In this document: positions 1 through 64,000 of the stretch, in pieces
How positions within the stretch are numbered: the first letter of the stretch is position 1
Layout of the letters: the number at the start of each line of letters is the position of its first letter
Assembly (NCBI GenBank): GCA_039096225.1
Contig: JBBPEB010000002.1
Location: forward strand, 62,001 to 126,000
From: Blastocystis sp. Blastoise
Taxonomy: Eukaryota; Protista; Bigyra: Opalinata
Length of the DNA: 64,000 nt
Reading direction: 5' to 3'
The notes under the pieces: generated by a model
The model's input: only the letters and a program-made list of their open reading frames with translations
The model's database searches: none
What the model was told of the DNA's origin: nothing
Made by a program: the position numbers and the translations under genes

Positions 1-392
1 ATAAAAATGTATGTATAGTGATCAATAAATAATATAAAAAGTCATGATAATCATAAAAAAATTTATATAAAAAGAGTAAAGTGATCAAGGTATGTATTTA
101 TAGTGGGTGAAAGAAAAGCTGGTGGTGGTGTGGTCTTGTAAAAAGATGTACCCACCACCACGATTATAACGAGAGACTTTTGGAAACAAGGGTGACCGTT
201 ATGGAAATAGGATGCGTCATCGTGAATTGTCCAATCAAATTGCTTAAAAATGTAAAAATGAGGGATTTTGGAACACAAAAACATAATTATATTGGGGAAA
301 CTGGGGAAACTAATTGTGTTCCAGTGGTTTTAGGTGGCGGGATGTATATCAATTTTCTAGAATATTCTAGAACATTCTCGAAACTTCTAGAA
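1..392 (+). repeat. Left terminal inverted repeat (partial)
   Basis: Reverse complement of 23705-24096 (position 1 pairs with 24096). The only differences I spotted are 3 clustered mismatches near 284-294. Confidence 0.95.
355..392. promoter_or_regulatory. Heat-shock-element-like array, 8 alternating nTTCn/nGAAn units
   Basis: TTCtaGAAtaTTCtaGAAcaTTCtcGAAacTTCtaGAA, 45 bp upstream of the ATG at 438. Confidence 0.75.
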
Positions 393-437
393 TAATAAAT
401 TGTATTATGCGTTTTTTCTATTTTTATACTATTTATT

Positions 438-608
438 ATGGATTCTCCAAAGCAATTTGCTCCAGATTATAAAGAAGGTACTTGGAAACCTTATGGAAAT
501 TTTGAAGTTGATGAATTAAGTGATAGTGATTCTGATATGGACAGTTTTCATACTGTAAGTGAAGATGATGAATATGAAGATTATATCAAGAATTTTATTG
601 ATTTTTAA
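438..608 (+). CDS. Small acidic protein, 56 aa (not in ORF track)
   Basis: ATG438-TAA608 encodes MDSPKQFAPDYKEGTWKPYGNFEVDELSDSDSDMDSFHTVSEDDEYEDYIKNFIDF. HSE-like array upstream, TGTTTAGTT 3' motif at ~637. Confidence 0.65.
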   Translation: MDSPKQFAPDYKEGTWKPYGNFEVDELSDSDSDMDSFHTVSEDDEYEDYIKNFIDF

Positions 609-676
609 ATTAATTTTTATAAATAACAAAACAAATTGTTTAGTTTAAAAATAATAATAAATAAAATAAATTAAAA

Positions 677-2278
677 TTAACTAATGTTTCTGCGTTTATT
701 TCTAAATTTCTTAGGTGTTGTAGTACGTCTTTTTCTACGTAATCCATGTCCTGCAATATAAAATTTATTTCCTTCTCCATCATCACATGACTCAAAATCA
801 TCATCATCATCATCATCTTTATTTTTATTATTTTTATTTTCAAGAGTAACATTTGATACTGGATTGGGAATCGGGGCTACCGGTGTAATGTTTGGAGAGA
901 AATTGTTTTTGACTACTTGGGACATTGGAATGGTGACAGGTAAAGGAGCAGTAGGATCGTTCATACGAGGAATTAAATCTATTGGTCTTGATTCATTTAT
1001 ATCAATATTATGAATATTTTCTAATGTTACAGGGGGACTTGGTGAAGGAATTAAAATATTATCATCATTATTATCGCCTAAAGGGAAGATTGGTGAAGGA
1101 GTAATATCTTCATTTAAATGAGGGATTGGTGAAGGACTTGGAACATCACCAATATCTATTTCTAATGGATTCTCATCTTGTAATAATTGTTGTTCTTCAG
1201 GACGTTTACCAAAATAATAATCAGAGAAACTATTAAATGTATCTTTAATATACGAACCTATTTTATTTGCACCATCAACCAATTTATTTGCTGTTTTTTT
1301 AGCAACATTAACAACAGGTTTTGCTGTATTTGTTACAGTATTAACAACTTTTTTAACAAGTGTTGGATCTGCTGCATATCTAATATAATCTTCATGGAAT
1401 GTTGGCGTTATTTTGTTTAGATAATCACGTCTTGCAAGAACTTCACTAACTGAATCTTTATTAGAAAAATGGGCTTCAGGATAATAAAGATCAGCTAATT
1501 CTTTATTCTTTTTCTTAGCTTCATTATTATTAGATATTTTCCAATTATCATACAAATTATTTCTATCACTCACAATTTTTCCTTTAATATCGTTAAATCC
1601 TTCTTGTGGATCAATATTAATATCTTTCCACCATTTCTTAAGATCTTTAAATTTATCTGCACCATAATCAACTGCACTACTTATTCCATGAGTGATATTA
1701 TGAATGCCTCCAGTTAAATTATTAGCAACACTATATACATCACCAACAACACCAAAAACATTTCCGAATAAATTACCTCCTCTTGAATATAAATATCCTT
1801 CGCGATCTCTTCTAGTAAAATCAATAGCTTTATCAATTGTACGAGGATTTAATAATCTTGAATATTTAGCATAATCAGGCATATGATGCTGTTTCATATA
1901 AGGTAAGACATAATCATGAGCATAAATGAGTTTTCTTGTGAAATTCCTTGGAATTCTACCATCAGGTAACAACCCAGATCCTTCATCTATTGGTTCAGTT
2001 TCTTCTGATTCCTCTAATGAACTTTGTATAACATCTTGTCTAGTTTCTGATAAATATGAATAGAATGGATTTGACATTGCTCTATTAACCATATTACTTT
2101 CTATTCGCTTAACAGCAGCTAAAGAATTAGGAGCAATAGAATAATTAATTGGATGACGTTCTTCTCCATCAGGAATAGATCCTGGAACAATATAATTTCG
2201 ATATTCATGACCAGTAGCACGATGATTTACGCCTACTAATCCTTTATTTGAAACATTTAAACGAGCACTTTGTATCAT
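677..2278 (-). CDS. Putative virion core/membrane-active protein
   Basis: 533 aa ORF. GG/GxG motifs (EGSGL, RGGNLFGNVFGVVG, AGHGL), amphipathic segments, Pro-rich linker, acidic run, basic C-terminal tail. Confidence 0.55.
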   Translation of the reverse strand: MIQSARLNVSNKGLVGVNHRATGHEYRNYIVPGSIPDGEERHPINYSIAPNSLAAVKRIESNMVNRAMSNPFYSYLSETRQDVIQSSLEESEETEPIDEGSGLLPDGRIPRNFTRKLIYAHDYVLPYMKQHHMPDYAKYSRLLNPRTIDKAIDFTRRDREGYLYSRGGNLFGNVFGVVGDVYSVANNLTGGIHNITHGISSAVDYGADKFKDLKKWWKDINIDPQEGFNDIKGKIVSDRNNLYDNWKISNNNEAKKKNKELADLYYPEAHFSNKDSVSEVLARRDYLNKITPTFHEDYIRYAADPTLVKKVVNTVTNTAKPVVNVAKKTANKLVDGANKIGSYIKDTFNSFSDYYFGKRPEEQQLLQDENPLEIDIGDVPSPSPIPHLNEDITPSPIFPLGDNNDDNILIPSPSPPVTLENIHNIDINESRPIDLIPRMNDPTAPLPVTIPMSQVVKNNFSPNITPVAPIPNPVSNVTLENKNNKNKDDDDDDDFESCDDGEGNKFYIAGHGLRRKRRTTTPKKFRNKRRNIS

Positions 2279-2390
2279 TTTATAAAATAATTATATTTTT
2301 TAAACAAAACAAAATAAAATATTGTATAATAAATTATTAATTACAAGATAATATATAAGAAATATAGATATATAATGTAAGGTATGCTAG

Positions 2391-3197
2391 TTATTTATTT
2401 TTTAAATAATCATCAAGAGGAATTGCTTCTCCATCTACATCAATATATACTGTATTCTTAGTATATATTAATCTCTTATCACCAAAAGCATCACTATTAG
2501 TACAATTTAGTAATCCTGATTTAATATAATAATCGAATTCAAATTCACCATAAGACGCTTTCTTGTACTTATTTTTGTTTTTATCTTTGTATACTTTATT
2601 AGCTACCTTGAAATCTCTCACTGGTTGTGTGGGTGTTTCAGTTTCTTTTTCAGTTTCAGGTTTCGTTTCAGGTTTAGTTTCAGGTTTAGTTTCAGGTTCT
2701 TTAGATGGTTTCTTTTCGGGTTCAGGTTTAGGTTCTGGTTTGGGTTGTTCTTCAGTGAAATTAGAATTCATGGATTCTGGTTGTGGTTTCACTGTATAGT
2801 CTTCATTAGGATTTCTTACAGTATGAATAAGTTTTTCATATTGATAGTTATTAGGATTACTAGCATCATACCATATCTTACTTGTAGTAGGAATACCATA
2901 ATTCGTTTGCCATTGAGATAACATTGATGTATATCTATTTGTATCACCATTAGCTTTAGCTGAATTCATAGTAGCTATAAACATATCTTCAGGTGATTGA
3001 CCATGATTTCTTAATGCTTGAACTGCCATTGAACTATACATAGATCCTTGTGCATTAGGATCATGTGCTAATGGTTGTACAGGTTGTTCATCTTGACAAA
3101 TATATGAATTGGGTAACCATGGATCCCAAGATTGTTTTTTCTGATTTCTTGATAAAATATCATAGAGAGTTACACTATCTCCTAAATTACTTTGCAT
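2391..3197 (-). CDS. Hypothetical viral protein with KPE(T/P) repeat linker
   Basis: 268 aa ORF in the structural gene cluster, followed by the 3' motif at 2303-2312. Confidence 0.7.
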   Translation of the reverse strand: MQSNLGDSVTLYDILSRNQKKQSWDPWLPNSYICQDEQPVQPLAHDPNAQGSMYSSMAVQALRNHGQSPEDMFIATMNSAKANGDTNRYTSMLSQWQTNYGIPTTSKIWYDASNPNNYQYEKLIHTVRNPNEDYTVKPQPESMNSNFTEEQPKPEPKPEPEKKPSKEPETKPETKPETKPETEKETETPTQPVRDFKVANKVYKDKNKNKYKKASYGEFEFDYYIKSGLLNCTNSDAFGDKRLIYTKNTVYIDVDGEAIPLDDYLKNK

Positions 3198-3273
3198 TAT
3201 TTATTGTATTAATTTAAAAATAATTATATAACAAAACAAATAATTAATTATGAAATAATAAAAGTTAAAATAA

Positions 3274-4311
3274 TTAATTTAAATGGAATTTTTTTAAGAA
3301 GAATTGAACAAGATTAATAATTAAATTAGTAGTAGTATCAAAGGATGTAGAGTTGACAAGAGCACCACCACAACGTTCAGCATTCTCTTTTGTAACACCA
3401 CTTCCACTAGGATTTTTAAAGTAGTTATCAGCAGTTTCTTTACGTTTCTTATCATCATCAGTAGTAATCATATTATAAGCGAAATCAATAGGGATACCAA
3501 GAGAAGGATAATAGTATTTTAATGCATTCACTACAATAGGAACAATCGTTTTAATAGTTTTAATAGCAGTATTCGCAATAATAGAATGCTTTTGTTTTGG
3601 ATCCATAGGATATTCTTTATCGATAACGACATTAACAATATCACGTACAGACACATGCTCATCATTTTTAGGTAATCGTTCTTTAATATCTTGTAATTTC
3701 TTCTTATTAGACTTTACATTACTAGAACGAATAGACTTCTTAGCAATAATTTTTATTTGAGGAGTTACGAATTTACTTGTTTTCTTTTCTTTTTCTCGGT
3801 GACTCCCATGTTCTTTACGATGTTTCTGATGCCTTCTATGTATACCTTGACCAAATATATCATCATAATTTTCATCTTCAAGATTTGCATTATTATAATC
3901 TTTATCATCATCAGCCATCATTTTTCTTGTTATTCTCTTTGGTTGATAAGTAGCATCATCATTATATAATTCATCATCTCTATTAGCATCTTCAATATGT
4001 TCTTCAAATTGTCTTTTCTTTTCTTCTTTTGCTTTTTCTTGACGTTTTTGTTCTTTACGTTTCTGATAATAATTATATCCAGCAAATGCTCCTAATGTAC
4101 CTAAAATAGGTAATGCAGTATAGACACCATTTTTAAAATCAGCCCAATCAGCATCTCTAGTTTGTTGTCTAACAATTTCTTCAAAGCCTGTTCCTCCATA
4201 TCTTACATAACGTTTATGATAAAGATCACGTCTATTTGATTTTGGTGGTGATCCTCCAAATAATCGTGGATCACAATTTTGTTTTAAATATCTTTTTGTA
4301 ATTGAACTCAT
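3274..4311 (-). CDS. Putative virion core protein with a hydrophobic segment
   Basis: 345 aa ORF. Hydrophobic stretch ALPILGTLGAFAG, GG/GxG motifs (FGGS, YGGTGF, FGQGI, SGSGV, CGGA), basic patches. Confidence 0.55.
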   Translation of the reverse strand: MSSITKRYLKQNCDPRLFGGSPPKSNRRDLYHKRYVRYGGTGFEEIVRQQTRDADWADFKNGVYTALPILGTLGAFAGYNYYQKRKEQKRQEKAKEEKKRQFEEHIEDANRDDELYNDDATYQPKRITRKMMADDDKDYNNANLEDENYDDIFGQGIHRRHQKHRKEHGSHREKEKKTSKFVTPQIKIIAKKSIRSSNVKSNKKKLQDIKERLPKNDEHVSVRDIVNVVIDKEYPMDPKQKHSIIANTAIKTIKTIVPIVVNALKYYYPSLGIPIDFAYNMITTDDDKKRKETADNYFKNPSGSGVTKENAERCGGALVNSTSFDTTTNLIINLVQFFLKKFHLN

Positions 4312-4364
4312 AACAAAACAATAAAATAATTATGGTTTATTTAACAAATTAAAATATAAAAAAA

Positions 4365-5402
4365 TTAATGAAAAGAAGGATAACCAGAATAATGTTTTTT
4401 ATTTAAATAAGGATTGAAAATGCGTCGTTGACTATCTTGTATGATTTGATCTTGTATGATTTGTAAGATGGATTCTTTAGGTTTATCTTTTTCATCTCGT
4501 TCAATACCTTTCAATGAGACTTCTTCTTCAACAGGTAAAAACTTCTTCATTTTCTTTTCATATGTAGATATATGTTCATTAGGACGTTTAATACCACTAC
4601 CTGATACTTCACCTTGTTCTTCTCGTTTCTCTTTTTCACTATCTTCTTCTGTCCATTTCCTTTTCTTTACCATCTTATAGACATTCTGTTTACTACCACA
4701 ATCAGGATTTGTCCATATCGTTAAATCATCACTACCTTGTTTTAACATAAAGAATTGATGTGGATCATTCATTAATTCTTCATCTGTAAGAATTTCATTT
4801 AAATTTGATGGCATAATCTTTAATTTATCTGGTAAGAATCCAGGATCACGTTTTAAGATTTGACTATTAATAAAGAAATGAGATACTTGACTTAATATAG
4901 ATTGATTGGTAACATCTGTATGACTTTGAAGACATATAATAGCATTCTGTTTATAATGACGACCTTTAGATAATATAGATACAATCAATTGTTTGGTTTG
5001 TCTAGATAATGGATAGATATCATCCAATACAATAAAATTATGTTCTGGTAATTTATATGTATTGACTAATTCATCAACAGTTTTAATCTTTTTAAATTTA
5101 TCATCTACAGAATCATACCATTTATAATCAATTCCAGCATGCTCACAAATATCTTGAAAGGATGTATAACATTCATTCTTATTGGATGCATCAGGACAAA
5201 TTACTGTGACTTGTTTATATTTATTTTTAAGATCCATAGAACATAAGAGGTTCACAGTTAAGAAAGATTTACCTGAGAATGTTCTTGCAATAATCAATAT
5301 AAATTTTGATTCATATGTTTTATGATGTGATTTTCCATATTTGAATTCTAAGACTCCACATCCTTTACGTGTTTCTTTTAATGGATTTATTTTATTCACC
5401 AT
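4365..5402 (-). CDS. Genome packaging ATPase (FtsK-HerA / A32-like)
   Basis: Walker A ARTFSGKS, Walker B FIVLDD, arginine finger KGRHY, following strand ICLQ; adjacent to capsid genes. Confidence 0.9.
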   Translation of the reverse strand: MVNKINPLKETRKGCGVLEFKYGKSHHKTYESKFILIIARTFSGKSFLTVNLLCSMDLKNKYKQVTVICPDASNKNECYTSFQDICEHAGIDYKWYDSVDDKFKKIKTVDELVNTYKLPEHNFIVLDDIYPLSRQTKQLIVSILSKGRHYKQNAIICLQSHTDVTNQSILSQVSHFFINSQILKRDPGFLPDKLKIMPSNLNEILTDEELMNDPHQFFMLKQGSDDLTIWTNPDCGSKQNVYKMVKKRKWTEEDSEKEKREEQGEVSGSGIKRPNEHISTYEKKMKKFLPVEEEVSLKGIERDEKDKPKESILQIIQDQIIQDSQRRIFNPYLNKKHYSGYPSFH

Positions 5403-5471
5403 TTTTATATGATTTTAATCAACAAAACAAAAAATAATTAATGATAAGTTAAAGATAAATATATGATTTTA

Positions 5472-6143
5472 TTAAGATGCAGTAAAGTATATATAAAGAT
5501 TTGTATTTGATAAATCAATTGGATTATTTAATTGATCATATACTTCCCATTGGATATCTGTATATTTACCATCAATACATGGAATAGATAAATCACTTAA
5601 AGCAAATGTATTATCAAATCCTTGTTTAGCATATAAAGGAATAGAAATCAAATCATTATCTTTATTAATAATATCACAATACACACGTAACATATAGATC
5701 TTATACCATGAAATATTATTGGATATATATTCATCAGTAAATACGATTGTATCACCCGGTGAAAAGTATGATGATTTAATGCCTAAGTATTTAAATAGTC
5801 CAGAACTAAGACCACATTCAAACCAATGATTTGATTTAAAAGTTTTAGTTTCTTTATTATAGCTGAAACCATAAGGTTCTCCTTCAACATAGGATTTCAA
5901 TTTTTTTCCAATTTCATATAATTGATCTAAAAAATCTTCTAAAGTATAATTTCCAGCTGGAAATGTATATCTACCATCACTATTATAAATCTTAATATTG
6001 AATTCTGGAATATTAATGATATCACTTGTATTCACTAATGTATTGATATGAGTTATATTTTTACCTACTAAATCCAAAGTATAATTGAATTGTTCATGAC
6101 AGATTTGACTTGTAATTTTACTTAGATGAGATATTGATGTCAT
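5472..6143 (-). CDS. Minor capsid (penton-like) protein
   Basis: FPAGNYTLEDF insertion-domain motif and C-terminal DIQWEVYDQLNNPIDL, typical of Polinton/PLV pentons; lies between ATPase and MCP. Confidence 0.7.
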   Translation of the reverse strand: MTSISHLSKITSQICHEQFNYTLDLVGKNITHINTLVNTSDIINIPEFNIKIYNSDGRYTFPAGNYTLEDFLDQLYEIGKKLKSYVEGEPYGFSYNKETKTFKSNHWFECGLSSGLFKYLGIKSSYFSPGDTIVFTDEYISNNISWYKIYMLRVYCDIINKDNDLISIPLYAKQGFDNTFALSDLSIPCIDGKYTDIQWEVYDQLNNPIDLSNTNLYIYFTAS

Positions 6144-6239
6144 TTTTATTAAATAAATTAATTATGTATTGATAAACAAAACAATATTTTTAAGATTAAT
6201 ATAAAGTTGATACAAATAAGAAAATATTATATAATTAAA

Positions 6240-7463
6240 TTAATTGGTTGCACCATCTCTAACAAATTTAACAAATATAAAATGAGCATATAAAGTATAA
6301 GTACCACTAGTAATATTTGCACCATTATATTCAGTTAATAAGGAGATATTAACTTCACAACCACTACGAGTATTGACATCAACAACACTTGAAATAGGGA
6401 ATATATAAATAGGTTGTTCATACCACTTTTCACCGTTTAAAGGAGATTGAGGATGACTATTACATCTCCAAGTATTATAAAGCATAGCATTAGGAATAAT
6501 TTGTGATGGATTCGTTGTTTTATACGTAGTAGGGAAATCCGTCTTTGGTAAGATATTTTGACCACCAATTTGGAATTGACACATCTTCAATAATTCAGTC
6601 TTAATAGGAATCATACTCTTCTCTTGAGTTGTAAAATATAGCATACAGTAATCAGGTACGAAAACAACACTTCTATTGGATAAGAATTGTTGTGGAGTTG
6701 GTTTACCTGCTGTTGTGAATGTTTGTGAATAAACAGGTGTAGTAAATGCAGATATTTGACAATTATTAGGAATACATTTAATTAAAGCACGTGGATCATT
6801 ACCAAAATTAATATCATAAATTTGTTGAAGATGAATATAAACACGATCAAATGTTAATGCAGTGATTTTAGTCGTACCTGTAAATAGATTCTTTAAATAA
6901 TTTGTAACGAATTGCATCTTCAAAGATTTTACTTTAATAGCACAATCAAATGTACCAAGACCAGTAATAAGAGATAAAGGAATAATAACTTGAGCTTTAG
7001 TAGAACTTTGCATTCCAGAAATACTGCTTAAGGTTGTATTATATAAGCATTCTGTCATACTATACATAGATTTATCAATTTCATCTTTACTTAATTCTTT
7101 AATAGTAACAAATTTTCTTGCTTTACTGGATTCAATAGAAGATTCAGAATAATTAATAAGAATATCTTGACCCGTAGGAGATACAAACGTAAGATCTGTA
7201 GTAATTTTATCAATAATACTATAGATATTAGAATGTTGTACAACAGAACTAGTTGTAGCTGCATTTGTTGTAATATTGAAATTCAGTTCTAAGAATGAAT
7301 TGCTGAAATCAATAAAAGGACTATCCACTGAATTATATAAGAATTCAAATGGATAAGGTTGATTTAATAAATCTTGACTTGTAGAAACTAGAATAGGAAT
7401 TTGTACAGGTTTAATAGTTTGATTTGCCTTTGAAGGTAAGAATTGTCTTGGGAATCCTTCCAT
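6240..7463 (-). CDS. Major capsid protein (double jelly-roll), paralog 1
   Basis: 407 aa, beta-rich. FIDFSNSFLEL, IIPLSLI, VPDYCMLYF and PIYIFP resemble PLV/Polinton MCP strands; collinear with 7641..9113. Confidence 0.75.
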   Translation of the reverse strand: MEGFPRQFLPSKANQTIKPVQIPILVSTSQDLLNQPYPFEFLYNSVDSPFIDFSNSFLELNFNITTNAATTSSVVQHSNIYSIIDKITTDLTFVSPTGQDILINYSESSIESSKARKFVTIKELSKDEIDKSMYSMTECLYNTTLSSISGMQSSTKAQVIIPLSLITGLGTFDCAIKVKSLKMQFVTNYLKNLFTGTTKITALTFDRVYIHLQQIYDINFGNDPRALIKCIPNNCQISAFTTPVYSQTFTTAGKPTPQQFLSNRSVVFVPDYCMLYFTTQEKSMIPIKTELLKMCQFQIGGQNILPKTDFPTTYKTTNPSQIIPNAMLYNTWRCNSHPQSPLNGEKWYEQPIYIFPISSVVDVNTRSGCEVNISLLTEYNGANITSGTYTLYAHFIFVKFVRDGATN

Positions 7464-7640
7464 GTTAGTAATTATTGTTTATGTATTTTTTTAACAAAAA
7501 TAAAAATAAAATAATAATAATATTTTATAATTATTAATTAATTTAAATTTTTTATAACAAAACAAATGATTGGAATATAGAATAGAATAGAATTAATTAA
7601 ACAAGTTAACGTTAAGAATAGTAAGTAAGAAATATTAAAT

Positions 7641-9113
7641 TTAAATATCACGTACACTACGTACAGCAATCATATGTAATGTATAAGGATGCTTCTCATT
7701 TAGTTCAGTATTAATATGTTTATAAATACCAGCATGAGAAGCAACGGCATAAGAAGCACCAGTGTCAGGTGTCCATATTTTAGTAGTTTCATTATATGTA
7801 CATGTATATCCATCAGGAACAGTAGATGAATCAGCATGACCATATTCAATATCATGAACATCTAGATTACAATCAAAATTCATTTCTATACCACTATCTG
7901 ATTGGATATTCATTAATGCTTTAGTTGGAATAATATAAATAGGATGTTTAATCCATTCATCATATTTAAGAATAGTTTCAGGATTTGAATTATCAGCCCA
8001 TAAACAATATAAATTTTTATTAGGACAAGATAAACTAGCAGTTTCTTCATTATTGAAGACATGACCTTTAGTAGTAAGATTATGATAATACATTTGAGTA
8101 GGGAATTCAGTTTGAGGGAACATTTGAACATCACCAATCAAACAACTTTGATATTTAGGCCATACAGATGGACTAGCTATATTACTAATAGTTGTTGAAC
8201 TATAACCATTTGTAAACCAGTATAATATATATTCTGGTATAAATGGTAAAGCTCTATTGATATTGAAATGATCACTAGTTATTCTTGTATTTTGATAATC
8301 GACTTGAATACATGTAGGTATAGTTTTATATAATTCATTCGTTTGGAATTGAATATCTTTATAAGTCATTAAATTCATAGTAGCTGATTCCAATTCAAAT
8401 GTCTTAAACCATTTTTCATCAGTTAGATGTAACCATTGTGTTGATAGATCTTTACCACCATTCTTGAAATAAATACTCATATTATTATCAATTAAGGATT
8501 CAATAGTACTAGTTCTAAATAACATATTGAAATGTTTAGTTAATATTAAAGAATCTCCATCAACACCTAAACCACTAATAAGATATAAAGGAATAGCAAT
8601 ATGAATAGATTCATTTGGATGTGCACGTATATAACGAATAGAATTCAATTCATAAGTATCTGCAGATAAATCTTCACCATACATAGATTTTTCTAAATCA
8701 TTCTTACTGATATCTTTTAATAAAATCATTTTACGACCACGTGAAGCATGTGAACAGTTTTCTTCATATTTCAAAGCACGATCAGATCCATCAGGTAATG
8801 TATAAACCATTTCAACATCAGTGGAATCAATAATAGAATAAATATTTGCTTTTTGAACTAATTGATCCAAGAAATATTGACATAATTGATCATAGGTGAA
8901 ACTAACAGAAGTACCTGTTTCATCTAAATAAACAGAAACTGGTCCAGCTTTATCTGTGACAGTTGCCTTGACAGTAAGATCCAAATAGGATTGATTGAAA
9001 TTGATATAAGTGTTATCCACATTAGTCCAATGATATTGAAAGATATAAGGACTTGATAGAATATCAGTATCACTTTGAATAGGAATATTATCTTTAATTC
9101 TTAAGATTCTCAT
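7641..9113 (-). CDS. Major capsid protein (double jelly-roll), paralog 2
   Basis: 490 aa. YINFNQSYLDL, NIYSIID, IPLYLISGLG, IPEYILYWF and PIYIIP match paralog 1 block by block. Confidence 0.72.
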   Translation of the reverse strand: MRILRIKDNIPIQSDTDILSSPYIFQYHWTNVDNTYINFNQSYLDLTVKATVTDKAGPVSVYLDETGTSVSFTYDQLCQYFLDQLVQKANIYSIIDSTDVEMVYTLPDGSDRALKYEENCSHASRGRKMILLKDISKNDLEKSMYGEDLSADTYELNSIRYIRAHPNESIHIAIPLYLISGLGVDGDSLILTKHFNMLFRTSTIESLIDNNMSIYFKNGGKDLSTQWLHLTDEKWFKTFELESATMNLMTYKDIQFQTNELYKTIPTCIQVDYQNTRITSDHFNINRALPFIPEYILYWFTNGYSSTTISNIASPSVWPKYQSCLIGDVQMFPQTEFPTQMYYHNLTTKGHVFNNEETASLSCPNKNLYCLWADNSNPETILKYDEWIKHPIYIIPTKALMNIQSDSGIEMNFDCNLDVHDIEYGHADSSTVPDGYTCTYNETTKIWTPDTGASYAVASHAGIYKHINTELNEKHPYTLHMIAVRSVRDI

Positions 9114-9187
9114 TTTTTTTTTAATAAAAAAATATTAATAAATAAAATAAAATTAATATAAATTATTATTTAATAAATTAGAAAAAT
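9114..9187. promoter_or_regulatory. Putative bidirectional promoter between divergent structural genes
   Basis: 74 bp between two divergent ATGs, all A/T except one G. Lacks both the 3' motif and HSE-like arrays. Confidence 0.45.
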
Positions 9188-11623
9188 ATGGAACTTGATG
9201 ATGATAATTATGAAGAACAGACTTCATTAGAAGAGAAGGATACTCGTATTAAAACACATGTAGTCCCTATTGATGTTCGTTGTATTGATAATCAATTCAA
9301 TATACATTTATCGAATTCTATTGATATCACTAAAAATATCATTTCTTATATTGATCTTAATTTAATTGGTAGTGAAAGTGTGCCTCTATTTGATACTTTC
9401 ACAAAAACACAAATATTCAAATATATAAATACTCGTGTCAATGGTAATAGTTCCGTATATACAATCACTTTAGATCAGAAAAATTATTCCATTCCACAAT
9501 TATTAGAACAATGTCATTTTGATGTATGTGATAGGCCATTAATAAAAGATTCTCCTGATATTGATCCCACTGTCAAAATTAATGAAGCCCCAACAATAAC
9601 CATTGATAGAGATGATTGGTATTGTGAAATTACAATTTATAATAAAAGACGTGGTTTTTACTTTCCAAAAGGTACTTATACGGATATAGAGTTTTGGTGG
9701 ATAGCTGTATGTTGTGTATCAGCTAAATGGGGTGATAAATTTAATCGTTTAATGATGAGATATGATGATGATACTATAACCATATATCGACCTCAATTAA
9801 CTTCTTATAATGTTCCTGTTACATCAACAGGAATCTATGAATTGAATGAATTCTTTACTGATGGTGTGAGTGATCATTCAAGTTATATTGTTCCAACACA
9901 AGGTTCTAATGGAATTATGAAATGTGTATTAGCTGATGAACATAAATTTTATTTCCAATGGTCAAGTAATAATATACTCAGTTTAGAAAAACAATTATTC
10001 ACTGGCTTATTTGAAGATTCAGAAACATTGACATATACTTCACTTCAAGAGGAAATTACATTAAATAGAATTAAAAGAACAGTCTTTGTGGAAGATGGAT
10101 ATAATACAATGATTGTTCGACAATTGAGTGGTTATGATGGTGTTCATGAAACTACATTCACTGTTCCTCCTGGAAATTACACAGAAAACGAATTCTATGA
10201 ATTATTAGAAAGTTCAATCAATAATTCAATTTATACGGATTATTTAAGTATATCCAAAGATGCTCAGACTATGGACAATAAGGATGGATATATAATATAT
10301 TTATCTTGTAAAGGTACTGATTCTACGTCATTCACATTTACAGCTACAGATATAGAACATTCATTATTTAAGTATCGTGGTGCTCTACATAATATACGTC
10401 CTGATCTGGTTTATGATGAACAAGGATGTTTTGCTTGGTATGTATCTTATGGTAAACAATTAATACCAGACAAAATAGCTGATTTGAATACACTTGATTT
10501 AGATGGTAATTATAAGTGTTATACTGATAGTTATCATATAGATTTCTCTCAAGCTCAAGAATTAGGTGAAATCCTAGGATATAATAAATTAGGTCATGAT
10601 GAAATTATTAATTATGGTATTCATAATATTGATAGTAGTCGTCCAAAAGGAATGCTAATAGCTCAATCGAATATAGTAGATAATAGTCAGAATTCTTTAT
10701 ATTCATTCAATGTGAATAATTATAAAGGCAATAATGAATTTCATGATATTATGAATATTAATGTGTCTCCTTATTTAAATACAATACAAGATATTACAAT
10801 ACGATATACTGATAAAAATAAACAATATGTGAATTTCAATGATAATTGTATTTTAAGAGGATTCTTAGAATTCTCAGATACAGTCGATACGATTCAACCT
10901 AGTGAAACCATTAAGAAATTATGTTTGAATTGTTTAACAGCAGACACACAATTCTATGCTGAATATCCTACATTGAATATCCAGAATAAGATCTTGAAAG
11001 ATATTATTATTCAGAATGATACTGATACGATCCAAACAAATGCATCTAAATTATGTACTGGATATATAAATGGATCATATTATCCTACATTTAGTTTTCC
11101 TTTATCTGATAAATATGTTACTTATAGTAATATAAATTCTCCAATCACAATTGATCATCATATAGATTTAAGATTTGATGAATTATTCAAAGGAAATATA
11201 ATTTGTAATATATGTGAACCGAATGGTAGTGATATACGTTTCAAAGCTTATGATGAAGTATATTGTGATTTTAGTACAAGTAAGAATCTAATTTATGAAT
11301 TGAAGAAAACCAATGTGTATGGATATCAATACTTAACGAATATACAAATTATATCAGTGTATGGTCAATCCACTGATTACTTATATCCTATTTCATTAAG
11401 ATGTTTTACTAATGAATATGAGAATAATATTCATGTTATAGATACTACAAATCTACATTATTACTATTCGAATGGTATTAAATATGAAGGTATATCAAAT
11501 AAGATCAATAAGAATGTTTACTATTGTAATCGTAAATTATTAAAGTTATTACCTCATGATAATATGTTCTTTATTACTTGTGATTATCCTTGTGTTGTTT
11601 TATTAACTATCTCTTATATATAA
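9188..11623 (+). CDS. Large penton-like / receptor-binding minor capsid protein with repeated insertion domains
   Basis: 811 aa. Three copies of the penton insertion motif (TLDQKNYSIPQL, FPKGTYTDIEF, VPPGNYTENEF), penton C-terminal motif IQDITIRYTDKNKQYVNF, then a ~250 aa beta-rich extension. Confidence 0.6.
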   Translation: MELDDDNYEEQTSLEEKDTRIKTHVVPIDVRCIDNQFNIHLSNSIDITKNIISYIDLNLIGSESVPLFDTFTKTQIFKYINTRVNGNSSVYTITLDQKNYSIPQLLEQCHFDVCDRPLIKDSPDIDPTVKINEAPTITIDRDDWYCEITIYNKRRGFYFPKGTYTDIEFWWIAVCCVSAKWGDKFNRLMMRYDDDTITIYRPQLTSYNVPVTSTGIYELNEFFTDGVSDHSSYIVPTQGSNGIMKCVLADEHKFYFQWSSNNILSLEKQLFTGLFEDSETLTYTSLQEEITLNRIKRTVFVEDGYNTMIVRQLSGYDGVHETTFTVPPGNYTENEFYELLESSINNSIYTDYLSISKDAQTMDNKDGYIIYLSCKGTDSTSFTFTATDIEHSLFKYRGALHNIRPDLVYDEQGCFAWYVSYGKQLIPDKIADLNTLDLDGNYKCYTDSYHIDFSQAQELGEILGYNKLGHDEIINYGIHNIDSSRPKGMLIAQSNIVDNSQNSLYSFNVNNYKGNNEFHDIMNINVSPYLNTIQDITIRYTDKNKQYVNFNDNCILRGFLEFSDTVDTIQPSETIKKLCLNCLTADTQFYAEYPTLNIQNKILKDIIIQNDTDTIQTNASKLCTGYINGSYYPTFSFPLSDKYVTYSNINSPITIDHHIDLRFDELFKGNIICNICEPNGSDIRFKAYDEVYCDFSTSKNLIYELKKTNVYGYQYLTNIQIISVYGQSTDYLYPISLRCFTNEYENNIHVIDTTNLHYYYSNGIKYEGISNKINKNVYYCNRKLLKLLPHDNMFFITCDYPCVVLLTISYI

Positions 11624-11692
11624 ATATTTTAATTCATTTCATTTAAATTAAAAAATGTTTTGTTATATTATTCATTTAAAAATTATTAAAAA

Positions 11693-12115
11693 ATGGAGCC
11701 TAAATCTGTATCTGAATCCTTACATTCTTTATCAAGTACAAGTTCAACAAGTTCAGATAGTTCAACAACAACCACATTATCCGAAGAAGAAATAGAAAAG
11801 AAAAATACTTTATTAGAATTTATTATAAAAGCTATAAAATGTTTATTTGAGAAATCAACTGAATTCTTTCAATTAATTGTTAAAAATATAGATATTCATT
11901 GTAATTGTTGTAATCCACAAACAAAGAAAGTCTATTATAAGACAATGAAAATACAACAAACGATTATAGAAGAAGAAGTCAAACATATATCAGAAGTCTT
12001 GAATGAATTAGAAGAAATTGATTCTAATCAAAATGAATCAATACAAGAATTAGCTGTTCAATTAATGAAATTAAATATAAGTGTTGATTCTATTGTTCAA
12101 TCTCTTCATTTATAA
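11693..12115 (+). CDS. Hypothetical viral protein (Ser/Thr-rich N-terminus, CNCCNP, coiled coil)
   Basis: 140 aa ORF followed by TTGTTTTGTT at 12150. Confidence 0.7.
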   Translation: MEPKSVSESLHSLSSTSSTSSDSSTTTTLSEEEIEKKNTLLEFIIKAIKCLFEKSTEFFQLIVKNIDIHCNCCNPQTKKVYYKTMKIQQTIIEEEVKHISEVLNELEEIDSNQNESIQELAVQLMKLNISVDSIVQSLHL

Positions 12116-12182
12116 TTCTATGAAATGTTATAAAATATTAATAATAAATTTGTTTTGTTTATAAATAATTTAATTTTTAATA

Positions 12183-13979
12183 ATGCAATCAACAGGTTAT
12201 TCAGATAAAGATTGTGAAGAATTCTTTACAAATTGTATAGATCAATTATTACATTGGAAGAAAATACAATTATCAACAAGTATAAATTGGAAGAAATGGA
12301 TAAAGACAATATGTAAGAAATTTCGTAATGAAGAACGAATTCAAATAGATGATATGGAAGAACCATTCTTTTGTGTAGAAGTGTTAACAGATCCATTTCA
12401 ATTTCAAAATGTTATGCAACATACACAAACAGAAGCTCCTGGACAACAAGGTGGATTATCCAATACTACTGTAGCTAATTATATGCAAATGATTACTTAT
12501 ATAATGAAGAATATATCTATTTGTACAGATGATGAAGATATCATTAATTATAAAGCATTTACTCCACAAAATATAAAGAAATGGGAACATTTATGGGGTT
12601 CTTTACAAATTGATGCTACTTATTCAAGACATTATGAAATCACTCAGAAAATTATTAATTGTGAAGCTGATTGGGGAGAAATCATTAATATCACCAAAAA
12701 GAATTATTTAGAAAATCCTAATGATTTATATTATGTGAATAGTTATTTATTAGTTTTAACTTATGATACATTATGTGCTCGTAATGATTATAATGATTGT
12801 GTAATCTATACTCGTGGTCAACAAATTCCTTTATCCTTAAGAAGAACAACCAATTATATTGATTTAAATACTTTGACTATTCATGTAAATGATACAAAGA
12901 ATCGATTTGAAATTGGTAAGAATGAATATCCTACTTATCAGTATTTATCAGAAGAATATTTAAATGTCTTAGCTAGATCCTTACGTTTATTTCCAAGACA
13001 TTATTTATTTGTTACTGAGAATGGTGGTAAAGTACGTGATTTGAAATTTGGTGATGAATATATAAAACCTCATTTAGGCTGGATTTATAAAACACAACAG
13101 AATAATACTTTAATTAATGGTTGTGATATTATAAGACATTTATTTGCTCAATATTATTATAGATTATCAAGAGAAGCACAATTCCAACATAATGATTCAG
13201 AACATGAATCTAAAGGTGTAGAACTCTTTGAAAATTCGATTATGAAGATGTTACATAGTCAATCAACACATATGGAAAATTATATATCTCCTTATTTATC
13301 TTCTCATTCAACTAAATTGCAAGATTTAGATAATAAAACAAGAACATTTCATATTGATATGAATAATATTACTTATACAAGAGAAATTAATCAATTGAAT
13401 AAATTATTATTTTTATGTAAACGATTTAATGATCGTATAGAACAATATGAAGAAGACTATGAAGATGTATTTGGTAAAGAGAATTTCAATATGAAATCAG
13501 AATCGATATTAAGTAGTCTAGAACAATATTCATCAGATAATGATACTATAATGATTACATTAAGATATTATAAAGATCTATTAAAGCATCATTATCCAGA
13601 TAAAACAGATTTAGAAAATGAATTACCTGTAGGATGTACATTAGAATCTGAAGAAGTTCCAGAGAATTCTAGAGATCGTTATAATCGTTTTATACGTAAT
13701 AAACAATTATTACCTGATCATTTACATAATAATACAACAGATTCAGAATTAACGAATACTCAAGCATCTCTTATGCAACAAAATACTCAAGATGAAAACT
13801 CTACACCTATAGTTATGAATAATTCAGATACTTATGCATTACGTAGTCTTTCTACTATGCCTCCTTTAGAGCCTATTCATCGGGGTCATGGTTTATTGAA
13901 AAAACATAAAGGTAATGCATTCTTTAAAGTCAAAGTCCCTAAAAAGCATTTTCATGGAATTCAATTTAAATTTTATTAA
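12183..13979 (+). CDS. Tyrosine recombinase 1 with long C-terminal extension
   Basis: Catalytic pattern R (LCARNDY), K (NDTKN), xxxR (DIIRHLF), H and Y (MLHSQSTHMENY); collinear with 22671..23606. Confidence 0.75.
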   Translation: MQSTGYSDKDCEEFFTNCIDQLLHWKKIQLSTSINWKKWIKTICKKFRNEERIQIDDMEEPFFCVEVLTDPFQFQNVMQHTQTEAPGQQGGLSNTTVANYMQMITYIMKNISICTDDEDIINYKAFTPQNIKKWEHLWGSLQIDATYSRHYEITQKIINCEADWGEIINITKKNYLENPNDLYYVNSYLLVLTYDTLCARNDYNDCVIYTRGQQIPLSLRRTTNYIDLNTLTIHVNDTKNRFEIGKNEYPTYQYLSEEYLNVLARSLRLFPRHYLFVTENGGKVRDLKFGDEYIKPHLGWIYKTQQNNTLINGCDIIRHLFAQYYYRLSREAQFQHNDSEHESKGVELFENSIMKMLHSQSTHMENYISPYLSSHSTKLQDLDNKTRTFHIDMNNITYTREINQLNKLLFLCKRFNDRIEQYEEDYEDVFGKENFNMKSESILSSLEQYSSDNDTIMITLRYYKDLLKHHYPDKTDLENELPVGCTLESEEVPENSRDRYNRFIRNKQLLPDHLHNNTTDSELTNTQASLMQQNTQDENSTPIVMNNSDTYALRSLSTMPPLEPIHRGHGLLKKHKGNAFFKVKVPKKHFHGIQFKFY

Positions 13980-14023
13980 TTTTAAAACAAAACAACTTTT
14001 TATAATAAAAAATAAATATATAT

Positions 14024-17000
14024 TTAATTTGGTATAGCATATAAAGTATTATCTATTAAAATTCGTTTTGTTGATGACGTATTATGATATTGATCTTCAC
14101 TATAAACAATTTCTTCTTTCTTAGATAAACAATTGGATAAACAGAATAAATCTGTATCCACACATTCATTATAAGTATTATCAATCATTAAACCACAAAT
14201 ACCAATAGCATTCCCCCCCTTATAGAAATTTGAAGTATGTTTTCTATGAATATTCACAATATCTATAGAATTAAATGTATCTTTACTACTTAAACAACCA
14301 AATAAAGCATTTGTAAATTTATCTAAATCTTTCTTAATCGTAAATTGATTATTATTATTCACTTTCTTATAACTATTAAAAATATCTTCAATAGTAACTA
14401 CATTCAAATAATAAGGATCTATAGTAATATGGTTATCAACAAAAGATTTCAAATCATATCCTTCTGTACTACGATCAAAGAATCGTTTCTTACATTCACT
14501 TATATGATATTCATTATCTAATTCATGCATATCTAATTGCATACTAGAATAGAAATAATTACTTACTAGATAACTAAAGATAATTGAACGATTCTGATAG
14601 AATTTATCGGATAGAGTATAATCCATTTCATAATGATTTGGTTTCAATCTCTTTTCTACTGTCTGTTTACGTTTAGGTAAATTATGATCTACATAATCTT
14701 CATATAAATTAGCATTACCAGGAGGGAAATAACGACAACATGATGGTAAGAAACAGACTCTTCTTTCAATAGGACCAGCATTCACAGCAGTAGGTTGGAT
14801 ATTACTTGTCATAAATAAAGTACCCGTGAAATGAACTTTTGTAAATATATTACTGAATAATTTACGAGCACTAGCACCTTCTTTCTTTTCTGCTATTTCT
14901 TTAAAGACTTTAGAAGAGAATGGATTGAATGTTTTCTTTCTACCAGTAACATCTTCTTCTATTAATTCATTCATATAATACATAGTCTTATTAGACATAT
15001 CTACAATCTTAGGAGCTATAGATGTTTCTTCTAAATTATCTGGATTTACTATAATACATTGATTACTACCTACAATACGAGAAATTAAATCAGTTGTTAT
15101 TGTTTTACCATTACTACCTGTACTACCATATAATATATAAGAAACTGTTTTCTGAGTATTGACATAGAAAGCAGTGGTTAAGATACGTAACATAATACTT
15201 TCATATTTCTTATCGAATTCACAATATCTTGCAATATGTTGTTCAAATAATTGGATAATATCTTTCTGTTCATTATTAATATTCCAACTTACATTAAATT
15301 CAGTATCAATTAATAAATCTTCAAACACCATATCTTCTTTATGATATGGTTGGATATAATATTGTCTAGGATCTTCTTCTGTAGATTCTTTTGGATATAA
15401 ATAACCAAGTTGTGTATAGATAACACGTTCTTTATGAACCATATACGTATCTAAATATTCTTTATAAGATTTACCATAAGTCTTCAAATAACGATTCAAC
15501 CATTCTTTATAATGATATTCATTAGTAACAGAAGCAGACATTATTTTATCAACTATTTTTTGATGTTGTTCATTCTCTTTGGAATATAATCTTGATAATT
15601 TGAATTTCTCTACAATTGATTTCATAAATGTAGTTATTTTGGTTTCAAAGAAATTAATATCATAATTATTCTTACAACGTCTTAAGATATTATATTCATC
15701 AAATGTATATAAGATAAAATTATCTTTATCTAATATAATAGAAACAATTTCATTAAATTCTAATAATTGAAATAACATAACTAATGTTTGTGAATCTACA
15801 AGATTAAAGGATTGAATACATTCTAAAATAGACATAAATATGAAATCATTATCATCATCTTTATTAAATAATTTATTATCCATTAATATCTTCAAAATAT
15901 AATTATTCGATAAATGAGTAGGATCAACTTGTATATGATTCCATGTAGATTCAATTACATCATCACTTCGATCATGACCATAACGTAATGAATAATTTTT
16001 AAATAATTCTAATCCTCTTGTTGTATTACAAATCTGTTTTGCTGCACAACATAATTTATACCAAGTATTATGAGATTCAAAATAATTCATATCTTCAATA
16101 GAACCAATCAATAATAAATATCGTTCTAATAAAGCTTCTTTAGATGCTGTAGTATCCAATATAGTATCTGTAGAAATCAACATAGGAATATCTTTAATAT
16201 CTTGTATAGAACATAATATAGTACGTGAACAATTATTTAATCTTGCATAATAACGTTTATAACGTGAATATTGTTTTAATTTATAAAAAATAATAGGATT
16301 AATAATATCACTTATAATATCATCTTCATTCTTATAATTCAATAATGTTTTGAAATAATAATGTTCATCGATTTCATCATCTATTTTCTTCCATGTTTTA
16401 TTGGTATATTCTTCATATAATTTATAAGTAGATGGAGAATTATCTTTACTACAACCAAGAAACATACAACCATTATTCTTTCTGGGTTTACCAATAACAT
16501 TATAATCAATGAATTCTTTTATATCTAAATTATATGTTTTACATAAATCAACCAATTTGGTATTCAGAATCATACTATTATATAAGAAAAATAAATAATC
16601 ACCATTTACAAACCAATTTGTATATATATGAATTCCCCATGAATAATGTATTTCATTATGAACTGTCTTCTTATTCACTTCTTTCTTTGTATACAGAAGC
16701 GAAATAAATTCTTGATTATAATAATGAATACAATGATTACACATTTCTTCTATAAATTCATGAATAAAAGAATCTGTTAGAAAAGAAAAATCATTTGATA
16801 TTTGGTGATAATCTAAATCAAACCATAATCTTCTATAATTAGTTGATGTATTACAAGGAGTACAATCAATATAATGTAATAATTCTTTTGGATTTTGGTA
16901 ATTAGTAAATAGACTTTTATAAAATGGTAATGGATTTGGTATAATAATTTCACTATGATTATCTTTTGAATTATCATGATTAAAGGAACCAAAAGTATAA

Positions 17001-17026
17001 ACAAAATGAATTTGTGAATTTTCCAT
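14024..17026 (-). CDS. AEP primase - PriCT-2 - superfamily 3 helicase (D5-like)
   Basis: AEP motifs WFDLD, WGIHIY, FIDYNV; PriCT-2-like TWYKLCCAAK...GLELF; SF3 Walker A GSTGSNGKT, Walker B YMNE, motif C MTSN, arginine finger IERR. First ATG at 17026 (the track start is TTG). Confidence 0.88.
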   Translation of the reverse strand: MENSQIHFVYTFGSFNHDNSKDNHSEIIIPNPLPFYKSLFTNYQNPKELLHYIDCTPCNTSTNYRRLWFDLDYHQISNDFSFLTDSFIHEFIEEMCNHCIHYYNQEFISLLYTKKEVNKKTVHNEIHYSWGIHIYTNWFVNGDYLFFLYNSMILNTKLVDLCKTYNLDIKEFIDYNVIGKPRKNNGCMFLGCSKDNSPSTYKLYEEYTNKTWKKIDDEIDEHYYFKTLLNYKNEDDIISDIINPIIFYKLKQYSRYKRYYARLNNCSRTILCSIQDIKDIPMLISTDTILDTTASKEALLERYLLLIGSIEDMNYFESHNTWYKLCCAAKQICNTTRGLELFKNYSLRYGHDRSDDVIESTWNHIQVDPTHLSNNYILKILMDNKLFNKDDDNDFIFMSILECIQSFNLVDSQTLVMLFQLLEFNEIVSIILDKDNFILYTFDEYNILRRCKNNYDINFFETKITTFMKSIVEKFKLSRLYSKENEQHQKIVDKIMSASVTNEYHYKEWLNRYLKTYGKSYKEYLDTYMVHKERVIYTQLGYLYPKESTEEDPRQYYIQPYHKEDMVFEDLLIDTEFNVSWNINNEQKDIIQLFEQHIARYCEFDKKYESIMLRILTTAFYVNTQKTVSYILYGSTGSNGKTITTDLISRIVGSNQCIIVNPDNLEETSIAPKIVDMSNKTMYYMNELIEEDVTGRKKTFNPFSSKVFKEIAEKKEGASARKLFSNIFTKVHFTGTLFMTSNIQPTAVNAGPIERRVCFLPSCCRYFPPGNANLYEDYVDHNLPKRKQTVEKRLKPNHYEMDYTLSDKFYQNRSIIFSYLVSNYFYSSMQLDMHELDNEYHISECKKRFFDRSTEGYDLKSFVDNHITIDPYYLNVVTIEDIFNSYKKVNNNNQFTIKKDLDKFTNALFGCLSSKDTFNSIDIVNIHRKHTSNFYKGGNAIGICGLMIDNTYNECVDTDLFCLSNCLSKKEEIVYSEDQYHNTSSTKRILIDNTLYAIPN

Positions 17027-17112
17027 GATTATTTGACTTATAAATAATGAAAATAAATATGGTATAAAATTCAAAACAAATAATATATTAAAGATTCTAG
17101 AAGTCAGTTTTA

Positions 17113-17232
17113 GAAGCTTCTAGAACATTCAAGAACATTCTAGAACATTCTATAATAGTAAATATTACTTTATATTTTTAAATGTTCTAGAACCTTCGAG
17201 AACATTCTAGAACCTTCTAGAACCTTCTAGAA
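17113..17232. promoter_or_regulatory. Two HSE-like arrays (8 units at 17113-17150; 10 units at 17185-17232)
   Basis: GAAgcTTCtaGAAcaTTCaaGAAcaTTCtaGAAcaTTC and TTCtaGAAccTTCgaGAAcaTTCtaGAAccTTCtaGAAccTTCtaGAA, upstream of the primase-helicase. Confidence 0.78.
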
Positions 17233-17342
17233 CATCCTTTTTATACTTTAGTGTTTTAAATGTATATACAATAAACAAAACAATTTTCAATGATTTTTTA
17301 CAAGTTTATAAGTAAAAATAGAAAAATAAACAAGAAAAATAA

Positions 17343-17966
17343 TTAAATTTCAATTGGTTCTTGACTATTAATATATGTACATGAATGAGGCCATCCATTC
17401 TTATCATATAAAATACCATCCCAGAAATACATTTGTTTTGAAGGATCTCTTTTAATCTTGTTAATACTCTTAGCATGAACAACTTCATAAGTATAAACTT
17501 TACCTTTTTCATCATAAAGAAATCCATCTTCCATATGGAATTTCATAATATCAAAATCATCATCTTTAGAATTCGAATGTTCTTTAGAATCTTCAGAACA
17601 TAAAATAGTAGTTCTATCACTTTCTAAAAGATCTTCAGTATTAATAATATCTTGAATATCTTGTTCTTCATTAAGTTGTTGAGTATAAATATCAGCAGCG
17701 AATTCTTCATAATCTTCAAGACCTTTAATAACCGCGTTTATACGTTTTAAAGCTGATCTATAGTTTTCGACTTCGAAAGAAGCAAGACGTTCTTTAGATT
17801 TTGCAATACCCAATAGATTCTTTTCTCTATTCAATTGAGACTGATGTAAATCAATATCACGAAGAACATTCTTATGAACTTCAACAGCCTTCTTAGAATT
17901 CTTAAGAAGTTCCATACGAACAGTTTGAAGACATTTACGGGAATCAGCAGAAAGATTAAATTGCAT
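17343..17966 (-). CDS. Hypothetical viral coiled-coil protein
   Basis: ORF with first ATG at 17966 (MQFNLS...), heptad-rich N-half; 3' motif at 17274-17283. Confidence 0.7.
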   Translation of the reverse strand: MQFNLSADSRKCLQTVRMELLKNSKKAVEVHKNVLRDIDLHQSQLNREKNLLGIAKSKERLASFEVENYRSALKRINAVIKGLEDYEEFAADIYTQQLNEEQDIQDIINTEDLLESDRTTILCSEDSKEHSNSKDDDFDIMKFHMEDGFLYDEKGKVYTYEVVHAKSINKIKRDPSKQMYFWDGILYDKNGWPHSCTYINSQEPIEI

Positions 17967-18077
17967 TATAATCGCGAATATCGTTACAGAGAGAAAATTT
18001 GTATTTATCAAAATGAAATAAATAATACATTTAAATGGAATATTAAATATTCTAGGAGACAGTGTAGAATCTCTATG

Positions 18078-18095
18078 GAATGTTCTAGAAGGTTC
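18078..18095. promoter_or_regulatory. HSE-like array (4 units) in a divergent promoter region that also has three ATTGG (CCAAT) boxes
   Basis: GAAtgTTCtaGAAggTTC; ATTGG at ~18101, ~18174 and ~18244. Confidence 0.55.
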
Positions 18096-18364
18096 ATTTG
18101 ATTGGCTAATTTTGTCGACTTAGCATTTTTTATTTGTGTTTCAATGACGAGTATAGTTGGCATCTGTAATCTGATTGGATAAAAAAATTAGTAAAACACA
18201 ATTAGACGATGACGACGATGTGTCATACGAAATAAGTTATTTTATTGGCTTATTTTCCAGCTGGAAGCAATAGGCTTTTGTTAGCAACTGAAATGAAGAA
18301 CTGTACACTAAAAATAGTATATTTAATATATTGTATAAAAATACTTTTGAAGGTTTAAATAATC

Positions 18365-18892
18365 ATGGAAATTCCTGATAGTCTTTCTGCCAGTTTATCC
18401 CCTTTCGGTCAAGCCATGATATCCCCCTTGTTGAATCCATTTGAAAATAGTGTTTCTGCAAATCCTATGGCTTTACCCAATGAAGATGATTTCCGTTTTA
18501 ATTCGCGTGACGAAATCATGTTTGAAGATCCACCTCAAGAAATTCATCCAATCAATGATGTTTACGTATCTAAAAATCCAGATAGATATCATTCCGTTAA
18601 CAATCAACCAATACAATTTCAAGATCAAGTAAATACAAATCCTGATAAGCAAGCATTATTATTTACAAATGAGGAGTTAACAAATATATCCAGTCAATTC
18701 GAATCTTTATTTCAAACTATTGAAACAGCTGATAATATATTAAATGGTATTTATTGTACTGTTGATCATTTAAAAACAAAGATTGAAAGTCAGAAACAAG
18801 ATTTGAAACAGATTCATGATGATTCTAAAGAAATTGTTTCATTATTATCCGAATATTCTATTCCTTCTATGTCTGAAATATTTGATCATTAA
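18365..18892 (+). CDS. Hypothetical viral protein (acidic/Pro-rich N-half, coiled-coil C-half)
   Basis: 175 aa ORF followed by TTGTTTTGTT at 18916. Confidence 0.7.
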   Translation: MEIPDSLSASLSPFGQAMISPLLNPFENSVSANPMALPNEDDFRFNSRDEIMFEDPPQEIHPINDVYVSKNPDRYHSVNNQPIQFQDQVNTNPDKQALLFTNEELTNISSQFESLFQTIETADNILNGIYCTVDHLKTKIESQKQDLKQIHDDSKEIVSLLSEYSIPSMSEIFDH

Positions 18893-19091
18893 TTATTTTT
18901 ATTTAATTAATTATTTTGTTTTGTTTATTTTTTTTTAAATTAATTACACAAAGTTTAAATGGAGAATAGAATAGTTTCAAATAGAATTCTTGAATGGTCT
19001 AATGGATCTATTAAAGAAATATGTAACCACAGTATCATGGTTCGATTCCGTTAAAATGTTTCCATTAGATTATTCAAGTGTTCTTTTTTTT

Positions 19092-19139
19092 TTCTAGAAC
19101 CTTCTCGAACCTTCTAGAACCTTCTAGAACCTTCTCGAA
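19092..19139. promoter_or_regulatory. HSE-like array, 10 units
   Basis: TTCtaGAAccTTCtcGAAccTTCtaGAAccTTCtaGAAccTTCtcGAA, 77 bp upstream of ATG 19217. Confidence 0.78.
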
Positions 19140-19216
19140 AATTGATTCATTTGAAAAGAATATCGTAAAATATTAGTATTAAAATACTTATATTTTTACT
19201 AAATACTTAACTAAAA

Positions 19217-19810
19217 ATGTCTACAACTGAATTTAAAAAACCTACTATTCTTGATACTTCTAACTTTAATTTACAATGGGATGACACCAAAGAAAATGCT
19301 GTTCTTTTAAATAATAATCATCGTGTATGTATTTCTACTGATGCCACACCATGTTTATTTGGTTATATTGTTACACGTGATAAATGGACTTTATTAACAA
19401 TTGAAGATGATAATCAAGTATTCTTAACTGCTTATAAAGAACTTTATCGTAAATTATGTGAATTATGTCCTGATGGTGATATTGTTAATTTTGTACGTAT
19501 GGATAATGGTAAATATAAGATTACAATTAAAGTACCTATTAATGCATCGAAGAATGTTACTATTGATATCACTGATAAAAGAGATAAGAAGATTAATATC
19601 GGTAAAGATCCTAAGTTAACTTACGAAGAAATACGTGAAAAGTATATTCCACCAAATACGTTATGTAAAGTATTATTTACAATACATGGTATTCATCGTT
19701 ATAATAACAAGTATTATATTGGTTTATATGCTCGTTCTATTAAAGTCATCGATAAATCTACGAAGAATACTAATAGTAATGATACTATTATTGATTTAAC
19801 TAATTTATAA
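19217..19810 (+). CDS. Putative OB-fold single-stranded DNA-binding protein (NCLDV / T7 gp2.5-like)
   Basis: 197 aa. ISTDATPCLFG and IPPNTLCKVLFTIHGI...YYIGLYARSIKV resemble viral SSB strands; replication-module context. Confidence 0.55.
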   Translation: MSTTEFKKPTILDTSNFNLQWDDTKENAVLLNNNHRVCISTDATPCLFGYIVTRDKWTLLTIEDDNQVFLTAYKELYRKLCELCPDGDIVNFVRMDNGKYKITIKVPINASKNVTIDITDKRDKKINIGKDPKLTYEEIREKYIPPNTLCKVLFTIHGIHRYNNKYYIGLYARSIKVIDKSTKNTNSNDTIIDLTNL

Positions 19811-19884
19811 ATTTTTAATGTTAAATTTATTTTTTATTAATATATTTGTTTTGTTTATAAATAATTTTATAATTGAAATAAAAA

Positions 19885-21531
19885 ATGCAAAGTTGTATAT
19901 TAGGAATGCCAAGTCCTGGTACTTTTGGTATGAATTTAATTTCAACTGGAAAAGAATATAGGCGATATAATACACAACCATTACATAAAATGGATCAATA
20001 TAATCCAATATTTCATGAAATAGGTCCAAATTCATCTATGCCTGTGTCTACTTTAGAAAGTAAAGAAATACATGATGGTAAAGAAGATGATTATGTAGAT
20101 CGTTCTAAAACATTTGGTAAAGATGCTGTTCCACAAGGAAATGGTGCTTTAATTCGTGCTAGAGCAGCAGGTAAAGGTATAATGAAAGCAGCTGGTCCAG
20201 AAGAAGATAAAATAGATGGTGAAGATCGTCAATATAAAGTATTAAATCCATGTAAACCAAGACGTAAATCTGGTAGAGGAATTATTCCAAATAAATCAGA
20301 AATCAATAAATTAGAGAATAATCAAGGTTCTGGTATTGGTGATGCAATTAAAAATAAAGTAAAAGATATGTATCAACGAAATGTATTAGATATAAGAGAT
20401 GCTATTGTAGATAAAAAAGCTAATAGAAAAGCTCGTGATGCATTAGCTATTTTAGCTCAATATGTTGGTGACGGTCATCATGATCTTGATGATGAATTCA
20501 AAAGATTCTATGAACATAAAATAAAACGTGGTGGAAAAATTCCTATATCTGTTGCTTCAGCAATTATGAATGCAATTAAAAATAAGAAAATGATTATTAA
20601 TCCAAAATTAAGAAGAATGTTAAGACCCTCTATTATACCAAAATATATAGATTTAGATTCAGTTCAAAGTGGTGATGGTATATTAAGAGTAAAAAGAGGT
20701 GGTGGATTCTGGAGTGGATTAATGGATTATGCACCAGCTCTATTAGGTGTAGTTGATAAAGGTATGGATTCTTTTGCTAAAGGTAGAAAAGCTTATTATG
20801 ATACACATTTGGCACAACAATCAAGTGAATTAAATGATATGGAATTTGAAATGGAAAAATTAAAACGTCAACAAGCATTAAATGAAATGAAAAAGCAAAT
20901 AGGTTCTGGAAATACTATAAATAAAATGTTTGAAGGATATTATGATGTAGCTGATGAAATGCAAGATGCTCTTGATGAAGATGATAGACTACATCCACAA
21001 CCCGTTGTTCAACCTCCACCACCTCCACAACAACAAGTTGATCGACCTACTCAACCTCGACCTCCTCAACATTCGCAACCTCCTCAACCTTATAAACCTA
21101 TGCCTCGTGATGAACAAAGTTATCCTTATAAGATTTATGGTTTCCCTCAAAATGATAAAGAAAAAGTCGATAGAAAATGGAAAGAAGATGAAAGGGATAA
21201 ACGAATAGCTGCAAGAAGAGCTAAACGTAGAGGTTATGGTGGTCGAGTTAAATTAAGTAAAGCAGAATTCTTAGAACGAATGAGAAGAGGAAAAGAAGCT
21301 AAAAAGAAAAGAGGTGGTGATTTGAATCCATTAGTATCATTTTATACAGATTTTATAATACCTGCAGGAGTGGCACGAAAAAAACGTAAAATACAAGAGG
21401 CTGATTTAAAACAATTACAAATTATAAAACAGAAAATAGATAATAATGAAACATTAAATACAGGTGACGAATTGTTCTGGAAAAAAAAGAAGTATATGTT
21501 ATCAAAAAACTCAGGGGAGGGGATCTGGTAA
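19885..21531 (+). CDS. Basic core polyprotein-like precursor with many GxG/GG motifs
   Basis: 548 aa, K/R-rich, ~12 GxG/GG motifs, including RGGGFWSGLMDY followed by an amphipathic helix; directly upstream of the protease. Confidence 0.6.
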   Translation: MQSCILGMPSPGTFGMNLISTGKEYRRYNTQPLHKMDQYNPIFHEIGPNSSMPVSTLESKEIHDGKEDDYVDRSKTFGKDAVPQGNGALIRARAAGKGIMKAAGPEEDKIDGEDRQYKVLNPCKPRRKSGRGIIPNKSEINKLENNQGSGIGDAIKNKVKDMYQRNVLDIRDAIVDKKANRKARDALAILAQYVGDGHHDLDDEFKRFYEHKIKRGGKIPISVASAIMNAIKNKKMIINPKLRRMLRPSIIPKYIDLDSVQSGDGILRVKRGGGFWSGLMDYAPALLGVVDKGMDSFAKGRKAYYDTHLAQQSSELNDMEFEMEKLKRQQALNEMKKQIGSGNTINKMFEGYYDVADEMQDALDEDDRLHPQPVVQPPPPPQQQVDRPTQPRPPQHSQPPQPYKPMPRDEQSYPYKIYGFPQNDKEKVDRKWKEDERDKRIAARRAKRRGYGGRVKLSKAEFLERMRRGKEAKKKRGGDLNPLVSFYTDFIIPAGVARKKRKIQEADLKQLQIIKQKIDNNETLNTGDELFWKKKKYMLSKNSGEGIW

Positions 21532-21563
21532 AGAGTAAAGATGAAAAACTTATTCAAAATTCA

Positions 21564-22097
21564 ATGAATTGCGATAATCCTATTATATCTGATAAAACTC
21601 GTCATGTTACTCCTAGATCCCCTGATAATTTTAAACAAACTCTATCTCAATATTGTAATATACCCAATTCTTTAATATCTCAATTATATAATTATGCTTA
21701 TTTAAATAAACCTACTTCTTCTGTTGCTTGTGATCGTGCTGAAAATGTTATGAAACAATTAAATAAAATGAATTCTCAATCTTATAATTATTATAATAGT
21801 TATGATGATTTTGAACAAAATATAGATCAAGATCAAACTAAATTTAATATTATCTTTCATTAATGTCCTAGTGATCCTTATAATGGTCATTTTGAAGCTG
21901 TTATTTATAATGGTAATAAAAATATAGAACACTATTCATCATTAGGAAATAAACCTACTTTTTCAAAATCATTTATTCAAAATCATAATATTCAATATAA
22001 TCCTATTCAACACCAAAAAACTACAAGTAATGCAAATGGTTGCTTTTATTATTCTTTACTTTATTTACTTTCTAATGGAAATCTTATGCCTTGTTAA
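21564..22097 (+). pseudogene. Adenain/Ulp1-clan (CE) cysteine maturation protease interrupted by an in-frame TAA at 21861-21863
   Basis: The frame continues past the stop: NIIFH*CPSDPYNGHFEAV...IEHYSSLG...IQYNPIQHQKTTSNANGCFYY, matching the GHW...YFDSxG...Q...C pattern. Confidence 0.72.
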
Positions 22098-22101
22098 AAC
22101 C

Positions 22102-22124
22102 TTCTAGAACATTCTAGAACATTC
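22102..22124. promoter_or_regulatory. HSE-like array, 5 units
   Basis: TTCtaGAAcaTTCtaGAAcaTTC, upstream of ATG 22220. Confidence 0.65.
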
Positions 22125-22219
22125 ATTTTGAACTGGCTCTATTTGTAGAATCTTTAATTTATTATATTAGTGTTTTATATAATTAATTTGTTTTGTTTAA
22201 TCATTGGTTAATTTAAATA

Positions 22220-22597
22220 ATGAACAAGAAATATCTTAGTTATTCTTATTTTTGTCGTGTGATGAAGAATCTAAAAGAAGAAGGAATTAAATCCAAAAAG
22301 AATGAAATAGCGAATCTATTAGAACAATTTTTAAATAATAATAACAACAAGAATCTTAGTGATTTGCAATTGAGTTACTGTAGAAACATGTTACTTTATA
22401 TAGATGATCCTGTGATTCATCAACGTCTTGAAATGCTATTGGATAAACAATATATGAAGAATGAGAATCAATATCAAGAGGATAAGAATCTTATTCAACC
22501 CAATAATATGTTTATGCCAACTATGAAAAGTAATCAACAACAAAATCAATATCAAAATAATAATAATAATAATCTATCTTTCTTACCTTTTAATTAA
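22220..22597 (+). CDS. Hypothetical viral protein with Q/N-rich C-terminus
   Basis: 125 aa ORF, HSE-like array upstream, TTGTTTAGTT at 22621. Confidence 0.65.
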   Translation: MNKKYLSYSYFCRVMKNLKEEGIKSKKNEIANLLEQFLNNNNNKNLSDLQLSYCRNMLLYIDDPVIHQRLEMLLDKQYMKNENQYQEDKNLIQPNNMFMPTMKSNQQQNQYQNNNNNNLSFLPFN

Positions 22598-22670
22598 TTT
22601 TTATATCCTTTTATTACTAGTTGTTTAGTTATATTCAAAATTAAAGCAAAACAAACATGAAAACATAAAA

Positions 22671-23606
22671 TTATTCAATTAATTTTTTAAATAAATTATT
22701 ATTTTCTAAAGATACATAAGAATTAATATGTGTATAATCATTATGACATAAAGCAGAAGCAGAATTTTCTATATCTTGAAATGTATTGGTTGTAGTTGTA
22801 GCATATAATTTTCTTAATGCATTAATGGTCAATTTTGGATGGATTTGTTTTAAATGCTTATTCACAAACCAATCAAATGCTTTAGTAGTAAATCCAGTTC
22901 TTACAGAAGATTCAAATATAAATTTACGATTTGGATTTCTTTTTAAGAGTAATTCTAGATCTTCAATCAATTCTTTTGGTGCATCTAATTGAATTGTAGA
23001 GTATTTACCAGCAGTTTTATAATCATTTAATAGAATAGAACCAGTATGTTTCTCTTTATCATAAACAATATAATTCTTATGAATAGCTGGATCAATAGTA
23101 TCTTCTGGTGATAGAATGAATAATTGAGCATAATCAGCACGAGCAGGAGGAAGATAGGAGTAAAAATCTAATATTAATCGTAATGGGTTATAATTTTCTA
23201 ATTTATCGTGATATTCATGTAAATATGGAGTCGTAATACCATCTTTAATAAGATCTTGAATTAAAGTACGTTTCTTATTATCCAGATATTTTTCATACAT
23301 TGAATTGATAATCACATAAAATTCACACCATTTATTTAAAATACCTTCTTTATTTAATGAAGAAACATTACGTATAATAAATAAAATCAATTCACATAAC
23401 GATTTCATTGGACTAATTTTGATTTTACGTTCATTTACCATATAATCCATGAATGAATAAGGATTCTTTAAGAATTCTGAGAACTTTTTAAATGGTAATG
23501 GGAAAATATATAAATTGAAATAATTGGTTAAACGTTTTTTCCAAATATCAGAATAATTTGAATTCTGTATAACCAAAAGATACTTGTCATAATTTGTATT
23601 TTTCAT
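22671..23606 (-). CDS. Tyrosine recombinase 2 (PLV/virophage-type integrase)
   Basis: R (LPPARADY), K (LNDYKTAGKY), NxxR (INALRKLY), H and Y (LCHNDYTHINSY). First ATG at 23606; adjacent to the right TIR. Confidence 0.85.
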   Translation of the reverse strand: MKNTNYDKYLLVIQNSNYSDIWKKRLTNYFNLYIFPLPFKKFSEFLKNPYSFMDYMVNERKIKISPMKSLCELILFIIRNVSSLNKEGILNKWCEFYVIINSMYEKYLDNKKRTLIQDLIKDGITTPYLHEYHDKLENYNPLRLILDFYSYLPPARADYAQLFILSPEDTIDPAIHKNYIVYDKEKHTGSILLNDYKTAGKYSTIQLDAPKELIEDLELLLKRNPNRKFIFESSVRTGFTTKAFDWFVNKHLKQIHPKLTINALRKLYATTTTNTFQDIENSASALCHNDYTHINSYVSLENNNLFKKLIE

Positions 23607-23694
23607 TGATTTTCTCAAGTAGAATCTCTAAAACTTCTATTTTCAAAAGAATAATACATAAGAAAATCAAAATAAAATATCTAAGATTCTCATG

Positions 23695-23742
23695 TTCTAG
23701 AATGTTCTAGAAGTTTCGAGAATGTTCTAGAATATTCTAGAA
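23695..23742. promoter_or_regulatory. HSE-like array, 10 units, at the inner edge of the right TIR
   Basis: TTCtaGAAtgTTCtaGAAgtTTCgaGAAtgTTCtaGAAtaTTCtaGAA, ~90 bp upstream of the recombinase 2 ATG. Confidence 0.78.
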
Positions 23743-24096
23743 AATTGATATACATCCCGCCACCTAAAACCACTGGAACACAATTAGTTTCCCCAGTTTC
23801 CCTATTATAATTGTGTTTTTGTGTTCCAAAATCCCTCATTTTTACATTTTTAAGCAATTTGATTGGACAATTCACGATGACGCATCCTATTTCCATAACG
23901 GTCACCCTTGTTTCCAAAAGTCTCTCGTTATAATCGTGGTGGTGGGTACATCTTTTTACAAGACCACACCACCACCAGCTTTTCTTTCACCCACTATAAA
24001 TACATACCTTGATCACTTTACTCTTTTTATATAAATTTTTTTATGATTATCATGACTTTTTATATTATTTATTGATCACTATACATACATTTTTAT
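23705..24096 (-). repeat. Right terminal inverted repeat (portion that can be matched inside the window)
   Basis: Reverse complement of 1-392. Confidence 0.95.
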
Positions 24097-24479
24097 TTTT
24101 ATATATTCCCGTGATTATTTCTATTATTTCTTTTTAGATAGAACCATCCATTTCATCTTTTCTCTATATAAAGGGAGGGTCGGGGTGTGTGTTTATTTAG
24201 CACATTCTGTGCTTCTTTTCGTATTTCTTTCTGTATTCCCGTGATTATTTTACTCACTTTACCAACGATGGAGCCATTTCCCATGAATATTTCCTGTAAA
24301 GGGGAGGGTGTGAGTGTGTATTTTATTTCTTTTATGATTACTATGAGTTTCTCCTTGATCACTTTACGTTTCACGTTGGAATCGGAACACAAATAAATTA
24401 AAAATAAATAAACATGGGGAAAAATAAATACACACACACACTACCCTACACTCCCATGGTTATTTTACTTCAGAAATGT

Positions 24480-24605
24480 TATTAATTCTTCCGTCGAGAA
24501 CAAAAAGGGGGGATGACTTCCCCGCTTATGGCTGCGCGCGTCGCGCAGACTCTATGCGGGGTTTGCATACCCCCTTCTGCAGTTCGAAGAACGGAAGAAT
24601 TAATA
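24480..24605. repeat. GC-rich imperfect 126-nt foldback (MITE or element-terminal structure)
   Basis: Perfect outer arms TATTAATTCTTCCGT / ACGGAAGAATTAATA; inner stems GGGGG/CCCCC, CCCCGC/GCGGGG and CTGCGCG-cgt-CGCGCAG. Confidence 0.75.
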
Positions 24606-24658
24606 GAATGTGTAAAGTCTCTTTAAAAGTTATATTTTTGAGTTATTTGTGTTTAAAA

Positions 24659-25321
24659 TCATTATTAGAGACGACTGTAGAAATATTAACTTTTTAAATA
24701 ATGTTTTAGTTGTCAAAGTGACAATGAATGTTGACTTTGTTATACTTAAAACTTCAAAATTCTTTTAAAAAGTATTAAAATGAGTTAAAATTATTATATT
24801 ATGCTTATTTAAAGGAATTTTATGAATTAAAAATACTTCAAAGTTCTTCACATTGTTACTCATTTCTAAAATTATTGACTTTAAAACTCAAAAAAAGCTT
24901 TAAACAGTTGTTTAATCATTACTAAATACAAAATATATTTAAAAAATTTTTTTTGTGATGAATATAACTCAAAATATCGTTTTTAATTAAAAGATAATTT
25001 TTATTTGTTTTCATTTCTTATTTAAAAAGTCTAAAATACTCTTATATCAGGAATTGAACCTGATTACAATTATAAAATAATTGTAACTCTCCATGTAGAG
25101 TATAAGAAATAAATAATAAATGATTAATAATAAATAATAATAAATAATAATAAATAAATAATAAATAATTAATAATAAATAAATAATTAACAATAAATAA
25201 TAAACAATAAAAAATAAACAATATATAAAAATAATGAAGGATACTAAAAAACTAAACACACATATTTTCATGCAGCCGCGGTCCGGGGCCGTTAGGCACT
25301 GGACCTGCGGCGTGACCCTAG
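24659..25321 (+). mobile_element. Non-autonomous Helitron-like element (3' end clear, 5' end tentative)
   Basis: GC-rich hairpin 25275-25311 (GCCGCGGTCCGGGGCC-gtta-GGCACTGGACCTGCGGC), then CTAG at 25318-25321 followed by T; candidate A|TC 5' end at 24659. Confidence 0.55.
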
Positions 25322-25899
25322 TATATAGAATATGAATAGATATAGGAAAAATAAGAAAACAATAAAAAATGAAAATGGAAAAATAAGTGTTTTTATAAAA
25401 ATGAAAAATATTGGATAAAATAAAAATAATCCAATAATTTTGGTTAAAATTTTGTGCGAAAATGGTTTTTTGCGTTTTTTAGCCAGAAATTTAGAGTTTT
25501 CGAAAAATTTCTTTAACAGTCATTTTCAGAATTGTGTTCCGGTTTTTATGATGTTTTTTTTATTTTATAAAAGTTAATAACAAAGTCAATAATATACAAA
25601 GTGTGTGAGACACCGTACTTTTGGGCTGCTAAATTAGGGATATTAATTTGTCATTTTCATGTTATTTATAACCATTCATTTTTATTAATACAAAGATTCC
25701 TATTAAAACATAAAATTAGAATTTATAGAGAAAATGTTAATTTTTTCATGAATATATATGTCATTTTCATGTTATTTATTACCATTCATTTAAAAACGAA
25801 ATTTATCTACTAAAAATGAATGAGATAATTGACTCAGGACGCTCTAAATTGTAAAACTTGACTCAGGACAGTGGTCTTCGGCTCATTCTACGAGTGGGG

Positions 25900-26680
25900 A
25901 CTTTAAAAATGTTTAAAAATAATACTGGGGAAAACTCTATGTTTATTTTTTATTGACTCTTGAAGGGTATAGATGTATTGATGTATATATGCTATATAAA
26001 TAACTTTAATATGTATATATAGTATAGTATATATAGGAAAAGTGATAAGAATGGTATAAGACGGCATTAACATGGTAAGATGGTTATGATATGTTATTCT
26101 ATGGAGTTATGACGTGGTCTGATGGCTTTGGATTATGCTTTTATTGTAGTGGTGATAATAAGATAGGTATATACTGAATTATGTAATTATGATCATTAAC
26201 TATAAAATGTTTCTATAGGTCTCTTCCTTATTACAGTCACTTCGAAATGATATACTCTATCATTATATAGGATAGGAAATGAGAATAGTTATATTCATAA
26301 AAGAATGGGCATCATTATGGGTGTTTATGGTTAGCTGACTAATAAGGTTTTCATAATCAATTAGAATGACACTTTCGATGATAGTGGATCTATTAAAGAA
26401 TTATATATATATATTATTAATAAATGGAATGGATTAGGTGGTGTTATGGGCTGTATCTGCTTTATCTTGCTAATTATGCTAGTATGTGTAATTGTGGTTA
26501 TTTAGGATTATAGAATAGTCATATTGGTAATAGTTTATTAGAATTGATCTGGTCAGCATACTACTGGATTCTATGCTATTTGATTGTTATTATACTATTA
26601 GAACTCCATTATGATATTACTATATACGTTTAATAGATTAGGTCTTTAAAAATATGAATATATATGTTGTTTTGTTTCGA
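25900..26680 (+). pseudogene. Degenerate spliced gene fragment (membrane-protein-like) carried in the MULE
   Basis: GC-richer exon-like blocks with GT..AG borders and stops (e.g. GYDMLFYGVMTWSDGFGLCFYCSGDNKI, GLGGVMGCICFILLIML); TTGTTTTGTT at ~26667. Confidence 0.4.
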
Positions 26681-26899
26681 ATTAATATGTGTAAATAATA
26701 TAATATACAACAATAATATAACGATACTTAATAGAGTATACTAATAGAAAAATATATATATAAAGTTTTCAGTTATAGAAATAAACACAGAAGAAACTAG
26801 GAATATATAAGAAAGAAGATTTTTAAAACTAAAGAATAAAAAGTTTCTAATAATAATAATAATAACTAACTTATAATAACTAACTTTATAGAAATTAAA

Positions 26900-29800
26900 A
26901 TGAATAAATATAAAATATGAATAATAGCATATTAATAATATATTACGTTTCAATATAGAATGATATTGAGTAACAATTGTTGTTAAAAAATATATCTAAG
27001 TATAAAGTACAATATATACTTTAAATAATATACATAGAATCAATATTAATAGTATATATATATATAAGAGAAATCACTTCTATAACAATATATAATGGAT
27101 ATATATGAACCACAAAGTTGTAAAATACTCAGAATAATAATATGAGTAATGAAGAAAGAAGTATAAGGAGACTCTATATATATATCAAGTAGATAATAAT
27201 AATATACATTATTTATATTGTATATAATTATGTATATATAATATATATATATTATATATATATATATAATATATATAAGTATATACGTTAATAATAGCTA
27301 TCATCTAAATAACAAATAATTACTATTATATATATCAAGTATATAATAAATGTTCATAGTATTTGAAATCAAATTAAAATATAAATAAATCAATACTATA
27401 GACATAACATAATAGAATATATGTAATTAAATTATTATATGTATACAATTAATACTCATGACATTATATATAATATAAATACATACATAAATAGATAAAC
27501 CAAAAGCATTATAGATATAATTGAAGTACAAAACATATTATATAGATTTCTTTAAGTAGTATAATTTTGCCTATATAAAAATATCAAAGTAACATATATA
27601 AATATATTTCATAAACTATATATAATATATAAAGTAGAATATACAATGTATATATTAAATATAAAAGTTATAGTAAAATAGAAAAAGAATATAAAATAGT
27701 ATATATAGTATATATATACTATTATATATATTCTATGTTGTATATACCTAAGTAGTAGACTGATGTATCATGATAATAATGAATAATTGATAACCTATAA
27801 AACATGAAAAAGAGAAATATATATAGTATACCTTTCTGTTATAATATATATTGTGTAGATAGATGAATAAAGTAGTATATTATAGAGTGCATGAATTGAT
27901 TCTCTTTTCTAATCAACTTGTACATATATAATAATCCAGAAAGGTTAAAAGAAGTATAAGTATATTAGATATCTTATCAACGAAGGATAAACTATATAAT
28001 ACTCAGATCTGATATTTATATATTATTCATTCTATAAAAAGATAAAATTAGATATATATTAATATATGAAATTAAAATAAAAGTTATAAATAATCAATAA
28101 TATATAATATAAAAAATATATAATATATTAAGGTAATAATTCTTATATACTATATGTATATTATTTATGTATTCTATAGTTAACAACTATGTAGACATAT
28201 ACTAAATAAACACTCATGTTATCTAAACCAGACATAGCATATATTCCATGTTGATCCTTGATATACTATATAATGATATTACTATCCATATTTTTTATAT
28301 CAATATCAGTATAGATATAATATATATATATATTTTAGTATGTATAACATATATACTTTCAATATAATCCATGATACTGCTACTATATATTATATACTAT
28401 ATATTAAATTAAATTATATTTATATTATTCAAATATATTAATAAATAAAGTTAATATTTATATACCTTCAAATGATACTTTTTGTTATTATTTAGAATAA
28501 GAATTGAGTTACTATTTGAATCAGGAAGGAAGCCATTATAATTAATCTAATAGTGAAATAATTATATAAATATCTGAGTAGAGTGGATGAATACTAGAAA
28601 GATATATTTGATTATATCTATATATAGATAAGATATTAAAAACATAAATAATAACAGTTTAATAGATAAAAAGTTAATAATTTATATAATATAGTGATTA
28701 TATACAACAGATTCATGTTAAATAGAATCATTACATATCTGCTTATCATCTCCAGTAACTATATAAGTATATTGTTTAGGATCTATATAATAATTAAATA
28801 AATAATATAATTATATAATGGAATTCTTAAAGTAACAAGCTTATATAAACTAATATGGAAGAATAATGACATCAATAATTCATATATACAATAGAGAGAG
28901 TTAAAAGAAGACCTTAAATAGTAGTAGGAAACAACACTAATGCATAATATATATAATCATCTAAGTTTATTTCATTAATACTATATATATAATAGTATAT
29001 ACTTAATAAAGATAAAGTACCATATATATACTTATATATATATATTTAACAAATATTAGAAGAATAAATACTGTACATATCTATTATGTTATATATAGAA
29101 TATATGTTTATATATATATTTATACTTGAATAACCCATTTTTAAATATAAACCTATCTTTAAGAATATAGTTAACGTATTCTATACCTATATAATGATAT
29201 GTAATATATATATATATATAATTATATGAAAAATAATTATAAAAAGAAAAATAAATATATATTGAACTATACAAATAATAATATAGAACATAAACAACAG
29301 AATAGAATAGAATAGTATACATAAATATAAGCTTCTCAATATAAATAGGAACAGAAGGAGTGACTAGGAACTACACATATTTTATTGAGTACCTTAAGAT
29401 AGTTCTACTTATTCTGTATATATAAGAAACGTTAAAGAAGTATATATAATATTTGTATATATATTAATAGATGAAATATGAAAATCTATAATATCTACAT
29501 ATAAAAAGATAAGAAAAACTATAGGTATAGGAATAGTAGTCATATATATACATCTATAGGTAATAAAAAAAATTGAAGATCTTTCATAATACCTAATAAC
29601 TAAGAGATTACATTCAATTTGAACTATATGTATAATACATGATATATAAATAAGAAATATAAAATTAAAATAGAATCGATAACATTATAAATAATTCAAA
29701 GAACTTATTAAAAAAATTTATATACATAACTATTAACACTGGTGATAATATAAATAGAAGAAAGGAGGTCATTTGTACTATAAAGAAACAACTATATACA

Positions 29801-30414
29801 TATATATAAATATATTTATATTTACATTTATATACAAAAGTTATATAAAACTAATGTGTACCAAATATATTATGTTTTATAATGATTCTTTGAATAGAAT
29901 AATAGATACCAAATAAATACCACTTCAGCTAGTACTGTTTCTTCGGAGAGCTTTTCTAAATATATATAGATAGATATGAATCATAAAATAATAGATAATT
30001 TATTATATATAGAAAAGTAATCTAAAATATCTATAGAATAATTATTACTTTATATAATACCTGACTAATCATAAATGTTTTTATATAAATAGATTATAAG
30101 TATTCTTAACCAACAAACAGGATAGAAATATCAATACTTGTATAATAAAACCTATATATATGCTTTAATATAGATATAAATATCTATAAACTTAAATATA
30201 AATATATCTATAAACATTAATATTCGTATATATCTATATATATATTAGTATATCTATATATATAATGTATCATATACTATAAATATATACTTTAATATAT
30301 CTATACCTAGACTTCATTATATCTATATATATTCATTTTAGTATATCTATATCTAATATTTACTTTATTAGATCTATCTTTATAGATACTTTATATATAA
30401 CAATTCTTTTTGTA

Positions 30415-30460
<46 letters not shown>

Positions 30461-32120
30461 TACTATTTTATATATATATACTTTATTATATTTATATTTA
30501 TATACATTTCACTATCTCATATCATATATACTTTAATATAGCTATATATATAAACTAATATATATATCAATATACACTTTATTATATCTATTTATATATA
30601 CATTAATATAACTATATAATACACGTTAATATAAATAAATATATATACTTTAATATAAGGATAACAATAATCTAATTTAATACATTAATATTTTATCATC
30701 ATCTATGTATATATATTCTAGAATAATTACTATATGTATTCTAATATATATATATACATTAATATAAATATATATACTTTTATATAAGTAAACCTATATA
30801 TCATTTTACAGTATCTATTTATACATATAGTTTAATATAACCTTATCCATATATATTTTAATATATCTATATATAAATATCCTTTACTACATATATAATT
30901 TATTATATCTATATATATACATTAATATTAATTTATATTTATATACTTTAACAGAACTATTCTTATATGCACTTTAATATAACTATATGCATATATATTT
31001 ATCTAGATATGTATACTTTACTGTATAATATAACTATATATATATATTAATATACTATATACATTAATATAAATAAACATTTTCATAGCTATATACGTAT
31101 ATATATATAAATATATATATATATACTTGAATATCACTTTCTCTACACCTAATAGTTTTGAATTTGACTCAATCTATATATATATACTTTAGTACAGCTA
31201 TATATTTATACTTTGATTTATCTATAAATGATATATTTAAATATAGCTATATAAAAAAAATAAATATAAATATATACTTCAATATATCTAGAATAACTAT
31301 GAAATGAATTAAATTTCTAATTATCTAATCTATTATCTTCCAAGTAATAAGAGAGTATATAATTAATGTAAGAAGTATTGTGTTTCTAAAAAAATAAAAG
31401 ATAAAAACATATTTATATATAAAATAATATATATACAATAAAATAATAGAAAAACATTCTAAAACCTAAATAGAAAGTAAAATATGACTAAAGAAGAATA
31501 TATATACTTAATATATTGCAATTCATTCTTATTAAAAGATAGAAGAATGATAAATAACTAACATATGAAGAATACTATAGAAAAAATAAAATAAAATATA
31601 ATATTTAAATAAAATAATAGTTAAAGAACAAAATACTTAAAATTAATCATTTAACATATAATATATATATACTTGTTAATAGAATCCATTTGTTTACTAA
31701 TTCTAACCTCTATAACACCACTTGACCCAATAATAGTTTGTAATTAGCCAATTGACTAAGAAAGTCTTTTACTCCATATATATTAACAATTTTTTCTCTT
31801 CTATATAATATAAATATAGTGATGATTAGAAATAAATAACAAAATACCTTTAAAGACCAAAGTTAATCTGGAATCTGTTTTCGTCAATGATATTAAGATC
31901 TGGAAAGCACTGATTCTTTCAAATGAGCCCATCTTAAGTTTGCAAGAATCATTGAAAGCTCTATATAAATAAATTATTTTACAACATCAACGGAGATTTG
32001 TTATGAAATATACCTTTGATAGATTTTATCAATGATGGAGACACTGCTAAATAAAAAATAGAATAAATATAGAATAAAAGTAAATAAATAATGACTTACA
32101 AGGGCAATTTACTTTTTATG
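26900..32120 (-). pseudogene. Degenerate multi-exon host-like gene fragments carried in the MULE
   Basis: Several exon-like blocks bounded by host-type GTATAT...TATAG introns (e.g. ~31690-32050, ~28465-28790), with stops and frameshifts; product not identified. Confidence 0.4.
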
Positions 32121-33458
32121 GATAATAATTATTTATTTTGAAAAAATAGTATAATAGAGTTATTTCATTTTGATAACTCTCTCACTCAAGTACACAGATT
32201 TCAAGAACAATCCTAACCATTCATGAATGAATTTTGTAAAACTATAATAGAATAAAATATTCAACTATATTTATATACCTAACAACATACCCTTTCAGAA
32301 TTCATCAATCATAAGCCACTTCAACAGCATTATGATTTTTGGCAATGTATTTATTTCTATTCTATCTCTATCGTTTGACATTAACTGGAGATGTCCATAA
32401 CCCTCAATATACTACTTTTCCATAAATCTCAACTTTTTAAGTAAATTCGTGAGAATGTTTGTAACTAAAGACAATTAAATACAATAAACAAATAAAATAT
32501 ACTATAAATGAGTAGACACATTCAATCAATAATATATTAAGGCTTTTAAAGCACTTTGGGACGACTATTAAATCAAATACAAAATATGAAGTGAAAATAT
32601 TTTAATTTTTGGCTTATTTTTTTTGAAATTTAAGAATTAAATAAAATATACTATAGTAATTAAACTATTATGTTAATATTATAATAAAAATTAATTAAAT
32701 ATTCTACTATGTTTATTTAGAATAGATAATACCTTTTAGGTCATACTGTCCTTCTTAATTTGTTGATATTGGCTTTCCAAAACACAATTGGCTTCTCTTG
32801 TATATTTTATTCTCTTTATTATTGCTATATAGTCTACTGTACATCTACTATAGGACAAAACAAACCATTAACATATTCAGTATTCAACATATTCTTAACA
32901 AATCATTTACATGTTGACAACTACTCACTTAAAACTACTCTCCAATGGATTTGATCAATGAATAATTACTTTTCAAACTCGTCTAGTCCATGTTTATGAA
33001 ATAGTTACACATTTGGTTAATTCATTGTAACTCAAATGTTTCCAAATACTAGATTCTATTTGTTAAGAGTCTTAGAACTTCTATTACGTTGTGTTCAAAG
33101 TATATATAATTCTTTTGCTTTGTTTTTATCTATAATCTGATTGTAATTTGTTTTTTAAGTTGTTATTTTTTATATATTATATTGTATTTTGTCTATAGTA
33201 TGAGATAAAACGTTTATTGTTCACTGGTGTCTTATTTATAGTATATATATATTATTATTATTTGTTAAATATTTTATATTTAATATACTTACTATATATA
33301 GTTCTTAACTCATACTAAAAAAGACTAATTATGGATGGTATCATATTAGATTATGATAGAAAACATTTGAGATAAGATATTGATGGTTTTCTGTATCGTT
33401 CAAGCTTATATATATAATCTTATTTTGTAAAGAAATATTTAATAAGGATTTATTCTTT

Positions 33459-33515
<57 letters not shown>

Positions 33516-34195
33516 TCGTTTATTGTTATATAGTATTGAACGTTATTGTTTATTGATATATAGAAAGACAGATTTAAGAATGATGAACTTAACAAGAATA
33601 GAACAATGGGTTATGTATATATATATATATATGGAAGTATGTTTATATTATTTTGAATATAATTATTGATTAAATAAAAAGTGTTTATATATATATATAT
33701 ATATTATATATGAGTATTATAAAAATAGATTTAAATAAGATATATATGAATAATACTTTGATAATTAGTTAAATTATATAAATATATTTGTTTATAGTAT
33801 TAGAGATAATATGGAAAATAATATTGATAAATGATTAATCAAAACGAGTCATTTTAACCTGGTCTTCAAGTGGTATGGCACGTTTCACATGAGCAACCTT
33901 TTTATACTTCTTATTCATAGCCTCTTCTGCCTTTCTCTTTCTTCTAATAGTGGCAGGCTTACCTTTTGACTGTAGAGCATAAAGAGGCTTCAGAATCTTA
34001 GAACATGGCGTTTGTGACAATATCTCGTTATCAATGACACTATATAGTATTAGCTAATAGTATATATAATATGTTTATTATATTTATATATATATATATC
34101 ATAAATGATATAAATGATATAAATGATATAGATAATATAGATGATATATAGATAGTATATATAGTGATATATAGAAGGAATATGTAGTATATATA

Positions 34196-34494
34196 GATAA
34201 TATAGATAATATAGATAATATAGATAATATAGATAATATGGATAATATAGATAATATGGATAATATAGATAATATAGATAATATAGATAATATAGATAAT
34301 ATAGATAATATAGATAATATAGATAATATAGATAATATAGATAATATAGATAATATAGATAATATAGATAATATAGATAATATAGATAATATAGATAATA
34401 TAGATAATATAGATAATATAGATAATATAGATAATATAGATAATATAGATAATATAGATAATATAGATAATATAGATAATATAGATAATATAGA
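34196..34494. repeat. (GATAATATA)n 9-bp tandem repeat in an AT-rich low-complexity intron-like tract
   Basis: Directly visible; source of the spurious (DNI)n ORF. Confidence 0.95.
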
Positions 34495-36769
34495 TGGTAT
34501 ATAGTGATAATATATAGTATATATAGGTGCTACAGACGATATATAGATAATATAGATAATGAATATATAGTATATATAAATGATATAAGATTATATAGAT
34601 AATATAATATAATATATAGATGATATAGATACTATATAGATGATATAAAAATATATATAGAAAGAATAGATAGTATTTATAGATACTATATAGAGGAATA
34701 TATAGTATATATATAGTATATATATATGATATATAGAATGAATATATAGTATATATAGTATATATAGAATGAATATATAGAAGGAATATATAGTATATAT
34801 AGAAGGAATATATAGATAATATATAGAAGGAATATATAGTATATATAGAAGGAATATATAGTATATATAGATGATATATAGAAGGAATATATAGTATATA
34901 TAGTGATATATAGAAGGAATATGTAGTATATATAGATTATATAGATAATATATAGAAGGAATATATATGATATATAGTATATATAGATAATATATAGAAG
35001 GAATATATAGATAATATATAGAAGGAATATGTAGTATATATAGTGATATATAGAAGGAATATGTAGTATATATAGATAATATAGATAATATAGTATATAT
35101 AGATAATCTAGATAATATAGATAATATAGATGATATAGATGATATAGATGATATAGATATTATAGATAATATAGATAATATAGATGATAATACATAGAAG
35201 GAATAGATAGTATATATAGATGAAATAGATATTATTATAGATTATATAGATTATATAGATTATATAGATGATAAATAGAAGGAAAAGATTATAAATATAT
35301 AGATAATATATAAATGATATATAGATTACTTATGGAAGAAATAGATGATATATAGATATTATATGGATTCAATATAGAAGGAACAGATTATATATGGAAT
35401 GAATAGATAAATGAAGGAATAGACGGTATATAGGTAATATATATAGTATATAGATAACATATGGATGGTATATATATGATATATAGTAATATATACATAA
35501 TATATAGGAATAGATAATATAATGAAGAAATATATTATCTATAAAATGAATAAATAATATATAGATAATATATAGATGGTATATAGATGTATATGGATAT
35601 ATTGAAATATCGATAATTAATATAAGGAATAGATGAAATATATAAATAATAGATAGAAAGAATAGATGATATATATAGTATATAGATATACATATATGAT
35701 ATATATATAATATATATAATAATATATAGATGATATATAGATAATGGATAGAAGGAATAGATGATGTATATAGTATATAGATAATACATAAATGATATAT
35801 ATATATATATAATATATATAATAATATAATATTATAAATGATATATAGATAATGGATAGAAGGAATAGATGATATATATATAGTATATAGATAATACATA
35901 AATGATATATATATATATAATATATATAATAATATAATATTATAAATGATATATAGATAATAGATACAAGTAATAGATAATATATATAGAAGGAATAGAT
36001 GATACATAGATGATATATAGAAGGAATAGATTGTAAATAGAATGAATACATGATATATAGATAATATATAATTGGTATATATATGATATATAGATAATAT
36101 ATAGATAATATATAGATAATATATAGATGATATAAAGATGATATATATAGATACTATATATGTGATATATATAGAAGGAATAGATGGTATAAAGATAATA
36201 TATAGAAGGAATAGATAATACATAGAAGGAATATATGATATATAAATGATATATAGATAATATATAGATAATATATAGAATGAATATATGATATATAAAT
36301 GATATATAGATTATATATAAAAAATATATAGATAACATATATATAATATATAGATATTATGTATATAATGTATATAGAATGAATAGATGATATATATATG
36401 ATATGTAAATGATATATAAATGGTTATAGGTAATATATATATGACATATAGATAATATATATATAATAATAGATATTATGCATATGATGTATATAGGATG
36501 AATCGAAGGTATATAGATAATACATAGAAAGAATAGATCATATATAGATGATATATAGTAATATATAGTAATATATAGATATAAATGGTATATATATAGA
36601 TAATATATATATGATATATATAGATATTATATATGTGATATATATAGAAGGAATAGATGGTATAAAGATAATATATAGAAGGAATAGATAATACATAGAA
36701 GGAATATATGATATATATATGATATATAAATGGTATATATATATAATGTATATATAAATTTTATTATAT

Positions 36770-37430
36770 ATTATATATATATATGTAAAATGATATAAGG
36801 ATATATATAAAGATGTAGATGAGTTATATATTGATGTAAATGGTCTTTAGATTCATCTGTGATATAATGTTATATATATATACTATATATATTCTATATT
36901 AGTACTATATATAGTATATATAGAATATATATACTATATTATAATACTTATATAGAATATATATGTTATATAGAATATATAAATAGTACTTATATATAAT
37001 ATATATATATATAATATATAGTATATATATAACCAATATACATAAAGATATGTATAACTTGTATTATAAAGATGCTTAATTATTATAACTACGAAGAGAT
37101 ATTATTTTTTTATGTAAAACCGTTCTATATACTAGTTATATATATCTTTATGTATATAGATTATATCTATACTATATATACTATATATCATATATATATG
37201 TTCCATATAAGTACTATATATACTCTATATAATATATATATTCTATATAAGTATTATAATATACTATATATAGATGTATATATTATATATAGTACTAATA
37301 TAGAATATATATAGTATATATATAAAATTATGTCACAAATACATTCAAAGACCATATACATCAATATATAACTCATCTACATCTTTATATATATCCTTAT
37401 ATCATTTTACATATATATATATAATATATA
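36770..37430. repeat. Internal AT-rich foldback
   Basis: ATGTAAAATGATATAAGGATATATATAAAGATGTAGATGAG... at ~36783 recurs as its reverse complement at ~37330-37412; the arms continue inward with divergence. Confidence 0.7.
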
Positions 37431-40112
37431 TCATATATATACCTGTAATGACAAGAGCTACACTACTGAGACCCATGAAAGTACCATCAAGAAAAGATAC
37501 TGATGGAGATAAAGTTAATAGACTTATGTTACCTACTATCATGGTATAATATGATAACAAACAAAGATCCTTAGGTATACTTTGACTATTCAAAGCTATT
37601 TCATTATTGGTTTTCTATTTACCAAATAATGTGAAGAATACTTAATATTTTATATTCATTTTATTAACTACTTCTATTATTAAAACGATATAACTATATG
37701 AATTTTCATTAAGTATAATATTAGTAACAGCATAATGAATATTGTTGTAGTTAATTTTAGGAAATCTCTCTCTTATCCTCTTCTTAGCTTAACCTATAGA
37801 TATGGTCTTAAATTCTGAATGACTCTTTAATAATTCAGAACAAATGTATCATTTAATGGATCAGAGCGTCAGTTTATATTCTGTTTTTATAAAGACTATA
37901 TTAATTGTATAAGTAGATTGATCCAATAATGATTGACATTTATTTATGTCAACAGTATATACAATTTTTGTATTTATTAATAAAGCTTGAATCATATCAT
38001 TTTCCATATATCTCTTCACAAATATCGTTTTTCTCTTCATCTATATAATCTTCATGTTGAATATAATTAAAAGAAACTATATTATTATTATCTCTATTAT
38101 TTAGAGTCTGTAGAAGCTTATCTATATATGATGAATTAGTAATATCAACTGAAGATGTAGACTCTTTAATTTTATTAATTAATTCTTCTTCATCTTTTGC
38201 TAAATTATCATCTATATCTTGTTCTATATATACTTCCTCTTCTATGTTAAAAAAGTATTTATTTTAGTAAAACTTTGATTATTCATTTGTTTCATGAATT
38301 TTTTTTTCAGATTTTGAGAAGTTTTACATTCTTCTTGTGTTATTGTAATAGAAGTATAATTAGAATTTATACTATCATTAGTATCATTTGTTTGATTATT
38401 GATTGAATCTGATATCATATCTTTATAGTAGTCATATGATGATTCTCTTATACTATTATATTTAAATAATTCTATATAATCAGCATCATGTTTTGAATAT
38501 TTCTATAAAAATCTTATGTTAATAATAATAGTTACTACATTTATTAATTTAATAATATATATAATATATATAATATATATAATATATATAATAATACATA
38601 ATAATATATAATAATATAAGATATATAAAATAATATATAATAATATATAATAATATATAAAATAATATATAATAATATAAAATTATATATAATAACATAC
38701 AATAATATATAATAATATAAAATTATATATAATAACATACAATAATATATAATAATATATAATAATATATAATGATATATAATAATACATAGTAATATAT
38801 AATAATATATATAATAATATATAATAATATAAAATTATATATAATAACATACAATAATATATAATAATATATAATAATATATATAATAATATATATAATA
38901 ATATATAATAATATATAATAATATATAGTAATATATAATAATATATAATAGTACTTCTATAATAATAATGTATAACAATATATAATAGTATTTCTATAAT
39001 AATAAATATAATAATAATAACCATTTTATAAAATATATTTATATCTTGAAAATGATAGTATTCCAGGTGATAACCATCATCGTAAAAATTATATTGATAG
39101 ACGCAATTACATTCTTGAATTAGGCAACGGTATCAAATAGAGGTACCTAACACTCTCTCTATAATAATAATTTGACCATTAACACTCCAGGAGTAGCCAA
39201 TGAAAATATCCATCTCTTGTCGTGAATGGAACACATCATTAACTCCAAAATGTTCTAAACAAGCAATGTTTGCTAAAATGACATTGATATAGTCATCGTC
39301 TTACTTATAAAACCAATTAAAGTCATTTTGAGCTACCCACGACACATAATGAGTAACATACATGGATGGGACTCTTGTAAAAGATGCTTTCGTTAAAGGA
39401 TTCATTACTCTGGTGTCTTTCGATCGTTTCTAAAGAGTTTATAAATTAGATAAAACGTCCTTACAGTAATCATGTTGGGAATCTGTTTAATAAACTTATA
39501 AAAATTCATATTTTGAACTCTGTCAACTATTGCATTATAAATCTCGTCACAAGACTCCATAATACTCGTCAACAACGTCAAATATAGAATAATTAATATA
39601 AACAAAGAATTGTGCTTTTTTTTCCCTTAATTATTTTCTCTATAATTTACAACAATAAAAACACTGCCATTTTGTCAAGTTTATCGCGGTAATAATAGTA
39701 CTGAAAAATAGACTGTCCTGAGTCAAGTTTTACAATTTAGAGCGTCCTGAGTCAATTATCTCTATAAAAAATATGTTATCCCCATAATTATTTTATACAC
39801 CTAGTCATACTCGGAGACGTTGGGATATCCCCATACCCTACTGTATTGTCTGACTTTTTAACAATTCTACTGTATAGGCTGATTTATCTCGAAAAAAGGC
39901 GTTTTTCCACTATCGTCCGACACTTTTCCACAAGAACCTGAGAACGTCTGTATTTAATTCAAGTTTCTACTGAGAATACTCAGGGTTTTTCCCACAAAGA
40001 CACAGTATTTTTCCTAAATAACTTTGGTTTTTCCTGAAAAGTTTAAAAGAAATCTCCAACGTCTTAAAATTTATAAAATAGCTCTAATATTAAAAATACT
40101 ATAAATACAAAT

Positions 40113-45594
<5,482 letters not shown>

Positions 45595-45770
45595 GAATAT
45601 ATATATATATAATATTATCATTGTTTTCTATTCTATATATTTTTATAAGAAAAAGTTATATTTATCTTTTCTTTTCTTTTATCAATGTCATTTATTGTTA
45701 TGCAACATGCTTTTAATATATATATAAGTGATAATAACAACTTATTTCCTATTGTGTGCTATCATCAATA

Positions 45771-45780
45771 TTGTTTTGTT
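45771..45780 (+). terminator. Putative polyadenylation-associated motif TTGTTTTGTT of DDX46
   Basis: Same motif follows most ORFs in the window on the coding strand. Confidence 0.6.
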
Positions 45781-46138
45781 TTTATATATCACTACCGTCG
45801 TTATTTTTTTTTTCGTAGAAAGGTAGTTTGAAGTTTTAGTAAGGTTTCCCCAATAATGGTTTCGTGAAAACATGGGAATAGGTTTTCGTGATTTTGCCGA
45901 CAAGGAAAACAGTGAATGAGGATGACACACCCTAAAATGCCGAGAGTTTTACCGAGATATTTGTCCGCCAAAAGTCTAAATATAAGAATTTTTAGCGTTC
46001 ATTTTTCAGTCATTTTTTAGGGTTATCTTATTCATTTCTAGCTTAATAAACGTTCATATAACAAAACAAACACATATATATAATATAAAACATATAATAA
46101 ACATATAATAGACAAATAATAATAATAATAATAAACAT

Positions 46139-46830
46139 TTAAATGGAACCAATCAACACTTGTAACACACTCACTATGCATGGCCACCTATATAAAGATG
46201 ATTATAATAATACAGAACAATAATTAATTATCGTAAATATTTAAATAGCAAAAAATCAAATACTAAAAATTAAAATAATAAAATATATATATATACCTCT
46301 TTCTTATTAAATTCAGGCGTAACAATAACATCATAGATACCTCATAACAATAAAACTATATATACATTAAAATATTACACAATTAATAATAGAATAGAAA
46401 AATATATACCATTGCAAAATCCAAAACATATTATAATGTCTCATTTGTATTCACATATAATATTCATCTATATATAATAATGATTAGATACATTAATGAT
46501 AATTAATAATAGTAAAAATAATAAATATATATATACACTAAAAGCTATATAAATATATATGTGGGGTTAGTTAAAATAGGATAAAGACAAGAAATATAGA
46601 TAAATATATACCATTCAATAAAATAGTCTTTCTGAGTCAAACGAATCCTTGCAATCTATATAAAATAGAAATAAGATATATATAAAATATATAAGTATAC
46701 AGAAAGCCAACATTAGAGAAGACAAGCAAGGCCAATCGTGCCAATAAACAACGTTATCTTAACTTCAAACGAGTACCATATGAATATCAAGCAGAAGCAA
46801 ATCAATATCTTTAACTATTGTAAACATTAA
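46139..46830 (-). pseudogene. Degenerate spliced gene fragment, possibly WD40-like
   Basis: Five short exon-like blocks with GTATA..TAG introns; last block reads HSECVTSVDW; frames broken; 3' motif at ~46060; its upstream side abuts MULE copy 2. Confidence 0.35.
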
Positions 46831-47033
46831 TAGTTTAAAGATGATTCAATAACATAAATAAAATATATAAAAGCAATGTAGATTAAATAGCAATAAATGA
46901 GTATGACAGGAATTCAAAAGATATGGGGCAAATTAATAAAATAAACAAGAATAAACAAGATTCATTTTTGAGATAATTGACTCAGGACGCTCTAAATTGT
47001 AAAACTTGACTCAGGACAGTCTATTTTTCAGTA

Positions 47034-47175
47034 GGCGTAATTCACACTCAGCATAGTAGAAGGTGTTTTCTTTAGAGTATGCATAGTAGACCAGGCCAAT
47101 AGGCGGGTAGCCTATTGGCCAAACTATGCTGAGCATGAATTTTTTCGTCATACTATGCTGAGCATAAATTATCCC
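47034..47175. mobile_element. 142-bp MITE with 10-bp target-site duplication
   Basis: Absent from copy 1. Flanked by TTTTTCAGTA at 47024-47033 and 47176-47185; imperfect 25-bp TIRs (20/25 match); central hairpin GGCCAATAGGC..GCCTATTGGCC. Confidence 0.9.
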
Positions 47176-47323
47176 TTTTTCAGTACTATTATTACCGCGA
47201 TAAACTTGACAAAATGGCAGTGTTTTTATTGTTGTAAATTATAGAGAAAATAATTAAGGGAAAAAAAAGCACAATTCTTTGTTTATATTAATTATTCTAT
47301 ATTTGACGTTGTTGACGAGTATT

Positions 47324-50300
47324 ATGGAGTCTTGTGACGAGATTTATAATGCAATAGTTGACAGAGTTCAAAATATGAATTTTTATAAGTTTATTAAACA
47401 GATTCCCAACATGATTACTGTAAGGACGTTTTATCTAATTTATAAACTCTTTAGAAACGATCGAAAGACACCAGAGTAATGAATCCTTTAACGAAAGCAT
47501 CTTTTACAAGAGTCCCATCCATGTATGTTACTCATTATGTGTCGTGGGTAGCTCAAAATGACTTTAATTGGTTTTATAAGTAAGACGATGACTATATCAA
47601 TGTCATTTTAGCAAACATTGCTTGTTTAGAACATTTTGGAGTTAATGATGTGTTCCATTCACGACAAGAGATGGATATTTTCATTGGCTACTCCTGGAGT
47701 GTTAATGGTCAAATTATTATTATAGAGAGAGTGTTAGGTACCTCTATTTGATACCGTTGCCTAATTCAAGAATGTAATTGCGTCTATCAATATAATTTTT
47801 ACGATGATGGTTATCACCTGGAATACTATCATTTTCAAGATATAAATATATTTTATAAAATGGTTATTATTATTATATTTATTATTATAGAAATACTATT
47901 ATATATTGTTATACATTATTATTATAGAAGTACTATTATATATTATTATATATTACTATATATTATTATATATTATTATATATTATTATATATATTATTA
48001 TATATATTATTATATATTATTATATATTATTGTATGTTATTATATATAATTTTATATTATTATATATTATTATATATATTATTATATATTACTATGTATT
48101 ATTATATATCATTATATATTATTATATATTATTATATATTATTGTATGTTATTATATATAATTTTATATTATTATATATTATTGTATGTTATTATATATA
48201 ATTTTATATTATTATATATTATTTTATATATTATTATATATTATTATATATTATTTTATATATCTTATATTATTATATATTATTATGTATTATTATATAT
48301 ATTATATATATTATATATATTATATATATTATTAAATTAATAAATGTAGTAACTATTATTATTAACATAAGATTTTTATAGAAATATTCAAAACATGATG
48401 CTGATTATATAGAATTATTTAAATATAATAGTATAAGAGAATCATCATATGACTACTATAAAGATATGATATCAGATTCAATCAATAATCAAACAAATGA
48501 GACTAATGATAGTATAAATTCTAATTATACTTCTATTACAATAACACAAGAAGAATGTAAAACTTCTCAAAATCTGAAAAAAAAATTCATGAAACAAATG
48601 AATAATCAAAGTTTTACTAAAATAAATACTTTTTTAACATAGAAGAGGAAGTATATATAGAACAAGATATAGATGATAATTTAGCAAAAGATGAAGAAGA
48701 ATTAATTAATAAAATTAAAGAGTCTACATCTTCAGTTGATATTACTAATTCATCATATATAGATAAGCTTCTACAGACTCTAAATAATAGAGATAATAAT
48801 AATATAGTTTCTTTTAATTATATTCAACATGAAGATTATATAGATGAAGAGAAAAACGATATTTGTGAAGAGATATATGGAAAATGATATGATTCAAGCT
48901 TTATTAATAAATACAAAAATTGTATATACTGTTGACATAAATAAATGTCAATCATTATTGGATCAATCTACTTATACAATTAATATAGTCTTTATAAAAA
49001 CAGAATATAAACTGACGCTCTGATCCATTAAATGATACATTTGTTCTGAATTATTAAAGAGTCATTCAGAATTTAAGACCATATCTATAGGTTAAGCTAA
49101 GAAGAGGATAAGAGAGAGATTTCCTAAAATTAACTACAACAATATTCATTATGCTGTTACTAATATTATACTTAATGAAAATTCATATAGTTATATCGTT
49201 TTAATAATAGAAGTAGTTAATAAAATGAATATAAAATATTAAGTATTCTTCACATTATTTGGTAAATAGAAAACCAATAATGAAATAGCTTTGAATAGTC
49301 AAAGTATACCTAAGGATCTTTGTTTGTTATCATATTATACCATGATAGTAGGTAACATAAGTCTATTAACTTTATCTCCATCAGTATCTTTTCTTGATGG
49401 TACTTTCATGGGTCTCAGTAGTGTAGCTCTTGTCATTACAGGTATATATATGATATATATTATATATATATATGTAAAATGATATAAGGATATATATAAA
49501 GATGTAGATGAGTTATATATTGATGTATATGGTCTTTGAATGTATTTGTGACATAATTTTATATATATACTATATATATTCTATATTAGTACTATATATA
49601 ATATATACATCTATATATAGTATATTATAATACTTATATAGAATATATATATTATATAGAGTATATATAGTACTTATATGGAACATATATATATGATATA
49701 TAGTATATATAGTATAGATATAATCTATATACATAAAGATATATATAACTAGTATATAGAACGGTTTTACATAAAAAAATAATATCTCTTCGTAGTTATA
49801 ATAATTAAGCATCTTTATAATACAAGTTATACATATCTTTATGTATATTGGTTATATATATACTATATATTATATATATATATATTATATATAAGTACTA
49901 TTTATATATTCTATATAACATATATATTCTATATAAGTATTATAATATAGTATATATATTCTATATATACTATATATAGTACTAATATAGAATATATATA
50001 GTATATATATATAACATTATATCACAGATGAATCTAAAGACCATTTACATCAATATATAACTCATCTACATCTTTATATATATCCTTATATCATTTTACA
50101 TATATATATATAATATATAATAAAATTTATATATACATTATATATATATACCATTTATATATCATATATATATCATATATTCCTTCTATGTATTATCTAT
50201 TCCTTCTATATATTATCTTTATACCATCTATTCCTTCTATATATATCACATATATAATATCTATATATATCATATATATATTATCTATATATATACCATT

Positions 50301-52932
50301 TATATCTATATATTACTATATATTACTATATATCATCTATATATGATCTATTCTTTCTATGTATTATCTATATACCTTCGATTCATCCTATATACATCAT
50401 ATGCATAATATCTATTATTATATATATATTATCTATATGTCATATATATATTACCTATAACCATTTATATATCATTTACATATCATATATATATCATCTA
50501 TTCATTCTATATACATTATATACATAATATCTATATATTATATATATGTTATCTATATATTTTTTATATATAATCTATATATCATTTATATATCATATAT
50601 TCATTCTATATATTATCTATATATTATCTATATATCATTTATATATCATATATTCCTTCTATGTATTATCTATTCCTTCTATATATTATCTTTATACCAT
50701 CTATTCCTTCTATATATATCACATATATAGTATCTATATATATCATCTTTATATCATCTATATATTATCTATATATTATCTATATATTATCTATATATCA
50801 TATATATACCAATTATATATTATCTATATATCATGTATTCATTCTATTTACAATCTATTCCTTCTATATATCATCTATGTATCATCTATTCCTTCTATAT
50901 ATATTATCTATTACTTGTATCTATTATCTATATATCATTTATAATATTATATTATTATATATATTATATATATATATATCATTTATGTATTATCTATATA
51001 CTATATATATATCATCTATTCCTTCTATCCATTATCTATATATCATCTATATATTATTATATATATTATATATATATCATATATGTATATCTATATACTA
51101 TATATATCATCTATTCTTTCTATCTATTATTTATATATTTCATCTATTCCTTATATTAATTATCGATATTTCAATATATCCATATACATCTATATACCAT
51201 CTATATATTATCTATATATTATTTATTCATTTTATAGATAATATATTTCTTCATTATATTATCTATTCCTATATATTATGTATATATTACTATATATCAT
51301 ATATATACCATCCATATGTTATCTATATACTATATATATTACCTATATACCGTCTATTCCTTCATTTATCTATTCATTCCATATATAATCTGTTCCTTCT
51401 ATATTGAATCCATATAATATCTATATATCATCTATTTCTTCCATAAGTAATCTATATATCATTTATATATTATCTATATATTTATAATCTTTTCCTTCTA
51501 TTTATCATCTATATAATCTATATAATCTATATAATCTATAATAATATCTATTTCATCTATATATACTATCTATTCCTTCTATGTATTATCATCTATATTA
51601 TCTATATTATCTATAATATCTATATCATCTATATCATCTATATCATCTATATTATCTATATTATCTAGATTATCTATATATACTATATTATCTATATTAT
51701 CTATATATACTACATATTCCTTCTATATATCACTATATATACTACATATTCCTTCTATATATTATCTATATATTCCTTCTATATATTATCTATATATACT
51801 ATATATCATATATATTCCTTCTATATATTATCTATATAATCTATATATACTACATATTCCTTCTATATATCACTATATATACTATATATTCCTTCTATAT
51901 ATCATCTATATATACTATATATTCCTTCTATATATACTATATATTCCTTCTATATATTATCTATATATTCCTTCTATATATACTATATATTCCTTCTATA
52001 TATTCATTCTATATATACTATATATACTATATATTCATTCTATATATCATATATATATACTATATATATACTATATATTCCTCTATATAGTATCTATAAA
52101 TACTATCTATTCTTTCTATATATATTTTTATATCATCTATATAGTATCTATATCATCTATATATTATATTATATTATCTATATAATCTTATATCATTTAT
52201 ATATACTATATATTCATTATCTATATTATCTATATATCGTCTGTAGCACCTATATATACTATATATTATCACTATATACCATCTATATTATCTATATTAT
52301 CTATATTATCTATATTATCTATATTATCTATATTATCTATATTATCTATATTATCTATATTATCTATATTATCTATATTATCTATATTATCTATATTATC
52401 TATATTATCTATATTATCTATATTATCTATATTATCTATATTATCTATATTATCTATATTATCTATATTATCTATATTATCTATATTATCTATATTATCT
52501 ATATTATCCATATTATCTATATTATCCATATTATCTATATTATCTATATTATCTATATTATCTATATTATCTATATATACTACATATTCCTTCTATATAT
52601 CACTATATATACTATCTATATATCATCTATATTATCTATATCATTTATATCATTTATATCATTTATGATATATATATATATAAATATAATAAACATATTA
52701 TATATACTATTAGCTAATACTATATAGTGTCATTGATAACGAGATATTGTCACAAACGCCATGTTCTAAGATTCTGAAGCCTCTTTATGCTCTACAGTCA
52801 AAAGGTAAGCCTGCCACTATTAGAAGAAAGAGAAAGGCAGAAGAGGCTATGAATAAGAAGTATAAAAAGGTTGCTCATGTGAAACGTGCCATACCACTTG
52901 AAGACCAGGTTAAAATGACTCGTTTTGATTAA
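47324..52932 (+). pseudogene. MuDR-type transposase relic, copy 2
   Basis: Mirror of 33835..39560. Confidence 0.7.
52282..52572. repeat. (TATATTATC)n 9-bp tandem repeat
   Basis: Mirror of 34196-34494, one unit shorter. Confidence 0.95.
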
Positions 52933-53251
52933 TCATTTATCAATATTATTTTCCATATTATCTCTAATACTATAAACAAATATATTTATATAATTTAACT
53001 AATTATCAAAGTATTATTCATATATATCTTATTTAAATCTATTTTTATAATACTCATATATAATATATATATATATATATAAACACTTTTTATTTAATCA
53101 ATAATTATATTCAAAATAATATAAACATACTTCCATATATATATATATATACATAACCCATTGTTCTATTCTTGTTAAGTTCATCATTCTTAAATCTGTC
53201 TTTCTATATATCAATAAACAATAACGTTCAATACTATATAACAATAAACGA

Positions 53252-53310
<59 letters not shown>

Positions 53311-56307
53311 AAAGAATAAATCCTTATTAAATATTTCTTTACAAAATAAGATTATATATATAAGCTTGAACGATACAGAAAACCATCAATATCTTATCTC
53401 AAATGTTTTCTATCATAATCTAATATGATACCATCCATAATTAGTCTTTTTTAGTATGAGTTAAGAACTATATATAGTAAGTATATTAAATATAAAATAT
53501 TTAACAAATAATAATAATATATATATACTATAAATAAGACACCAGTGAACAATAAACGTTTTATCTCATACTATAGACAAAATACAATATAATATATAAA
53601 AAATAACAACTTAAAAAACAAATTACAATCAGATTATAGATAAAAACAAAGCAAAAGAATTATATATACTTTGAACACAACGTAATAGAAGTTCTAAGAC
53701 TCTTAACAAATAGAATCTAGTATTTGGAAACATTTGAGTTACAATGAATTAACCAAATGTGTAACTATTTCATAAACATGGACTAGACGAGTTTGAAAAG
53801 TAATTATTCATTGATCAAATCCATTGGAGAGTAGTTTTAAGTGAGTAGTTGTCAACATGTAAATGATTTGTTAAGAATGTTGAATACTGAATATGTTAAT
53901 GGTTTGTTTTGTCCTATAGTAGATGTACAGTAGACTATATAGCAATAATAAAGAGAATAAAATATACAAGAGAAGCCAAATTGTGTTTTGGAAAGCCAAT
54001 ATCAACAAATTAAGAAGGACAGTATGACCTAAAAGGTATTATCTATTCTAAATAAACATAGTAGAATATTTAATTAATTTTTATTATAATATTAACATAA
54101 TAGTTTAATTACTATAGTATATTTTATTTAATTCTTAAATTTCAAAAAAAATAAGCCAAAAATTAAAATATTTTCACTTCATATTTTGTATTTGATTTAA
54201 TAGTCGTCCCAAAGTGCTTTAAAAGCCTTAATATATTATTGATTGAATGTGTCTACTCATTTATAGTATATTTTATTTGTTTATTGTATTTAATTGTCTT
54301 TAGTTACAAACATTCTCACGAATTTACTTAAAAAGTTGAGATTTATGGAAAAGTAGTATATTGAGGGTTATGGACATCTCCAGTTAATGTCAAACGATAG
54401 AGATAGAATAGAAATAAATACATTGCCAAAAATCATAATGCTGTTGAAGTGGCTTATGATTGATGAATTCTGAAAGGGTATGTTGTTAGGTATATAAATA
54501 TAGTTGAATATTTTATTCTATTATAGTTTTACAAAATTCATTCATGAATGGTTAGGATTGTTCTTGAAATCTGTGTACTTGAGTGAGAGAGTTATCAAAA
54601 TGAAATAACTCTATTATACTATTTTTTCAAAATAAATAATTATTATCCATAAAAAGTAAATTGCCCTTGTAAGTCATTATTTATTTACTTTTATTCTATA
54701 TTTATTCTATTTTTTATTTAGCAGTGTCTCCATCATTGATAAAATCTATCAAAGGTATATTTCATAACAAATCTCCGTTGATGTTGTAAAATAATTTATT
54801 TATATAGAGCTTTCAATGATTCTTGCAAACTTAAGATGGGCTCATTTGAAAGAATCAGTGCTTTCCAGATCTTAATATCATTGACGAAAACAGATTCCAG
54901 ATTAACTTTGGTCTTTAAAGGTATTTTGTTATTTATTTCTAATCATCACTATATTTATATTATATAGAAGAGAAAAAATTGTTAATATATATGGAGTAAA
55001 AGACTTTCTTAGTCAATTGGCTAATTACAAACTATTATTGGGTCAAGTGGTGTTATAGAGGTTAGAATTAGTAAACAAATGGATTCTATTAACAAGTATA
55101 TATATATTATATGTTAAATGATTAATTTTAAGTATTTTGTTCTTTAACTATTATTTTATTTAAATATTATATTTTATTTTATTTTTTCTATAGTATTCTT
55201 CATATGTTAGTTATTTATCATTCTTCTATCTTTTAATAAGAATGAATTGCAATATATTAAGTATATATATTCTTCTTTAGTCATATTTTACTTTCTATTT
55301 AGGTTTTAGAATGTTTTTCTATTATTTTATTGTATATATATTATTTTATATATAAATATGTTTTTATCTTTTATTTTTTTAGAAACACAATACTTCTTAC
55401 ATTAATTATATACTCTCTTATTACTTGGAAGATAATAGATTAGATAATTAGAAATTTAATTCATTTCATAGTTATTCTAGATATATTGAAGTATATATTT
55501 ATATTTATTTTTTTTATATAGCTATATTTAAATATATCATTTATAGATAAATCAAAGTATAAATATATAGCTGTACTAAAGTATATATATATAGATTGAG
55601 TCAAATTCAAAACTATTAGGTGTAGAGAAAGTGATATTCAAGTATATATATATATATTTATATATATATACGTATATAGCTATGAAAATGTTTATTTATA
55701 TTAATGTATATAGTATATTAATATATATATATAGTTATATTATACAGTAAAGTATACATATCTAGATAAATATATATGCATATAGTTATATTAAAGTGCA
55801 TATAAGAATAGTTCTGTTAAAGTATATAAATATAAATTAATATTAATGTATATATATAGATATAATAAATTATATATGTAGTAAAGGATATTTATATATA
55901 GATATATTAAAATATATATGGATAAGGTTATATTAAACTATATGTATAAATAGATACTGTAAAATGATATATAGGTTTACTTATATAAAAGTATATATAT
56001 TTATATTAATGTATATATATATATTAGAATACATATAGTAATTATTCTAGAATATATATACATAGATGATGATAAAATATTAATGTATTAAATTAGATTA
56101 TTGTTATCCTTATATTAAAGTATATATATTTATTTATATTAACGTGTATTATATAGTTATATTAATGTATATATAAATAGATATAATAAAGTGTATATTG
56201 ATATATATATTAGTTTATATATATAGCTATATTAAAGTATATATGATATGAGATAGTGAAATGTATATAAATATAAATATAATAAAGTATATATATATAA
56301 AATAGTA

Positions 56308-56353
<46 letters not shown>

Positions 56354-59300
56354 TACAAAAAGAATTGTTATATATAAAGTATCTATAAAGATAGATCTAA
56401 TAAAGTAAATATTAGATATAGATATACTAAAATGAATATATATAGATATAATGAAGTCTAGGTATAGATATATTAAAGTATATATTTATAGTATATGATA
56501 CATTATATATATAGATATACTAATATATATATAGATATATACGAATATTAATGTTTATAGATATATTTATATTTAAGTTTATAGATATTTATATCTATAT
56601 TAAAGCATATATATAGGTTTTATTATACAAGTATTGATATTTCTATCCTGTTTGTTGGTTAAGAATACTTATAATCTATTTATATAAAAACATTTATGAT
56701 TAGTCAGGTATTATATAAAGTAATAATTATTCTATAGATATTTTAGATTACTTTTCTATATATAATAAATTATCTATTATTTTATGATTCATATCTATCT
56801 ATATATATTTAGAAAAGCTCTCCGAAGAAACAGTACTAGCTGAAGTGGTATTTATTTGGTATCTATTATTCTATTCAAAGAATCATTATAAAACATAATA
56901 TATTTGGTACACATTAGTTTTATATAACTTTTGTATATAAATGTAAATATAAATATATTTATATATATGTATATAGTTGTTTCTTTATAGTACAAATGAC
57001 CTCCTTTCTTCTATTTATATTATCACCAGTGTTAATAGTTATGTATATAAATTTTTTTAATAAGTTCTTTGAATTATTTATAATGTTATCGATTCTATTT
57101 TAATTTTATATTTCTTATTTATATATCATGTATTATACATATAGTTCAAATTGAATGTAATCTCTTAGTTATTAGGTATTATGAAAGATCTTCAATTTTT
57201 TTTATTACCTATAGATGTATATATATGACTACTATTCCTATACCTATAGTTTTTCTTATCTTTTTATATGTAGATATTATAGATTTTCATATTTCATCTA
57301 TTAATATATATACAAATATTATATATACTTCTTTAACGTTTCTTATATATACAGAATAAGTAGAACTATCTTAAGGTACTCAATAAAATATGTGTAGTTC
57401 CTAGTCACTCCTTCTGTTCCTATTTATATTGAGAAGCTTATATTTATGTATACTATTCTATTCTATTCTGTTGTTTATGTTCTATATTATTATTTGTATA
57501 GTTCAATATATATTTATTTTTCTTTTTATAATTATTTTTCATATAATTATATATATATATATATTACATATCATTATATAGGTATAGAATACGTTAACTA
57601 TATTCTTAAAGATAGGTTTATATTTAAAAATGGGTTATTCAAGTATAAATATATATATAAACATATATTCTATATATAACATAATAGATATGTACAGTAT
57701 TTATTCTTCTAATATTTGTTAAATATATATATATAAGTATATATATGGTACTTTATCTTTATTAAGTATATACTATTATATATATAGTATTAATGAAATA
57801 AACTTAGATGATTATATATATTATGCATTAGTGTTGTTTCCTACTACTATTTAAGGTCTTCTTTTAACTCTCTCTATTGTATATATGAATTATTGATGTC
57901 ATTATTCTTCCATATTAGTTTATATAAGCTTGTTACTTTAAGAATTCCATTATATAATTATATTATTTATTTAATTATTATATAGATCCTAAACAATATA
58001 CTTATATAGTTACTGGAGATGATAAGCAGATATGTAATGATTCTATTTAACATGAATCTGTTGTATATAATCACTATATTATATAAATTATTAACTTTTT
58101 ATCTATTAAACTGTTATTATTTATGTTTTTAATATCTTATCTATATATAGATATAATCAAATATATCTTTCTAGTATTCATCCACTCTACTCAGATATTT
58201 ATATAATTATTTCACTATTAGATTAATTATAATGGCTTCCTTCCTGATTCAAATAGTAACTCAATTCTTATTCTAAATAATAACAAAAAGTATCATTTGA
58301 AGGTATATAAATATTAACTTTATTTATTAATATATTTGAATAATATAAATATAATTTAATTTAATATATAGTATATAATATATAGTAGCAGTATCATGGA
58401 TTATATTGAAAGTATATATGTTATACATACTAAAATATATATATATATTATATCTATACTGATATTGATATAAAAAATATGGATAGTAATATCATTATAT
58501 AGTATATCAAGGATCAACATGGAATATATGCTATGTCTGGTTTAGATAACATGAGTGTTTATTTAGTATATGTCTACATAGTTGTTAACTATAGAATACA
58601 TAAATAATATACATATAGTATATAAGAATTATTACCTTAATATATTATATATTTTTTATATTATATATTATTGATTATTTATAACTTTTATTTTAATTTC
58701 ATATATTAATATATATCTAATTTTATCTTTTTATAGAATGAATAATATATAAATATCAGATCTGAGTATTATATAGTTTATCCTTCGTTGATAAGATATC
58801 TAATATACTTATACTTCTTTTAACCTTTCTGGATTATTATATATGTACAAGTTGATTAGAAAAGAGAATCAATTCATGCACTCTATAATATACTACTTTA
58901 TTCATCTATCTACACAATATATATTATAACAGAAAGGTATACTATATATATTTCTCTTTTTCATGTTTTATAGGTTATCAATTATTCATTATTATCATGA
59001 TACATCAGTCTACTACTTAGGTATATACAACATAGAATATATATAATAGTATATATATACTATATATACTATTTTATATTCTTTTTCTATTTTACTATAA
59101 CTTTTATATTTAATATATACATTGTATATTCTACTTTATATATTATATATAGTTTATGAAATATATTTATATATGTTACTTTGATATTTTTATATAGGCA
59201 AAATTATACTACTTAAAGAAATCTATATAATATGTTTTGTACTTCAATTATATCTATAATGCTTTTGGTTTATCTATTTATGTATGTATTTATATTATAT

Positions 59301-61091
59301 ATAATGTCATGAGTATTAATTGTATACATATAATAATTTAATTACATATATTCTATTATGTTATGTCTATAGTATTGATTTATTTATATTTTAATTTGAT
59401 TTCAAATACTATGAACATTTATTATATACTTGATATATATAATAGTAATTATTTGTTATTTAGATGATAGCTATTATTAACGTATATACTTATATATATT
59501 ATATATATATATATAATATATATATATTATATATACATAATTATATACAATATAAATAATGTATATTATTATTATCTACTTGATATATATATAGAGTCTC
59601 CTTATACTTCTTTCTTCATTACTCATATTATTATTCTGAGTATTTTACAACTTTGTGGTTCATATATATCCATTATATATTGTTATAGAAGTGATTTCTC
59701 TTATATATATATATACTATTAATATTGATTCTATGTATATTATTTAAAGTATATATTGTACTTTATACTTAGATATATTTTTTAACAACAATTGTTACTC
59801 AATATCATTCTATATTGAAACGTAATATATTATTAATATGCTATTATTCATATTTTATATTTATTCATTTTAATTTCTATAAAGTTAGTTATTATAAGTT
59901 AGTTATTATTATTATTATTAGAAACTTTTTATTCTTTAGTTTTAAAAATCTTCTTTCTTATATATTCCTAGTTTCTTCTGTGTTTATTTCTATAACTGAA
60001 AACTTTATATATATATTTTTCTATTAGTATACTCTATTAAGTATCGTTATATTATTGTTGTATATTATATTATTTACACATATTAATTCGAAACAAAACA
60101 ACATATATATTCATATTTTTAAAGACCTAATCTATTAAACGTATATAGTAATATCATAATGGAGTTCTAATAGTATAATAACAATCAAATAGCATAGAAT
60201 CCAGTAGTATGCTGACCAGATCAATTCTAATAAACTATTACCAATATGACTATTCTATAATCCTAAATAACCACAATTACACATACTAGCATAATTAGCA
60301 AGATAAAGCAGATACAGCCCATAACACCACCTAATCCATTCCATTTATTAATAATATATATATATAATTCTTTAATAGATCCACTATCATCGAAAGTGTC
60401 ATTCTAATTGATTATGAAAACCTTATTAGTCAGCTAACCATAAACACCCATAATGATGCCCATTCTTTTATGAATATAACTATTCTCATTTCCTATCCTA
60501 TATAATGATAGAGTATATCATTTCGAAGTGACTGTAATAAGGAAGAGACCTATAGAAACATTTTATAGTTAATGATCATAATTACATAATTCAGTATATA
60601 CCTATCTTATTATCACCACTACAATAAAAGCATAATCCAAAGCCATCAGACCACGTCATAACTCCATAGAATAACATATCATAACCATCTTACCATGTTA
60701 ATGCCGTCTTATACCATTCTTATCACTTTTCCTATATATACTATACTATATATACATATTAAAGTTATTTATATAGCATATATACATCAATACATCTATA
60801 CCCTTCAAGAGTCAATAAAAAATAAACATAGAGTTTTCCCCAGTATTATTTTTAAACATTTTTAAAGTCCCCACTCGTAGAATGAGCCGAAGACCACTGT
60901 CCTGAGTCAAGTTTTACAATTTAGAGCGTCCTGAGTCAATTATCTCTTAATCTACATTTGTTTTCCCATGAAAATATTGAATAAATAAGTGAAAATTTGA
61001 AGCGCAAAAAAAAACTTGTTTCCGCTTTACCTCACTTGGTGTGATGGCCCCTGATTAACACTTCATACTATTGCTTACTTGTTTATTAAAC

Positions 61092-62372
61092 ATGTCTCTC
61101 TTTTTCGCTGACGTTACTAACCCTGATTCACGTGCTGATTACTTGCTTTCCGTTCCTCCTATTATTCCTCAACCAATAGAATCTGCTGATTTTGAACTTG
61201 CTCCATCTGTTCCAATGATTTTTGAAGCTCTTCCTCCTATTCAAACTGCTAATAACCCTGTTGCTACAATTCCTACTGTTCCTATTGCTCCTAAACGTAT
61301 TTATGTTAAAGTCACTCAAATTCAACGTGATGCGTTAAGAAGATACTATTCTGAACATGGTGAAACATGGTCTGTTCTTACTTATTCGACTAAAACTGGT
61401 ATTAAACCGAAACAAACATCTGCTTTCATTAAGATACTTCGTGATGGTGGTTCTATTGATTTATCAAGTGTGAAGAAAGGAAGAAAGAAGTTAATTACTG
61501 TTAATGGTTCTATAAGATTAACTGAGATGATTAGAGAAAACAATAAGATAACACTTACTGAAATGTCTACGAAATTAGCTACTCCTGAACCAATAAATGA
61601 AGAAGAAGATAATCAAGGAGAAGAAGAAGAAGAAGATAATGGTGTTATTGATGCTTCTATTTCTACTATTTCTAGACATCTTCGTTTTGGTATGGAAAAA
61701 GATGGTCAACCTGCTTTTACTATTAAACTTGCTTCTCATAGAGAACCTGCTAGTAATACTGCTGCTAATAAAGAAAAGAGAATAGAAGTTATTCAAAAAT
61801 TGAACTTATTAGAATCTCGTGGTCATATGATAGTGTATGTTGATGAAAGTCATTGGGAAGTTGGTTTAGTTCATCGTCATTTGCGTTCTCCAAGAGGTGA
61901 AAAAGCATTTGATAATTGTAACTCTCGTGCTTTAAGTATAACTGCTCTTACTTCTATTTCTACTTTAGGTGTTGGCTATACTGAGTTAATTCATGGATCC
62001 GTTAATGCTGAAATCTTTCAATCCTATTTAAGTGGATTGTTGAACTCCCTCAATGGTACTGGTAGTCACGTGATTTATTTGGATAATGCATCCATTCATC
62101 ACGATCCTGGTGTTGCTGCTAAGGTTAGTGAAGCTGGTCATCAACTAGTTTTTGGAGCTCCTTATAGTCCTGAACTTAATCCAATAGAAAAAGTCTTTGG
62201 ATTCTGGAAAACTCGTGCTGAAAATGATTTGAAGATCTTTACAAATCTTGAAGATTTGGTTAATAAGATTGGAAATCATTTTCGTTCGATTAATCCAATG
62301 GAAGTTCGTGCAACTATCCAAGGAACTATCCGAAACGTTTGGCCTAAGGTTATGAACAGAGATGATATATAA
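61092..62372 (+). CDS. Tc1/IS630-family DD34E transposase
   Basis: VYVDESHW, YLDNASIH and APYSPELNPIE with 34 residues between the second D and E; N-terminal HTH-like region; intronless; ATG at 61092; 3' motif at 62432. Confidence 0.92.
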   Translation: MSLFFADVTNPDSRADYLLSVPPIIPQPIESADFELAPSVPMIFEALPPIQTANNPVATIPTVPIAPKRIYVKVTQIQRDALRRYYSEHGETWSVLTYSTKTGIKPKQTSAFIKILRDGGSIDLSSVKKGRKKLITVNGSIRLTEMIRENNKITLTEMSTKLATPEPINEEEDNQGEEEEEDNGVIDASISTISRHLRFGMEKDGQPAFTIKLASHREPASNTAANKEKRIEVIQKLNLLESRGHMIVYVDESHWEVGLVHRHLRSPRGEKAFDNCNSRALSITALTSISTLGVGYTELIHGSVNAEIFQSYLSGLLNSLNGTGSHVIYLDNASIHHDPGVAAKVSEAGHQLVFGAPYSPELNPIEKVFGFWKTRAENDLKIFTNLEDLVNKIGNHFRSINPMEVRATIQGTIRNVWPKVMNRDDI

Positions 62373-62550
62373 ACAGTTATTTATATATACTTTATATATA
62401 TTATATATAAATTTGTTCAGTTTTTAAAATTTTGTTTTGTTTATTGTAACATAAAAAACACAAATAATGTTCTTTTAGAACACGAATCTTATTAAAAACG
62501 TCATTTAAAAGTAAAATAAAAAAATAAAAAAAAATATTCCCAAAGTCATA

Positions 62551-62638
62551 TAAGGTCAACCAAAATTGCCCTAAAAGCCGACTATAAAAAATCAAAGAAA
62601 AATTGAATCGGCTTTTAGGGCAATTTTGGTTGACCTTA
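62551..62638. mobile_element. 88-bp MITE with perfect 31-bp TIRs, flanked by TA
   Basis: TA|TAAGGTCAACCAAAATTGCCCTAAAAGCCGA ... TCGGCTTTTAGGGCAATTTTGGTTGACCTTA|TA. Confidence 0.8.
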
Positions 62639-63501
62639 TAGTAGTCTCCCAATAAAAATTTTTATTAATATATATATATGTAAATCCATTGTTATTTGCA
62701 AAATTATCCATTGTTTTTTGAAAAAAATCCATTGTTTTTTGCAAATAGTCAAAGCCAAAGTATTTTGCAATAGTATATTTCAGGTAGTTTCTTGAAAATT
62801 GTGTAATTTTCAGTGTTTTATATTTTGGTTGTATTTCCCGTAGGGAAATCAATCAAAATTAAGACACTGAAATATTACACATTCTTTAAGAACTTCTGAA
62901 AGATGTTTTTTCAATTGGTTTTATATTGTTTTATTCATTTTTATATATTATATATATACAACTATAAATATATCCTAATTATATGTAATAATTGAAATTA
63001 TTAATTATATTAATTAATGATATAAATATTGCATTAATTATTGAAACATTTGTTTTAAATCTTTTATTAAAATTCATTTTTAACCATACTCTGGAAAAAT
63101 AACTCATTCTAGACTGTCTCTACACGTTTCGTTTTAAACTATAAATACTAATACAATTTACTAGTCATATCAGGTGAATGTTAGAAATATTTTATGAGTA
63201 TTCATCTATTCAATACTTGAGTTTGACCATTTTTGATATAATAACGATTTGTTCTAATTTATATTGAATATATATATATTTTTGTAATATATATATAATA
63301 TATATTAGTATTTCTATATTTATCATAATATTTCATTAAATAACTACACATTTTTTTAATGATATTATTAGTAACTGTCTTTAATAACTGTACTGTTGTG
63401 TATAAATATAATAATAAAACAAAACAAATTAAATAACTAAACATAAATAATAATATACTTTAAAAGACCGCCATTTTTTATTTATCCATCATAATCATCA
63501 A

Positions 63502-63978
63502 ATGGCTGAAATGAAACCTTTAGTTAGTGTTATACCACTTAAAAGTGGTCATCGATATGAGATATGGTACAATGAGTTCCAGAATTACCGATCATTACAT
63601 GATCCTAAACATGAATTAGATATAGATAAGGTATTAGAATCATATATACAGTATCTTATAGATCTACCAATGAGGGCCAATACCATTACGTCCAAGCTTA
63701 CTGGCCTATATAAGATGATTACATTCAAGGAAAACCACTACGTTAACAAGGTAACTGCTGAAAGAATAAAAGGATCACTTAGGAACCATGTCAAGAATCT
63801 TCCACCACCAAAGAAGAGTGCTGTCCTGTCAGATGATAACTGCCGCCAATTCTTGAATGCTCCTTATGATGAAGACCTATCTCTCCTTCAACTCAAGGTG
63901 TGCCTAATCATTACCATTTACAGTGGTTTGAGACATATAGAAATATATAGGTTAAAAAAGAAGAACATAACAGAATGA
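63502..63978 (+). pseudogene. Truncated Crypton-like tyrosine recombinase (N-terminal part)
   Basis: Core-binding-like ANTITSKLTGL followed by box I LIITIYSGLRHIEI; stops before HxxR and the catalytic Tyr. Confidence 0.6.
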
Positions 63979-64000
63979 TTATATTATATATATATACCTT

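Follow-up and report, generated by a model that had tools for sequence, protein, structure and literature searches.

The 64-kb window (the whole stretch of Blastocystis DNA that was analysed) carries an endogenous virus in which arrays of the heat-shock element (HSE) type stand before six non-structural genes. These arrays are probably binding sites of the host heat-shock factor (HSF) that drive the early genes of the provirus. With HSE-type runs before six genes, the virus would probably be reactivated when its host is stressed; for the overall reading, HSF sites in early promoters through which stress switches on six genes together, we see an even chance.

Identity and gene content of the element

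Judged by its sequence, the element is an endogenous Polinton-like virus, as the preliminary description had proposed; it is a provirus of ~24 kb with a double-jelly-roll (DJR) capsid, a primase-helicase, two tyrosine recombinases (YRs) and terminal inverted repeats (TIRs). Its length is at least 24.1 kb, and the following features were distinguished.

1..392: left TIR, 99% complementary to 23705-24096 (3 mismatches), continuing past the left end of the window
438..608, + strand: 56-aa acidic ORF, without a Pfam match, exact sequence absent from the protein collection
4365..5402, - strand: P-loop packaging-type ATPase (PHROG terminase-ATPase match, E=1e-10), adjoining the capsid genes
6240..7463, - strand: DJR major capsid protein (MCP; Sputnik MCP E=7e-11, MELD virus E=1.5e-15; model pLDDT 74.9, or 31.7 when folded without an alignment)
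7641..9113, - strand: second capsid paralogue (28% identity to the MCP, E=6e-39)
12183..13979, + strand: tyrosine recombinase 1, 598 aa (matched by hhalign with recombinase alignment A3 at 96.4% probability, E=1.4e-9)
14024..17026, - strand: primase-helicase, 1000 aa (PHROG DNA primase E=2e-9; relatives at 39-45%)
17343..17966, - strand: 207-aa ORF, multi-copy, without a usable Atlas match
19217..19810, + strand: likely SSB, 197 aa (resembles nucleocytovirus clusters of the Atlas, feature score 0.95)
21564..22097, + strand: protease-like frame, interrupted in this copy by an in-frame stop (His and Gln/Cys motifs by eye)
22220..22597, + strand: 125-aa ORF with a Q/N-rich tail, without a Pfam or PHROG match
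22671..23606, - strand: tyrosine recombinase 2, 311 aa (14/50 aligned relatives match Phage_integrase; integrase 3nkh E=0.0012)
23705..24096: right TIR, its outer end provisional, the left arm being truncated at the edge of the window

According to PMC10120064, Polinton-like viruses (PLVs) are characterized by a length of 15-30 kb, TIRs, a primase-helicase or pPolB, and a YR or RVE integrase. The element combines a DJR MCP, a packaging ATPase, a length of 15-30 kb with TIRs, a primase-helicase and two YRs; the ATPase appears to be of the packaging type expected of a PLV and is a putative member of the A32 family. Profile searches among 18 element ORFs gave no match to the protein-primed PolB or the RVE integrase that define a Maverick/Polinton in the strict sense, which by sequence places the element outside that group. 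Among the earlier gene labels, those of the ATPase, capsid, recombinases and primase-helicase held, whereas the protease-like frame found no support in Pfam or PDB and the two penton candidates (223 and 811 aa) had no profile match. In recombinase 2, R156, K197 and R265 are invariant and H288 and Y296 near-invariant among the aligned relatives. The Atlas clusters resembling the likely SSB carry DUF5871/DUF2738 on 10-18% of their members, with a recognition value under the threshold of the tool; DUF2738 we take to be an SSB family. The products of the 56-aa and 125-aa ORFs are possible activators.

About 19 near-identical copies of the element were found under the name Blastocystis. A second family, 39-53% diverged, is present in the host assembly as well. 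Many ENA and Logan assemblies contain relatives that share 42-61% protein identity, on contigs reaching about 24-27 kb; the family is therefore widespread. Scans of viral, metagenome and prokaryote collections for the primase-helicase or the capsid protein recovered no DNA of related elements, and tblastn of 19 element proteins against 237 loci gave no match. Among sequencing runs, one (X1) had 0.35 of the words, its RNA nature being a guess, and no RNA run on record contained the element.

Structure and statistics of the arrays

We identified seven phased alternating TTC/GAA arrays in the window, exactly where the preliminary description had placed them and with the same unit numbers.

355..392: 8 units, inner end of the left TIR; 45 bp to the 56-aa ORF
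17113..17150: 8 units; 86 bp to the primase-helicase
17185..17232: 10 units; 158 bp to the primase-helicase
18078..18095: 4 units, inside a divergent promoter with CCAAT boxes; 111 bp to the 207-aa ORF and 269 bp to a 175-aa ORF
19092..19139: 10 units; 77 bp to the SSB-like gene
22102..22124: 5 units; 95 bp to the 125-aa ORF
23695..23742: 10 units, inner end of the right TIR; 88 bp to recombinase 2

No other run of at least three phased units is present in the 64 kb and, as had been claimed, the remaining 40 kb of repeat-rich host DNA are without arrays. All seven exist, but they mark only six putative promoters: those at 355-392 and 23695-23742 are one sequence, both being inner ends of the TIRs, and two (17113 and 17185) serve one gene. 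When the element was simulated with Markov models of orders 2 and 4 (300 runs per order), arrays of at least four units arose by chance at 0.017 (order 2) and 0.010 (order 4) per 24 kb, and arrays of at least six units did not arise.

The variable spacers and fixed GAA/TTC cores reported earlier were confirmed by a hand count in which the TIR was counted once and the majority of each array served as the reference: off-majority bases numbered 12/82 in spacers vs 0/105 in internal cores (Fisher p=3e-5). This pattern shows what would be a protein-binding site, but not whose protein binds it. It also bears on a reading of the arrays as neutral products of slippage, or as hairpins or cruciforms, which we hold to be very improbable. 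Their 10-bp period would suit such an origin, satellites made purely of such a 10-mer are known, and four of five arrays fold better than shuffles (z -3.4 to -6.0); however, the changes are confined to spacers, the placement is gene-specific, and the repeat-rich host DNA lacks arrays. A hairpin function was rejected, as CC spacers are unable to pair and the 19092 array has no folding advantage over shuffles (z -1.6).

The pentamer preferred by HSF is AGAAN, which accounts for 39/47 pentamers in the arrays of the element vs 22/92 in 14 phage arrays. PMC9157408 and PMC12366260 define the HSE as three or more contiguous inverted nGAAn pentamers, and the element has 4-10 units at each of the seven sites. 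Of the earlier proposals of selection on the pentamer and of an HSF site, the protein-binding shape and the agreement with the HSE definition stand, but the shape is shared with phage arrays. At the genus level, Blastocystis appears to encode the required factor: the HSF domain (IPR000232) is listed 2-3 times per genome in 8/8 Blastocystis columns of a published table, which answers, for the genus, the earlier call for a check of the host. PMC4151958 reports that Blastocystis HSP70 goes up at 41 C.

Placement of the arrays relative to genes

Arrays of 4-10 phased units occur within 250 bp upstream of 6/19 genes, while the other 13/19 have at most 2 units. The array-bearing genes encode the primase-helicase, the likely SSB, the 311-aa recombinase, and the 56-aa, 207-aa and 125-aa ORFs. 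Both capsid genes, the ATPase, the 598-aa tyrosine recombinase and the protease-like frame have none, in agreement with the preliminary description as regards the ATPase, capsid and recombinase 1 genes. The arrays segregate cleanly onto non-structural genes. The earlier statement that they precede replication and recombinase genes only was too strong, as three of the targets are ORFs without an annotated function and the 598-aa recombinase lacks an array.

The six sites lie 45-111 bp upstream of the ATG, and none is intragenic. A TGTTT(T)GT motif follows 15/19 stop codons in the element; it resembles what we take to be the poly(A) signal of the host, and thus fits transcription by host Pol II. 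The giant-virus early motif AAAATTGA adjoins two array types, but the element has only five copies of it, two of which are TIR copies.

Similar arrays in other genomes

In IMG/VR, 5-unit arrays of the TTCTAGAA type belonged to eukaryotic viruses at 10/12 loci, compared with 0/15 for a control of the same composition; after duplicates were grouped by hand, the proportions were 8/10 and 0/8 (p=0.001). In 6/7 CRESS genomes the array stands about 100-145 bp before Rep; it is also near the origin, so an iteron role is possible there. Seven mariner-like loci have arrays of this type, and in the full-length one the array is followed by a TATA box and the transposase. An IMG/VR scan for 8 units returned 4 loci, of which three are copies of the same 10-mer satellite and the fourth is a phage. 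Among prokaryote genomes (596 Gb), the 6-unit pattern was found only 8 times, and TTCTAGAA arrays were present in five genomes. Generic TTCnnGAA arrays of 6-10 units occur inside phage genes, in organisms without HSF, and distinct generic arrays are of similar diversity in the TTCnnGAA phase (29) and the control phase (27). A positive control based on HSP genes failed, since a Pfam HSP match beside the array was seen at 0/119 metagenome loci; it covered one or two longest frames per side, with a flank of at most 300 bp in 39 of the 119 loci, and missed spliced genes.

These comparisons bear on whether a virus-encoded protein binds the arrays, as iterons or as dispersed enhancer/origin repeats such as the baculovirus hrs, with the likeness to HSEs due only to a common one-turn palindromic repeat design. 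We consider this unlikely. The phage genes that contain phased TTCnnGAA arrays resemble replication initiators, arrays of the other phase are about as diverse, one array is located in the TIR, and the three array-driven ORFs without an assigned function could bind DNA. Against this, profile and Atlas searches found a DNA-binding domain in no small ORF, the phage arrays are without AGAAN bias, and all six sites are close to a start codon and outside genes. The repeats of an iteron-type origin are gathered in a single cluster, within the initiator gene or next to it, whereas the element has six dispersed sites near start codons. Moreover, unrelated eukaryotic elements have the same array word before their replication or transposase genes, which points to a shared host factor.

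Proposed mode of induction

In the reading that we prefer, heat or protein-damage stress would act through the host HSF on the arrays in early-gene promoters, each of 4-10 units holding perhaps one to three HSF trimers. Six genes would then be switched on together, namely those of the primase-helicase and the likely SSB, that of one tyrosine recombinase, and those of the three small proteins. Excision would be the task of recombinase 2, and replication that of the primase-helicase and SSB, working with a host polymerase; no DNA polymerase match was obtained among the element ORFs. Expression of the array-less genes (capsid, ATPase and recombinase 1) would follow later by some other route, possibly via one of the small array-driven proteins, and recombinase 1 would then serve integration.

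That the early genes are stress-inducible through the arrays is, in our estimate, evenly poised. There is a second way in which host HSF could be used: were it constitutive or infection-driven, the arrays would simply be the early promoter that the virus uses when it enters another cell, rather than a stress switch of the integrated copy. This version, to which we give a low probability, rests on the same evidence for HSF sites. It agrees with the presence of 2-3 HSFs in the genus, with the arrays before Rep in CRESS genomes of non-integrating type, and with descriptions of HSFs that are active without stress and can be constitutive (PMC12366260) and several viruses that themselves activate HSF1 (PMC9157408). 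However, the long canonical HSEs of ONSEN, Helitron1_CE and Macrostomum LTR elements give heat induction (PMC12801592), and steady recombinase expression from some 20 copies would be costly.

More tentatively, and with somewhat less than even probability, the whole early programme (excision recombinase, primase-helicase, SSB and regulators) may be a host heat-shock regulon, making the element a stress-induced 'prophage' that does without a giant-virus trigger. It would then exemplify a broader strategy of small eukaryotic DNA viruses, CRESS viruses among them, of placing HSE arrays before replication genes. The PLV reactivation cases that we consulted depend on giant viruses; the element suggests a specific host trigger that is checkable in a cultured protist. 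Stress-driven virus release, if true, would matter for the population dynamics of the most common eukaryote of the gut, and the arrays would be ready-made inducible promoters for Blastocystis genetics.

Comparison with known systems

Our literature searches found no PLV with a six-promoter HSE set. Capture of HSEs by transposons is known, according to PMC12801592 and PMC6927752, from ONSEN (Brassicaceae), Helitron1_CE (Caenorhabditis) and Macrostomum LTR retrotransposons. Like the element, these are mobile elements with canonical, sometimes tandem, promoter HSEs using the host HSF; however, they have one promoter and no DJR capsid, whereas the element has six promoters and structural genes without arrays, and their heat induction is proven, whereas that of the Blastocystis element is predicted. 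Dictyostelium DIRS-1 is likewise a protist tyrosine-recombinase element, whose inverted terminal repeats are reported to contain a heat-shock promoter (title of Zuker et al. 1984), but it is a retrotransposon with one promoter and no primase-helicase or capsid module. In the EBV Qp promoter, as outlined in PMC9157408, expression of a replication-initiation protein by a latent dsDNA virus relies on an HSE and HSF1; this is a herpesvirus with one HSE in one promoter, while in the element long arrays serve a set of early genes. Phage origin iterons of the TTCnnGAA phase share the 10-bp period, fixed cores and variable spacers, but form a single cluster within a coding region and lack the AGAAN bias (22/92).

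The closest likeness in gene content is to the PLV/MELD viruses (PMC10120064; Tetraselmis S2x, bioRxiv 10.1101/2025.10.09.676808), which have a length of 15-30 kb, TIRs, a DJR capsid, a packaging ATPase, a primase-helicase, a YR and many endogenous copies. The element differs from described PLVs in its two YRs and two capsid paralogues. The Blastocystis MELD virus described by Starrett et al. (PMC8502044) instead encodes PolB and an integrase. Reactivation as described for the PLV/MELD viruses and for mavirus is giant-virus dependent and explicitly not due to host stress; in contrast, the early promoters of the element look host-driven.

Number, position and sequence of the arrays

A scan of the window for alternating GAA/TTC triplets with two-base spacing recovered the same seven heat-shock-element (HSE) type arrays as the preliminary description, with identical unit counts (8, 8, 10, 4, 10, 5 and 10), and no further run of three or more phased units in the 64 kb. 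In simulated elements, arrays of at least four units occur at a rate of 0.017 per 24 kb with order 2 and 0.010 with order 4. The terminal inverted repeats (TIRs) of the provirus (1-392 and 23705-24096, differing at 3 bases) have the first and last arrays at their inner ends, so these two arrays are one sequence; since two of the seven arrays also precede the primase-helicase gene, six genes are marked. In these six of the 19 genes, the 250 bp upstream contain 4-10 phased units, and the ATG lies 45-111 bp past the end of the nearest array. The other 13 have two or fewer, and no array was found in the 250 bp upstream of the capsid genes, the ATPase, the protease-like gene or recombinase 1, as originally claimed. 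The proposed restriction to replication and recombinase genes holds for the primase-helicase, a likely single-stranded-DNA-binding protein (SSB) and recombinase 2, but ORFs of 56, 125 and 207 aa are marked as well.

The earlier observation that GAA/TTC is fixed while spacers vary was confirmed: with the TIR counted once, departures from the majority base of each array affect 12 of 82 spacer positions but none of 105 internal core positions (p=3e-5). No broken in-phase continuation was seen in the flanks, and together these features point to protein-binding sites under selection; neutral or structural repeats are a very improbable explanation. HSF (heat-shock factor) prefers the AGAAN pentamer, and 39 of the 47 pentamers in the element arrays have this form. 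An HSE is defined by three inverted nGAAn units (PMC9157408, PMC12366260). A hairpin role is unlikely, as CC spacers are unable to pair and, for one 10-unit array, folding shows no advantage over shuffled versions.

Gene content, copy number and host of the provirus

The element encodes a P-loop ATPase and a 1000-aa primase-helicase. Its 407-aa ORF, with 87 related clusters, was modelled from a 79-row alignment, and the model matches double-jelly-roll capsids (best PDB match Sputnik, E=7e-11; in BFVD a MELD virus protein, E=1.5e-15); the 490-aa ORF is its paralogue. Catalytic-type residues are conserved in recombinase 2 (311 aa), whose tyrosine-recombinase family has 14 of 50 aligned members matching Phage_integrase, and recombinase 1 (598 aa) falls in the same family (96.4%). 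The 197-aa ORF is similar to nucleocytovirus clusters partly carrying DUF5871/DUF2738, a lead of moderate strength that we take to indicate the SSB role. A putative protease-like frame (21564-22097, + strand), called from motifs spotted by eye, is interrupted in this copy by an in-frame stop about halfway along. Neither DNA polymerase nor RVE integrase was matched among 18 element ORFs. This gene set fits under the Polinton-like umbrella as outlined in PMC10120064 and bioRxiv 10.64898/2026.06.19.733378.

Proteins 99% identical to the primase-helicase carry the NCBI name Blastocystis, in a cluster of 19 members. The best 15 of these 19 lie on contigs of 10 distinct sizes, and those of matching length are at least 99% alike; the recombinase 1 cluster has 21 members. 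From such near-identical copies on multiple contigs we infer that the element spread recently. Another family of this provirus, which has diverged further (39-53% identity; proteins P0007, P0154, P0156 and P0157), is also named Blastocystis, and relatives at 42-61% protein identity come from ENA and Logan assemblies. With the primase-helicase or capsid protein as query, no DNA of related elements was found in viral, metagenome and prokaryote collections. A TGTTT(T)GT motif, which presumably resembles the host poly(A) signal, lies within 110 bases past the stop codon in 15 of 19 genes. The host HSF on which the preliminary description depends is borne out at genus level by a supplementary table (PMC12129017), where each of eight Blastocystis columns shows 2-3 HSF-type DNA-binding domains.

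Arrays of similar shape in other genomes

Array shape alone is not specific to HSF. The generic 6-unit pattern matched 68 IMG/VR loci (29 distinct arrays among 67 examined), and many of these arrays sit within phage genes resembling replication initiators, of which three tested are Pfam Lin1244_N and the remainder were assigned by eye. TTCnnGAA arrays in such genes (loci L018, L022, L035, L043, L054, L064 and related ones) are likely origin iterons. These bear on the rival reading that a viral protein binds the provirus arrays, which we consider unlikely. The phage arrays differ in not being of the AGAAN type, which makes up 22 of 92 pentamers in 14 of them. The control phase CTTnnAAG gave 35 IMG/VR loci (27 distinct arrays). 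At L095, L097, L103, L106, L107 and similar control loci, such arrays precede by 300-400 bp a small phage gene that recurs and, judged by eye, resembles a terminase small subunit; the arrays are possibly packaging or terminal signals.

The TTCTAGAA form matched 12 IMG/VR loci (six CRESS viruses, four giant-virus contigs and two phages), versus no CRESS or giant-virus locus among 15 for its same-composition control, all 15 being phage-like (PHROG matches or shared ORFs). With duplicates grouped by hand, the proportions were 8/10 and 0/8 (p=0.001). Arrays of 5-6 HSE-type units stand about 100-145 bp before the replication protein (Rep) gene in CRESS ssDNA virus genomes with two types of Rep (L008, L009, L011, L013, L016, L079, L144). 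In a comparison of seven CRESS genomes, two of them closely related, one from the generic IMG/VR scan and one from the metagenome scan, six show this placement, L006 being the exception. In L013, a TGACGTAA site stands immediately upstream. As the origin is close to these arrays too, they support, but do not prove, a host factor, and it is possible that CRESS viruses in general use host HSF.

In metagenomes, the 6-unit form of TTCTAGAA occurred at no fewer than 119 loci, and none of the 119 listed showed a Pfam HSP match beside the array. Among the matches listed, seven look like one mariner group (four with a transposase match), some arrays adjoin retrotransposon genes, and at least four lie between bacterial-looking genes. 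The mariner-like loci (L122, L129, L132, L135, L177, L189, L237) show a 7-unit HSE-type array, then a TATA box and, a short distance on, the start of the transposase. Across 596 Gb of prokaryote genomes the form occurred eight times in five genomes; four occurrences (L254, L257, L258, L259) belong to one Prevotellaceae genome, as a dispersed HSE-shaped bacterial repeat. Arrays at several separate promoters were seen in no other checked locus, within its examined DNA, except a tandem CRESS contig.

Proposed function of the arrays

Judging from their sequence, the arrays are probably bound by HSF. The reading of an HSE-wired virus is partly supported: it stands as regards the arrays, the provirus and the HSF domains in the genus, but not as regards array shape, which phage arrays share. 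Blastocystis HSP70 is up-regulated at 41 C (PMC4151958). We give an even chance to the arrays being bound by HSF and acting as a stress switch. A constitutive or infection-driven early promoter bound by HSF seems rather improbable. Beyond the sequence anatomy, we infer every step of the stress-switch model: activated HSF trimers would load onto six promoters, recombinase 2, expressed from the TIR, would excise the element, the primase-helicase and SSB would copy it using host polymerase, and a small acidic or Q/N-rich protein may activate late genes.

Other features of the window

25822-39762 and 46970-60946, inverted relative to each other: a 14-kb element with 51-bp TIRs, in two almost identical copies that flank a host gene
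About 40100-45594, + strand: spliced host gene with long AT-rich introns for a DEAD-box helicase (PRP5/DDX46-like by eye) that has a KH-like domain at its C terminus
61092-62372, + strand: intact 426-aa DDE_3 (IS630/Tc1-type) transposase (E=5e-21)
63502-63978, + strand: 158-aa ORF that gave no significant Pfam match; its end, viewed by eye, resembles the beginning of a further tyrosine recombinase

The 10 bases that adjoin copy 1 of the 14-kb element on its left are the reverse complement of those to the left of copy 2, a pattern such as inversion or alternative transposition would leave. We take its TIR start to resemble Mutator ends; no transposase match was obtained in six frames.

Comparison with known systems

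DIRS-1 reportedly has a heat-shock promoter within its inverted repeats. Among viruses, EBV Qp contains a functional HSE (PMC9157408). Reactivation of PLVs and virophages has been described as giant-virus-dependent (bioRxiv 10.1101/2025.10.09.676808). Our literature search found no report of heat shock elements in Polinton-like viruses; the element may stand in supplementary tables (PMC10120064, bioRxiv), one PMC10120064 supplement naming Blastocystis 20 times. Viral elements go unmentioned in the main text of the Blastocystis genome paper. The different Blastocystis MELD virus of Starrett et al. has PolB and an integrase, whereas the 18 ORFs of the present element match neither DNA polymerase nor RVE integrase. 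ONSEN, Helitron1_CE and Macrostomum LTR elements are established cases of mobile elements that have captured HSEs (PMC12801592; PMC6927752). Wiring to host HSF is thus of a known kind, and here it apparently extends across the early genes of a Polinton-like provirus present in many copies.

Follow-up and report, generated by a model that had tools for sequence, protein, structure and literature searches.

The locus analysed here lies within a 64,000-nucleotide stretch of the genome of Blastocystis sp. Blastoise (GCA_039096225.1, contig JBBPEB010000002.1, positions 62,001 to 126,000; hereafter 'the window'), and it raises two questions: what kind of element occupies positions 1-24096 of the window, and what controls the expression of its genes. 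The results, all computational, indicate that 1-24096, and probably the DNA up to about 24620, is very probably the integrated genome of a polinton-like virus (PLV), carried by a tortoise-clade Blastocystis, an AT-rich protist. The element is bounded by terminal inverted repeats (TIRs), the visible part of the left arm (1-392) pairing with 23705-24096 on the right with 3 mismatches in 392 nt (99.2% identity), in agreement with a first-pass annotation of this DNA that had reported TIRs about 99% identical. The left arm begins at base 1 of the window, and the visible TIR size is therefore dictated by the window edge. Direct repeats with a spacing of about 130 nt straddle 24096 (copies at 24005, 24107, 24237 and 24452), and copies of repeat families D3, D4, D9 and D10 flank this position on either side, so that 24097-24470 is a probable continuation of the TIR and the true right end probably lies near 24470-24620. 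The annotation's near-complete element at 1-24096 is thus confirmed as TIR-bounded, but its coordinates are only a minimum.

Apart from the left arm clipped at the window edge, the element looks intact. Positions 1-24096 contain 18 non-overlapping ATG-initiated ORFs of 99-1000 aa and, at 438-608 (plus strand), a 56-aa ORF read from the sequence and having no Pfam match; all 19 are intronless, use the standard code and end in TAA (19/19), and the coding fraction is 86%. About 20 intronless genes with one disruption had been described; the intronless genes are present, but no gene disruption was found in the element. Searches with Pfam, PHROGs and NCBIfam gave no match to pPolB or RVE in the 18 ORFs, as had been claimed, and no match to an RNA polymerase, a transcription factor or a polymerase among the element ORFs.

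The capsid and packaging genes support assignment as a PLV. Major capsid protein 1 (MCP1; 6240-7463, minus strand) models as a double jelly-roll, as the first-pass annotation had expected: the AF2 model (pLDDT 80.3, pTM 0.81) gives Foldseek matches with E of 2e-12 to 1e-9 (Sputnik 3j26_A at 2e-12), a best BFVD match to MELD virus sp. A0A8S5L5M3 (1.8e-17, TM 0.71) and, in VIA, Z of 18.8-17.1 over residues 1-407 against the PBCV-1, faustovirus, mavirus and Sputnik MCPs, a fold equally near virophage and giant-virus MCPs. Its paralogue MCP2 (7641-9113, minus strand) aligns with it by BLASTP at 28% identity over 418 columns (E 6e-39). The FtsK/A32-like genome-packaging ATPase (4365-5402, minus strand) matches phrog_2666, terminase large subunit, over residues 24-263 (E 1.2e-10) and, weakly, Pfam FtsK_SpoIIIE, and its sequence contains Walker A (GKS) and hydrophobic-DD motifs. 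A probable penton (minor capsid) gene (5472-6143, minus strand) separates the ATPase gene from the MCP genes; its identification is a lead given by this position and by Atlas feature matches to DUF5901-bearing clusters (score 0.97, 201 shared features) and to Sputnik V18/19 minor capsid clusters (0.96, 199). The motif P.G.Y[ST]..[EDQ][FL] occurs once in this protein, twice (residues 160 and 327) in an 811-aa acidic protein (9188-11623, plus strand) and in none of the 17 other ORFs, and the 811-aa protein may accordingly comprise two penton-like modules; BLASTP finds no significant similarity within this pair, and the 811-aa protein shows no similarity to the MCP profile and no family match in Pfam, PHROGs or NCBIfam. 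Of the full morphogenetic module proposed earlier, the ATPase and MCP stand and the penton protein is probable, but no protease was found in the element ORFs by any library (Pfam, PHROGs, NCBIfam).

The replication gene (14024-17026, minus strand) encodes an AEP primase-PriCT-SF3 helicase protein, as had been proposed; it has visible conserved motifs and matches phrog_1156 DNA primase (2.4e-9) and the TIGR01613 P4-family primase C-terminal domain (1e-8, residues 582-761), and its family members match Pfam PF23162 AEP_C962R (2/9, 1.5e-10), DUF5906 (4/9) and PriCT_2 (2/9). Priming would be by the AEP primase, and the polymerase would probably be supplied by the host, no polymerase gene having been detected among the ORFs. 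Two genes encode tyrosine recombinases. The first (12183-13979, plus strand; 598 aa, ORF10) consists of a recombinase at residues 1-390 and a variable C-terminal tail of about 200 aa; its AF2 model (pLDDT 69) has XerA, Tn1549 Int and Cre as leading Foldseek matches and VIA Z of 11.4 with XerA, 10.8 with Cre (283 aligned, rmsd 5.8), 9.7 with XerH and 9.4 with lambda Int. With homologues in 163 clusters and conserved R..K..R..H..Y columns, it belongs to the conserved core genes of the element family. The second (22671-23606, minus strand), which adjoins the right end, is a distant paralogue: hhalign of the A2 profile against it gives 69% probability and E 4.4e-5 over 269 columns, pairing ARNDY/ARADY, NDTK/NDYK, IRHLFA/LRKLYA and H..TH..NY/H..TH..SY, and its Pfam Phage_integrase match is weak (0.084). 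Tyrosine recombinases usually act on circles, and this activity alone does not account for a TIR-bounded insertion. The duplications claimed for the MCP, penton and recombinase genes thus hold for MCP and recombinase, but for the penton come down to the shared motif.

The remaining ORFs include two related at their N-termini (33% identity over 60 aa, E 1e-5): a 533-aa protein, likely a virion or internal protein (677-2278, minus strand), with a weak PHROG tape-measure match (2.7e-5), and a 548-aa basic protein, likely of the virion core (19885-21531, plus strand). On the minus strand are also a 268-aa protein with a KPE/T-rich repeat (2391-3197), a 345-aa basic protein (3274-4311), whose 90% cluster counts 18 sequences from the host assembly, and a 207-aa protein (17343-17966); on the plus strand are proteins of 140 aa (11693-12115), 175 aa (acidic; 18365-18892), 197 aa (19217-19810), 99 aa (21564-21863) and 125 aa (22220-22597). 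The 197-aa protein had been called an SSB, a name that finds no backing in Pfam, PHROGs, NCBIfam or the PDB, none of which yields a match.

In Yutin et al. (2015, PMC4642659), PLVs are defined by MCP, minor capsid protein and ATPase, are without protease and RVE, and in some cases have a tyrosine recombinase; those integrated in Guillardia theta carry AEP-S3H, and their recombinase gene lies close to one end. According to Bellas et al. (2023, PMC10120064), endogenous PLVs are 15-30 kb long, have TIRs in 47% of cases, and encode a tyrosine recombinase or an rve integrase besides pPolB or a primase-helicase. The published PLV pattern thus already pairs a primase-helicase with a tyrosine recombinase and lacks pPolB, RVE and protease. 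Multi-capsid PLVs ('Trimcap') have also been described, and a 2026 preprint reports PLVs in which the MCP gene is present in three divergent versions and the penton gene sometimes in two (10.64898/2026.06.19.733378). The first-pass annotation was thus right in seeing, in an AT-rich protist, a PLV that has an AEP-SF3 primase-helicase besides its capsid module, but the gene set is not unusual.

One feature that appears new is the predicted regulatory wiring. A motif scan of the window finds seven clusters of nTTCnnGAAn repeats, resembling heat-shock elements (HSEs), all within the element and only upstream of 438-608, the primase-helicase gene, the 17343/18365 pair, 19217, 22220 and the right-end recombinase gene. 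They comprise four TTCnnGAAnn units, in phase with one another, on the inner margin of the left TIR (355-392, 46 nt upstream of 438-608), two arrays before the primase-helicase gene (17095-17155 and 17185-17232), a four-unit site between the divergent genes 17343-17966 and 18365-18892 (18078-18095), five 10-nt units, likewise in phase, that precede 19217-19810 by 78 nt (19092-19139), a site upstream of 22220-22597 (22102-22124), and five units that straddle the inner margin of the right TIR and precede the recombinase gene 22671-23606 by 89 nt (23695-23742). Matches to TTCTAGAANNTTCTAGAA with at most 2 mismatches number 20 (0.12 expected), matches to GAANNTTCNNGAANNTTC number 16 (0.02 expected), and perfect matches to the classical 14-nt heat-shock consensus, CTNGAANNTTCNAG, number 12 (0.03 expected), all in the element. 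Of the 28 phased units in the count (26 from the arrays), 26-28 retain TTC and GAA, and positions 9-10, in the spacer, vary. The replication and recombination genes thus lie behind HSE-type arrays, and the element would likely wake upon host-cell stress; such arrays ahead of non-structural genes appear to be an unusual arrangement.

A second motif, TGTTTTGTT, is found on the sense strand 14-80 nt past the stop codon in 14 of 18 ORFs (TGTTTTGTTT: 13 matches, 0.16 expected), an arrangement that also appears new. It resembles TGTTTGTT, the nuclear downstream gene element of human-associated Blastocystis, which is located downstream of transcript ends and is proposed to serve in 3' end formation; the same report states that this element is not enriched in tortoise isolates (PMC10690189), so that TGTTTTGTT may be virus-specific and not of host type. 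The host part of the window has the motif 178 nt past the stop of a DEAD-box/KH gene and 61 nt past a transposase ORF, which we count as weak support.

We favour, with moderate confidence in the account as a whole, a PLV that is transcribed by the host nucleus and controlled through HSEs. The provirus would remain silent until stress activates the heat-shock factor of the host; binding of this factor to the arrays would then induce the genes for replication and recombination. Genome copying would rely on a host polymerase recruited by the primase-helicase, and expression of the structural block, a densely packed set of genes (677-13979 and 19885-21863), would follow; transcription would likely be by host nuclear machinery, with TGTTTTGTT directing 3' end formation as proposed for TGTTTGTT. 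MCP1, MCP2 and the penton protein would form capsids that the ATPase fills, and chromosomal insertion would be the work of one recombinase or of both.

The arrays could instead be operators for another palindrome-reading factor, either another host factor or a small element-encoded protein (for example 22220-22597, 21564-21863 or 438-608), which would set an early/late or lysogeny-like switch in the same PLV. In 24-25 of 28 units TTCTAGAA retains its central TA. This conservation suits an ideal heat-shock element and equally a palindrome for some other factor, and exceeds what nTTCnnGAAn requires. The arrays are strictly 10-nt periodic, with 4-5 units, usual cellular heat-shock elements being shorter, and several small ORFs adjoin them; moreover, no heat-shock element occurs in the window's 40 kb of host sequence, which hence shows no host usage of the motif. 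However, the 12 perfect consensus matches, the variants TTCTCGAA, TTCGAGAA and TTCAAGAA, which alter the centre but retain TTC and GAA, and the failure of Pfam and NCBIfam to detect a DNA-binding domain in any small ORF argue for heat-shock factor, and we consider a different factor unlikely.

Heat-shock control also fares better than a virophage-like scheme in which the PLV multiplies only with giant-virus co-infection and the arrays and TGTTTTGTT are the helper's transcription signals, a scheme to which we give little credence. Its model is mavirus, which uses the CroV late promoter, and TTCTAGAA contains TCTA, the core of that promoter. On a giant-virus MAG contig in IMG/VR (L001), two convergent genes are separated by a comparable triple TTCTAGAA palindrome, the MCP fold is as near to virophages as to giant viruses, and published work describes giant-virus dependence in many PLVs and virophages. 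Against this, the conserved array letters are TTC and GAA, not TCTA, the 3' motif resembles a Blastocystis nuclear element as so far described, and searches of IMG/VR, a collection rich in PLVs and virophages from giant-virus systems, did not recover the element family. We know of no giant virus of Blastocystis. The egovirus preprint (10.1101/2024.03.23.586382) reports an absence of gene flux between Blastocystis and its large gut DNA viruses, which also argues against a helper.

Copies and relatives bear on whether the element is a virus at all. The host assembly contains about 20 near-identical copies (about 19-20 at 90% identity or more), four of them on the window's own 1.32-Mb contig, as the first-pass annotation had led us to look for; together with the TIR identity they bear out its claim of recent integration and indicate an element recently active. 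The window's MCP1 sequence recurs letter for letter on 4 contigs (90% cluster, 19 placements) and MCP2 has 20 placements; 7 of 10 window proteins looked up occur exactly in the protein collection, as does MCP1, and the primase-helicase (1000 aa) and 12183-13979 (598 aa) have same-size copies at 99%. ENA/Logan assemblies yield 87 MCP1 clusters and 163 ORF10 clusters, the longest relatives' contigs peaking at 20.2-24.1 kb (23710, 23956, 23719, 23715, 23048, 24131, 23923 and 23573), with size 23048 common to MCP and ORF10 relatives. The abundance of the family as 20-24 kb contigs in metagenome assemblies outside IMG/VR appears new, as does a tortoise-clade Blastocystis host with about 20 copies. 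A transposon-like viral remnant, spreading particle-free through the Blastocystis genome by recombination and having pieces of other Blastocystis genomes as its metagenomic relatives, would explain why every named match is a chromosomal copy (contigs of 0.5-2.2 Mb) and why locus-tag order places neighbouring copies in tandem or inverted pairs, as inter-copy recombination would give. We regard it as highly improbable: 19/19 ORFs are open, full-length capsid genes persist in about 20 copies, MCP1 is conserved at 55-61% identity across at least 80 diverged clusters, which implies selection on the capsid, and among the matches listed, contigs outside the named genome assembly are all 24.1 kb or shorter, whereas chromosomal insertions in long assemblies should reach into flanks.

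The candidate outermost structure of the intact-looking PLV is a GC-rich imperfect 150-nt palindrome (24467-24618), whose fold (-70.8 kcal/mol, z -7.65) is equalled in stability by 0 of 200 shuffles, and which matches no Rfam family. A free linear genome with covalently closed hairpin ends, using this palindrome as terminal turnaround, the 598-aa recombinase as telomere resolvase and the second recombinase for integration, would suit the position of so stable a palindrome directly outside the sub-terminal repeats, the different placement and regulation of the two paralogues, and head-to-head and tail-to-tail neighbours suggested by locus-tag order, like concatemer junctions of hairpin genomes, but is scarcely credible, given that the palindrome is only a candidate part of the element, the left end lying outside the window, that Pfam gives no telomere-resolvase match and that the best 50 structural matches of the 598-aa model are Xer, Cre, integrase and topoisomerase IB chains.

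Window positions 1-392 and 23705-24096 are reverse complements of each other with 3 mismatches, and the visible length of the left arm is set by the window, because that arm starts at window base 1. Short direct repeats about 130 nt apart have copies at 24005, 24107, 24237 and 24452, that is, on both sides of 24096, and positions 24467-24618 hold a GC-rich imperfect palindrome of 150 nt in otherwise AT-rich DNA (-70.8 kcal/mol, z -7.65). Because the repeats span 24096 and the palindrome lies beyond it, we take 1-24096 as the minimum extent of the element, an integrated polinton-like virus (PLV), and place its right end, as a likely position, at about 24620. The stretch between the terminal repeats contains 18 ORFs that do not overlap, each 99-1000 aa long, together with one of 56 aa at 438-608; all are intronless, open under the standard code and TAA-terminated, 86% of the stretch is coding, and GC content is 26.7% in the element vs. 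21.1% in the remaining window. The palindrome at 24467-24618 matched no Rfam family, and candidate identities for it are a terminal structure of the element, a small RNA gene or a foldback element; the Rfam scan of the window gave no family at gathering score and nothing credible in 24000-25400.

The structural model of the protein encoded by 6240-7463 (MCP1), folded with 39 sequences (pLDDT 80.3, pTM 0.81), matches in Foldseek the capsid proteins of Sputnik, PBCV-1, PRD1 and mavirus (E 2e-12 to 1e-9). Its best match in BFVD is a protein labelled 'MELD virus sp.' (E 1.8e-17, TM 0.71, 15% identity), with proteins of adintoviruses and virophages next in rank, and VIA-align gives, for the whole chain (residues 1-407), Z scores of 18.8 for PBCV-1, 18.7 for faustovirus, 18.4 for mavirus and 18.2 for Sputnik, with an overall range of 18.8-17.1 to the major capsid proteins (MCPs) of PBCV-1, mavirus and Sputnik. 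The first-pass annotation had read 6240-7463 as a double jelly-roll protein, and this reading holds, because the model matches double jelly-roll capsids in Foldseek, BFVD and VIA-align. We conclude that MCP1, as modelled, is a double jelly-roll major capsid protein. The capsid proteins have no sequence match in Pfam, PHROGs or PDB; the product of the adjacent gene, 7641-9113 (MCP2), is 28% identical to MCP1 (E 6e-39).

The ORF at 4365-5402 matches phrog_2666, a PHROG terminase/packaging ATPase family, at E 1.2e-10, matches FtsK_SpoIIIE weakly (0.051) and has a visible P-loop, and we assign it as a predicted FtsK/A32-type packaging ATPase. The ORF between the ATPase and MCP1, 5472-6143, matches ESM Atlas clusters with DUF5901 or Sputnik V18/19 (0.96-0.97, 199-201 shared features; DUF5901 in 14% of members, Sputnik V18/19 in 26%); its gene position also fits, and we regard it as a penton (minor capsid) candidate, the cluster matches being a lead and not a test. 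The 811-aa protein encoded by 9188-11623 was considered as a third MCP and rejected, as hhalign against A1, the profile of the MCP1 family, was negative (probability 0.5%); two MCP genes were found in the element. All that the 811-aa protein has in common with the penton candidate is the motif P.G.Y[ST]..[EDQ][FL], which it contains twice. The products of 677-2278 and 19885-21531 have an N-terminal 60-residue domain in common (E 1e-5). The protease that the first-pass annotation had included in the morphogenetic module was not recovered, no ORF matching one in Pfam, PHROGs or NCBIfam. Adenain-like sites of the forms [LIMV].GG. and [LIMV].G.G, which we take to resemble adenovirus-type protease cleavage sites, occur in several presumed virion proteins, namely the products of 677-2278 and 3274-4311, the ATPase, MCP1 and MCP2, in an element in which no protease gene was found. 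As a separate observation, the proteins of 677-2278, 2391-3197, 12183-13979 and 19885-21531 all start M(I)QS or MQT, as do 20 aligned relatives of 12183-13979.

The ORF at 14024-17026 matches phrog_1156 DNA primase (2.4e-9) and the TIGR01613 P4-family primase C-terminal domain (1e-8). An HMMER search with its product against 1.84 billion representatives returned just 9 proteins, none from outside its own narrow family, and of these two match PF23162 AEP_C962R, the AEP domain of ASFV C962R (1.5e-10), four match DUF5906 and two match PriCT_2. The family alignment retains RRLWFDLD, GxHxYTN, NNGxMxxGCSK, GxxGxNGKT, MYYMNEL and TSNxQP, which we take to be AEP motifs I-III and SF3 motifs A-C. The results indicate that 14024-17026 encodes a predicted AEP-SF3 primase-helicase of the NCLDV D5 / ASFV C962R type, with an N-terminal AEP domain, a PriCT domain and a C-terminal SF3 (P4/D5-type) NTPase.

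The 598-aa product of 12183-13979 (recombinase 1) has 163 homologous clusters and a model with pLDDT 69, for which the top 13 Foldseek rows are all recombinases (XerA, Tn1549 integrase and Cre). Over residues 1-390, VIA gives Z scores of 11.4 for XerA, 10.8 for Cre, 9.7 for XerH, 9.4 for lambda Int and 8.5-9.1 for type IB topoisomerases, and we assign this region a predicted two-domain Xer/Cre-like tyrosine recombinase fold. A telomere resolvase was considered and set aside, no such chain appearing among the best 50 structural matches, a result that does not exclude one. The LCARNDY, HVNDTKN, IRHLFAQ and MLHSQ.THM.NYI columns are invariant in 21 sequences of the recombinase 1 family, and ARADY, NDYK, LRKLYA and CHNDYTHINSYV of the product of 22671-23606 (recombinase 2) align to these invariant columns. 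By hhalign, recombinase 2 matches A2, the profile of the recombinase 1 family, with probability 69% (E 4.4e-5) over 269 columns, with the R, K, R and H..Y motifs in register. We take these motifs, assigned by eye, as candidates for the catalytic R..K..H-x-x-R..H/W..Y positions, with the first histidine apparently replaced.

No DNA polymerase, RVE integrase or SSB was found among the ORFs of the element with Pfam, PHROGs and NCBIfam, and in the same databases 0 of 18 ORFs match pPolB, RVE integrase or a maturation protease at E 0.1 or better, very divergent forms being possible. The absence of pPolB and RVE stated in the first-pass annotation accordingly holds for the 18 ORFs; the SSB it had placed at 19217-19810 matches no family in Pfam, PHROGs or NCBIfam and no PDB sequence. 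PDB sequence searches gave nothing significant for the ATPase, the primase-helicase (as single sequence and as profile), the MCP profile, the recombinase profile, 19217-19810 or 22671-23606. Having neither pPolB nor RVE, the element falls outside the definition of Polintons/Mavericks, of which these two genes are the hallmarks; its replication protein is instead the AEP-SF3 primase-helicase.

According to the available portions of two surveys, PLVs characteristically combine an MCP, a minor capsid protein and an ATPase, without pPolB, RVE or protease, and carry an AEP-S3H primase-helicase and an end-proximal tyrosine recombinase (PMC4642659; PMC10120064). The element resembles the PLVs that these texts describe, especially integrated Guillardia theta elements (PMC4642659), as well as protist endogenous PLVs (PMC10120064), in its 15-30 kb size class and terminal inverted repeats, in its double jelly-roll MCP, candidate minor capsid protein and A32/FtsK-type ATPase without pPolB, RVE or protease, and in its AEP-S3H primase-helicase, its tyrosine recombinase gene near one end and its many copies per protist genome. 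Trimcap PLVs, as the accessible text describes them, have three divergent MCP genes, in some cases with two penton genes, and are linked to marine or unclassified stramenopiles (10.64898/2026.06.19.733378; PMC10120064); they share with the element more than one divergent double jelly-roll MCP gene per small genome, a stramenopile host and, possibly, more than one penton-like gene. Because it follows this published pattern, and Trimcap genomes are described with several MCP and two penton genes, the gene set is ordinary for a PLV, and the first-pass annotation, which had called it unusual, overrated its oddity.

The element also differs from known PLVs and from the Blastocystis MELD virus. In contrast to Trimcap genomes as described, which have three MCP genes, it has two that were found, and the product of the neighbouring 811-aa gene does not resemble the MCP profile. 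IMG/VR is rich in Trimcap genomes, but the element's family was not found there. Compared with PLVs generally, its capsid proteins have no sequence counterpart in Pfam, PHROGs or PDB and no relative found in IMG/VR, its host is an anaerobic gut stramenopile, it has a second, conserved 598-aa recombinase within the structural block, and it carries arrays resembling heat-shock elements (HSEs) and a 3' motif, TGTTTTGTT. With respect to virophages, which depend on a giant virus and have a virophage-type MCP and a cysteine protease, the MCP1 fold is equally close to virophage and giant-virus MCPs, and no protease was found in the element. The Blastocystis MELD virus, which encodes an adintovirus-like PolB and a retroviral-type integrase in the available text of Starrett et al. 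2021 (PMC8502044) and is also named in 10.1101/2022.05.25.493380, is likewise a DNA virus of medium size that is linked to Blastocystis data and whose virion proteins escape recognition from sequence, but the element has primase-helicase and tyrosine recombinases in place of PolB and retroviral-type integrase; the 'MELD virus sp.' of the best BFVD match to MCP1 may or may not be the Blastocystis MELD virus. Notable features of the element are its non-structural genes wired to predicted HSEs, TGTTTTGTT recurring gene by gene, a second recombinase that is conserved, the candidate terminal palindrome and a large set of unseen metagenomic relatives.

The MCP1 protein occurs in identical form on four contigs of an NCBI assembly and is 93% identical to a named protein of 'Blastocystis sp. 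Blastoise'. At 90% clustering, MCP1 has 19 placements and MCP2 20 placements, and the clusters of the primase-helicase and of 12183-13979 have 19 and 21 member sequences, respectively. The window's own 1.32-Mb contig carries four copies of the element, and the same assembly holds three further, more diverged MCP1 lineages (48-50% identity). On several contigs neighbouring copies, with an arrangement read from locus-tag order only, appear to stand in tandem (3900-3912 / 3915-3929), head-to-head (3480-3491 / 3502-3515) and tail-to-tail (7609-7614 / 7629-7634); this order may be a sign that new copies entered existing ones or their flanks, or that concatemers integrated. The element is a multi-copy provirus with a capsid module, complete-looking and apparently active.

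Diverged relatives of the element are numerous in public assemblies. ENA and Logan assemblies yielded 87 MCP1 clusters, mostly at 55-61% identity, and 163 clusters for ORF10, the gene of recombinase 1, mostly at 43-47%. Outside the named genome assembly, no contig among the matches listed exceeds 24.1 kb and many are of 22.8-24.1 kb, and a contig of size 23048 is present in both the MCP1 and the ORF10 lists; these sizes are compatible with virus genomes of unit length or with assembly breaks at terminal repeats. Searches with the MCP (single sequence and A1) and with A2 found no relative in IMG/VR, JGI metagenomes or GTDB genomes, and neither MCP1 nor the primase-helicase had a tblastn match in GenBank phages. 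MCP1 and the 598-aa recombinase offer markers for surveys of Blastocystis viruses.

According to the available text of a January 2026 review (PMC12835684), the sole evidence for viruses of Blastocystis is two reports of virus-like particles seen by electron microscopy and one study in silico (Starrett et al.); the egovirus preprint (10.1101/2024.03.23.586382), in its available text, reports no link to this genus. Bellas et al. 2023 screened ten Blastocystis assemblies (Table S1), and in the accessible part of the supplement the genus is named only in the genome list (PMC10120064). Strain Blastoise is a member of a clade that is associated with tortoises and has a GC content of 21-23%, described in a study whose main text, in its available form, contains 'virus' and 'viral' once each, has as its sole passage found for these words a general comment on gut microbes, and is without discussion of viruses (PMC10690189). 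In the accessible literature on Blastocystis with polintons, major capsid protein or virus-like particles no such element is described, and preprint supplements may bear on this. We conclude that this is a genuine provirus, complete in appearance, and that it represents a new PLV lineage in a host genus that is likewise new and of medical interest. With its relatives, it gives a concrete handle on viruses of Blastocystis, and it provides a natural vector backbone for a protist without genetic tools.

A heat-shock element is classically defined as three or more contiguous inverted nGAAn units. In the element, TTCTAGAAnn units repeated at a strict period of 10 nt form arrays at 355-392, 17095-17155, 17185-17232, 19092-19139, 22102-22124 and 23695-23742, and an HSE-like site of four units lies at 18078-18095. 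In the whole 64-kb window, TTCTAGAANNTTCTAGAA with at most 2 mismatches has 20 matches vs. 0.12 expected, GAANNTTCNNGAANNTTC, which comprises four contiguous inverted nGAAn units, has 16 vs. 0.02, and CTNGAANNTTCNAG has 12 vs. 0.03; every match to the three patterns lies inside the element. Of the 28 phased units counted, 26 belong to the arrays and 2 are chance occurrences within 12183-13979; TTC and GAA are conserved in 26-28 of the 28 and the central TA in 24-25, and positions 9-10 are variable. Arrays precede 438-608, 14024-17026, 19217-19810, 22220-22597 and 22671-23606 by 46-130 nt, and a further site lies between the divergent pair 17343-17966 / 18365-18892; no array precedes the capsid block or 19885-21863. 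Judged by sequence, the arrays have the form of classical heat-shock elements and are predicted binding sites of heat-shock factor.

It is possible, if doubtful, that the element is a temperate eukaryotic DNA virus with host heat-shock factor as its induction switch, its replication and recombination genes standing behind oversized HSE arrays, two of them within the terminal repeats, and that its family, abundant in metagenome assemblies, is the first lineage of DNA viruses in the commonest gut eukaryote that both forms capsids and integrates. Since the arrays stand before replication and recombination genes, cellular stress would then wake about 20 proviruses together, an induction that, if true, would be comparable to the induction of prophages by the SOS response; heat or other proteotoxic stress is a candidate induction stimulus for a Blastocystis virus. 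Among retrotransposons, Dictyostelium DIRS-1 has heat-shock promoter sequences in its inverted terminal repeats and encodes a tyrosine recombinase, and Arabidopsis ONSEN has heat-shock elements in its LTR. The element is like both in having predicted heat-shock elements in or at terminal repeats, with stress-induced expression as the expected outcome, and like DIRS-1 also in its tyrosine recombinase; DIRS-1 and ONSEN, however, lack double jelly-roll capsids, whereas the element is a DNA virus with predicted arrays at seven places before replication and recombination genes. A candidate late promoter, ATAATTATTTT, found upstream of three structural genes, was rejected (6 hits vs. 2.98 expected, a count of 6 being reached in 7 of 100 shuffles). 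An IMG/VR scan for a triple TTCTAGAA array returned one unrelated giant-virus MAG contig; there, the same triple TTCTAGAAC(A) palindrome as in the element lies at 2990-3030, precisely in the space that separates two convergent ORFs, a position in which it would serve as a transcript-end hairpin and not as a promoter element.

The 3' motif TGTTTTGTT (in one case TGTTTGTT) lies on the sense strand 14-80 nt past the stop in 14 of the 18 ORFs, lies 326 nt past the stop of one further ORF and is absent after three; its 10-mer TGTTTTGTTT occurs 13 times in the 64-kb window vs. 0.16 expected. Human-associated Blastocystis has a motif similar to TGTTTTGTT, the 'downstream gene element'; in the available text of PMC10690189, this element is proposed to direct mRNA cleavage and was found only in the human-associated clade, with no enrichment in tortoise isolates. 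Because no enrichment is reported in tortoise isolates, TGTTTTGTT is either a longer variant that is used by the host clade and was missed or the virus's own signal; its presence after nearly every viral gene bears on the evolution of 3' end formation in Blastocystis. One sequencing run, only guessed to be RNA, has contigs on parts of 17521-17923, 18566-18798, 19206-19781, 20664-21065 and 22741-23421, the uncovered parts of the element carrying no meaning, and omits GT..AG intervals of 45 and 54 nt in adjoining host DNA at 25982-26037. The coverage is a hint at most of transcription of the element.

The host DNA directly right of the element contains a near-perfect palindrome of about 35 kb (25822-60946), with arms 25822-32789 / 53979-60946 (6968 nt) and 35833-39708 / 47176-51051 (3876 nt) that are 100% complementary, stretches of 96-98% between the arms and a unique centre of about 7.5 kb with a DEAD-box/KH-domain gene; it represents a true foldback duplication or else an artefact of assembly. 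Further right, the plus strand carries an IS630/Tc1-mariner-type DDE transposase ORF at 61059-62372 (Pfam DDE_3 5.2e-21, NCBIfam IS630 1e-23), with TGTTTTGTT 61 nt past it, and, at the right edge of the window, an ORF at 63454-63978 (+) whose C-terminal ..GLRHIEIYRL.. looks by eye like tyrosine recombinase box I. The latter ORF has no tyrosine recombinase match in Pfam or NCBIfam and no similarity to the element's recombinase profile, and it perhaps belongs to a further mobile element extending past the end of the window. At 25036-25110 on the minus strand, some 420 nt outward of the terminal palindrome, AT-rich DNA folds into a clean cloverleaf (-19.6 kcal/mol, z -3.8), in which the acceptor stem has 7 bp, three arms are present and the T-loop reads TTCAATT; the structure is tRNA-like and perhaps of organellar type, and ARAGORN and Rfam made no call for it. 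Long strand-asymmetric simple repeats occupy 34000-36400 and their mirror 50500-52700, with a GC skew of 0.82 in 34001-36000, and read as open frames of Y/I/L/S repeats; low-complexity DNA of this kind makes up 12% of the genomes of tortoise isolates in the available text of PMC10690189.
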